Shown: positions 1 to 64,000 of the stretch, in pieces | How positions within the stretch are numbered: the first letter of the stretch is position 1 | How the letters are laid out: every line of letters begins with the position of its first letter | From: Haliotis rufescens | Lineage: Eukaryota | Assembly: GCF_023055435.1 (NCBI RefSeq) | Contig: NW_025963779.1 | Location: forward strand, 35,712,001 to 35,776,000 | DNA length: 64,000 nucleotides | Direction of reading: 5' to 3' | Made by a program: the position numbers and the translations under genes | Notes under the pieces: generated by a model | Told to the model about the DNA's origin: nothing | Database searches by the model: none | What the model saw: only the letters and a program-made list of their open reading frames with translations

Positions 1-777
1 ATAGACAAATAGGACAGTGTCGGATTCGTTCAAGGTTGCCGGGGGAACAAAAATACCAAATAATCTAAGAAATTAACCCTTAACACTTTTGTTTCTTGTA
101 AAATACATTTTACAGCGACATTTTCTATATATTGATAACTAGAGTGAGTGAGTGAGTGATAACTAGAAACATCCCAGGAAAACTTGCTGTATTGCGCTCA
201 ACGTCATGCTACGATTAACTTTTGTTTCTCACTGTAAACAGGAAATTGCAAGTCACTTGGCAACGGTTTGAGTTATGAATCGATATGACAATAAAATATC
301 TAAAAGACAATTTTCATTGTACTCTAGATGAATATTCCCCGTGGATGTGGCCGATCTTACATTTATTTTTTACGTGAAATAAATGCGTATTTCTACAAGA
401 GTATGTTTTCTGGAAACTTAGAACCCGGATACGCCCTTGATGGGTCCGGTAATGTCAGCCTGACATTCAATATGACCTGTTATTTCTAATCTAATGGGGA
501 CTTGTAGATCGAGGCGGTAACCTTTATGAGTGTGGAGATACAACATGCAACTTAGTCGGAATAGGTGTTTACTAGGAATAACTTGCTATGGCAATAACAA
601 TGAGTATATATTTATATATCAATGATTAATATTCGGTATATTTTGTTAAGCTTCCACAGCTTGGTAACCTACGTACGAACAATTAGAAACGAATAATTAT
701 TTCAGATTATCATATGTTTCCTTTTATTTCGTAAATCAGAAAGTAAAAATAAAATTGCTGGACCCGTGGAGAGACTC

Positions 778-917
778 TAGCATTACGACTACCATACCTC
801 TCCAACAGTCTTACGATGGTCGTAGCATTACGACTACCATACCTCTTCCACAGTCTTACGATGGTTGTAGCATTACGACTACCATACCTCTCCAACAGTC
901 TTACGATGGTTGTAGCA
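778..917. repeat. 45-bp tandem repeat, 3 copies
   Basis: Unit tagcattacgactaccatacctctccaacagtcttacgatggt(c/t)g. Confidence 0.9.
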
Positions 918-2083
918 CTAACAACGCTTCTCGACAAAGGCCCGTTGAGCGTGCACCACCATTACAACCGCCACTTCTAAAACATATGTCAGAGAACTGT
1001 GTTGAAACAATAAACAGTGTTGCTTTGTTTGTCCCTTCGGTTATCTTGAAGTACAACAGAAGCATGTGTTATCTCATTCAAAACACGTTCGGCCGGATTG
1101 AGATTATAGGGTTTCATGCCTGAAGCAATTAAAGTTCTGCATAGCAATGTTGCAATTCAGACACTTATGAAACCACACAATTCGTATTGGCTCAGTCTAT
1201 CCTGCTAATGTAAGATCGCTGGTAAAGGGGGTCGGAAGAATTTAATTTAATTTAATGTTACATTTGAATTTCTATCGATAACATTTAATGATGACACGGC
1301 AGTATATCAGCATATGAACAATATACCACTATTGCTCAGTTGGATAATGAAAATAGTGTTAAAACACTACTCTTACATTCGCCATCCCTGTGTTGCACTA
1401 ATTTGACATTTCAACTGACATTATCCCGGATAAGAGCGCTTGTAATTTCCTAGGATTAGATCTAAATATCCTCGCACTAATATCTGTATAATCCTCCCAT
1501 AATTATTTCATATTTACAAATGACATTGCATCCTCTTTGCATCCAAGAATGCGATTTGACAAATATTTATTCACATTTTGAAACCGAAAATCTTTTTAAC
1601 TGATGTACGATGTATTATTTCCCTAAACAGAATACACTATTTTGAATCAAACGTGTTTTCGTCACGTCTATATAATTTAACATTAGTCCGTGTGTAGCAA
1701 ACAGGTGAAAATACTTCCTGGTGTAACGTAACCAAATCTCGGATTAGAACCTGATAAAGGGTTCCCCGTTGAGCTCGCAATCATCTGACACACGGTTTTG
1801 TCACGTACACTTGTGAGTTCATCCTCCCCATCCCCATCGAGACGAAAAGGCCCACGCAGCCGACTTGAAGTTGAACGATCAAGGTCGTCTATTGAATAAC
1901 ATGTCTTTGGGAGTCCAAGACATGAAGTCTAATGTGGTATAGCTATTTGCGTATCAGTTTTTGACATCGGGCCTCATCGTCTAGTTTGTACCAAATATGT
2001 AAATATGAGGGCACGTATCCGAATAATGGTTTCATGATTAGTGTTGATTGAATGTATAATGACAATAATGGGTAAATAATCAA

Positions 2084-2327
2084 GTTTGTTTGTTTGTTGT
2101 TTAACGCCGCACTCGGCAATATTAAAGCTATATGACGGCGGTATATGGACAATCTAGTAATTGATATCATGAGCACCAATCCACGGGTGCTCCATTGGGA
2201 TCGATGACAAGCATCAACAGCGAGCCTGACCACCCGATCCCGTTAGTCGCGTCTTACGACAAGCATAGTCGCCTTTTACGGCAAACATGGGTTGTTGAAG
2301 ACCTATTCTACCCCGGATCCTCGCGGG
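2084..2327 (-). mobile_element. SINE-like family B
   Basis: Reverse complement of the family B consensus with a (caaa)n tail. Confidence 0.85.
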
Positions 2328-4673
2328 TGAAATGTATATAGTCTATAGCACAGCTGGAGCTGATCATTCGAATTATAGCTTGGTAGCTTAACCAGATATA
2401 GTGGTCCGACCAAACGTTCACACAAAGTGTATCCTTTCAACTGTTCACGATATCAGAGGTATTTTAACACGTAGCTTGATAAAGTAATTCACCTTTGGAG
2501 TGTTACTTAAATCTTGTAATGTGAATTCGATTTGGGAATCTTTGTGTCTCTATTAAACATTGATGTATACTTGTCTAGAACCAACACACAACATCGTCTT
2601 TCATTTGCCATAAATGACCATTTAGTTACTATTTTCTCATAACAAAATCCGTTTGTCACGATGAACAAACATGTCTACCCGTGTTAAGAACTGGCTCTGT
2701 AAGCAAATATATCTAAGCAAAAGTATAATTCAACATACGCCTTTACACGTTTCGATAAATCAAACATACATCTGGTTTTGATAACAATTTACACTCTAAC
2801 CAGATAAGATACTGGTTCCGTGCTCTCATTGAGAACATTCCAGGAATATTTACTGCCAAAGTTTAAACAGTCTCGCTGTACAGCAAGGTAAGCAAAGATA
2901 TCCAGTCACCTCAACGTTAGTTAACAATGGTCGTGTTTGGGTAGGGGTGTGATTTGAGGTAGGTGGACAATTATGGTATAAAGGTGACTGGTAAATACCA
3001 CTGGGGGGTTCCGCGACTGAAAGGAGAATAATTTGAAAAATGATACCCTCGGAACAAGGATATAGGTTCTGGGGTTTCGGGGGATTTTTGGAATAGCTGA
3101 TTCATGTTTCCTAATTCCGATAAGGATGCAGTTTTTATTCAATCTCGGAAAGCTGAATTTAACGAAATGTATGGGCTATAATCGTCCGGTATACTGTGAA
3201 ATAGTTATTCAAGTGTTTGTCCAAGTGATATCGAGTTGGAAACAAGCCAATCCGTAAAAGGTTACATACCGTTTAATGAATCGAAATCATCAGTTATTGA
3301 AAATAATATTAAGACTTTAGATACACTTAGATAAGTCCCTCTTATAAAGTGTGTTTTTTACTTCTCCTAAAACACATCTTGATTTATTTCGTTATCATCT
3401 AGTACATATATGCAAGGTTCGTGTGATCACTAATCACGCTATACTTGAGTTTATTTACAAATGTAAAGAAAACGTAATCAAATGTAAGGTTGAAACATCA
3501 TGAATGTAAAGTGCGTGTTGGTGAAGGTGAACAATCGATAAATTTTCAATCTCGATGTAAGACATCTCATCAATATTTGATTCTCTAACAAACATACAGA
3601 CATATTATAATCACAGCCTTTGTCCATGGCCATTAACAAACAAGTACAACTTCATAAGCCGCAGAAAGATGCTATTCATCTCATCATACACAGTATAACG
3701 ATTATGGAGTGATATTGAAAGTAAGCACGTCTAGTGTATGTGAACAGAGCGCGTTGGGTTCACTTCGATGGTCACAAGAAACAAACGCTACTCGTAGAGA
3801 TAAGAAAACAGCACGACGTACGTAACTTTAGATTAGCGAAAGCTTCGGTGGGTGTGAGGCACAAGCACCGGTTGTGGCTAGTGTTTCGACCACGTTAACG
3901 TGGTGAGGCGCTGTATTTAGCAGCTGTATACGAGTGTCTTTCCTTCTATCACGTTCCATTAAACTTGACTTATGTTAATTTGGGGTGCATTTAACGTCGA
4001 CTTGACAACTCCACACAGCTAGATCCATTCAGAGTTAATGACTGTACGCGCCGTAACCTTTTGATTATTTTTCCATATGGATATTAACTGATTGTATTGA
4101 TTCAACGTTTTTTTTCATAACGAAATGAAAGTGGGGCTATAAATACTACAGATTTAATACCTGATCGCAAGTATACGTCAATGATCTAAACACATTACAC
4201 ATGACTATATCAGTGACCAGGTCTGAGATCGTGTGGAATGTCACACGGTGTTAGAAAGTTGGTCGATAAGTCTTCATGGGTATTTAACCTTGTGGTATAT
4301 GTTTCTATAAATACAATGTCCCTAGCGGCATTTAAAGAAGAATGACAAATAAAATGTTCACCTTCAACGTATTTTGGGGGGGATATGTTTCTGTATGAAT
4401 CATGTTATATTTGTTTCACATTCATATTTGGGAATTTACGGTTACATGATTTAGATGTGAGATACCACACCATAATACTCATAAATTGAAAACTAATAAA
4501 TACACATTGCGTTAGAGTCCGTTGTATATAAATACAAGTGTATTATCTGTGTCATTATGTAAACACAGATGGACAACATGTGGAAAATATAACGTGAATT
4601 AGTCATATGGGCAGTGATGCAATGGAGCATTTAGTGAGTTGCATATGCGTGCCTAGCACACTGATGTACTTAC

Positions 4674-5024
4674 CAGTTCCGTCCGTAACCATGACAACGC
4701 ATTGTCTATCCTATTTTTTCTCTCTTTCCATGGAAGCTCGCTACTTAGTGTGGAGTTGCTCCCACACGCATTGGCAGCCCTCTTCTTTCGCTCTATCTCC
4801 TCCCATGTTTCGTCCTTGTACACGATAGGGACTGTGTACCCCTGACACATGTCGACGGGGGTGAGGGGTCTGGCTCGAGGGGGGGTCAGGTTGTCCAGGC
4901 TTGAAAACGAGCCGAAATCGTCCGTATCCAGTGCTGATAACGTTCGATTGGCGATGTACATACTGGAAAGTAAAGAAGAGAGGTCCCAGTCAGAGTCGAA
5001 AAGGGAAGAAAATAACGTCGTCAT
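4674..5024 (-). CDS. First coding exon of a FAM167-family protein (117 codons; downstream exon not found in window)
   Basis: ATG at 5024. The translation ends ...RIDNALSWLRTEL, resembling the FAM167 motif IDEALEWLRKEL, then a phase-0 GTAAGT donor at 4673-4672. The expected next exon (EMRxQD..L) was not seen in 1-4670. Confidence 0.75.
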
Positions 5025-8000
5025 CTTGACGCTAAACCAGTCCAGTGTTTAACACACGTATGCCACGTTTCCTTTTTGTGTATTGAGGAAATATTCACAT
5101 TCCAATCAACTCTTTTCGCGCAGCATACATCTCTTCCTTCTACGCATAGATATAAGCCACTGTTTCGTCGGACTGCGAAATATCCAGATCACACGAGAGG
5201 TCTTATAATAATCCTGTCTCGAAAACCATTAATCCCAGGTTAATCCAGTTAATCCTATCCAGCGTTCTGAGTCCCTCCTGTCTGTCCCCCGTACAGCCGG
5301 CTACTGCACAGACCACGCGCACATTCTCCCCGCATCTCTCACCTTTCCAGTGTAGATAATGTGCCAAGCTTGGGTTATTTTAGGAGATGGGAGCACTGCA
5401 GTCTTGGCAATAATTAACTTTTGCCTTTTTGCGTACATGTCTATAAACTGTCTAAAGCAAGATGAGGAGATTTAATATTGCATGCGATACATCATGACTA
5501 GATTATTGATAAACATACTCAAAATGATTGATGCCGATTGATTCACATGCTGTTACATGTCTGTTAATACGACCATATTAATCTATTTCTAAACAAATAG
5601 GATATTTTTCAAAACAATACATCTTTTTAAGTCAGTACTGCTTAGCTATGCATTATTTTCCATTTTTCAAAATATTATGTTGTCGTTTTGTCATTTATTT
5701 TCTATGTTGTTTCACGCTGCCCTCAGCACTATGGTGGAAGTGTAAATAATCGAGTCTGGACCAGACAATCCAATGACTGACGTCATGAGCATCGATCCAC
5801 GCAATAGGGAAACGATGACATGCTATCAACTTTTCATTTATAATGTGATGCGCTTCTTGTAGGTTCGGGAGTTTTTCACTTTATTAGTCACCTCATACTC
5901 TCATTATTCATCGAATTCCCGAAACCTAATGGCCACAAATGTCATGCAATGTACCTGACATTTGACGTGGACAAATTATGAGTCATCTACAATGTAATTG
6001 CAGGTGAGATGTTATTACCTGGCCGGCTTTATGTGGAATACCGCACATAGCTATCCATCAACGATGGCGCAAATACCACGTTAAGAAAATATATTTCACT
6101 CACACTGACATTAATTTCACTTGCAAGCGGGAAGAGGTAGCTATTCACTTTCCTGAATAGTAACGCACTTCTGCCTTCCCTCACTGCGTACTTTTACTAA
6201 GCGTCCACCTGAACTGGAGAATGATTAACTGATAACAAAAATCTATGAAATGTTAGCCGGATGTCCTGTCCTTAATTTAAAGCCGACATTTGTATAGCCA
6301 CGCGGGATAATAGTTCATGCATCTGGTGCATTGTTTCTGTTCACGGGAAACGAAAGTGCACATTTCAGCGGTCTGTGGTCACGCTACCTTCTGTCATATT
6401 TTGATGTACTTCCGGGTTCTTTGCAACAAATGTGGAGATAAACTGTTCCCAAGAGGCTGTGAATTATCAGTTCTTATCTGCATCATAAATATCATATTAA
6501 TCTCAACGGGGATAGTGAGCATAGGAACTGAAATAGCCCATCCACACGGCCTGCTATCTTTACTGTTTGATATTTTGGTATAGACCTACTGCTCAGCTTG
6601 ATTTGATACAATGTACTCTACACATACACTGTAGTTGTGTTGGATAGTGTTCAGTCAGACAGATTCACTGCTTATCCAGTGACATTCCAAATAATTCTGC
6701 AATATATTCAACTAGTTAATAATATATAGCCCATTAACATAACCACGAGTTAATCAAGGTAGGAATTAGCGACAATATATATGATATACTGATCAACCAA
6801 GATCTGGTAGAACAAATATTACTTCTACATTCCGCCTAGAAATCGATACTACCTACATGCTAATGTAAAGAAACCATTTTCTATGTAGGGTAAATAGCAA
6901 CTTAGTGTACATTCGCGGTGAGTAAATATAAGTTTGTTCACCATGTGGGACCAATTTAACCTACACTGCCATATCAATAGCTGACCAACACTTGCAAAAC
7001 CAAATCGATATCTGGCATTTGTTGAAGCTGTTGTGACAGCAGTTGGTTTATCTGCTGGGAGAGCTAAGGTGATGGGTACGACATGTGAATGTGACTAGTA
7101 TTCTTTCAGCACCATTTATAACAATTATTATAACAATAAAATATATTTGACTTTATATTGTCGTCTAAATGCCAGTGACATAAGCACCACAGTATGTGAG
7201 GTGCGTGTTCGACTGTGATTATAATCATGACGGTCATCATCACAACAATAACCGTCATCATCGTTATCACAAAAAATAGTGCCACTATCACAAGCCTTGG
7301 TACTGGAAAGATTAGTATAATCACGACACAAGTATTGTCATAACATACATCGTCATCACAAGTATTATCATTGCCAAAGTCAGTATAACAAACATTACCA
7401 AAGTTGGAAGTCACAACAAATATCACTTTCAATTTCAATCACATTGTCACTTACTGAAAATACCCAATGACGACGACAGGGATGCAAATGTTATGGGTTG
7501 AAGATCGGTTATCATTACTGACATCGTCCACCTATGATAAACCAGTTCCATTATAATAGATAACTATAATAATCTTGTCACAGACGTCATCGTAATGTCC
7601 GCTGTCGTCATCGCTTTTACCTTATACACTATCATAATAATCATCTCCTTTTACGACAATCGTTATAGTCGTAATGATAATCTTCAAACATACTGTGAAG
7701 GTAACGACATGACTGAGGAAATATTGTATGACGTTCTGATGAGGCGCTAATACAATACTCATTTTTCAAAAACTTCGAGCCCTATATGTTATTCGTAATC
7801 ATCTGTGTGCAAAGGACGTGTCCTAATATATCTAAATTATCTGCTCAACATGGGCACATCAGTTATAGCGTCACGACGGCTCCTGTTCTCTTACCTGTGA
7901 TCTGCTCGTAACCGCAAATGGTGACGTGAAGATTTATAAAGCTACAGATTAAGTCTACACATCTTCATTAGAATATATACATGTCACGAGATCCGATGAC

Positions 8001-8984
8001 AATCTCATCTCAATCGCATTATTGTGGACGAAAATACTTTCAGAAATGTTTCTAAACAGGGAATAAAAAGACATTTCATCGCATACTAACTATACAACAC
8101 ATGCTGAAATGAAAATAGGATTGTGCATTTCTGAAATCGGAAGTGTTTCAAAACATTCTCCACTCACGTTGCTCCAAAAGGTCTAAACATCAACGTCGAA
8201 CAATGAGCGACACCTGACTGTAGCATTGTAATCAGTTCCGCTGTGACTTTAACAAAGGTGACAAACTCCAGACCAGCTATCTGAGGAATGTAAGTTTTGT
8301 ATAAACTGTCCTTTACTCACCTCGTTTTAAAAAACAACATCGCAGATTGTAAGTTCTCAAACGGCTTTATCACAACAGGCCTGAGTGACTGCAGTTAACA
8401 CTATGCCTGCCTGGCCTAGTGGTGGCGTAGGTAATTCGTTGGAATATGTAATGACCTCTCGTATGGCCAGTTGTTACACAATGGCGTCACAGATGACTGG
8501 TTGCCTGACCAGAGGTGTTAAATGCTTCAGTTACCACTGACCGCGAGCTTGTCTCTTTACGGTCACTTGCTTTCCGATGTTAATTGGATGAAGGCGTCGA
8601 CCTATGGTGCGGTGTGAACAGTAGGTGATTAGCGGAGGGGAGGTTGCTTGATTGCTGCGACGTAACTGTTGTATACAATTCATTGACTGACACAGACGTT
8701 TCAGGTAACAGACGACAGTGACAGACGACAGTGACCGTCAACGCTCACATGTCGTCTGCTTGTTTTGTCTACCCCAAGCACGCGTGTCGTCTGCTCGGAC
8801 TGCCACACGTCTGGTGACCGTATTTGATTGAATTATGAAGTACAAAAATAATGATCAAGCCTTTTCTACATATGCCTCGCATTGGTTAATTAATGTTAAT
8901 TAATGTACCATATTCTTGCAGATTATATAATAGAATCTATTTCGCTATTTTTATTTATTTAACTTCCACAAATGTTTTGTTTTT

Positions 8985-9240
8985 ATTTGTTGTTTAACGC
9001 CGGACCCAGCACTATTCCAGTTCTATGACGGCGGTCTGTAAACAATCGAGTCTGGACATGACAATCCAGTGATTGACATCGTAAGCATCGATCCACGCAG
9101 TTGGGATACGATGACATGCATCAACCAAGTAAGCGAGTCTGACCACCAGATCCCGTTAGTCGCTTTTACGACAAGAATAGTCGCCTTTTACGGCAAGCAT
9201 GGGTTGCTGAAGACCTATTCTTCCCCGAGACTTCAAGGGT
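8985..9240 (-). mobile_element. SINE-like family B
   Basis: Full-length copy. A partial copy also lies at ~5715-5830. Confidence 0.85.
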
Positions 9241-11224
9241 CACATACACAAATAATGAATACGAACTATGTGATTTTACTAAAGGTTAATGATATTGATG
9301 CAATGGTTGTAGGCCGAAATCATGTGATAGACTGCTTTCAAACATTATATTACTCACGGTGGTCAACAATGATAATAATTAGTCAAAACTAGTGCAGGAA
9401 AGTAAACAATATCGTTGGGTCAGATTTATCATATATGTTTATAAGCTAGTGCTAAATATATTATATTTCCAAATGCGTGTCATGTATTTTTGGTGAACCC
9501 TAACGGCAGACAGTTGATCGAACCTTTCCATTTAACCAAACAGGCGTAATTTCACTGCGCAAACAATGTTGTCTAAAGAAAGAGAAACAGCAATGTACTT
9601 AATGAACTATTTGGCTTTAACATTATTTGATTATTTTTATCCCATTTTTATTCATTTAATCTTCTCAAACACCAAGCCAACACTTTTAGTTTCAACCGAA
9701 TTTGGTAATCCTTACATCGCATCCGGAACACACAAAAATAACCAATTCTAACCAAAGAAGCAGACAGACACAGCGGATTGACAGTGAAAACTGAATTAAC
9801 GCAGGACGATTGTTGCAAGAGCTGATAGCAAATCGGTGTATCTGGGGGCGGCGGTATGTGAGAAATCCTGCACATCCGTGTCTGTAAGGACATGGGGACT
9901 CGTGGATGTCATCTGCACAGCACTTACAATAATTAGTGTGTCTGGGAAGACCCGCCGGCAGAATCGTTGAAGAGATTACAAGCCTTAAGGAGAAAAGAAA
10001 TAGGCTCCGTTTTCATCTCCAATCCCCTGACCAACGAATTTAAAACGTAGACAACAAAAATATTGCACAGTTGGTCGTATATAAACAAAGGCAAGCCATA
10101 TTCCACGTGCTATATTATAACGGGATGTAGAATACACTCACAAACCAAACTAAGATATGTCCGTTCTTAGGATGGGTTACAGCTGAAAGTGCCCCGACAG
10201 TGCAGTAATGCACAAGAGCAGGTTAATGGTCCCACATCCTCGTGATAAAGGTGTTGGAAGAACCAGGCAACACAGGAACAATATGTAAAGCGAATTCATG
10301 GTGTTATCGCCCGTCGAATAGCAAGGATATTGGTAAAAGCGCACTCGTTCACCTACCCAACAGATTTGAACATAGAACATCTGAAAAAGACCATGTTTAG
10401 TCATGGTAATGCTGATATAAGACCTCCACATATCCATTTTTAATGAAGCACCGACTTCCTTGACTATGAGACAAGCCTGCGATTGTGTGTAAGCTACGTA
10501 GGACGTTACAGGAGGCGCCTCTGAGATTCATCCAGGAACACGTTTCCCCCCGCAGAGTGCCTCCCCTCATCACCTGTCAGTATCTCCCATACACAGCATC
10601 AGTCACCAGAAGCTGGGGATTACGGATTATTAGATTAGAGTGTGATTAGTGTTTACAATCAATCACGAGAACCAAGAGACTTGAAATTACGCTTCCAGGA
10701 TGCGAAGTGATAAAAATAAGAGTTGACACTCTCGACATCAAATTTACACGAGGCCGAGTATTACATTTTAAACACATTTAGTGTCCTTTTAGTTGAATTC
10801 AAGGAACTATCTTGGGATATATTGACAAAGTATTGAGAAAAAAACTGAAAAGAAAAAACATATTGTAAATTATTGTTTGTACAGAATAAAGAGTGAATGT
10901 ATTATATGCCGCATCAAGACATGTACAAGCTATTTCACAGAGGCCTGTTACAATCGAGATTTGACCAGGCAACTGACTGACAGCATGAGCAACGACCTGC
11001 CCAGTTGATGCACATTGACCCACATTCAGCCAGATCATACAGAGGCACATTGACACACATGTCATACAGACCCTGAAACAAAACATATCCACTACCGCCC
11101 ATGCAAGTCTGTAAAAGTCGACAACTCTCGATTACTGCAGTTTCTCTTTAGTACATCTTATTAAGATAATATAACAACCGTTTTGGTCAAATATTTTCAT
11201 TTCAGAGACGAATACAATAAGGAT

Positions 11225-11229
11225 TGTGT

Positions 11230-11282
<53 letters not shown>
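11225..11282. repeat. (TG)n followed by a poly-G tract
   Basis: Direct reading. Confidence 0.9.
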
Positions 11283-14200
11283 CTTACTTTACCTAGGAAT
11301 TACAATGGGTGGAGTTTTCAGAAGACAATAGTTATAAGCTTTCAACTAAAACATTATCTCATTAAGTTTTAAATGTTTTTAACCCTTGACACGAAAACGT
11401 AAGTTGTTTCCAAAATGTCTTATCGACATAGCGTCAGCAGTACAAACGTTTGACGTCATTGTTTCAAGGAACAACAGTTCGCTATCGGAAAACCAGTAGA
11501 GATTCTGTACTTATCTAAATGAAACTCTCTTGATACGCTTCACGGAAACTTGTTATCGGAAGGAGCTCTTATCCAGGCTAGTTAGAGACCCAGTTAAACA
11601 TATTTAATAAACTCGAGGCAAATGTATCAATAATGTACAAAAACTGACAGGATTTTACCATTCATTTTCACACCATAAAACATTCCCTATCACTTCTACA
11701 TGTATGAATTTGAATTAAGAAATGACATTCAGTTGTGTCAGTACATCTAAAGTATGAACCTTCACAGAGCGAGGGTCAAATTGTATGAACGGCGGTCGGT
11801 TATAACCACTTAAGTGTCAGTCAATGTTACGGCGCGTCGTAATACATTTACATCGAGTGCAGGACGTCAAAATGGCCGAGACGATAATCGCGACGGGAGA
11901 GATTTCCGAAGTTGTTAATGAACCTGTCACATGTGACGATTGCTAATGTAAGTCATCATTGACCAATTGGCAAATCATTGAAAGGTGATTATAAAGGCGC
12001 GTCAAACAGATTCTGAGGTAAAGTCATAGATTGCTGTAGAGTGTCACTGTCAGTCTAGGCAAGGATCGAGTCGATAGTTTGGATGTGCATTTCTTCGTGT
12101 CGTTCACTGGGATGAGTCGTAGCGAGGGTACGTGTACACGGTCATGCAGTCACACTCTCTTACGTTTCACATTGAGGGTATGCTAATGCGGGTATTTGTG
12201 GGTCTAAATGATCAGAAACAACGCTTCTGTATTTATTAGTGCTAAGGAATTCACAGGGTTTGCCCAAGAATGTGGAAGCGGTTCGTCAGTGGTCACGTCA
12301 TTTCAAGAATACAGTCTTGCCAAAATGTGCGGTTCATACGCTTTTGAACTTCAGTTTCGCGTTCATGTGACCGATTTCTGGTCCAATGGAAAATACGTCA
12401 CATTAAGAAATTATACGATAATCACAAAGTATCGCGATTCATCGATTTTCAATGAATCGCTACATTCCTAGCAATGTACTTATATCCTGTGGCGGCAACA
12501 TTAAAGATTCGTTTAGCTGAGTTGCAGTAAGAAATCCCTTCCTTATCCACTGTCTAGCCCTTCATGCAAAAGTGTGTTTCTATGGTGTTGATATTCCCAA
12601 TGATAAATGGCTGTAGGTGCTTACAGCGGGCTACATACTTTCCAGAACTGTGTATGTGCTGATGGATTTCACGGCATTTCCACCCCATGGGTCCACTAGG
12701 ATGAATATATTCAAGACGAAACTGACACATCCCTTATTTGGCGGGTCAGACATATGCGATCATGGAGATAGGCGTCTCTAGAGACAGATGACCATTTCGC
12801 TGGTTAATTTCAGTGGATCTGAAATAAACATTTATATACGGAGTTTCACGACTGTACTCTCCCAGGGAATCTTACTCGGTGACCGACATAGGACGTTATG
12901 CTGTTTATCTTAAATAAATATTAAACTACATCGATTGTAATCTCTTCCAAAACATTTCTGACGCCGTTTGTTGATTTCAACTTGGTAGCCTGGTAATTGA
13001 CATTTGATGAGAGGTGTTAATTTTATCGCATGATGTGTCTATTATGATCACCCCAGGGCTGCACTGTTGACCGGTTTCACGACCCTCATGTTCTGACTGT
13101 CAAGTTAAGCTATCGTGAACCTATGACACATTGCCCTATAGTTCTGCCGTGTTCATTTGTTCGCAAAAAAACCATAATAAACTAACCTGTTGAATAACCT
13201 GAACGCAATATTTTTAGTTTAGATACATATATACACCAGATTAAAAATAAAACAAAACAACTTAATAATTCTATGGAGGTGTTAAATGCAAGCCATGTAG
13301 CTTAACATGTGACAACCAGTTACACACAATATTAGTCAAACAGGTGTCGATTTCATACTTGAGACTTCCATGTAATATACATCGCTGTTTTTATTGTCAA
13401 TAACGAACTCATATTATTATTTACAACATATGTATTGATCTGTCCGAATGTCCTGCTGGTGTGGGCCGTATCTCTTGTGGTCAGCCTACTTCCTTTACTA
13501 CGCCCGTATATAGCCGCAGCAATCAATATCAGGTATCAATCAAACCGCCTTGTCCATTTCACCGGGTAACTACACGTAACTGACGTGACGACGCTCGCGA
13601 TGACAGCAATTTACAACTCAATTACGACATCATTTGCGTGTTAACCAGAGTGTCAACAATTTACATCACCATTTACATTTTCGTTACTACGCTTAGACAA
13701 CTCACCTGTTAATATCACCTGTATTTTTTGTTACAGGTGCGGTTTTGCCGCTGCATGGCGCTGGTATCGATTCAAAATCAGGGTTGTGACGTTGACATTT
13801 GTGATGAGGAATCTTGGGAAATGGGGAACTGGCCGGGACCGGAAGATACTGTCTGGAAAATTGATGAGAATATCGAATACAGACATCATGGTTTAATGGG
13901 AGTCTGATGTGTTATATAATGTGTCAATACGCGTACATAAAGCAAGAATGAATGTACAAAAAAATCTATAGTTCGATGAACCATAGACACCAAAATATCA
14001 GAAAAACATGCGCACACGAACGCCTTGACTTACATCAATGAAAATATTTCAAGATATATTTTGTTTTAATTGTCTTTTGATAAATAATCGAAAGGAGCCC
14101 AGAGAATCCGTTCATTTTCAAACTGAAGAAATCTAGAAATGCCAAAGCCAAATTTGGGAGGTTTTGCTTCAGACTGAAAACGCTCAAATTTCTACGGTGT

Positions 14201-14826
14201 TGAACGAAACATGTCCAAATAGGATGCACGATTTTTGACACCAATACATGTAAATTGAAAGTGAACATGCTATTGAGTTTCTTATAGTTTTTATAAAATT
14301 AGGACGTCATATTTAACATCTGCCAGATATTGTACATCTGTATCTGTGATCACTGGGTGTTTTTAGGTGCAGAACTCCATTGAATAATGGAAGAAGCAAC
14401 ATTGGAATTACATGGTGAAATAACCCCCTTAATTGATTAATGTTATCAAGAAAATACAATTATTCTTGCAGGTTGTCTTTTGTTTACATACATCTAAACT
14501 GGTCCGATTGCTTGATCAGATAGTAAAAGAAATTTTCGAAGAAGGCTGATTTGTCTATAACGTTAAATGTTGAAAAATTCGATTACAGCAAACAGGATTT
14601 CTTACGTTTAACTACACAATTACATTTTCGTGAATAAACTCCAAAGGATACTCCTCGATTAAACAAGGAAGAGAATGATATTAGCTTCAAGCTTGCCATT
14701 GCATCACCGACGGTAATTTCATTATTAATGGAAAGCGATGAAGAAGATCTTAATCAATCTGAACGACATTACAAGAACATGTGCATTTTATGGTTACTGT
14801 TCCAAGGAGATCTATTTAGGACATAT

Positions 14827-14857
<31 letters not shown>

Positions 14858-16835
14858 TTTCCTCAAATATGCCAAACACACGTGGCTGCCATGTTATAAA
14901 GCTAGGCTAAGACTTCGTGGTACGGTTCTACACAACGAGGGTCAGACCGCTGCTTATTATGATGTGCTCTTTTATGATAGTCATATTATTCTATTATATA
15001 ATTATTCACATGGTCTTTTATTTCACTTGTGGCTGCTTGTACTCGTCCGGGCTAATGCCGGTTTTATATTGCTAGCCCAGTGAGAAACTATATCACCTTG
15101 ATACCCCACCAGACACATAGAACTGACTCTGAGCCGACCAGTCCTTGTTTATGCCTTAATGCGTAGCATCAGACAGGGTAACAAGAAGTACCATCTTTTT
15201 AACGTCTTTTGGTTCAGGATGAATACCAGCACGGTTCTTAGTGTTCAGTTCACAGGTGGGTATTATACTATTATCTCGATTCCTGGTTAAATAGGTGTCC
15301 ATCATTCAATAGCTATCTTTAACTACCGACCTTCCGCTGCCCTGGCAGAGGCACCGTGTGATCAACGACCACAACAACAATAATAATACTAATGAAGACG
15401 ACGATGATGATGATGATGATGCATTTGTATGGCGCCTAATTCCAAACCACTGATGCTCTGTGGCGCTGTAACATATATATGTTGTGTCATGGGAATAAGA
15501 AAGATAGTTAAAATGTGAATGTCTCTGGAAAATGAGGAGTTGTTAACTCTCCTTTGATTTCCCTACGGGTAGCTACTGATCTGAATAGTGTTCCACAGAA
15601 CAGGTGCTTCCATGGCTGTCTTCAGTGGTACTTCACTGTTCTCATCTCAAGGATTCTTTCTGGTTAGTAAAGGCTAATAACATTCTTAAGATATTGTAGA
15701 AAATGGCTGAAATATTGCTGACAGTCGCGTAAAATTCACTTATTTACAAAACCCCGTAAAAATGTTAGAGAGTGATTTGTTAAATAGCTGTATTTTTCCC
15801 CGAAAATCCATATATTGAAATCAAACTTCGCGCTGCACCTCTGGTATTGGAAGTTTTCCCCAAGTTTGAAATGAATCTATGATGTAGTTTTCAAATTATA
15901 GGTCGCACACTGAAGATGTCCTTAGAACTAAGGACGGACAAACGGAATTTCAGATAGTGATTTGTTGAACACCACTTTCAAAATTATTTTAGTCACGCCA
16001 TGATGTATATTTGTAATAAATAAAAGTAAAGCGGACGGTTCGAGAAAAGTTTTGTCTTTAGGCAACAAACAAAACACGATTCACCTCAAGATCGACCCCT
16101 GATAGAATGACTAAAATCGACATGAAACAACAGACACACAGCACGGTACATCACGACCCCTGGCCCAACGCGACCATTAACGACATGAAACTTCTATACG
16201 TGGAAAACTCGTTCACCCAGATCGTAGGGTGAGATAGAAACATGCTTGTTCTTAAGAAACATGCCATTATCTTAAGCCATTAGTCATGGATGGAGATGGT
16301 TGATTGTTTATGTAGGTTTATGAGTTGTTTACCATTAACCGATTGTCACGTGATCGCGCGGCATACGTGCACGCACAAAACACGTGTCGTTCGTGCGTGA
16401 TATGAAATTGACAATGATGTAGATTTCGTTTCGTCAAGCATAGTATTAATGTCTCCCATGCTTGACACTATGTCAATTTCACGAATTATATTTGTGTATA
16501 TAAACAATGGCAAAAGAAAGTAGACGTTTGAAAATTTATCTGACCAAACATTACAAACGTTATCAAAACATTACTTGGTTAAAATAGTTGCCGAAACAGT
16601 TCGAACTTAAGGTCCAAAATCACAACTATGATACCCGTATGAAATACGTCATCATCGAATAATCATTTTTTGTTTGTTTCATTTTTAGCCACCATATAGC
16701 TGGAATATTGCTGAGTGCGCCGTTAAACAACAAATAAACGAATAAACATTACATCACGAACAATGACAAAACTCACATTCTAGAACTTTGTGAGTAAATA
16801 AGAAAAGATGCAACTTTAATGCAGCGACGTTTCGG

Positions 16836-17007
16836 TGAGTGAGTGACTGACTGAATATGGTTTTACGCCGCTTTTAGCAATATTACAACAATATCACGGC
16901 GGGGGACACCAGAAATGGGCTTCCCACATTGTACCCATGTCGGGAATCGAACCCGGGTCTTCGGCGTGACGAGCAAACGCTTTAACCACTAGGCTACCCG
17001 ACCGCCC
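16836..17007 (-). mobile_element. SINE family A
   Basis: Same consensus. A diverged partial copy also lies at ~17940-18068. Confidence 0.85.
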
Positions 17008-17805
17008 TCGTGTCGATGAAGATTCGTACACCGTCTCTCCAGCTTGATAACGGTGTAAGAAACAACATTGAAACGTCGCTAATGTAATAAACCAGACGTT
17101 GTGAGCCATAAAGTTGTACTTTTTCTGGAAAAAAAATGTTTCTTCCAAAAAATATTAGTATCGCTCTTCATTATTTTTCTGTTTGTATAACAGTGGCATG
17201 TATTATCATTATTATTATTTTTATTATTATTAATATTATTATTATCATCATTATTATTATTCACGAGACATTTAAAAATAACGTCAACATGGATTAACTG
17301 TCCGCCGTGAGGATTGAATCACAGTCATCCTGTTTCTAACTTACAAGTGTTACAAACGGAACAAGTTTACCACTTCAATTGGAATCAACACACATGACAA
17401 CTCGCAAAAAGGTTTCAAGGTGTTTAAAACCGTTCATATATTACCACCAAGCCGCGGAATGATATACATTTCACGCAACGCGTGCCGGGAAGTGAAAGTG
17501 TTCCTCGAGACCAATACGCCACATGCGTCATTTGTATGAGTGAATCCGAAATCATTTTTCTTTAGCAGAAGTGTATACTAATCTAGACAAGTAATAACTT
17601 CCTCTACTTAATGGCTGTTTGTATTCACGACTAACACCAGATCTCGGGAGGGCTCTTTGTCTTCTGCAATTCTGGATAAATTCAGGTCATGAATATCTTC
17701 TCTCCGATTTTTTACAAAACGTTTTGTTGTATTGTTTTGTTTGTTAGTTGAGACAACGAGTCACTTCACCTATCTCCATGCATCTGAAGAGCTTTTCACT
17801 TTTCC

Positions 17806-17935
17806 NNNNNNNNNNNNNNNNNNNNNNNNNNNNNNNNNNNNNNNNNNNNNNNNNNNNNNNNNNNNNNNNNNNNNNNNNNNNNNNNNNNNNNNNNNNNNNN
17901 NNNNNNNNNNNNNNNNNNNNNNNNNNNNNNNNNNN
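17806..17935. other. Assembly gap (N run)
   Basis: N characters. Confidence 1.
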
Positions 17936-18354
17936 CAGTAACATTCAAGCGAAATCACGTCAGGTAAATGATACTAGCGCACTGTACCCATGCATCATGC
18001 GGAGAATAGAACCCAGGTCTTTCAGCGTAACCACCAAACGCTTTAACCACTAGGCTACCCCCACCCCTAAATCACTTTGCTCCCCTGGTCCACCCGTATC
18101 GTCTCTCTCATTATGTGGGGTGAGATACGTACGTGGAAGTATATAAATAGAGTGTATGTGTCCCGTCAACAACATGTTTATCTCACCGAGTGTCCTTACA
18201 ACGTTGATAGTATCACTTTGGACACAGCCACGAGTGAATAAATCAGCATTTACAGGCCACGCCACGAAAAGACAAATATTTATTAATGATGTTTTTTTTT
18301 TCGCTGTTCTTTACGTTCCGACTAAGAAGACAAAAGGAACTCTGGGGTTGACAG

Positions 18355-18632
18355 TGTGAGTGAGTGAGTTGGGTTTAACGCCGCTTTTGACAGTATTCCA
18401 GTTATGTCGCGGCATGTCAGCTTAATGTGTGAGGAAAGCCCTAAGTGATGCAGTTCTCAGACGTTACCACTTCGGTGAAACCCACGAGCACGGGTATGGT
18501 GCTGACAAACCTAGAAACAATCGGGGCGAACCGCGATTCGAACCCAAAATCATAGGTTTCTGTCGTGCCCAAGGGACGCAACTCTGCACAACGATTCGCG
18601 GCGCCTTAGACGACTGGGCCACCCGTGCCCCC
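18355..18632 (-). mobile_element. SINE family C
   Basis: Reverse complement of the 42658 copy; TSD ctggggttgacag. Confidence 0.88.
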
Positions 18633-19465
18633 CTGGGGTTGACAGAAAGTAGCAGTGACATTAAGTGTTATTTCTCTCGAATGACATTTTGATTTAAATT
18701 AAAAGTAAAACTCTTAAGAAATCAATTACACGTACATGTAACAACTAAATTAAGCAAAAGAAAGTATACACCCATGTTTGATGGTGGCTTAAAATACAAC
18801 AAGAACGGCTGACGTATTTCATACGAGTATTATAATTGATTTGGACCTTACATTTGCAGTGTTTCAGCCTAGTATTAGTTTGATAACGTTTGCAATATTT
18901 TGGTCAAATTTAAAAGGGTATACTTTCTTTTGCCTGGCAGTGTACCTTAAATAGTGTTGCATACCATGCATGTCATGCTATAGACGTTGGCATATCCGAA
19001 TTCAATGCTCATACTAACATTACATACTAACAGCTCATCACGATTCGAGAAGGCATGGGCATCCAATCCCTTTCCGCTGAATACACTCGCTATACATTAC
19101 AGGTATGACATGACATAGTCTAGTCATGCGCACTGGGAACAGCATTCCTTGCCCAAAATAAACAAGATTTTTGAAACCAATCACGCATTTGTAATTGTAA
19201 ACAATCCTATTTGGTTTTAAAGGGTTCCGAGTCTAGGAACACCCAGAAGCCCTTGCAAGTTGATTCAGGTTTGTCAAACCCTTATTTCTGTTACGCCATC
19301 TGTTGACAAAGTAATTGCATTTTTCTTACCATATTTTTAGTTTGATACATTCCAATATATCCTCCTTGGTTACTTCAAACACTATCGTATGATGAGGTGG
19401 GGTGAAAAGGGGTTTAACGTCGCGTTCAAGGTTATTGCACTTACATAGCGTGTGTACGAGAGAGT

Positions 19466-19538
19466 GTATGTATGTATGTATGTATGTATGTATGTATGTA
19501 TGTATGTATGTATGTATGTATGTATGTATGTCTGTCTG
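19466..19538. repeat. (TATG)n microsatellite next to an assembly gap
   Basis: Direct reading. Confidence 0.95.
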
Positions 19539-19734
19539 NNNNNNNNNNNNNNNNNNNNNNNNNNNNNNNNNNNNNNNNNNNNNNNNNNNNNNNNNNNNNN
19601 NNNNNNNNNNNNNNNNNNNNNNNNNNNNNNNNNNNNNNNNNNNNNNNNNNNNNNNNNNNNNNNNNNNNNNNNNNNNNNNNNNNNNNNNNNNNNNNNNNNN
19701 NNNNNNNNNNNNNNNNNNNNNNNNNNNNNNNNNN
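19539..19734. other. Assembly gap (N run)
   Basis: N characters. Confidence 1.
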
Positions 19735-20985
19735 TTATTTCGTTATGTGTTCGTTATATCCATCAATTTTATATGATAAAATTTACAGCAAATGGCCGGG
19801 ACCAAACGAACAGTTCGTCATATCCGTCAGTTCGTTATAAGCGTGTTCGTTATAAACGTAGTTTACTGTATGTTTACTGTGTCTTAGGCCGAACCCCGGT
19901 TTTACAGTTCTACCCCACTGACATACCAGGCCACAGTTTAACATGGATACCCCACTCAGACACAGTATACTGACTCCGAGCCCACCAGTCCTGGTTTTAT
20001 CCCATAAATGCCGAGCGCCAGGCAGGGTAACAACAAGTCCCATGATTTAACGTTTTTCGGTATGACACGACCGGAACATAATAAAAAAACTCAGGGATAA
20101 AGGCCAGCAAAAAGGTTTCCGTTGATAACATTTGACGATGACTAGCCGAATACCTTGGAGGATCTGAAACCTTCTACACAAGGAAGTAGACCGGTCACCT
20201 GAACTTGCGTTCAAATGGCTCGATTCAAAATGAAATGTCTGCCTCTGCAAGGGGCATAGTAAACCTAGAAATCCGGCTTCAGGATCGGGTGGCAGCGGGG
20301 TTTAAAAAGGAAACTCTAACTTGAGCTGCTACTTAATACAACTGTTGACAGCCCTGCCACAGTGATACATATCTTGTAATTTTATTCCGTCCTATGTGCT
20401 TTGACAGGTATTATCACATTTTCAAAGACTGTTACCAACTTTGACCTTTAGAGGCGTGTGTTTAACAGTTTAGCGCATGCGCGGTAATCAGATGCCGCCT
20501 TTGACGTCTGTTTCGCTGCTCAGTGGAAAATAACAAAGGTTTTCGTCTGCTTTTTGATTATCTATACTTTCCACGTGGCTAAGCGGGCTGACAACAACCC
20601 CGCAATGAAGAATATGAGCCGAAACTAATATATTTTAGCACTTCAGGCAAGCTTTTATCAACCTGGAACTGATATGTTGTGAGTAAGACTTACTCAGTGT
20701 TTTAGAACGTCTTCGCGCACAGTCAATAAGACTGATTTTACCATCAAAGGTTAATTCGGTTTCAGCACATAGATACGACTGCTTTCAAATCATGATATCA
20801 CGTGCAAATAAACCTTTGCTCTCTGACACAAATGTCGATAGCAAATGTATTTTTGAGTTTGTTGTGTTCCATGGAAATATACGAGTACGCTGCCAAACTG
20901 TTGTAGATTTAACGGGCGCTTCCAGCTATTAATGATTGCGCACCTGTTTCAAAAATATATCTTTACTCGGCGTGGTTGTCGGTGG

Positions 20986-21001
20986 TGTGTGTGTGTGTGT
21001 G

Positions 21002-21051
<50 letters not shown>
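20986..21051. repeat. (GT)n microsatellite
   Basis: Direct reading. Confidence 0.95.
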
Positions 21052-21053
<2 letters not shown>

Positions 21054-21583
21054 AGCATTTATTTTCAATATTTTCTATATCCTTTCCCTCCCCCCCTCCC
21101 CAAGTAGACAACGCGACAATGTCCCTTTCCCTTCTAGGATGCCATACAAGTCACAGTTTCTGACCGGTGAAATGTAGTGTCTATCTTGAGATTATATTTC
21201 ACAATTCGAGGGCAAGACAATGCAGGTGTGCCAGTTATTTGAAGGCGAATATATATTGCAGATAGGAATTATCTTCTCCTGACCATCCCACTCCCCACAC
21301 CCCGGATACTAACATCGTGTTTGCCTACCCCTGCACCTCTAGTCACTGCGTCTTTGTTATCGCTGGAGTTACAGCTGCGTACCAATCACCTGCTGCTCTT
21401 CGTGCATGTGTGAACATCCATTAGAGCACCGTGCAGTCTGGTATGTACATTACATATCAGTAGGGGTGTGTTTTATCACAAGTCACAATTCAACGTTACC
21501 TGATATTTATTTTAATCCATGGTGATATTGCAAAATATCACCTGACAGGATAACTCAATCATCAATAACGGGTAAATAATCAA

Positions 21584-21816
21584 GTTTGTTTGTTTGTTGT
21601 TTAACGCCGCATTCAGCAATATTCAGGCTATATGACGGCGGTCTGTAAATAATCGAGCCTGGACCAGACAATCCAGTGATTGACATCATGACCATCAATC
21701 CACGCAATTTGGATACAATGACATGCATCAACCAAGTCAGCGAGCCTGATCACCCGATCCCGCTAGTCGCCTCTTACGATAGTCGCCTTTTACAGCAAGC
21801 ATGGGTTGCTGAAGAC
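21584..21816 (-). mobile_element. SINE-like family B, 5'-truncated
   Basis: Consensus match; TSD aaataatcaagt. Confidence 0.85.
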
Positions 21817-22752
21817 AAATAATCAAGTCATTGTATAACAATACGCAGCAAGTATTATCTTTGAGGGAATGTTTCCTAAGTGTGAATTTACGACATCATT
21901 TTGTCCACATTGCTTATTGAGACTAACAAATAAGATACGTTTTTTTAACGATATGTGGACCACAATTACCCAAATGTATCGACATCGCGATAAATCGTGA
22001 AATGAAAGTACACGTCGAACTGAGATATCACGATTTCGATATGGAAGCGATTGACCGATCAGCCCGTTCTACACACACTGGTATATGCACACGCCTTCAT
22101 TTAATGCTTTGTTTATTAAGGCAAGTTTATCTTTGATAGGTGAGTAAATGTTGTTTGAGGCCGCATTCAGCAACAGTACGACCGTATCATGGAGGATTGT
22201 TAATAGCCATGTCACACAATTAACCAGGTCACGTACGCGTATTGTAACTATCCTATTCGAATTTAATACTAGTGTGGCAAGCATGAGTGACTGGGGACCT
22301 ATTATTTCCAGGAATATTTAGATTCCCAGTCTCTACCTACGATTTAACCGCGATATCATTAGACAAGATCTTTCCCGACAGGAGATGGAATCGGAGTAAA
22401 ACATCTACTTTTCATGAGATCAATTTACTTTTGTCATGGCTGATAATAGCGACTGACAGCATGTACCATTATCGAAACATTTATTGGTAGAAAATCTGAC
22501 CAATCTGCATCCTGCTGACGGAAATCATGGAATGGTACCGGACGAAGACGTCAATGACGTCACGACGTTGGAAGGTTACGGTTGACCAGTCAGTGTGTGA
22601 ATATCTCTAATCATGCACCAGTCACTTCTGACTGCTGTCACTCATGTGTGGTACTCTGTCCGGGAGGTACTGCAGTATTCATGGCCACTGACGTAGAATT
22701 AACACACGGATTAATCTATCAATGACATATGTGGAAACGATATATTAAAAAC

Positions 22753-22882
22753 ATATACTGAACAAATGATGCTAGGAACATGAATATTTCTGATGATATT
22801 TTCTATGAATTGTGTGCTTAGTTTCACTAGAAAAAATATTCCCCCAAATATTCATGATCCCCAACTTATTTTGTTCAGTATA
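22753..22882. mobile_element. Short palindromic TA-flanked MITE
   Basis: atatactgaacaaa...catgaatattt / aaatattcatg...tttgttcagtatat. A relative lies at ~37050-37160. Confidence 0.55.
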
Positions 22883-23131
22883 TATTATATTGATTACAGG
22901 GGATTAGAGCCCGTTGGTATTAAAGCGGTTTAGCCGTCACACGAGGAATTTGGAGCATTTCATGGACAACATTATATACATTACCAATCCATCCTGGCAT
23001 TATTAGAAGCGGTAACAAAACCAGGATTAGTCTACGACAGATACGCACTACATTGTGTATTATAGCACGACTTTTGGTGATCACAGGGTCAAACCTGGCG
23101 GCTTGTGAGTCACCGTACTCATGGTTGGGGC

Positions 23132-23677
23132 GATCTTCCCGAGGCAAGAGAGTTAACTGACTTTAAAAGTCTCAGTTTCCACCCTTGCCGAACTAGGCGG
23201 GAATTCCTGGGCTCGATCGTGGCGCCATTGGTGGCTGTGACGAGTTATATCCCTTCTATGCCTCTCCTATGGACAAATCAGAACTAACCTCTCGTATCAC
23301 TTGCATTTGCTTCAAACAAAATGGCGGCACCCAGGCAAGACGATCTGATCGACAATCAAGATCCATGTTGTGATAAAACGGCTCTTACATCGCGAAGTGC
23401 ATCAAATCACGTGAGCAACTTGATTAAAAACTTGAAAAGATTTGGAAAATATGTGTTGACAACGAGTTGTCGGTGCACATGCTGTGCAAATCCTGCAATC
23501 GACCGAACTCTGCATGACAGTTTACGAACCGGATATCGGTTTCGTTGCGTGATTTTGATTGGACTATGCATATAATCGTTAGTCCAGCCAAAATGTAACT
23601 CCATAATACCAGCTTAGTTCGGCAAGGGTTGAAACTGGACTTTTATAATCAGTTAACTCTCTTGCCTCGGGAAGATG
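23132..23677. mobile_element. MITE family E (~65-bp TIR, 9-bp TSD)
   Basis: TIR (c)atcttcccgaggcaagagagttaactga...; TSD ggttggggc / ggttgggac. Confidence 0.85.
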
Positions 23678-23981
23678 GGTTGGGACGTGCTCATGTTATC
23701 AAACACTGGTTTGGGTGTTCCAGATTCGAACATCCATAGGCCACCGTGATGAGGCTGTAGTGTTCCGGTGGAGCGATGCGTCATCGTACACCTGTACACA
23801 ATATCTTCACCAGCGTCAGTTGCTGGTGGGAATAGCCCTCGCTCTGGGTCCTTTAACGACTGAATAAACATATAAGTACAATATATTTTGCTAAGAAACA
23901 AACGCTTACGTGGTGTTCGGGTTCAATGTTGGCGAAATTCGTCAGTAGCACATTTCTATGTTAAGGTCGAAAGTAGATTTA

Positions 23982-24215
23982 CACAGCCGGGCAAAAGAAA
24001 GTAGACACCCATGTTTGTTTTATGGTGGCTAAAAATGAAACAAACAAGAAATGGTAATTCGATGGTGATGTATTTTATAAGGGTACCACAAGCGATATGA
24101 CATGTATCATATCAATGAGTATATCACAATAGTCGACTTTTTTCAGATTAATAACGTTTGTAATATTTTGGTAAAATACAGTTTTCAAGTGTATACTTTC
24201 TTCTGCCCGGCAGTT
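23982..24215. mobile_element. Tc1/mariner-type MITE
   Basis: TA|cacagccgggcaaaagaaagtagacac ... gtgtatactttcttctgcccggcagtt|TA. Relatives at ~18754-18942, ~16508-16690, ~62670-62905. Confidence 0.7.
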
Positions 24216-24866
24216 TACATACATTATTAAGACATTGAACACATCCATGTTTAAGTCATACTGGTCCCTGTCGAGGCTCGGTTTATGTTGCATTATATAC
24301 GATCAATGCACAGATGAGATGCCTCCGCTATTTTTAGGAAAAACAGTCACAAAAACCATGGCCCGAGGGTATACCAGACTAATTGCCAACATTTCCACCA
24401 AATAGAATCTAGCGTCTTTACCATAAAATCTGCCTCTCCTATTACGATATAATTACCCAGTTTAACATAGGACAGGAGCTGGTTTTAAGCTGGCTAAAAA
24501 CAAGCTTACGAATTTGCTCTAGGTCAATATTGTAGAATCATTGTCAAACGTAATGGCAGTGTCATCCTGGACGTGATACAACTTGAGTAACCTCCCTTGG
24601 GTAGGGCGTGTTTTTATAATATTAAGTGTATTGGAATACGATATTTCACGGCAACTTGATTACGGCTGTTCTGTGGCTATTAAACCAAATTTATTGGTTA
24701 TCCCTACTCACATTGCCATGCCGTCCACTTAAAACCCTGCTTGGTCGTTATTACTACCTCCCTGAAAATAGAACGTATTGATTGTTACATTAGTGGGTGG
24801 GTGAAAGATCGTGGGGAATACTTGGTAAAATTCTGAGAAGCTGACAACAGGGGATTCCAGATCCCC

Positions 24867-24897
<31 letters not shown>

Positions 24898-27057
24898 ACA
24901 CTGCAGAACATATTTGTCGTCATAAAGACAGGGAGACATAATTACAATTTGTGACCTAGGTGAGTATGTGTTCATAATATCAACCACTTCATTGTCGGAC
25001 GCAAAATCAGACTAAATTATTTTCAGTTTATCAAAACATAGCTACATTGTGGCCTACTGTGGCGTTAAACAACTGACTAATATATCTTAAGCTGCATATA
25101 CAGAAGAAATTTATCAATTAATACAGTCTTGACACCAATGGACTTATCCTATCGACATATTTTTAGTTTAATCTGTTTCTTTGTTAGCAATAAAGAAAAC
25201 ACGTCTTTATTCGGTCGTTTTCATTGCACACACTTACATCAAATCATGTACGCATAAGTACCATGGAAGAGCGAATAAATCAACGATGAATATTAATGAA
25301 CATTTGATTAAGGCGAGTTTTACGAATAGACTGTCATGAATATATGCAGGGATTGCCCACTGTAATTTAAAAACTTGTTGTAATTTAATGTGTTGTCATG
25401 GCCTATTTCCTATCATGGCCGACGACTGTTGTCAACACACAACAATAGTTTTTCTATGCTTGAATAATGAAGAACTTTCTGTTGTCTCCAGACAAGGAAT
25501 ATGACAGTGTCACGTTAATGTGACCACCGTGACATGTCTCACAACGTGACATGAATACCTGTACCGTGTACGTGGGGCTCTGGCAAGGCTACATCACACT
25601 GATACCAGTTCAAAACAGTTGTCATGTTACTAGTTCATACATTGTCCATATATGACAACATTTACTGTTGTGTGTGTGAGAGAGAAACACGTGTGGGAAG
25701 TGTGTGTGTGTGTGTGAGCGTAGAGAGTCGCGTGTGTATGTTAGAATGATACAAAGTGTGTGCAGAGTTTGTATGAGAAAGAAATTGTCTCACGAGAACA
25801 GATACATATATGAGAAGGGGGCAGACAGTGTGTACGAGAGATAAAGAGACACAGCGTGTGTCAACGAGAGAATGGGAATTCAGATCACTAATGGCGTCAC
25901 AGAACACTTCACCACCGTAGACCTAACAACACATCGCATGAACCTACCCAAGTGTCGACTAACACCTCACAACTCCGACACTTGGTGACCACACCACACA
26001 GTCGACGATGACAGTGACACCTAAAGTCACAACACATCAACAACAACACCTACCGTACGGTACACTGTATTCCTCCAGTATATTCACCGCGCTCTCCACA
26101 TGTCAAACAGCATACACTAGACTGACACAAATCACTGGTAGATCCGTGACGAGTGAACCAACAGCACTGTCTCCACGCTCAACGTCGAACTCACCACTAC
26201 CACACGGTGATGTGGGAAACAACACTGTATAGTCACACTACAGCGACCAGCAATACAGCCCGCTTTACCTGTAGAGAGTAGGTAGCCTTTACCTACACAC
26301 GACACATGCGATGAATGGCGGCAGATGGGCCTACTCTCACCTTGGGCTATCACAACTGTGTCACCAAGCCTTGGGTGGTTAGACGGGTGGGTTTAATCCT
26401 CACCATGAAGCTCGTGTCCTCAAAAGCTCTTAATTCTGTCTCTTGCCTAATATTCGAGAAATCGATAAGGAAGTCCGATAAGGTGGGTTACCTATCTGAG
26501 GTGAATTACAGCACTTGTCGCATAGCCGTACGCGGTTAAGTGGCCCCTGTGCAGATATGAATAGGTTTGAATTTAAAATTCAGGGTTCTTTTGTCAACGC
26601 CTTGGGTGTCTTGTCGATTTCCTGTTGTTTTTTTAGCGACGGTATTGTTTGATTGTTTACGTTTCATACACCGAACGTGATGGAGTCAGACAGGACGAGT
26701 TTATTGTGTGAATAGAGTTAGCAGTCCTAGAATATGAATTCACTTTGCCTTGTGATATTTTAAATGTTCTGCAGTGATTTAAGTTGTGAAAAAGGAAGAG
26801 TTTTAGGCATTGATAAACTGCGTCTCCTTACACTGCAGAGGTCCGTCTGAGTGAGTGTATGGATGTTATTTTACGCCGCGGATCGCTGTAATTACGGCGA
26901 CCAGTAATTACTTAAATCTCGTCCGTTGGCTGAGAGTATTAACAACGAACCACGTCGTCGGCGTACGATGACACACATTCAACCTGGTCACACTCGATGC
27001 CCAGCTTAAGTCGGCTCGTGCGATAATTTTGAACGAATGGGGAGACGGCGTGAAGAG

Positions 27058-27710
27058 CTGGGTAACGAATCCGACACAGAATTCCCTTGGGGTGGCAAGC
27101 ATGAAGTACTGGGCAACGAATCCGACACAGAATTCCCTTGGGGTGACAAGCATGAAGTACTGGGCAACGAATCCGACACAGAATTCCCTTGGGGTGACAA
27201 GCATGAAGTACTGGGCAACGAATCCGACACAGAATTCCCTTGGGGTGACAAGCATGAAGTACTGGGCAACGAATCCGACACAGAATTCCCTTGGGGTGAC
27301 AAGCATGAAGTACTGGGCAACGAATCCGACACAGAATTCCCTTGGGGTGGCAAGCATGAAGTACTGGGCAACGAATCCGACACAGAATTCCCTTGGGGTG
27401 ACAAGCATGAAGTACTGGGCAACGAATCCGACACAGAATTCCCTTGGGGTGGCAAGCATGAAGTACTGGGCAACGAATCCGACACAGAATTCCCTTGGGG
27501 TGACAAGCATGAAGTACTGGGCAACGAATCCGACACAGAATTCCCTTGGGGTGACAAGCATGAAGTACTGGGCAACGAATCCGACACAGAATTCCCTTGG
27601 GGTGGCAAGCATGAAGTACTGGGTAACGAATCCGACACAGAATTCCCTTGTGGAGACAGACATGGAGAGTTGGGTAACGGGACACAGAATCCCCGTGGGG
27701 AGACAAGCAT
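27058..27710. repeat. 51-bp minisatellite, ~12 copies plus a degenerate terminal copy
   Basis: Unit tgggcaacgaatccgacacagaattcccttggggtg(a/g)caagcatgaagtac; no spacers. Confidence 0.95.
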
Positions 27711-29218
27711 GAGCCTCTGGGAACCTACCCCTCCTCAAATGAGCTTTAGTGTGGTCTAGTGTGATCACGGTGGAAATCGGTATATATGGTCTTTCAGAGA
27801 CAAAATGGAGTTTTATAGACGACCACCAAGAAAACCCGCTGATGTAGCCCCATTGGGAATCAAACCCGACATACCAGCATGACAAGTGAATACACAAGAT
27901 AGACGGGACACAGAGAACTAACGACATTCGTAACGACCAGTTGCACAACGCTACCTTAGGGCTACGACTGTCGTAAGTCTATGTTATAGTATGGGAGTTA
28001 CGATCGTCGTAACGCTAAGACTGCTTTGTGCAAGTGGACCCAGGTCACTGTCTCTGTTCTATCAAACCAAAAGAAATAGCTTCATAGCGTGCTGTTTTTC
28101 CTTAATGTTCCTACCGATTGAGCAATGTGCGGTATATTAAACTGATTGATGACTTCAAACTAGCAGGTCTGATCCTCGAAGTCATCAGGTGCAGTTCGAC
28201 TTTGAACCTTTGAAAACACTCGCCGATATCTGTTGTTTGCCCTCTTAGATAATATCTCGAGAGTAGGATGTAAACCACCCAGACAAGCAAGGTGATTGGC
28301 CAATTGGCTAAACAGTCACTTTGAGGGAAAAACCTCGATGTTTCAGATTGAGGAAGACTTGGGGATTGATATAACCTGCTTAAAGGTAACAGTTCTAAAC
28401 TAACTGGGGTCTGGCGAGTTAGACTTAATGTCCGGTTGGTGGAGAGACCAGGTACACAAAAGTCAGTTCTTGGTTTGGTTACGGATTTTATATCCTAGTA
28501 GGCGGGATTCCGAATTGCGAGGTTCACTGTATGCGCACATCTACTGCCTGAAGAGTATATATGTCATGTTGTGTAAATATCACACAAGTTTCATATTCGC
28601 CAGCAGTTGCCCAGTCAACTGTCGTGCTGAGCTGCGCCCCTTAGTCTCTATGATCGTGGGTTCGAATCCCAGATCCGCCACGATTATGATCCTTGGTCTC
28701 TCGGCTCCATACCCGTGCTCTTGGGTTTCAACAGATTGCTAAACGCACGAGACCTGCGTCACTGTCGGCATGTTTTCATAGACACGGTAAGGATGTACGA
28801 GTATCGCAAACAACATCGTGCAATAAAGACATACATGTATAGTGTAGTTTCGGTTTAATGTAACGGTTGCCAGGACAAATTCCGACTGAGATTGTATGAC
28901 CGTACAATGGCCAACTGCATCGATTTTCTTTGATGTGACAGGATTGGAGTGGTATGCATACTGTTTTACGGTCGCATTTCATTCCTAGTGTTTTTAGGTA
29001 GACAGGAGTATTCCACAGTCAAAAAACATTTAAACTATTTATATCTAAACATCTCATTGTTGAATCCAAGTCACTCATTATGTACTGTATTCGACTTGTG
29101 TTCTGGAACTCTGTAACGGAAAGATGTATAGGTGAGATGAGGTGAGGTGAGGTGAGGTGAGGTGTGAGGTGAGGTGAGGCGAGGCGAGGCGAGGCGAGGC
29201 GAGGCGAGGTGAGTGAAG

Positions 29219-29560
29219 TTTAACGTTGCGTTCAAGATTATTGCCCTTATGTTGCGACGTGCATGCACGTGTGTGTGTGTGTATGTGTGTGTGTGTGTGT
29301 GGTTCCTTGTACTAATCCGGACAAATGTCGGTTTCATAGTGCTACCTCACTGACATACCATGCCGCAGTTTAACATGAATACCCCACTCAGAACAGTATA
29401 TTGACTCCGAGCCAACCAGTCATTGTTTTAGCCCCTAAATGCCGAGCACCAGACAGGGTAACAACAAGTACTTTTAATGTCATTTAATATGACGCGGCCG
29501 GGCATCGAACCCACAACCTTCTGGTCTCAGGGATGACGCTCTACCACTAGACCACGGCGG
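29219..29560 (-). mobile_element. SINE family D, followed by a (CCTCA/CCTCG)n tail at 29131-29218
   Basis: Reverse complement of the 57418 copy. Confidence 0.82.
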
Positions 29561-31820
29561 TCTCTTGATTGTACATGTATACTATATATAATAAGGGAGC
29601 GGTGTTGATTGAACAACACGTACCGTCTTCTAATGCCTTTTGGTAAAAGATGTATACAGCAGGGTTCTTAGTGTTAAGTTCACAGGTGGGTATTTTACTG
29701 GCTTTGATCTCTCGATTCCTGGTTAGAATACGTGCCCTGCATCCTATCGCTATCTTTGACGTACGAGGCGACTTAAGAGATCGGGTGGTCAGACTCGGTG
29801 ACTTGGCTGTGTCATCGCACCCCATCGGACATAATGCTCTGCATCTCGGAGATGCCTTCCTCGCTACCTCGTAATACTAAGGCAGGGTGGAACTATTAAT
29901 TCAGTTATGGTAAAAACCCACATGATTTGGTATTAGATTTGTTGACATTCGGGGAACCCAGCCCACAAGTGTCATCAAGTGTCCTATATTTGTCAAAAGA
30001 ATCAGCTTTAAATGAGTATTGGGTGGCCACAATGGCTGTTTAATTTGGATAGTATTTGGATAAGGACATATTTATATTCACGATACATTATAACACGATG
30101 TAAAGTCGATACACATCATGTAAAATGTGTCAAAATGAAATTTGTGATTTCATTATTCTAAAGGCATGTACAAGTATTACTGTTAATTTAATTTACCTAA
30201 GTTAACCATTTGGGCGGTATTAAATTCCTTTGAAAATATCGAGGTACGAATCGTATTGCCACAAACTGTATCGATACAACCCTTTAGACCACAACAGGCA
30301 CAGAAGCTCAACAGCTATCAGGGAGATTGCGTTTCTTTGTTGACAGGATTGTGGTCGCCCATATGTTTAACACTGTTTTGGGAGGACATTAAGGTCGCAA
30401 AGATGTAGCAATGTTGTTTTTTTCGAACGGCTTTGCAAAAATATATTTTCAAAGTGATTGAAAACAGAGACTCCCATTATATCATAGGATGCATGGCAGA
30501 TGTATCAATTACTTTGCATTCCATTGACCCTCCACATCTCCTAGTGACATGCTGCCAAATTGTATAACGGCGTAAGACAACATTCACAAAGTTGGGTGAC
30601 GGAATTAATCTGATCCCTCCCCGACCGCCACAGGGCAAGAAGAGTAGTCTCCCATGGAAAAACTGCGCCTTTTACAGACGCTTCTACCAGCAATGCCTCG
30701 CAACATTTACGTTTGAATTGTTCAAGAGTGCCTGTCCTTCAGAGAAAACAACAGACACACAAAGGATGTTTATCTGTTTATTACTACACATATGTCTGTT
30801 AAACACTGAGTAAAAATAGTCATACGGAATGTTTAATTTGTGTTGCATCTTGAGCGTTTTGATTGCCGCTCGATTAACACTGGCTATCGTGGGTTCGTCT
30901 CAACAATGACCCGTGGTATGCCCTTTCATGCTCGTGCTTCACCGTCTGTGTATGAAGATCTAATCAAGCAACACACTTTTTAAAAGTTAGTATTCAATCA
31001 GCTTGTTCACCATGTTAATCCTCACTGTATACCTGTCTTCATTACCTGTGTGTTATTTGCTATTCTTACTGACAGGTATATCTGGCTTCACTCAATTATC
31101 TGTGAGCTACTTGTTATCTATCATCTTCCTGAGGCAAGAAAGTTAACTGACTTTAAAAGTCCAGTTTCCACCCTTGCCGAACTAGGCTCGAATTACTGCG
31201 CTTGATCGCAGCGCCACCAGTGGCTATTACCAGTTATGTACCTTCTAAGCCTCTCCTATTGACCAATCAAATTCCAACTGTCGAATCACTTGCATTTGCT
31301 TCAAACAAAATGGCGGCGCCCAGTGAGGACGATCTGATCGATAATCAAAATCTATCTTGTGATAAAACGGGTCTTACATCGCGAAATGCATCAAATCACG
31401 TGAGCAGCTTGATTAAAAAACATGAAAAGATTTCGAAAATATCTGCTGACAATGAGTTGGCGTTGCATATGCTTTGCAAATCCTGCAATCAATAATGTAA
31501 ATAATGACCTTTTATCAGTAAAATATGCATTGTTAGTTCAAATAAATTTCGTGGCATAATTGAGTTATTTTACGCCGCTTTTAGCAATACTCTAGTAATT
31601 AAATGGGGGCGCCCTGACATAACCTGACATTAACTACGCTCGCTCGTTAACAGTAGCACAGTAGTAAAGGTTTGTTGGATCTGTTTATGTGATTACTAGT
31701 CATGATATTTTGTATATTCGGAAAGCAAACGTCACAAATCATGGAATGATAAATTTACGGTTACAAACAATGGTATATATCAGTATATGTGTACTACATA
31801 ACACCCGTCGAATACTGCCT

Positions 31821-34800
31821 CTAGGAGGAAGGGACAGAGGAAAAACGGGATCGTTGGACCTTCGGCTGTGGCGCCCTCTGTCCGTATTCTACCCAGGAGC
31901 CCTGCAATATATAATGACAGATGTTTGATTTACATACTCATACTCGTCCTCAAACGGGTTTCATTTCATGATTAAAAAAATAAGTCTCTTTGGCTTCCCA
32001 CCGAATATGGAAACAAATGACAGTAAGATATATCCTTATGTTTTAGGTTTGTCATAACCATACACCTGCTCGTGTGATTTACCAAAGTGGTAAACATTTG
32101 AGACCTGCATCACTTCGGGCTTTCCTCCCACATTAAGCTGACACGCCAGTGACTTAGTACTGTTCAAAGCTACGTTAAACCCATCTCATCACTCACTGAT
32201 ACAGGACAGCATCACAGAGAGGTGATGCTGTATGTGTAATCAAGCTGTACTATTGTTACGTGGGTGCCGGTGGCGGATCCTGTTCTCGACAGTATACACT
32301 TACATGGTACACCGACACGTCTCCGAGTCCGCATTCACTGGCGGCCAAGGCGAAGATACAGGCTGTCAGACCGACGTAACACGATGCTATGATGGGCTGC
32401 TTCAGTTTCACGCCTTGTTTCTGGAACACTGACCACAGAAACACATAACCAGATATTAGGTTCTCAGTACTGAACACAACCTTACAACAAAAATACCTGC
32501 TAGGCAGACACATAATGTGCTCCCATCTCCCTTAGCTGCGGGAGGCGGCGTTGTAGAACCATACTCACCCACTTGCCCTTGTTACCGTATCTCCTCAGCC
32601 GTTCACTGTTTAATATCAGCCTTTTCATATTGTCCGTTTGAAATGTCTGCCAATATGGGTAGTAGGACTTACAGCGCGCACTTCTATATATCTAATTTGC
32701 TACAAATAATAGAGAGTGAGTAAGTGAGTATGGTTTTACGCCGCTTTTAGCAATATTCCAGCAATATCACCGCGGGGGACACCAGAAATGGGCTTCACAC
32801 ATTGTACCCATGTCGGGAATCAAACCCGGGGCTTCGGCGTGACGAGCTAACGCTTTAACCACTAGGCTACCCGACCGCCCCTGCTACAAATAATAAAATA
32901 TTGTGATAATCTACAAACGAATGTCTTCTTTATTCACTTCCAAAATCGATATTTTTACATCGAAAGTTTTGAATAAGAATTCCAAATTGGAATAAGAAAT
33001 CGATCGTGGTTTGAAGGAGGTCGTCATCGTGTTTTCCAAAACCGTTTTTCGTCCTTGATCTGTTATACTTATTCAAAGCTTCAGAAAGCTTACAGTTTGT
33101 CCGAACTGAGTTAAGTTTCTTAAGTTGCTAGGATCATCCGATCGTAGGTTCGAATCCCAGATACGCAGAGATTCTGTTTCTTGATCTATGGCAATCCTAC
33201 CCTTGAGTTTGACATAAATAGGAAAGATATCTGCGACCTTCGGAATACAGTTACGCGCCACGTATGAGTTAAATATGGTCCTTGTCAGCGTTAAACCTTT
33301 ACTCACTCACTCACATACATTAAAGAAGTACTATACCGCCCGACGAGTGAAACACGTACATGCAGTCAGATCCTCTTTGGTCTTGAATGTGACACCATCT
33401 TCTTGGTACATGGAAGGATAGGGGACACTCACAGCTCCTGGTATGTGACCTGTTTGTAGGTCAAGGCCTTCCTTCTTCATGCTAAGGGCGGGCATAAACG
33501 CCTGCAGGACTGTACGACAAAGTGACGAAAACAATACCGTTAACAGGTTACATAGACGATAAAGTATTGAAACAGAATGGTTTTGTGAAGTCACGATTTT
33601 CAGTAAGTATCTCGATCGTTAATAAAACCGAACGTATGTTTATGGATGTCCCTTTAGGCATTAAAATACGTTATTCTTATTCCTAACAATATAAAATGTC
33701 CACTGTCGTCGAAAGACAATTAACGTCGCTTGTGTTTAAATCGTCCCTCGGAACAACCGCCATTTGGCAATCTGACAGCTCGTTACGGGTCGCCGTGCAA
33801 AGGGTAGATAACTCTTAATGAGTGAGTATGGTTTTGCGCCGCATTTAGCAATATTCCAGCAATATAACGGCGGGGGACACCAGAAATGGGCTTCACACAT
33901 TGTACCAATGTCGAGTATCGAACCCGGGTCTTCGTCGTGACGAGCGAACGCTTTAACCACTAGGCTACCCGATCGCCCCAACTCTTAATGAAAAGGACAG
34001 CGAACTTGCAATACATGAAGGTATGACGATAACGTGACCTGCATCTCTACCCTATATTTGTGGCATTGCTCTGCATCTGAATGCTTGACCTACATGTGAA
34101 TGCTTGAGTGGATGTTGTTTCACGCCGCACATGGTCGCTATACTCCAGCTACATCGCGGCGGCTTGTAAATATTTGAGTCTGGGCAAAGCAAACCAATGG
34201 TCGATCGTATGAGCAACAACCCACGCCGTCAGGGTATGAATACGTACTTTCAGTTATACCCCACCTAATCTGCCCCGGATTTGAACCAGCCTGCTACATA
34301 ACATACATTTTTACTATACATCTTTTGATTAGGTTGTATTTCCATATCTGAGACTGCAAGCTGTTTTGATCTGACAGTAAGGCTTCAATTGTATTCTGGA
34401 GGCAAGGCCGTAGTAAACTGTTTCTATAAAAAAAATCCAAGGGAAGCAACTGCCCCCCCCCCCCCCCCCCCCCCCCCACACACACACACGCGCACTGGGA
34501 GGAAGTTACTCACACAGAGATGGCTCCTGCTCCTCGCCGGCGAAGTTTTCTGGAGGTCTTGTGTCCACCAGTTGTTTATCAGCGGAGGTCATGATGTCAT
34601 TGTAGGACGCCAGTAAACCTTTATCTATTGTTACAGTCACATCTCCATTCTGATGGGAAAATAGTGAGAAGAATGCAGTGGATAGATAGATGGGTGGATG
34701 GATGGATGGATGGATGGATGAGTAATGTGGTGGACAGCCAGCCAGAGAGATCATCTTCATTTTCTCAAAAGGGCTGACGATATATTGATAATAAATATAA

Positions 34801-36681
34801 TTGTATTTTACAGTTACATGATGTGGGGCATATGGTTTGTACACTGTACAGGTAATGCATCTTCCCGAGGCAAGAGAGTTAACTGACTCAATAATCAATA
34901 TTTATATTGTGATAAAACGGGTCTTACATCGCGAAATGCGTCAAATCACGTGAGAACCTTGATTAAAAACATGAAAAGATTTGGAAAATATCTGTTGACA
35001 ACGAGTTGGCGGTGCACAGTTTTGCAAATCCTGCAATCGACCGAAATATGCACGACAGTTTACGAACCGGACTATGCATAGAGGTTACACACAACCAAAT
35101 GTTTTCCCATAGACTTCTTTAGTAACGTTATATTTAAAAAGAATTTAACTAAGCATTCAACAGCTATCACCTGTACGTGTGTGCACAGTTTGGCCTTAGA
35201 GCAGCAATAGAAACATAAAAAATGACTAGCTTAGTCAGCTCCTTTTCCGAGTACAGGAAGCTAAACACACCACCCACAGTTTCGCAACAAATGTCACCTA
35301 CTTGAAAATAGCTGTGGTCACATTCAGCATAAGTGATCATGTTGAAAAAGACAGTACTAAATATAGAAAAACATGGTCAGTTTTAATAACTGGATGGATG
35401 TACATTTGAAAGACATAAAAATCTTACAGAATATCCTCCAATCACAGCCTGCAGATATCTCTCGATCTGCACTGAAGGCAAGAAAACCGCACTGTCCCAA
35501 CTGGTTCTGATTTGGTGTAGTAGAACCTAGACCCGTTAGTCCAGCCAAAATGTAACTCCATAATTCCAGCTTAGTTCGGCAAGGGTGGAAACTAGACTTT
35601 TATAGTCAGTTAACTCTCTTGCCTCGGGAAGATGAAGGCAATGTCACAGCGTTATCATAGAAAGCTATTAACGTTTTTTTCCACAATTGAAATGTTTTAC
35701 ATACAAGAAGCATTATATTAATCCACAAATTGTGTAGAGTTACCTGATGGTAAATTTTGCGTTGATACAAGAAACATTTAATTCCCGTCGGTACATTTAC
35801 ATTCGACGTCATTGCGATGCAATATATAGTTTAATTATGTTTAGTCTACACCAGATCGATCTACTCTACATCGCAGGCAGTAAGGGGACAGTAGGGGATA
35901 GCAGAACTCAACCTCCCTCTTCCCTCACCGCACCCTCTTCAAAATAACAGAAACCCTATATACACTCATTCACTCATTGACTCACTCACTCACTGACACA
36001 TGCATACAATGAATGTATGTATATTACATAAATATGCCATCCCTACCCAACCCACCAGTTGAGAAAGTGGTTCCACGCTATCCCTAAGTCCTGGGTCCAC
36101 CCCAGAAGCGTGAAGTCCCCTACCTGATGTTGTGTTGTCTTATCAGACACAGGGTACCCTTCAGACCGCCAGCGCTTCAGACCGCCGTCTAGGACTGATA
36201 CGTTCCGTATCCCATACGCCTGGACAGGCAGAGAGAAAGTGAGAGTACATATTGCTTCAGACCGCCGTCTAGGACTGATACGTTCCGTATCCCATACGCC
36301 TGGACAGGCAGATAGAGAGAGTGAGAGTACATATTGCTTCGGACCACCGTCTAGGACTGATACGTTCCGTATCCAATACGCCTGGACAGGCAGATAGAGA
36401 GAGTGAGAGTACATATTGCTTCGGACCACCGTCTAGGACTGATACGTTCCGTATCCCATACGCCTGGACAGGCAGATAGAGAGAGTGAGAGTACATATTG
36501 CTTCGGACCACCGTCTAGGACTGATACGTTCCGTATCCCATACGCCTGGACAGGCAGATAGAGAGAGTGAGAGTACATATTGCTTCGGACCACCGTCTAG
36601 GACTGATACGTTCCGTATCCCATACGCCTGGACAGGCAGAGAGAGAGAGAGAGAGAGAATGAGAGTACATATTGCTTCGGA

Positions 36682-36747
<66 letters not shown>

Positions 36748-39700
36748 CTAAATAAATATTTCCAGAGTAGAAATTGCATTACGCCGCGTCAGCAGTTTTA
36801 CAGCCATTCGCGGCGATGAACATAAAATAAACATTTACAACATATAGTGTACACAGTTCACAGAAAATCACAGAAATTACTCATCTTTCTCTATCAAACA
36901 TGTTACAATACAGGGCCAAGTTCCACAAAGGTATCTTATCTCGAAAACTAAACTAGAGACCCAAGAGAACCTATACCCATGAGCTGATTTTATCATATGT
37001 TTGATTTTTCAGTTGAAAATATCTTATAGTTGGCGATATTATATTAAAAAGGTAGGGATCATGAATATTTTGGCGGATTATGCAGTGATTGAGCACACAA
37101 TTTAATAAAAAATATCCCCCCAAATCTCCATGACCCCTGTAACGTTTGGTCAGTATATATGGCCGGTTGTGTTGATAGAACTGCAGGACAGAAAGTCACC
37201 GATCTTCTCATGTAATAATCATTCTGCCGAAGATAACAATTTACTGAAATAAATAAATAAAAATCTGCTCTGAATCAATGTATTTATTTCATTATATTTA
37301 TTTATTATTTAATGAAGTGTATTGCCGCGATCGATGTTATTATTTTTAGACAGTATCAGTGGCTGTAACCCCAAACCCTTTTCATGGTCATTCCTTTTGA
37401 CACATAACTTATTTAATCGAAATAGTCAGTGTACTTATTAAAGATAAATGGTTTTGGAACTGGAGGTATTAAGGTTTCCGCGATATTCTTTAATATACAC
37501 ATTCTTTAATATACACTCGCAAAATCAGAAACAGGGAGCCATTTAAAGACTTAGTTAGACTGACTGTTAAAACGTTATCGTTGAGTGAATCTTATCTATG
37601 TAATATCGATCAGTAGATGTCGGGCAATAAAAGAGATTAGTCAGATCGTAAACAATATTTACTCGCAACATCCACCATGCTCTTGGCGCGGCAAACCCAT
37701 GAAGGTCCGTGTTTTCATACAGAATCACATGACTGGATGTATTAATCCCGAGAGATCTCGCGTAATCTTGAAATTCCGCCGGATCTGGTACATTCACTGG
37801 CAGGTGTTTTGTTGGCGTTGTGCTTTTGAACAAGTTCAAGAACTGGGCACCGTCTATATGGGCACTGAAACAGAGAAATGGAGTATTAGGGACAACGCTA
37901 AGAGAGTGGGAAGTAATATATTTCAGTAAGTGTGTCGTCTTGTATTGTTACAGAATAAAACATATCATGAACCGTATCGTCACATGAAAACACATAATGG
38001 CCCGGTGCACTGATGTATTGTTACACCCCTAGTCAACAGATACTTTTTGTTTGAATTTTTTCATTTTTCAAATTTCAAAGATAGAGAAGATCAGGCAAAT
38101 AAACGTAAAGGTTTGCAAGGTTTTTCTTCTGACAATGTCAACTTTTCAGGGGTTTTATATGTTAAGTCAATACCTAACAGCTCTAATCTTCATATTTGTA
38201 TCCTGAAATGTCTTCAGCAACCCATTCTTGCCACAGAAGGCGAATAGGCGTAAGAGGCGACTAACCGGATCAGGTGGTCAGGCTGGCTAGGCTGGCTGAC
38301 TTGGTTGATGCATATCATCGTGTTCCAGTTGTGTGGATTGAAGCTCATGATGTCAATCACTGGATTGTCTGGTCCGGATTTGATTATTTACAGACCGCCG
38401 TGTGTCCGAAATAATTGCCTGTCCGTGTCTGGCAGATTATTTAAAGACTACTTACGTTTCAGTTTTATCATAACTCCTCGTAGATTTTCAAGTAATTGCT
38501 TGCTTTATTTCAGCTGAATCTAGATGAGAATTGCCTCCTTGTTTTTTTTGCGAATTTTCAATATTTATAATATCTGAATGCGTGCAGGTAACTTTGAAGA
38601 TGGACAGACAGCATTTATGGGTCACCTGTCCGACTGCCATGTTGATTTTTAAAATTATTTCAAACACTGGTATGAAAGCCATATGTTTCTGAAAACTGAT
38701 GCTCTACGGTAGAAGTCGTACCTATAGTAAGCAAATTCATGTACATGCACAGTGTTATTAATTTCGTGTTCCTCTAATAGGTATCTCAAGAACCAGTTAC
38801 AATTGTACCAGATGTGGTACGGAATAAAATTTGGTCCCCCCTAAATTTAATTATTTTTGAATAATATCCACAATGAACGTCAATCTCGACGTTACACTCA
38901 ACATTAAGGTCAAGTTGTCGTTTCCATGTCAAGTTGTTTACACGCTTCTGATTGGTTGGATTTGACGTAATCACTTTCATGTATTCACCCACCAATTAGG
39001 ATTTGCAGCACATTTTGATAATTGTGTTCTGATATTGATTAGTAACACTTATTATTAAATATGTTTATAAGGATTGACTATTACTTTTTGGTTCATTGAG
39101 TTATGAATTGAAAATTGATATATAAATACTTGTAATAATGTGGGATAAAGTTATCAAATCAACAGCTTTTATTTTCAACCTAGAAAACGGTTTTATAATT
39201 CACAGTAATCAACTGATATATCTATTCATGATTGTCTTACAAGGTACATGGAAATATTGTTTGTATTGTGATAACTTGTCATGAAAGGTGTAAGAAGTCT
39301 CGCATCACACCGCATTATAGTAGTAATTGAGATATAAATGTAACACTTTGAACTAACCTTGTTCAGTGCATTTAAAGGTGCAGGTAACGTATTCTTTCCC
39401 TGCTTTGTTATACAAGGTTCATACAGGCTTGAAAAAACCTTGAATTTTGTGGTTCCTCTTGAAAAGTCTTGATTTTTAGTGTCAATCTTGAAAAGCCTTG
39501 AAAATCACCAATCCACGTTCTTTATGACTCAACGGATATGTTTAACACATCAGGGAAGCGGAGAAAAAACAAGATTCGTTCTTGTTCTATTCCAAGGCAA
39601 AAATCCATCTTTCATGAACCTTTTTGTGTCTTTATGCCTAATATATCCACAATTAACAAAAATATGTAATACATGTATCTACAAAAAATATATGTACAGG

Positions 39701-40172
39701 CTTTTCAACCTAGAGAACGGTTTTATAATTCAGTTATCAACTGATATATCTATTCATGATTGTCTTACAAGGTACATGGAAATATTGTTTGTATTTTGTT
39801 CAGGCTAGGTATTAGCCCACAGCAACACCTGCATAACTGTTTTTTCACGCGTGGTGTGGCAGAATAATAAAACGGGAGCAGGCATTGTAGACGCACCTGT
39901 AAATTAGGCCGACTCTGTAACTAGATATCCGCGGATTATTCGCAATATTTTGCAGAACACGATAACAAAATTTTGCGTTGTAGTGTACAGCGTACAATTG
40001 AGCCACATGAGATACACGGATCATTTCCCAATGTTTATAAATTATCCTTACCTTTTGAGTCTTCGTCACCTAAACCATTGATTGTAATAGTTGTGTCAAA
40101 TACTCTCAACTCTGGAGCACGCTTTTCCAATTGGTTTGCCAGCCATTTGGGAGTCACGAGAGGTGTCGCCAT
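31821..40172 (-). CDS. Two-domain rhodanese / TST-MPST-family sulfurtransferase, paralog A; exons 40172-40052, 37864-37663, 36219-36124, 34649-34514, 33509-33360, 32428-32304, 31901-31821
   Basis: Manual splicing, all introns GT..AG. Motifs LVTPKWL, HIDGAQF, RAWWMLR, VSVLDGGL, VDTR, GHIPGAV, SCYVGLTAC, YHGSWVEY. Internal exon sizes 202/96/136/150/125 are identical to paralog B. Exon 1 is 121 nt, 1 nt short of the phase required. Confidence 0.9.
32712..32881 (-). mobile_element. SINE family A
   Basis: Near-identical to the 63452 copy; TSD tgctacaaataata. Confidence 0.9.
33820..33980 (-). mobile_element. SINE family A
   Basis: Same consensus; TSD aactcttaatga. Confidence 0.9.
34858..35634. 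mobile_element. MITE family E with an internal deletion and foreign insert
   Basis: Same TIRs; TSD caggtaatg / aaggcaatg. Partial copies at 31122-31490 and 55028-55057. Confidence 0.82.
36175..36690. repeat. 80-82-bp tandem repeat (6 copies) of an intron/exon junction of paralog A
   Basis: Acceptor AG recurs at 36220, 36300, 36382, 36464, 36546, 36628. Confidence 0.95.
38200..38400 (+). mobile_element. SINE-like family B, partial
   Basis: gtcttcagcaaccc...gtaagaggcgactaa...ggattgtctggtcc. Confidence 0.75.
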
Positions 40173-40479
40173 ATTCTCGTTTGACCTGAGGTGACCTGAT
40201 AGACGCACATGTCTTCCGTCATGAATGGATCACCTAATCTCGACGAGGAATGTACCCTGCCATACAAGGCGTTCATTTATGGTAACAGCTCTCTTGCCGA
40301 ACGGGGACTTGGCAGTTGTGTCAGAGTAAGTTGAACCTGTTCTCATTTGTAGTTCCTTACATAATGTGAGACTTTACACTCCAATCGTAAGCGCAAGTAC
40401 TATGCTTACTTCCCCCTCTCTTTTTCGAAATATTTCACAAATATAAATACTAATAATGACACAACATCGGGTACACATT

Positions 40480-42060
40480 ACTATTAAATGTCCGATCCAA
40501 ACAATCCAACAAATTTATTAAAGTGACTGCCATGTCTGTCCTCAGTGTGGATGTCAATGGATGTGTTCAAAAGCGACGCAACAGCAACTATTTCAACATC
40601 GGTTGCCCAAACAGAATTTTTCTGCATTTCACTTTCAACAAAGTAGAGGTTAATGTCTTCATGGCCAGAGTAGTTTTCAAAATGACTTTTGTACCTGTCA
40701 TCTTGTAGGAGATCTACAACATGATGTCTGATGTTCGTATCCTTCAGTTCCTGTCACTTCTTTTGATATAGCTCTAAATAGGTAGTTGGCATCACCTTGG
40801 ACAACATCAACTTCTGTAGGTTCGCTAAGAATCAGTCCCGGAGTTCTCTGTGATGTCACACCTCTTGATGTTGGAAGGCCAAGTTTCTGACTCTGGAATC
40901 GTCTCCACTCTTTGTCAGTTGGCCGAAATTCTTGGCCTGAGGTTTCTACAGAGCTTATAACGACATCATCCCTGTCAACATTCGTAGGGTCGTCGTTCGA
41001 GGATGTTAGTGTGGGGCTGCTGTTTGAAGTTGAGCATGGCTGAATATCATCTTGCAGACGGTCTGGCTGAATATCATCTTGCAGACGGTCTCTGTACAGT
41101 TTCAGGTTGCATCCGTTCATCTTAGATTTTGGAATAGTGGACGTCTTGGGGTTCTTCAACTCAAAGAGTCATTTGCCAATGCTTCGGTTAATGATGAATG
41201 GCCCATTCCATGCATCAACATGTTTGCCTCCTTTCCTATATGCACGAAGAGTGTTCCACACTAACACTTGATCACCTTCGGTGAGGATCTTCTTTGAAGA
41301 ATGTCTTGCGTTGTAGTCTCTTTTCTGGCGCTTTTGTGCAGCTCTTATGTTGCTGCTGGCTTTGGGATACACAACATTCTGCAGACTGTCAAACGAGGAT
41401 ACTCTGGCTTTCAGTGATGCACTATCAAAGTCTGCTACAGAACTCTTCATTACCTTCTCTTCAACAGGTTCACGTCTAATGTCTACAGGAAGCACAGCGT
41501 CCCTCCCATACATCAGAAAAAACGCACTGAACCTCTGTCAGTTGGTATTAAAGGCAAACCGAACTCCAGGTAGCGCTTGTGGCCATTCTTCTTGATGCCC
41601 TTCCAGTGTCTTCAACAAAGATCGCTGAATTGTCTGATTATTTCTCTCAACGAGTTTATTGGCCTGGGTATAATAGGCACTGGTTATTCGTTGCACTGTT
41701 CCAGTCAGTCCGTGCAGCTCATGTGAAACTTGGTTCACAAATTCACGACCTTGATCGTTAATCTGGATACTTGGTATTCCATGGCCGGAGATAGTTTCAT
41801 ACAGGAAGGTTGCAACACTTGCAGCAGTTTTGTCTTTCAGGGGCTTAGCTTCTATCCACTTGGTTAAGTAGTCAACTGAGACAAGATGCAGCAGAATCAT
41901 TCATCAGTAGTTGGCAGAGAGTAGAGAGCTACACCGACTTGTTTCCAAGGATTGAATCGAGTTCAGGTGATGATTTATGAAATTTCGTACTGGATCTCTG
42001 GCATCTGTCACATGTGGATACATGTAACCTCACATCTTCCACCAAAATCTGAAACCAAAA
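40480..42060 (-). mobile_element. Degenerate Gypsy-like integrase fused to an OTU-like protease (Ginger1-type DNA transposon relic)
   Basis: CDRC zinc motif, VDYLTKWIEA, DQGREFVN, SAY..QAN..VER, WNGPF, then GDANYLFRAIS and WATDVEI (OTU-like). Several frameshifts; no RT or gag seen nearby. Confidence 0.7.
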
Positions 42061-42657
42061 GCAATATTTAGAGATTGTATACAGTGATTGTACACTGAAA
42101 ACATGTCCAATAAGCATGGGATAAGTTAATTAATTATCATCAAATCAAGTAATGAATTATGGTATATGCAAAAATACGTTAGGTAAATGTTATGGAGTAA
42201 GGATTTATTACAGACAGATTCATTTTGATATTTATTTTTAGTAGTATTCTGCTCAAAGGAATACTTTTCCATGTCTTGTCAGGTTTGCATGACACACGTT
42301 CTGGTACAGCTGTACTTGTCCTTAGATTGAATACTGCTGGGGAACATGTTCATACAGATGCTCCAGAAATAATGTTTTAGTTTTTGTCACTTTCAGACAG
42401 ACATCAGTTTACTTCATATTTAACAGATTTTGTCAAAATATGAGACAATGTTTTTGTTTTTTTATTTTTAAAGAAAATATTTTTATCATTAATACCTTCA
42501 TGTTAAAAAGTGTCTGTGTTCAAGATTACATTAAAGGAAGGATTTAGAAATTCAATATAAATTTGCTCACGTGAGGCACTGTCTTCATCAGCTGATGAAC
42601 GCCAACAAATACAACTTCAATCCTTATTTTGACAGATACATAACTCATAACAAAACT

Positions 42658-42939
42658 GGGGGCACAGGTGGCCCAGTCGTCTAAGGCGCCGCGATTCGCT
42701 GTGCAGAGTTGCGTCCCTTGGGCACGCCAGAAACCTATGATTGTGGGTTCGAATCCCGGTTCGCCCCGATTATGTTTCTAGGTTTGTCAGCACCATACCC
42801 GTCCTCGTGGGTTTCACCGAAGTGGTAAACGTCTGAGACCTGCATCACTTCGGGCTTTCCTCCCACATTAAGCTGACACGCCGCGATATAACTGGAATAC
42901 TGTTAAAAGCGGCGTTAAACCCAACTCACTCACTCACTC
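42658..42939 (+). mobile_element. tRNA-derived SINE family C
   Basis: A box tggcccagtcgtctaagg, B box ggttcgaatccc, (ctca)n tail, TSD ctcataacaaaact. Partial copies at ~28610-28770 and ~32040-32197. Confidence 0.88.
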
Positions 42940-43229
42940 ATAACAAAACTATCCATTAAACATCAAACTTTAATTATTTAAAGCGAACTATATCAACGCG
43001 GAGAGTCGTGACGTCATCCGTCCCAAACCTTCCATTTGGAGTGACATCCCTTTGGTAGAAAATGGCGGCTACGGAAATGTTATTCACTTGAAATGAGCAC
43101 CAGAAAAAGTAAGCGTTGGAAAGAAATCCAGACGCGGCTGATGCTGAAAATGGATTGATATTAACGGTCTGTGAACTTTGATGATGACGGGGATTACCGA
43201 TTGAGGTGGTGCGGTTGGATTTCCCGAAG

Positions 43230-43440
43230 CAATACACGGCAGTGTGGAGAACAGTCGAGTATTCTCTGTTATAGCTTCGAATGGACGCTTCATTTCGACA
43301 TTTATGATCTGTCTGGCCTCAAAGCCCGCATCATTCATAGCCTGAATCGATGTCGTCAGTTGTCCCTAATGATTTTTAATGTTATTTTTAGACATTGAGG
43401 AATTTCCCTAAAGTAGTTCTGTAGGACTCCGCTCGATTGA
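43230..43440 (-). mobile_element. Crypton/KCTD1-like tyrosine recombinase fragment
   Basis: Across frameshifts it reads NH..TTSIQAMNDAGFEARQI...RNEASIRSYNRE, resembling the C-terminal catalytic region of Crypton-type tyrosine recombinases. Confidence 0.5.
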
Positions 43441-43989
43441 CAACGTAATCACGTGACATACTGACGTTCATCGGGAAATGAACGACAGTCAGCTTGGTAG
43501 TGTTCACCTGGGCGAGGTCACCCGCTACTGTCAAAATTTGGTTGTGTACATGTACATGTACATTTTCATGCATCTATGCTAAACATTTCAACAAAATCCG
43601 AACTAATCTTTATGTCTTCTTTGAGTGGCATTTAGAAGTTGGAATGGTAACTAAGACAAAATTGAAACGTCGCCCAATTGTAATAAGGAAGTTTCTCATC
43701 CATAACAATTTTGTCTTAGTAATCTTTATGTGTTACTGTGCGGACAAGATGAGGAGAGAATGGGGAGACGGAGGAGAACGCTGCTTTAAACAACAGATGC
43801 ATCTATTAAATAAGTTTCATTATTTCTTCACAAAACAATGTTGTTTAATATGGTATGCAGTACATGAAGTTAATTGGTATCAAACAACTAGTATTGGACT
43901 AGACATGAACTCATGCAACCAATGGTTATGCAGAATGTCTAACGGCCTTGAATAGCTAGGTATGTGAAAGGTTACATCACGTATGTCAC

Positions 43990-44458
43990 AAAATGTATTT
44001 CGTATTGGACAAAGCTTTTTTAATGATTGATAACATACTTCCTAAGCAAAGTTATATAATCTTATATGGACTTGACAGTATATCTAGGATCACTCACGCA
44101 AAGGATATTTTATTTGAATATGAATTCGGTTACACATGGGTAATGCAAGATGTTGGAGATAAAGGCGTATTCTTATCGAATTCGAACAACGCATAATGGA
44201 TGTCGATATGCAACAGTGGGAAACATATGTCACCAGTAACCCGAGGTTATCATCTTACTCTACATACAGGTCTCTTTTGAATACCGAAGCTTACTTAACC
44301 TCAATTGATTTGTAAATATATAAACAGGCATCAGCCCGATTTAGATGCGGTTGTCATAATTTGATAGAATTAGGAAGGAGAGCTGATATTGGTCAAGAAT
44401 GTTGACTGCGCATTTGATTATGATTATGTTGAAAATGAATTTCATTTTCTGCTTGTTA
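43990..44458 (+). mobile_element. LINE (CR1/L2-group) ORF2 C-terminal relic
   Basis: KDILFEYEFGYTW..QDVG, RFRCGCHNL, ENEFHFLLV motifs with stops and frameshifts. Confidence 0.7.
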
Positions 44459-44459
44459 A

Positions 44460-45112
44460 AGGGGAAGTGTACACGCAAAAATCACTTTCTTTCTTTTTCT
44501 AAACAAAACGCAATTTTAGAATTAGTTAGTATCTGTGTTTGAAAATATACGCTCATTTTTTTTCACAGTGAAAGTAGGAAGCTCACAATAGTGTTAAAAT
44601 GATATGTCGTTATGAGGCCTTCGTTTTACGAGCGAAATAGGCCTGAGTTATCCCCCTTAGATTATGACGTAATTGGTGCCAATTCAACTGGGTCCCTGTC
44701 TATTCTCAACGCAAAAGATATCAAGGACCAGTTTGCGGTAAAACAACATGGTCTACGACACACTCCGGCGCAGTGGTGACTCAGCATAACACAATTCTGG
44801 CTGGCATCTGAGACGCTAGAATGACAAAACTGTACCTACACCACGTGAAGCGGCTCTAACAAAGCATGATGAAGTCATAATGTTTATCAATTGGCACCAA
44901 TGACGTCATATTGCAAGGGGCATAAGCCATGGTGTTTTTGTTATGGAAATAGAACATTTGGTAAATGTGAAAAATATAAATCGTTTTAATGCAAAAAATA
45001 TGTTAATTCAATATGATGTTTTTATATTTTTGTCTATGACACTTCTATGTTAACACTTTTAATGTGGAAAAAGTACAAGAAAAATTGGTTCATTTCCGTG
45101 TGAACTTGCCCT
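44460..45112. mobile_element. TTAA-flanked non-autonomous DNA transposon (Kolobok-like)
   Basis: TTAA|aggggaagtgtacacg ... cgtgtgaacttgccct|TTAA, with an internal inverted pair near 44650-44685 / 44889-44925. Inserted into the LINE relic. Confidence 0.7.
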
Positions 45113-46029
45113 TTAACGATACATACATCCTCGGTTTTATAGTAACCCATTGTTACAATTATGTGTTGGCTTTATGAATTCTAAATTCTCTCATACAATA
45201 CTAATGTTAGCTAAACTTGTATTCCATGCGTTTAAATAATATTATAATAACACACTGTCGTGTTGTGGACACCATGTATATACATGTATATAATGCAGGG
45301 TCATGTCCTTTGGACCTGTGGCCTTTGACTTATTATTACTTGAAAGGTAAAACTGCTTCCTTTGGGGTGACAGGTTTTAGGAATAACAAAATAAACACAA
45401 ACTCTATCCTAGTAGCCAAAGCAAAGGAAATCAGCATTTGCAAGATTCAAAATTCATCACGGGCAATACACACACTACCTTGATGTTTTGGAAACTCGGA
45501 CGAATAGTTTAAATAACTCAGTTTAGATTTAATTTATCTTTTATCAAAACGACTGCAGTAGACGTTTAAGTGACAACTCAGCTTAGCATAATGTTCTCGT
45601 AAGTAGAAGGTGTAATTACACCCCCCTCAAAGCCAAGTTGGATTCAAGTATTGGATACTCCATTGAGACATCTTAGCTGTCATTATGACGTCGTATAATT
45701 CCTACGTAATAACGTCATCCTATGTAAGTGTGGAATGTCACGTCACAGCGCGCTCGACTTCATGATAAGTTCGACTTGGCGCAAAGTTTTCAAGAATTAT
45801 GAATTTAAGGTTTTGGCTTTATTTTGCCCTTATGTATGTTTTAATCTGTTGTCACATGAAAAACAATATCCCGACGTTAACTTGATACGGATAATCTGAT
45901 CTGCTTTAGTGTTATTATTGTTTCAAATCTCGTTCGTGTTCATATCAAATTCCGCTACGGAAAAGCTGCAGAGAAAATATGTAGTCAATCGTAGATTCGA
46001 ACCTCTTATTAGCCAATCAGAATCGAGTA

Positions 46030-46685
46030 TCAGACAGACAGACAGACAAACAGACATGTTTATTCAGTAAAAGGCCAATGGCCTAAAATACAGACATGTG
46101 AGCATGACATTTACAGGGCACAGAATTTATCATTAATTATTTTGTGAGCATAGTATAAGAATTTACAAACTAGAAATAATGTTTGCTCATTATAATTACT
46201 AAGAATATTTATTACATGAGAATTACTGCAATGAGTAGGCATAGGAAGATTAAACAAGGTATTTTTGTCTTAGGGCAGAATATAAATTACAATTAAAGAG
46301 TACATGAAATTCATCCTCAATGACATTAACTCCCTTACAACTACAATAGTTACAAAATCTGAGTGAATGGTCTGTTTTACTATATCTGCCAGTTTCTAAA
46401 GCTATTTTAAAATTTGAACATCTGAATTTAGTAAAAACAATTCTTAAATGGGTAGGGAGTGGACATGACAAGAACCTTTCAACATTTAACATGGATTTAA
46501 AATGCTTATAAAGATGACATTTTGGAGAAGAGTTTACAGAAGCACTCAAGAATTGCTGTAAATTATCTTTGAGCCTTTGCGTAAAATGGAGAATAAAAGC
46601 TTTAGAGTCACCCACCTCTTGATTGAGCCATACAAAACCAAACCCAAATTGGAATAAAATATTTCTAACTTTGGTCGCCCAAGTG
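46030..46685 (-). mobile_element. LINE (CR1/L2-group) 3' end with AATAAA and (TGTC)n tail
   Basis: WATKVRNILFQFGFGFVW, FRCSNFKIALETGR, CNYC..IEDEFHVLFNC, then aataaa and a tgtc repeat. Confidence 0.75.
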
Positions 46686-48330
46686 CGGGTGCTTTTGTCT
46701 TGCCATATCTTTTTCACAAAAGGGTTTGACGTCACCAGAATGATCATATTGCCTGCTCTCTTCTCAGTTTCAATGGGAGTTCTCCTGTTTCTACTTGCAG
46801 TGCTTCTAGTGAAGTGTCTGTTGCTACGCCTGTGGCCAGCATTAGGGCTTTGTATTGTATTTCTTGACAGCATTTGCAGCTGGGTGTAAGGCCTCACAGT
46901 CCATTTTTGATCTGATAAGTGATTTGTAGAGGTCCAGCTGAGTGTCCCTCGATGTGCCCCTAGATGTGCCTGAAATTGCCCGTAATACGTTCAGGTCTTT
47001 TTGATATCTGTGTTCCGCCATGTTTACGCCAAATGAGGTGTTGATCAAGGATAACCCCTAGAAATATTACGGATTTTTTTAATTTGATTGGTTTGCCTTT
47101 TAAGGAGACACGGGGTATCCACCTGCGTTTGAAAGGAACTCAAACAGTTTGTTCACTCAAAAGGGCGAACGCCCATTTATTGCACCATTGGTTTACTCCG
47201 TACAGGGCTGACTGGAGTTTTTTTTCGGATTTGTGAAATATCTCTGTGCTTTACCCATATTGCTCCGTCATCAGCGAATTTAGAAGTTTGGGCAGGAGAG
47301 TTGACATGATAAAAAGATAATTGATCATGAGTGAGTGAGTGAGTTGGGTTTAACACTGCTTTTAACAGTATTCCAGTCATATCGCGGCGTGTCAGCTTAA
47401 TGTGGGAGGAAAGCCCGAAGTGATTCAGGTTTCAGACGTTTACCACTTCGGTGAAACCCACGAGCACGGGTATGGTGCTGACAAACCTAGAAACATAATC
47501 GGGGCGAACCGGGATTCGAACCAACAATCATAGGTTTCTGGCATGCCCAACGGACGCAACTCAAACTTGCGCAAACTTGGGTGGCTGGATGCATGATGTT
47601 TTTGTATGTCCATAGAGCGTACAATTTGTGCATTGGGTTGACCTTTTCCTGTATGGCATAGTTTTCATATCCTTACCATCTAGATTAAGGTGGCCGGGGA
47701 CTGACTGGCCTTATAATGTGAGTATTACTATTCGTGTGTTGGTTGTGCCCATTGATTTGATCCTGAACGCCGACAGGATTGGTCCAGATGCACAGCGCAT
47801 CTGACATTACTAAGCCTTTTTGGGGTATCCCAATTTAGTTTGATTCCATTTATGCTTTTGGTCATGTCAACTGACTCTGTAAGGTTGTCCCCCGACAGCA
47901 ACATACCTTCTTCCACACTTATTTATTCTAATAATATTTTTTGTGCATCAGCTCTTTGGCAATATCTTGAGCTCTTAGGATCTTATTAAGATCTTGGACG
48001 AAGTCTGCGCTAAAGACTACTTTTTCCCATTTGGTTTGTTGTCTTCTATTTTGTTGTGTCTTTGATTCTGATGAGACCACTCTTTGTCTTTTCTTTACGA
48101 TTTTAGCCTTGGGTGGGCTAGATTGAGGCTGTTTTCGTTTAAGCATGTCTTGAGCCTATAGGGCACTATAATCGATATTTTCTTTGTTTTTAGTTCCCGA
48201 GAACGTGAATCTGTCCTGAAAACGGTCAGGGACATTTAGCACGGCTTGACTATAAGTCATGTAGGCTGTTTTGGTAGTTTTTCTGGTGACCAGAGTGAAG
48301 GGATTCCCTTCAACTGGGTTGGGCTGACCC
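46686..48330 (-). mobile_element. I/Nimb-like LINE fragments (RT and possible ORF1 remnants)
   Basis: FADDGAIW, LNVLRAISGTS.G..RDTQLDLYKSLIRSKMD, SLEALQVETGELPL. Interrupted by a SINE at 47329-47560. Confidence 0.6.
47329..47560 (-). mobile_element. SINE family C, 5'-truncated
   Basis: Consensus match, inserted in the LINE relic. Confidence 0.85.
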
Positions 48331-49780
48331 TTTTGAGAACTGGGCTGGTTCTCTTGAGAGTTGGGCGGACCTCTTCCGGTCAGTTAAAACAAATTCCCTA
48401 AATACTTGGTAAGTTTTGATTTACAAACAACAACTACAACGTTGTACAGATTATTATAAAATTCACCTGGTAAGTAAATATATCTGATTTTATTTACTCA
48501 CAGTTAATAATGCGCAGTTACCGGGATTGTATTGTAATTGGCGAGTCGCTGCATTAAAAGCAATAGGTAACTTCAATAATAATTTGATATATATATATAT
48601 ATACCCATAATATATTTTGAATTTACAAGACGATTAGTCTTCGTGTATAAAGAGATATAAATGTATCAACCATCTAGTACCCAAAAAAACAATGACCGCG
48701 CCGACTTCGTACACAGAGAAATAATTTCTAAACACAAAGCAAACTTCATTTCTAAGGTAATTTGACGATTAAAAATCACCTAAAAACTTATAAACATATC
48801 ACATTAGGTAAAGTAATTATTTTCATATGTTTTAAACAATATAGATTTCCATTGATTTTGTTACATATGATCGTGCATGCATATCAACATTTTACATGAA
48901 GAAATAAGATTGCCAAACAGGTCATAGTGCAAATATAATTATCTTTCTAAAAACTATTTCACACATTACAATCAAACATCAGGTGCAGTATTATTTGAAA
49001 TACAAAGTTAGTAAATCAAACAGAATAATGAATACAAATAGTTTCTAAGTTAAGCAAATATTGCAGTAAAGCGTCAATATCACATCATACCCAGCCATTA
49101 TGTCAGAAAATAAAGTTGCTGATGTGTAACAGTATTTAAAAAGTCTTAACGAAATGACTTGATAATGTCCTTCAAATTTATCACATAAAATCGTACCATG
49201 CAAACAATCTGATAATTTCACAATATGTAAAACAATGGGGTGCAATCATCGAAAATACTGTGCTGTATCACCGAAAATATATTATTTGTGTACGACATTC
49301 ACAGACTGTTGCACAATTAGTGTCAAAACATTTGTATCCTTCATTTGAGCCTGGGGAGTTATCTGAGCCTACGACGGGGGAGTCGTTTGGGCCAAAGGGG
49401 AGTCATCTGAGCCTAGGCTCAAATAACTCTGGAGTCGTCTGAGCCTGGGGAGTCATTTGAGCCTCCAACACCGGCTTGAAAAATAACCAAATGATCGTTG
49501 TCATGTGAAATGTCACTGCAATGTATTGACCAAATTTCTCTCCGAAGGTTCTTCGAATACAGGAATCTGCCTTGGCGGTGCGACTCAGTACCGATTAATT
49601 ATTATAATGATTGATGTAATGAAAACTACAAATTCGACATCTCAGCATATATATTGCATGAATAAATTTGAAACTAGGAGTCTAGCTTTACCGCGCAAAA
49701 CAAACGGTACTTGTGGGTACTTTTCACCTTTGGGGCTTCAACGGGTACTCTCCCCGTCATTGACGGAGCTTGCCTATATA

Positions 49781-52470
49781 TATCGTCAAGTCACACAAGT
49801 TCGATCGACATGTAACTTCGATCGGCCATTTTGAATGATATTTCTCGCGAAATGTAACGAGAAATTACGGTACCTGCAGCTTTGATCTTCTGACAACACC
49901 GCTTTCGTTCGCTTGGACCGGAAAATGCTTCGTGTCAAGTTACCAAACGTAAGTAATAGCTCATATTCAGCAAACAACTACTTTTTAACCCGAGATCACT
50001 AATGTAACTTGATCAGCTCAAATAAAATGTCAATTGTAATAAATGCACACGTTGTAAATCGACGGCACACCTGTCGTCTGCTTGTTTACGTTCATGGTGT
50101 AAATGTCACGTGATGAGACACGTGATGTGCTCGCCAAAATTTAAAACTATGGAAACAAATTAGGGTCATTTCTTATTGAAATTGTTATGCTTTTTGAGAA
50201 CTTCTGTCTCTGGAGTTTTGGTGTTATATAAAATAAACCTTTATTTTTACAGGTTTTGACCAATGGTGAACCAACCAGAAGAGGTCAATATAGGCAATAT
50301 TTGTCTGCAGCCCTAGACAAGGCATATAATGCTGTTTTAGATGGAATGGCAATTAGGAAAGCTGCCACTACCTTTGCTGTTCCATTTGCTACACTGCATG
50401 ACAGGATGAGTGGGAAGGTTTCTATTGAATGTAGTACCACTGGTAGAGAACCACTATTGTCCATGGAAGAAGAACAGGGACTTGTTTCACATATTGAAGC
50501 CATGGCAAATTTTGGGTATGGCTATACAAGGGCTGAAGTTACTACTATTGCCACAGACCTAGCAATATATGTTGGAAAGAAGTCAAAGGATGAACAACCC
50601 CTATCACTTCAGTGGTTCTATGGGTTTATGAAGCGATGGCCTGATCTGTCAGTGAAGAAGCCACGATCCCTTGAGATACAGAGAGCAAAAGCTACCTCGG
50701 AGGAGACGATCACTCATTATTTTAATGAGCTTGGGCACATCATGGATAAGTACAACCTGAAGACATGCCCTCATCGCATTTATAATGTTGACGAAAAGGG
50801 ACTTATGGAGCATCATACCCCACCATCAGTTGTTACATCGAGTCAGAGTACTCCAGCTGCAGTCACAACATCAAGATCAAGTACTACAACGGTTATAGGT
50901 TGCGGCAATGCGTCTGGTAGTTCTATACCACCGTATTTTGTTTTCAAGGGCAAGAGGATGCGGGAAGAACTCCTTTCAGGAAGTACCCCTGGAGCAGCAG
51001 GCACTGTAAGCGACTCTGGCTGGTCAAATACGGAGATTTTTCAGCACTATCTGACAGAGCATTTCCTGAAGCATGCTGTCGCCGCGTCTGCAGATAGTCC
51101 ACTTCTTATTGTGTATGATGGTCATAGATCCCACGTATCTATTCCACTCATCGAATGGGCACGTCAACATCACATTATTTTGTTTGTACTGCCTGCACAC
51201 ACGTCCCATGTTTTACAGCCAATGGATGTTGGTTGCTTTGGACCTTTTGCTAAAATTTACAACAACCTCCGTCATACGTATATGCGGGAAAATGCCACAA
51301 GTTCAGTTGATAAACATTCTGTTTGTGAACTTGGCTGTAGAGCTTATAACCTGTCGCTGACACCAACAAATCTGCAATCCTCTTTCAGGAAATGTGGAGT
51401 CTATCCATTTGACAAGTCTTCCACCGCCAATATCAACTTTGCGCCATCAACAGTTTTTAAGTCGACTGAACCTTTGCTGCATCCTGATACTGGTTTTATT
51501 GATTCATGTGTGCCAGTTGGAGACAAGGTTGTCACTTCACCTACTGAGGGCAATGATGTAGCAGGATTCTTTAAAGACAAGACGACTGTACTTTTCAAGA
51601 AAGCTGTGCCTACTAAAAAGAGAAACGTTCTGAGCGCTGTTGTCGGGGGCAAGGCCATCACCGAAGACGTCATTCTGAATAAAATTATTTCCCACCAGAC
51701 TGTGAAATCGGCACCCAAAAAAAGAAAGCAAGCACCTAAACCAAGTAAATCTTTAAAAAAAAAAAATACTGTCACTGCAACGAATGCAAGTACTGGAACT
51801 TCACGGTCCAACGCGCATCAGGACGATAGTTTTGATAGTGATGTGACAAGTGATGACGAACAGTGCTGCAAATGTAGCAAATTTGTACCTGATGAGGTTC
51901 GAGCTAATGTCTCCCTGATCATAACAACCTGGGCACAATGTACCCACCCTACATGTCAGCACTGGACACATTTACGTTTCTGCACGCCAGTTCGTGTTGT
52001 GCGTCGACATTCTGAGTTTTGGTGCCCCTGTCACGATGAGCCTGAAGAATAACTCCCTGCATCAACCTTGTAAATAATCTGGATATTTGTGACTTTTCAT
52101 CGTTTTTTTTTCAATATTAAAACATAAAATGAACGTTTGATGGACAAAGATGTAATAAAACAACTGCGGACTGTTCTAATTCGAATTTTGACACAAGAGA
52201 TCGTCCATACATGTCATCTCGGTTATGCGACAAGCCAACCAATCAAATGATCGAACTTGTGTGACGTAGCTTTCTGGGTCATTTCTGTTGACAGTGAGAG
52301 GGCGGCCATGCCGCGAGTGTAAATTTCAATGGAAATACGTGGATTTGGGAAATGTTTGTCATAAATAAACAAGTTCACAGGTAAGATATTTGAAAAAAAG
52401 ATTATATGAATGTTACTATGAATATTCAGCGAGTTTTCGTAAGTGATCGAACTTCCATGACACGAGGATA
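49781..52470 (+). mobile_element. Full-length pogo-like DNA transposon (~2.7 kb)
   Basis: Imperfect inverted ends tatcgtcaagtcacacaagttcgatc (49781-49806) and gatcgaacttccatgacacgaggata (52445-52470), 20/26 identity, TA at both ends. An extra internal copy gatcgaacttgtgtgac lies near 52250. Confidence 0.75.
49925..52052 (+). CDS. Pogo-family (DD35D) transposase, spliced: exons 49925-49948 and 50253-52052 (~607 aa)
   Basis: Psq-type HTH (IRKAATTFAVPFATLHDR), CENP-B-type HTH, catalytic YNVDEKG / VYDGHRSH / QPMD with 35 aa between D2 and D3, and a C-terminal Cys/His PHD-like finger. ATG-MLRVKLPN|GTAAGT donor and tttttacAG|GTT acceptor are in frame. Confidence 0.88.
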
Positions 52471-53992
52471 CTGAGTCAAATTAAAAACTTCACATTTTTA
52501 AAAGTAATCCCATATATGATATACAACGGGCAAATGTATCAGAGAAGGTATTTTTTAATCATTAATGTCCAAAGAAGGATTTTAATTAACGGTGGTAACC
52601 ATAATTTGTTCCAAGCACCTACGGTATTCGGCAATAACATCAACAGTTTAAATCATAAGTCCCAAGAACGAGAATCTGATGGTACACAAGTTCAGTGGCG
52701 TGTATGGCCACAATGTGCGTTGACAACTGCCACACAACGCCTCCGCATGGACATTGTGATGCTTGTGAACACATGATTGGGAAGACGACGCCATTGTTGC
52801 TGCAAAATGGTGCCAAGATCTTGTAAATTCTGTGGTTGGTTCTGGAGAGTGCACAGACTTCTGCCAAGAGCATCCCAGACGTGTTCGATGGGATTAAGGT
52901 CGGGAGACCTTGACGGCCAGTCCATGACGTTGACTCCTGCATTCTGAAGGAAATTCCTTGTCAAAATTGCTGTGTGGGGGGTCTGGCATTGTCGTGTTGG
53001 AAGATCAAACCGGGTCCATGTGCTGCCATAAAAGGCAGAAGTTCTGGTGCCAATACCTGGTCGCGGTAAGCAGCAGCGTTGAGTTTGCCACGGATGACAA
53101 GAAGCCTGGAACGTGCATTGCCACAGAAAGCACCCCACACCATGACACTTCCGCCTCGAAATCTGTCAACTTCCTGTACTAAGCACTTGGCGTAACGTTG
53201 ATGACGGCGCCTCCACACCCTCGCCCCACCATCAGCAAATCGAAGATTAAATCGTGATTCATCACTGAAGACGACTTGATTCCAATTCCTCTGAGTCCAT
53301 CGTAAGTGTCGCTATGCCCACAATTGACGTTGACGTCTGTGTAATTGAGTCAGAATCGGCCCGCAGTATGGCCGTTGTGCTTGAAGGTGAGCAGTTCTCA
53401 GACGGTTTCGAACAGTTTGCGCATTCAGTCTACCCCTAAACAGTTCATTTCTGGTTGATGTAGCCGTCAAAAATCGGTTACGGAGGTGACGCAAGACAAT
53501 TTGACGATCCTCTGCATGTGACGTCACACGTGGTCGACCTGGCCGAGGGCGATCAGCGGTGGTACCCGTTTGCTGTAGATGCGTCTGTAAATCATATACA
53601 GTCCGTCGACTACAACCCATCGTCCTTGCGCCTTCAGCTACGGACGTTCACGTCTGCAACATGCCGATGGCACGTTCACGTTGCACATTTGAAAGGCGTG
53701 GCATGACAAATGACCGTAAAGACTTTTGTTTTTCTTTTTTTGTTAATGACTGCTAACAAGTATGACTGAAAACACGTGCGGTATTATGGCCACGTGACCA
53801 GTTGCACGTGAAAAACCACTTTTACCACTATAGTGCTGTGCACATGATTTTGATCGATTCACCTGCACAAAAACGGGTGTTATATGAAGACAATACGTGG
53901 CCATTACTGTTTAAATACACAATAAGGGCCCACAATGATAACTGGTCAAAATCTTAAAATTTTAGGATTGTGAAGATTTTATTTTGGTTCAG
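52471..53992 (-). mobile_element. Tc1-like (DD34E) transposon with TIRs
   Basis: TIRs ctgagtcaaattaaaaacttcaca / tgtgaagattttattttggttcag, flanked by TA, enclosing the transposase pseudogene. Confidence 0.85.
52692..53704 (-). pseudogene. Tc1 transposase pseudogene
   Basis: MPRLS..AIGML, GRPRVT, VFSDESRF, GGSVMVWG, FQHDNARP, WPSRSPDLNPIEHVW. Two in-frame stops and one frameshift near 52980. Confidence 0.9.
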
Positions 53993-53994
53993 TA

Positions 53995-54400
53995 TATAAC
54001 CATGAGCAGGTGTCAGTGCTTGGGAGAGATGATTGTTATGGTACGCTTCCTGGTGCATCTGTCCTTGTTGAGGGATAAACATAAGTTGTGGTTGCTGAGG
54101 TTGCTGAGCGACCATTTCTGGAGAGTAGACAACGTTGAGTGACTCACGAATAATATTGCTGGTAGCCACACTCGTCGGAGAGTCTTGAGCAGAGGTGTCA
54201 AATAAATTCGAGTCAGAGGTAGAGATTACAACTTTTGACCTCTTCTTTCTCTTCTTGCGACGTTTATCTGGGTTAGCGGGTGTGTGTTGATCGGGCATTC
54301 TTATGGGTTTTCATTTCTTACGTAGAATACTTCCTGGATGTATTATTTTCGGGGAAATTAATAAATTTCGAAGGAGACGAAACAAGTACGTCTGCACGAC
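53995..54400 (-). mobile_element. Possible 5' end (ORF1 start) of a LINE, truncated at the Tc1 element
   Basis: Basic, low-complexity ORF (KRRKKRKKRSK..., Q/P-rich) running into the Tc1 TIR. No diagnostic domain. Confidence 0.3.
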
Positions 54401-54640
54401 GCAGATCACATCAGTCTCAGTAACCATATCATTTTGCTGCTCCCTGTAAACGATTCTGATATTGAGGGTTTCGTGCTGTTCCGAGTAGTTTCCTTATGGA
54501 CCCCCCTGAAAGGTATGTAGTTTCCCACTGACGAGGACTCAAATATCAAGCAAGCATCATAAACATTACTTGTTTGAGGTTGGTATTATAAGTGATGCAT
54601 TAAATTATGCCACATATAAGAAATCCCCCAAAGCAATCTC

Positions 54641-54956
54641 AGCGCTAAGGTGACCGTAACTCCCATACTTTAACATAGACTTACGACAGTCACAGCGCTA
54701 AGGTGACCGTAACTCCCATACTTTAACATAGACTTACGACAGTCACAGCGCTAAAGTTACCGTCACTCCCATACTTTAACATAGACTTACGATTGCCACA
54801 GCGCTATGGTGACCGTAACTCCCATACTTTAACATAGACTTACGATTGTCACAGCGCTAAGGTGACCGTAACACCCATACTTTAACATACACTTACGACT
54901 GTCACAGCGCTAAGGTGACCGTAACCCCCATACTTTAACACAGACTTACGACTGTC
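54641..54956. repeat. 53-bp minisatellite, 6 copies, inside MITE-like ends
   Basis: Unit agcgctaaggtgaccgtaactcccatactttaacatagacttacgacagtcac. Confidence 0.92.
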
Positions 54957-55553
54957 GAATCGATACGATCGCTTTGCGGTACGGTGCCCTGTATTTTGAC
55001 TGTAATAATGTTGAACATGGATGTAGCATCTTCCCGAGGCAAGTGAGTTAACTGACTGTACCACAAAGATCAAAGCAATAAGTCCCAAGCTCTGGGCAGA
55101 TAGGTTCCCTGGTCACGGTTCATGGCTGGCTGGTGTCGCCTGATGTCAATGGCTTGTTGTAGTTTTCTTAGTGATGAACAAATAGTTTTAGCTTCCTCAG
55201 TAAAAGCACATGGAGAGAGAAAGACTTTTTTAGAATATTAGAACTTTATTTATGTTCTTTTTCCATTCCTTATTGTAACTGATCATGAGAATTACTTTAA
55301 TATCGCTTTGTGCAAGTGGGCCCAGACTATCTATAGGTCGCCTTGACATAGCTGGAATTGCCGACTGTGGCTTAAAACAACTTTCACCAATTTTCTTATT
55401 ATCCATAACACTTAATAGGATCAGTAGCATCTGTAACTATATCAATGGCAATTAAACACGAACCTCACCATATAGGTATTTTAGGCTGTAATAACCTACG
55501 TAGCTGAAATATCAGAACCGATGTAAAACATAACGTGTATCTACTTAATATGT

Positions 55554-55744
55554 TAAGTAAGGATAAGAATTAATGGAATTTACTTCTTTATTACAATTAA
55601 GAGCGACGTTTCGGTGTAGGTTCACTTGCTTGATTACGGCGTTACAACCTACACCGAAACGTCGCTCTTAATTGTAATAAAGAAGTTGTTTATCCATAAA
55701 TTCTTATCCTTACTTAGTACTCCGACTTCTAAATGCCTAGAAGT
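55554..55744. repeat. Inverted repeat, Penelope pseudo-LTR-like insertion
   Basis: Perfect 41-bp arms at 55582-55622 / 55646-55686 containing ccgaaacgtcg..aataaa; 14-bp direct repeat tacttaatatgtta on both flanks. Confidence 0.7.
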
Positions 55745-55914
55745 TACTTAATATGTTACTGTTCATCAATGTCTTATGGAATGTTGTTAATATTCATTTG
55801 AAAATGTTAAAACATGAGTCCCCTCTATGTACATCTTCAATGGCTGACAACGCTGCAGCAGCAGCAGCAGCGTATGAAGATGAGGAGAGGATGCACCTGC
55901 CACAGGCTCCGTAT

Positions 55915-57679
55915 TCAATGCTTGCACTCCACACTGCCGACTGAAGCTCTTTGTCCGTACTCAGTCCAGGAACCCTATGAAGGATACGAAAATATGTTTA
56001 TATAATGTATTAAGATGAAGCTTTAGATAATAGTGAAAAGTGAGCCATGCACTGAATAAATATAAGAAAGAATGGAGGTCATCACGTGAGTGTTTGGGAA
56101 TGTTAAATATCCTGTATTAGGAATAAACATTGTATTTAGCGAGCCTTAATAACTTCTTTATCATGTCATGTCATTTTTCAATTCTGTGCTTGAAAATCTC
56201 TTCTCATCTCTAACAAACATTACCTAAACATTGCAAGTTTTCCCGGAATGTGCGCATTAATATATATATATATATATTACTAATATATTACTATTATATT
56301 ACTATAAAGCTTGACCTTTGATATTTGTATCTCGGTCTGCATGACCCCAACAGGTATTGTTTTTATCCGTTGGCTTTATCCTGCCGAGAAACCTCCCCGT
56401 TACTAGTATATGATAAACTAATTTTTGTATAGTTGACAGTAAAGAGGACTTCCTTTGAAAATCTGAGTTAGTTTAGTGTGATTGCAGCCAAAATACAGGA
56501 ACTTGGAAATGATGTAACAGAGGTAGTATTCTTAGAATTATAACAATGATAACTATTGTTTTATAACGATGCATGTATGAAGATTTGGCTGTTATGTGAC
56601 GTGGAACCCTATTTCCTACAGACACTTATAGTCACTTATGTACCCGAAACACCTAAAGGCGTTTGTAAGTTGCATAATATATGTTTATCCAAGAATCAAG
56701 AAAACAATAAACAAGATAACGACGTTATTGAAGGCGTAGTGAAGCGTTTCAGTTGCGTTATATAATATTTACATTTTACTCTATGAATTTCCAAGAGAAA
56801 ACATTTATCAAACGTGAAATGTCATGAATTTCCGAAATTGCCTCTGTCGAGAAATTGCACGAAGCACAACATGGAACGTGAACGTGAACGTTGCCAAGTA
56901 ACCGATGGCTGAATAAGCCAGCCAGTTAGCTGTAGACGCTCGACTGACGACACTATACGCGGATTAGAATGAATGCGTGGTATGACCTCAAAGGACGTCA
57001 CTTAGGATTAAAACCCTATCGACCCACTTTGGGTAATTAGGGCGAGTTTTACCACACGTCAGGAACGATTTTAATATTGATACAACAAGCGAAATAAATA
57101 TCCAGCAGTATGATCTACAAAGTATGTGGTTTACTCACATAGTAGACACTGACGTCATCCTTCCCACAGACACAGGCGGCCAGGGCGAGGATGCAGGCGG
57201 TGAAGCCGATGAAACATGTTGACGTCATGGGTTGGTCCAGCTTGACCCCAGCAGACTGAAACACTGGACCACGGCATCATAATATCAGCTGCATGGAATC
57301 AAGAGACCGAAATTTAAATGTGGTAGGGTTTCGCGATCTGATTGGTTAAGCACGATGTTAAATGGGTTTTGAAGTTCGGTAACCTTCTGGACTTAGAACA
57401 CTTTTCTCTCTCTACAGGACCGCCTTCGTGGTCTAGTGGTAGAGCGTCCGCCCTGAGAGCGGAAGGCCCGGGGTTCGATCCCCGGCCGCATCATACCAAA
57501 AGACGTTAAAAGATGGTTGTTGTTACCCTGTCTGGCGCTCGGCATTATGGGGCTTAAACAAGGACTGGTCGGCTCGGAATCAGTATACTGTATCTGAGTG
57601 GGGTATTCATGTTAAACTGCGGCATGGTATCTCAGTGTGCTAGCACTAAATCGGCATCAATCCGGACTAGTACAAGCAG

Positions 57680-57712
<33 letters not shown>

Positions 57713-60700
57713 CACGTCTTGGACGCGAAGTTAAACCCCATTTCACCCACCTCTCTCTACCATCAAGCAAGACCAAGATGATGTTTGTGGTCGCAATGCC
57801 CAATAACAATGACATCCACAAATCTGCAAGCACATAATATTAGTTGTAACACTGACGGCAAGTCCTGTTATTCTGGTGGTAATGATTCCGGTCAAATTAA
57901 ACTACGAGTGTAATGTTCTTGCTATGGTAACTCACTTTGGAGAAGCTCGTCTTTCCCTTTAAAGGTAATTGCGTCGTCCTCGAACAGGGTGGGGTAGGGG
58001 ATATTGACGGCTCCGGGAATGTGTCCGGTCTGAAACGCCAGGCCATCAGATTTCAGTCCCAGAAAGCCCATACAGTAGGTTTGGACTGTTTCAGAAAAGA
58101 GATTTGATGAGTTTCCATGGGCAGAACAGGTCTCGATTATCCCGCCCCTGTCGTAAAACCCAAGTTATGTTTGTTTGTTGTTTAACGCCGCATTCAGCAA
58201 TATTACAATATTACTTTATGAAGGGTCATGTAAATAATCGAGGCTGCACAAGACAATCGAGCGATCGAACAACGATCCACGACGTCGGGGTACTATGACA
58301 TGCAATCAACCAAGTAACTGGCCACCCGATCCATGTACTCGCATCTTGCAGTCAGCATATATTGGTCATGATCCGGGTATTGGGGATCGGATGGCTACAA
58401 TGCTGACATCCTGGCTGGTTGTATGTGGTAGATGTTAATGCTATCAACTCCTGCTCTACCATGAGCAGACTTGAATGTGTGGAAGAGCCATCTTGGTATA
58501 CAGCTGGAATATTGCTGATTCCTAAACTAACAGCCTCTCACTCCTCAGTATGAATCTGAGGATCCGATGACATCCCTTTACGGGTCACGTCAGAACGACC
58601 TTTCATCCGAACAATCATAGCGTCGCTTACCAGATCAGGAACGCGACAATCAGAATGTGTTTTCTATTCATGCAACCGCGACAACGTTAACACTGGATAT
58701 TCCGAACGACAGTTACCGTAAGCATCATATCTCGCTTAGATGGGATAAGCTTTTGAAAAAAGAGACTTTCAATAGCCCGCGTGAATCGCTGCCAAACAAT
58801 CTCGGTCATCTATTAGACATTCCAGAATGTTCTTTTGTCCATTTTTCAAATTTTGTTTCGTGTCGACTCCATGTTAGTCATTTCATTGGTCGGTCAAAGT
58901 TCGCGATAATTCGTTCTTACGTGACCTGTAATGGGATGTCTTCAGGTCTTTGTTTAGCGGTAGCGAGAACTAAGAACTAATTTGAATGAGATTGCTCACT
59001 ATTCTTGAAAAAGTCCGTTTGAACATCTGGATAATATTAACGACAACATCTTCAACAAAAATGGTTATACGTTTTATTGTTAACAATGAGGCCCGTGAAG
59101 ATCCGGGGTAGAATAGGTCTTCACCAACTCATGCTTGCCGTAAAAGGCGACTATGCTTGTCGTAAGAGGCGACTAACGGGATCAGGTGGTCAGGCTCGCT
59201 GACTTGGTTGATGCATGTCATCGATCCCAATTGCGTGGATCGATGCTCATGATATCAATCACTGGATTGTCTGGTCCAGACTCGATTATTTACAGACCGC
59301 CGTTATATAGCTGGAATATTGCTAAGTGCAGCGCTAAACACAAACCAAACAACAACCTGAACGATCTGTACGTGCCTTCAAGGCTATTTGATTGAGATTT
59401 TCAAGATCTCAATCTTCACAAAATGCAGGGAAGTCTTTTCTATTCCGATTCATTGATGGGCATTAGGGTACCTACATTTTGAAGGCTCTTTTTCTTTGCC
59501 ATTAAAGTTGTCGGGGTGCCGTGTGTCCACGAACTGTCGCCCATCTCCGGGTTTGATGTCATCATAGAGCATCACCAGGCTTTTGTTAACCTTGACCGTC
59601 ACGTCACCTTTCTGGGGAATATGATAAATATATTCTGAATTCGACAAATATCACTTCTTTCAGATCTCATATCACAATAAACATGTGTGTGTGAGTGAGT
59701 GTGTGTGGTATATGTGTGTTTCTGTGATTGAATGTGTGTGTGAATGACACGCAACAATATATCCAAGCTATATGACGACCGTCTGTAAATAATAGTCAGA
59801 ACCAGACAATCCAGTGATTCATATCATGAGCAGTCGGGGTACGTCGACACGCAATCAAACAGGTCACCGAGTCTGATCAGCCGAACCATGACGTCACCTG
59901 TTACGATCAGCATAGGCTGCTACTGACCTGTTCTAACCCGGAAACCCCACAGGTAATTTTTTACAGGTGCGTGTGTGCTTGGGCACTTTTGTGTGTACGT
60001 GTAGATTTGCCGTTATGTTGTCTGAGATAGCACCCACCTCATACTCGACCTGCTTATCTGTGACTGGGTGACCCTCCTTCTTCCATCTGACCAGTCCCCC
60101 ACTCAACACGGATACGTTCGTTATTCCGTGAACCTGTGGGGACCATGAAGTGAGTGGGTGAATGTAGTTTGGTGCCGCAGTTATTTCAGGTACGTCACGT
60201 TATCATTAAATAATCGAGTCTATGCCTTGATACATCAACTGTAAACATGAGCAATTACAACAAAATCCACACAAAAAGGCATGTGACACATAACCACCAA
60301 GCCTGACAGCCGTTCTAACTCAATTGGAATGCTGAAGTGCTTTGTTAACCAGGGTCTCCGTGTGGGTTTATTTATTTGTCGTTCAACGCCGCACTCAGGA
60401 ATATTCCAGCTATATGACGGCGATCTGTAAATAATTGAGACTGGATCAGACAATCCAGTGATTGACATCATGAGCATCGATATACGCCATTGGGATACGA
60501 TGACATGCATCATCCAAGTCAGCGAGCATGACCACCCGATTCCGTTAGTCGCCGACAAGCATGGGTCGTTGAAGACCTACTCTAACCCGTATGTTCACGG
60601 GGAGTCTCTGTGAGTGACCGGGCTTGGAAGAAGTCAATGTAATAATGGGAGAATAATACGTTACTCTTAGCAGCCACCATCCTCGACATGCTTTAGATCC

Positions 60701-61309
60701 GTTTTGATCGACGTTTTCGTACAGGATGACGTGACTAGATGCGTTGATGCCGAGAGATCTCACGTAATCTTGGAAATCTGTGGGATCTGGTAGCCCCAAA
60801 GGGAGGTATTGAGTGAAGGGGGCATTCTTTTTTAAGTTGAAAAACTGTGCTCCTTGTACATGTTCACTGAAAAGTATTGAAAATGAATAAATTGTGTGAA
60901 AGTAAATGATCAATGTCACAGAATATATGCATGCATACACGTTGCAGCAATAAAACATTAATTATTCAATTTAAGCTCCATCTAAAGACCATTATAAATG
61001 TCGCGGTTTGTTTCTGCTACACATAACCTTATCTTTCTGAAAAGAAACCTCAACAAATCTAAAGTAATATTCATGGCCGATTTTAATCGGAAACATTACT
61101 GAAACAACCCTTTGGTCGCACCTCCAAAACGCAACCTGGGCCCTACGTGACCTAACACAATTACATGCAACATGAAAACATTCTTACCTTTTAAAATCGT
61201 CTGTAGATGGACCAGCTGGTCCAATGGTTGTATCAAAAATTCTTAAATCTTTGTTTCCGACTTTTATTTGACTTGAGAGCCATTCCGGCGTCACCACTGG
61301 GGAGGCCAT
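55915..61309 (-). CDS. Two-domain rhodanese / TST-MPST-family sulfurtransferase, paralog B (296 aa); exons 61309-61188, 60866-60665, 60133-60038, 59611-59476, 58085-57936, 57263-57139, 55974-55915
   Basis: Seven exons splice in frame (891 nt) with GT..AG sites. MASPVVTPEWL, HVQGAQF, RGWWLLR, VSVLSGGL, VDTR, GHIPGAVNIP, TCFIGFTAC, YYGSWTEY, ending in TGA. Confidence 0.92.
57418..57745 (+). mobile_element. tRNA-derived SINE family D
   Basis: A box tggtctagtggta, B box ggttcgatccc, core ataccaaaagacgttaaa...ggactggtcggctc, internal (CA)n. Other copies at ~15040-15215, ~19890-20075, ~62436-62570. Confidence 0.85.
59092..59355 (+). mobile_element. SINE-like family B (Nin-domain-like, no tRNA head)
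   Basis: Starts cccgtgaagatccggggtagaatagg, contains ttgtcgtaagaggcgactaa, ends gctggaatattgct...aaac repeats. Confidence 0.85.
60365..60601 (-). mobile_element. SINE-like family B
   Basis: Consensus match. More diverged copies lie at ~58170-58350 and ~59750-59950. Confidence 0.8.
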
Positions 61310-62091
61310 GCTCCCCGCGCTCGCACCTAACAGGCCAAGAGTGAAAGATGCCGACAGCGCCTCTCGAAATAATCTCGGTCAGTAGGTCAAAACACAGGGC
61401 CATGCACTGGACCATGTAACTAATGATAATAATAACAAGCACCTCGCAGACGAGGCCGAAGGCATGTACACCATGTAACTAAAAGTCAATACGAACAAAT
61501 TCGCAGACGACCTCGAAAGCAAGTTTGTCAGCATTGCCTATTAGTTAATGACCCTGTGGTGAAAATCGCTCGCCTATTGAATCTGGATAATGGGCTGTAC
61601 AAGTAATCTGCATAAATGCATGTGTTTGGGTGTTTGCGAATATCTGTAGTAAAGGCATGTGAGGCTAGTTAAGTTAAACTCGGTGAAACGAGACATAAGT
61701 TTGCAGGGCTCACTAATACCACCGATGCGCTTACTTCGACGAGCAATTTGTGTCAGTGGCGGTTGCTGTCGGTAGGGCAGGACACGCTTGCTCTTTTCGC
61801 GAACACCTGGTGTCATCACTGAATTTCATATCATTAATCACTGATCCATTCATATAATTTTCACCGCTATTTCGCCTTTGACACCCGATGGAATGTGTTC
61901 CGCTGGATTACCAAGACTGGTTATTCTCCAGCGCTGACATATTATATTTACCAGTGATTGATATTATGAACAACTACGCCGGCCGTCGAGATACGATGAC
62001 ACATAATGGACTAAGTTCCCGAGTCTGAGCACCAGATGCATATACGACTATTCTAACACGGATCTCCACGTGGAGGAACAGCAAGCGCCCC

Positions 62092-62310
62092 CAGGGTAGA
62101 ATAGGCAACCCATGCTTGTCGTAAGAGGCGACTGATGGGGTCGGGTGGTCAGGCTCGCTGACTTGGTTGATGCATGTCATCGTATTCCAGTTGCGTAGAA
62201 AGATGCTCATGATGTCAATCACTGGATTGTTTGGTCAAAACATGATTATTTACAGACCGCCGTCATATAGCTGGAATATTGCTGAGTGTGGCGTAAAACA
62301 ACAAACAAAC
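62092..62310 (+). mobile_element. SINE-like family B
   Basis: Consensus match with (caaa)n tail. Confidence 0.85.
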
Positions 62311-63125
62311 ATCAGAGATATATCTTTAGTCATTCCTCGATGCATTCCGACACAGACGTCATCCGTAATGGGATGTCCTCAGATCTTTGATTAGCGGTAG
62401 TGAAAACCAAGTTATGATTTTAATGAGACTTACTCCGAGCCGAATATTCCTTGTTTTAGTCCCTTTATGCCGAGCGCCGGGCAGGGTAGCAACAAGTACC
62501 ATGTTTTAACGTCTTTTGGTATGACGCGGCAGGGGATAGAATCCCGGACCTTCCACTCCCCGGGCGGACACGATACACAGAGACAACAACACATGAAAAT
62601 GTGAACCTACGTTTATTTCAACTTGAACTGAAGCCGGTAATACGTCAGTTCAATTAAAATAACTCACACTAAAGTGCCGAGCAACAGAACGTATACACAC
62701 ATATTTATCCGTTTGTCTAAAAATGAAACAAAAAAGAAATGTTTATTCGATGGTGATGTATTTGACACAAGTTACATAGTCAATATTGGATCCTAAGATT
62801 ATAGTGTTTCGGCGACTGTTTTCAGCCTAGTAACGTTTTGATAACGTTTGTACTGTTTTGGTCAAATCCAATTTTCAAGTGTATTCTTTCTTTTGCCAGA
62901 CAGTTTATATTCGTATTACAGCAATCAGTGTGTTCCAACCTGAACAGAATGTTCCTGTCAAATGTTGAGTCGTATGGTTCATACCACGCTTAAATGACTG
63001 CTATTTAGGACTCTGGAATTACTTTAATTGTAGTTGATGTTACGTGACATCATGCAGCAGCAGCAGATACCAGGGTCTTTCACAAACGAGGAAGGACCGT
63101 GTTGTCACTGGGTACGTTTTGAAAG

Positions 63126-63179
63126 CTAGCACTCCACGCTGGCGTCAGGTGCTCTTTGTCCGTACTCAGTCCAGGAACC
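63126..63179 (-). CDS. Terminal exon of a third sulfurtransferase paralog (C); upstream exons lie beyond the window end
   Basis: ctttcaag acceptor, then GSWTEYGQRAPDASVEC*. Nearly identical in nucleotide sequence to exon 7 of paralog B. Confidence 0.85.
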   Translation of the reverse strand, partial: GSWTEYGQRAPDASVEC

Positions 63180-63451
63180 CTTGAAAGATTCAAAAAGTCC
63201 ACACAATGTAGTGTATGGATAATAGCTTCTTTATTTACTGTAATAGCGAGGTTTCGGTATAAATCCTTATATATGACCTAGAAACTGAAGACGGATCTAC
63301 ACCGAAACATTGGTGTTTCAGCTAAAAAAAGAGGTTGTTCTGCATGAATTGTGTCTAATGTGCCATATTTCCTTCTTGAATTTTAGTAAATTTTAGTTGA
63401 ATTGTTCAGTTGTTTTTATATTTCTTTCAAGTATATAACTACAATGTTCCC

Positions 63452-63617
63452 GGGGCGGTCGGGTAGCCTAGTGGTTAAAGCGTTCGCTCGTCACGCCGAA
63501 GACCCGGGCTCGAATCCCGACATGGGTACAATGTGTGAAGCCCATTTCTGGTGTCCCCCGCCGTGATATTGCTGGAATATTGCTAAAGGCGGCGTAAAAC
63601 CAAACTCACTCACTCAC
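63452..63617 (+). mobile_element. tRNA-derived SINE family A
   Basis: A box (tagcctagtggttaa), B-box-like ggctcgaatccc, (ctca)n tail, 14-bp TSD actacaatgttccc. Confidence 0.9.
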
Positions 63618-63699
63618 TACAATGTTCCCAAAATACCCTTTATCAAGCGTGATTTGACGTGACTATCTCAAGGTCGGATCAACGTCCAAGGATTTGATT

Positions 63700-63936
63700 T
63701 GGTTTGGTTTTGGTTTGTTTGTTGTTTAACGCCATACTCGGCAACAATCCAACTATATGACATCGGCCTACAAATAATCGAGTCTGGACCAGACAAACCA
63801 AGGATTGGAATCATGAGCATCGATCTACGCAATTGGGATACGATGACATCATCCAGCAAGTCAGAGAGCTAACCGGATCGCCTCCAACGACAAGCAAGGG
63901 TTACTGAAGACCAATTCTAGCCCGGATCTTCACGGG
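63700..63936 (-). mobile_element. SINE-like family B
   Basis: Diverged full-length copy ending cttcacggg. Confidence 0.75.
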
Positions 63937-64000
63937 TACAGCGACCAAGAAAACAATATCGAATACTCGAATGACCCAGTAAGCCGATCACGATGTAGTA

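Follow-up and report, generated by a model that had tools for sequence, protein, structure and literature searches.

A four-gene tandem array of rhodanese-family sulfurtransferases in Haliotis rufescens from a clade lacking the cationic substrate-binding residues of TST and MPST

In rat and human 3-mercaptopyruvate sulfurtransferase (MPST), the carboxylate of 3-mercaptopyruvate is bound by R188 and R197, and the E. coli rhodanese GlpE uses thiosulfate. In thiosulfate sulfurtransferase (TST), thiosulfate is bound by cationic residues of the active-site loop, and the double substitution R248G/K249S raises the Km 17-fold with a 6-fold cost in kcat (PMC9369223). The threonine at the end of the rhodanese loop is essential, and the non-Cys loop residues vary widely among active rhodaneses, the GlpE loop being CYHGNS (PMC8533005). 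In molluscs, TST belongs to a sulfide detoxification set with SQR and ETHE1 (PMC10638732).

The window analysed here, 64,000 nucleotides of Haliotis rufescens chromosome DNA, contains two complete seven-exon genes for two-domain rhodaneses, gene A (31821-40172) and gene B (55915-61309), which lie head-to-tail on the minus strand. Inside the window a third copy, gene C, is represented only by its terminal exon (exon 7; 63126-63179, minus strand), which encodes GSWTEYGQRAPDASVEC and the stop codon; its exons 1-6 lie past the window end. It is this terminal exon that sets the end of the feature at 63179. A genome search located four tandem copies (A, B, C and D) on C1, all on the minus strand and within 47 kb, with gene D just outside the window, and three dispersed paralogs beyond the array. 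The sequence-only reading had proposed at least three head-to-tail paralogs; the genome carries four in tandem, but only two of these are complete within the window, where a tblastn search to E=50 for a third complete paralog gave nothing but noise beyond A, B and the last exon of C. The exon lengths of B, C and D are 122/202/96/136/150/125 nt plus the terminal exon, and those of A are the same except for an exon 1 of 121 nt, so the seven-exon structure first described as identical in A and B is correct to within a single base of exon 1. Splice sites are GT-AG throughout the array genes, with one exception (GC-AG, gene C). The A-B spacer holds an intact pogo/Tigger-type transposase ORF of 598 aa (50256-52052, plus strand; DDE_1 and HTH_psq), and runs of N occur in the window at 17806-17935 and 19539-19734. 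Exons were searched singly, with the database proteins P0154, P0269 and P0157 as full-length proxies, and exons were joined for frame checks and substitution counts.

The coding part of gene B exon 1 spans 61188-61309 on the minus strand, with the ATG at 61309 and a 5' UTR that extends past 61350 in RNA contigs. It is followed on the same strand by exons 2 (60665-60866, 202 nt) and 3 (60038-60133, 96 nt), both covered by RNA contigs, and by exons 4 (59476-59611, 136 nt) and 5 (57936-58085, 150 nt), both supported by RNA joints; exon 5 codes for the insertion KFQTYCMGFLGLKSDGL and for GHIPG. Exon 6 (57139-57263, 125 nt) carries the catalytic loop at 57216-57199, and the coding part of exon 7 (55915-55974) encodes GSWTEYGQRASVGSVECKH and the stop codon. 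An upstream in-frame extension like that of H. cracherodii isoform X1 was rejected, as a stop lies 24 codons 5' of the ATG in H. rufescens. The loop of gene B reads CFIGFT in the assembly, but all B-type RNA contigs, from four runs, differ from it at base 57212 (TTC to TAC, Phe to Tyr), which gives CYIGFT, and the H. cracherodii ortholog of gene B also has CYIGFT. CFIGFT is therefore either an allele confined to the reference or a mistake in the assembly. The loops originally reported, CYVGLT for A and CFIGFT for B, are both read correctly from the assembly, but the Phe of B is not fixed.

Gene A begins with an exon 1 of 121 nt (40052-40172, minus strand; ATG at 40172), from which a base is missing near the 3' end (GAC-TC-AAA-AG, followed by the donor gt). 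This exon is one base shorter than in B, C, D and the H. rubra ortholog, a 1-nt frameshift in this assembly that leads to a stop four codons into exon 2. Rescue by another start or donor was considered and rejected, as stops occur in the joining frame no more than five codons from the donor. Exons 2-7, also on the minus strand, are open: exon 2 (37663-37864, 202 nt), exon 3 (36124-36219, 96 nt), exon 4 (34514-34649, 136 nt), exon 5 (33360-33509, 150 nt), which codes for the clade-specific insertion and GHIPG, exon 6 (32304-32428, 125 nt), with the loop CYVGLT at 32381-32364, and exon 7 (31821-31901), which encodes GSWVEYGQRAPQ and runs to the stop codon. An 82-bp tandem repeat (36174-36655; 5.9 copies, 97% matches) duplicates the acceptor and the first half of exon 3. 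Identity to the H. rubra ortholog is 84% for gene A, compared with 83% for B and 82% for C, so that A is no more diverged than these. Given this identity and the open exons 2-7, any decay of gene A is either of recent date or an artefact of the assembly. The protein search returned no H. rufescens protein for gene A. Gene A is the early-diverging copy of the array, and the reference animal may carry a null allele of it.

The joined translation of gene C is XP_046362580.2 (P0154), with the loop CYIGFT. The loops of the array are therefore CYVGLT (A), CFIGFT/CYIGFT (B), CYIGFT (C) and CYVGFT (D). NCBI names these proteins 'thiosulfate sulfurtransferase-like', and one H. rufescens gene model, XP_048236395.1, fuses three genes. 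Elsewhere in the H. rufescens genome, canonical-type rhodanese paralogs occur on C57 and C201.

Two stretches of P0154 (gene C), P0157 and P0037 each match PF00581 (Rhodanese); single exons match weakly, as expected. P0154 aligns with human TST at E 6e-48 and with bovine rhodanese at 1e-46, its Cys falling on C247. The loop Cys of A and B likewise corresponds to the catalytic C247 of the bovine and human enzymes, in agreement with the earlier statement that the paralogs keep the Cys, and the Cys that heads the loop in the C-terminal domain is invariant in a 105-sequence alignment. Conservation extends to the Gly of the loop and the Thr at its end, to the invariant arginine of DxR, to the histidine of HIxGA and to the GSW.E[YW] motif at the C-terminus. 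The AF2 model of P0154 (pLDDT 96, pTM 0.93) matched TST and MPST in Foldseek at E 2e-28 and TM 0.83-0.87, and the clade insertion is predicted in this model as a helix at 185-193. By their two domains in a chain of ~290 aa, their catalytic Cys and their predicted fold, the array genes are assigned to the tandem-domain rhodanese sulfurtransferases of the TST/MPST superfamily (PF00581 twice).

Contigs that skip introns with CT..AC ends were found at four introns of gene B, in as many as four runs, which came from four studies. The runs were taken as RNA because splice joints are present, the label 'RNA?' being itself a guess. Variant RNA contigs match gene D at 9/9 listed sites and gene C at 3/3. 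Among B, C and D, dN/dS is 0.15-0.30 at dS 0.35-0.54, and no exon reaches 1. Positive selection was considered for the insertion and for the loop and was rejected: omega ranges from 0.10 to 0.56 within the insertion and stays under 0.35 outside it, the exceptions being two short exons of low dS in the C-D pair (0.57 and 0.72). Genes B, C and D are each transcribed, with correct splicing, and evolve under purifying selection.

The array genes share three features with a wider set of proteins, referred to here as the CY clade, whose members come from four Haliotis species, one chiton (Liolophura) and five sequences without organism name. Tyr directly follows the catalytic Cys in 14/14 clade members aligned (gene B having Phe in the reference and Tyr in RNA), and the loop consensus is C-Y-[V/I]-G-[F/L/Y]-T in abalone and chiton. 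The position of bovine TST R186 and human MPST R188, mapped by counting along the TST alignment with C247 as a check, is H or N in all 14, and that of MPST R197 is S, C, T or A, again replaced in 14/14. The remaining sequences, mostly bacterial or without organism name, have Arg at both sites in 69 of 70 cases, and the R186/R188 Arg is present in 8/8 vertebrate sequences. The third feature is an insertion of ~16 residues ahead of GHIPG, with an EP-to-GHI spacing of 21-23 residues in the CY clade vs 6. Each of the four array genes has all three. The aromatic or aliphatic character of loop positions 2-3, noted from A and B, holds across diverged paralogs and species; at loop position 5, canonical enzymes likewise have a hydrophobic residue (Val).

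In the phylogeny, vertebrate TST and MPST group with hemichordate, Tubulanus and Babylonia sequences in a canonical metazoan group (support 97/90), and the CY clade falls in a separate second group (100/99). The array genes thus lie outside the characterised vertebrate TST/MPST clade, as expected of the distinct subfamily first proposed. That subfamily was also called lineage-specific, which fails in the sense of abalone-only: the chiton protein (loop CYVGYT) has the Tyr, the arginine losses and the insertion in common with Haliotis, and five other sequences carry them as well, so the subfamily is older than abalone. Liolophura and Haliotis are joined with support 100/99, while the CY clade as a whole has only 83/85. 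The four array copies predate the split of the Haliotis species in the tree; B, C and D date from old duplications and have orthologs across Haliotis. The range beyond the listed members is a lower bound, as the clade search was word-indexed and the profile search scored 8000 candidates; the chiton protein as sole query gave almost no matches in the word-indexed search, and the profile search yielded more. A search of the ESM Atlas with P0158 returned generic rhodanese clusters only. The subfamily is already annotated as 'TST-like', and the literature searched yielded no study of the clade: nothing on the rhodaneses of abalone, on a loop of this kind or on any mollusc clade member that has been characterised.

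The sequence-only reading had named nesting within a characterised clade, or a lack of expression with dN/dS near 1, as grounds against itself. Because B, C and D lie outside the characterised vertebrate clade, are expressed and are under purifying selection, neither applies to them. The most probable explanation overall is that the locus is a four-gene array from a separate invertebrate clade of the TST/MPST family with altered donor or acceptor preference. As the catalytic Cys, the loop Gly and the loop-end Thr are kept, the products are likely persulfide-forming enzymes in which that preference has changed. They would still form a Cys-persulfide and transfer sulfur by a ping-pong mechanism, having lost all of the cationic residues that bind thiosulfate or 3-mercaptopyruvate. 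Since every such residue is lost, another donor or acceptor is probably preferred, perhaps a persulfide or polysulfide that is uncharged or bulky, or else the thiol of a protein. The argument against small anionic donors goes beyond the one first made, because the arginines outside the loop are also replaced, in 14/14 members. Altered preference is opposed by the wide variation of rhodanese loops in general; the Tyr at position 2 in GlpE, which uses thiosulfate, and the hydrophobic position 5 of canonical enzymes speak both against it and against the hydrophobic donors or acceptors of the sequence-only reading. A bolder form of this explanation is possible but tentative: the CY clade may be a functionally new class of tandem rhodanese, with no anion-binding residues, an invariant Tyr beside the persulfide Cys and a lid-like helix, which passes sulfane sulfur to, or takes it from, partners that are not anionic (for example organic persulfides or polysulfides, thiols of hydrophobic character or one specific protein), and of which abalone would have four subfunctionalised copies.

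It is somewhat doubtful that these are ordinary sulfide-detoxification rhodaneses, which use thiosulfate or glutathione persulfide as TST does and differ through neutral drift of a tolerant loop. The NCBI name, the retained loop-end Thr and Gly, and the place of TST in the mollusc SQR/ETHE1/TST set (PMC10638732) would all suit such a role, as would the wide variation at non-Cys loop residues among active rhodaneses, including CYHGNS in GlpE (PMC8533005). However, a Tyr present in 14/14 members, with arginine losses and an insertion that are clade-wide, all held under a dN/dS of ~0.2, does not resemble drift, and R186/R188 is otherwise retained in 69/70 mostly bacterial or unlabelled sequences and in 8/8 vertebrate ones. 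Moreover, loss of R248 and K249 alone has a 17-fold cost in Km and a 6-fold cost in kcat (PMC9369223), and the canonical-type paralogs on C57 and C201 could fill the standard role.

It is improbable that the array proteins are catalytically dead or act not as enzymes but as binding or regulatory modules with a rhodanese fold, or that the genes are duplicates in decay. All canonical substrate-binding cationic residues are absent, and gene A is frameshifted in the assembly, with no H. rufescens A protein returned by the protein search; but the catalytic Cys is conserved together with the Gly and the final Thr of the loop, B, C and D have intact frames, correct splicing and a dN/dS of 0.15-0.30, and in A, at 84% identity to its H. 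rubra ortholog and with exons 2-7 open, any decay would be recent if it is not an assembly error. Least probable is a family that arose in the abalone lineage to act on organosulfur compounds of the diet or on specialised metabolites, which would fit four paralogs retained in a herbivore, an aromatic/aliphatic loop and a predicted amphipathic inserted helix, but the clade predates abalone, the chiton and five other sequences carrying its signature, and the four copies were present before the Haliotis species split.

A branch that is conserved, expressed and under selection has thus replaced all of the few cationic residues by which substrate choice in TST and MPST is explained, and has gained a predicted helical insertion. 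Characterisation of one CY clade member would show how far the loop-and-arginine rule predicts specificity, and could reveal a mollusc sulfur-transfer reaction outside the SQR/ETHE1/TST detoxification scheme. In current annotation, a distinct subfamily is concealed under the name 'thiosulfate sulfurtransferase-like'.

Among described systems, mammalian TST (PDB 1RHD, 1BOH, 8AGF) shares with the array proteins two rhodanese domains of ~295 aa in total, a C-terminal domain whose six-residue Cys loop contains Gly and ends in Thr, the DxR arginine, HIxGA and a GSW.EW-type C-terminus, at 33-34% identity and TM 0.85-0.87. It differs in its loop, CRKGVT (R248, K249) in contrast to CY[V/I]G[F/L]T in abalone, and in R186, which is N or H in abalone; it falls in another phylogenetic group, and the abalone proteins have ~16 further residues (the predicted helix) before GHIPG and are encoded by seven coding exons. 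MPST (PDB 4JGT, 3OLH, 5WQJ; E. coli SseA, 1URH) has the same fold and architecture (TM 0.83-0.84, 30-31% identity), but its loop is CG[S/T]GVT and its R188 and R197 are both replaced in the abalone clade. The best NCBIfam match is to the MPST model NF008557 (167 and 178 bits against a cut-off of 250), which is bacterial, so that shark MPST (221) also scores under the cut-off. E. coli GlpE has a Tyr right after the catalytic Cys, but is a single domain of ~108 aa in which the rest of the loop is polar and ends in Ser; it is not a close relative, and the shared Tyr indicates no more than that an active rhodanese can have Tyr at position 2. The sister lineages of the CY clade (100/99) are the group 2 TST-like proteins of Solemya velum, Mercenaria mercenaria and the H. 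rufescens C223 paralog, which are likewise uncharacterised in the literature searched, also lack R186/R188 and have the loops CQTGMT, CFTGMT, CNTGLT and CLAGLT, but are without the Tyr and the insertion, their EP-GHI gap being 1-4 residues compared with 21-23 in the CY clade.

Two collinear minus-strand sets of matches, corresponding to the complete two-domain rhodanese genes A (31821-40172) and B (55915-61309), were recovered when rhodanese-like ORF pieces were searched by tblastn against the window (G000:C1:35712001-35776000 of a 1.33 Gb genome), and with these queries no other rhodanese match above noise was found in the window. A motif scan of the window located three terminal exons of type GSW.EYGQRA, at 31901, 55974 and 63179; the last belongs to a third copy, gene C, whose remaining exons lie just beyond the window end. 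Exon-wise whole-genome searches, with exons searched individually, found four matches within 47 kb on the same contig (A, B, C and a fourth copy, D) and one dispersed copy on each of the contigs C223, C57 and C201. Database proteins, not joined spliced models, were used for full-length analyses, and their records place the Haliotis paralogs on the same contig or chromosome within each species. The A-B spacer contains an intact 598-aa pogo/Tigger-type transposase ORF (DDE_1 and HTH_psq; 50256-52052, plus strand), from an element that could be active or recently active, together with a disrupted Tc1/mariner transposase (DDE_3, HTH_Tnp_Tc3_2) and ORF fragments resembling a retroelement integrase (weak rve match) at 52692-53620 and 41169-42117, both on the minus strand. 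A minisatellite-like array at 26908-27948, where the window is locally GC-rich (GC 0.48), contains ORFs in five reading frames, 227-346 aa long and made of a repeated ~17-residue unit.

To examine the gene models, 55880-61350, which spans gene B, was aligned with the contigs of four public runs that come from four studies and carry three organism labels. Four B introns were skipped in the contigs (55974/57139, 57263/57936, 58085/59476 and 59611/60038), all with CT..AC ends, i.e., GT..AG on the minus strand, and one contig contained the exon 2-exon 1 joint (60866/61188). We infer the position of the B intron 2 junction from contig alignments ending at the exon 2 boundary, the GT-AG sites and the NCBI model. 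Once a 2-nt ambiguity at exon 2 was settled, the B translation equalled the C-terminal 296 residues of XP_048236395.1. Placing the corresponding boundaries in A, C and D yields the exon lengths of B (122/202/96/136/150/125 plus the terminal exon), with A exon 1, at 121 nt, one base short; the identical seven-exon structure claimed in the sequence-only reading was therefore confirmed. Intron 5 of gene C is a GC-AG intron (donor at 1270-1272 of the genomic stretch L001), the equivalent introns of A, B and D being GT-AG; despite this, the gene C model translates exactly to XP_046362580.2. The NCBI model XP_048236395.1 (P0269, ‘uncharacterized protein LOC124139505’, 827 aa) merges gene D, part of C and all of B into one read-through product (stretches L002 and L001 and window 55915-61309), and B is consequently without its own protein record in H. 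rufescens.

The contigs also bear on the B loop, which had been read as CFIGFT. That is the loop in the assembly, but it is CYIGFT in B-type contigs and in the H. cracherodii B ortholog. Base 57212, the middle base of the loop Phe codon, is replaced in every B-type contig from all four runs, giving TAC (Tyr), and these contigs have no other listed difference from B in exon 6, an exon with 16 differences for C and 15 for D. CFIGFT is therefore either a variant confined to the reference or an error.

Gene A is frameshifted in this assembly. Alignment with B, C, D and the H. rubra ortholog (..DEDFKS..) indicated that one T is absent from exon 1 just before the donor, producing a stop four codons into exon 2. 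An alternative frame joining exon 2 was ruled out, as it stops within five codons of the donor. The protein search returned the A protein of H. rubra but none for A from H. rufescens. The reading frame of A is open through exons 2-7, and its identity to the H. rubra ortholog (84%) is much like that of B (83%) and C (82%) to their own orthologs, which argues from sequence for a recent null allele or an assembly error and against A being an old pseudogene. An 82-bp tandem repeat at 36174-36655 (5.9 copies, 97% matches) copies the splice acceptor and approximately the first half of A exon 3, creating a series of decoy acceptors ahead of the true exon (36124-36219); it is followed by a (GA)n run at 36687-36745.

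The gene C protein (P0154) contains two Rhodanese domains and matches human and bovine TST with E values of 1e-46 to 6e-48, its loop Cys aligning with C247. Its predicted fold (pLDDT 96, pTM 0.93) aligns structurally with TST and MPST at TM 0.83-0.87. In a maximum-likelihood tree of 44 sequences, a canonical metazoan group (97/90), comprising vertebrate TST and MPST, hemichordates, a nemertean and the gastropod Babylonia, was separate from a second group (100/99) of invertebrate proteins whose loops include CQTGMT, CFTGMT and CNTGLT. Nested in the second group is a clade (83/85), here termed the CY clade for the Tyr that follows its catalytic Cys, which unites five further database sequences with a clade (100/99) of the chiton Liolophura sinensis and all Haliotis proteins. 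A is the first branch within Haliotis, B and C each pair with orthologs in H. asinina, H. rubra and H. cracherodii, and D pairs with an H. cracherodii ortholog, a third H. asinina protein being unresolved beside D. It follows that the A, B and C lineages, at a minimum, arose before these Haliotis species diverged, and the same is probable for all four copies. The C57 and C201 paralogs fall in the canonical group and the C223 paralog in the second group. The latter (L003/L004, G000:C223:55214001-55234000) has the loop CLAGLT, with an intron after the loop exon at the same position; non-cationic loops thus extend beyond the tandem array.

The signature of the CY clade (14 sequences) was defined in a 105-sequence alignment against 70 mostly bacterial or unnamed sequences and vertebrates. 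Loop position 2 is Tyr in 14/14, whereas it is Gly in all 70 others and Gly or Arg in vertebrates. The site of bovine TST R186 and human MPST R188 is His or Asn throughout the clade (14/14), compared with Arg in 69 of the 70 others and 8/8 vertebrates; likewise, the MPST R197 site is Ser, Cys, Thr or Ala, against Arg in 69/70. The roles of R186/R188 and R197 are background from the rat and human enzymes. The EP-to-GHI spacing is 21-23 residues rather than 6, the extra segment being a predicted helix (residues 185-193, block-mean pLDDT 88-93). Kept in the clade are the Cys and, within the loop, Gly in 13/14 sequences and the final Thr in 11/14, all molluscs among them; the DxR arginine and HIxGA histidine are likewise retained. 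The initial observation was largely right, and its claim of a distinct subfamily was right; the lost arginines and the inserted segment add weight to that claim. ‘Lineage-specific’ was too narrow, since the clade reaches beyond Haliotis.

RNA and dN/dS checks had been suggested with that observation. Variant contigs matched D at 9/9 listed exon 6 differences and C at 3/3 listed exon 4 differences; C and D, as well as B, are therefore transcribed. For pairs of B, C and D, dN/dS lies at 0.15-0.30 (dS 0.35-0.54), not near 1, and is below 1 in each exon and in the insertion. Exon 5 (57936-58085 in B, and equivalents) has the highest dS, 0.7-1.2 against 0.1-0.6 elsewhere, which suggests that gene conversion has partly homogenised the other exons. 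Between A and the other copies, synonymous sites are saturated and amino-acid identity is 54-55%. Intronic stretches of B at 57344-57709, 58076-58258, 58442-59356 and 60272-60637, with summed contig depth up to ~8e5 in RNA-like runs, are covered by numerous contigs that differ by 5-10% and end loosely, and resemble copies of abundant interspersed repeat families that are transcribed.

Every clade member already exists as a predicted protein under the name ‘thiosulfate sulfurtransferase-like’, and literature searches found no description of the CY clade, its loop or any assay. What the data show directly is the fold, the Cys loop, conservation, expression and constraint. Altered substrate specificity is the favoured reading of function; its main rival, less likely but still plausible, is that these are normal detoxification rhodaneses with a tolerant loop. 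However, the changes are clade-wide, invariant and under selective maintenance, and canonical-type paralogs are present in the same genome, which weakens it. On the favoured reading, CY-clade proteins probably retain ping-pong persulfide transfer. In TST, the CRKGVT motif contacts the negative charges of the substrate through its cationic residues, and with R248G/K249S the Km for thiosulfate is ~17-fold higher and kcat 6-fold lower (PMC9369223). As no cationic binding residue is left in the CY clade, affinity for thiosulfate and 3-mercaptopyruvate would be expected to be poor, and the donor or acceptor would then be something different, perhaps the hydrophobic partner first proposed, or else a neutral persulfide or protein thiol. 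In TST the loop-end Thr is indispensable, T253V being inactive, and the loop of GlpE is CYHGNS (PMC8533005).
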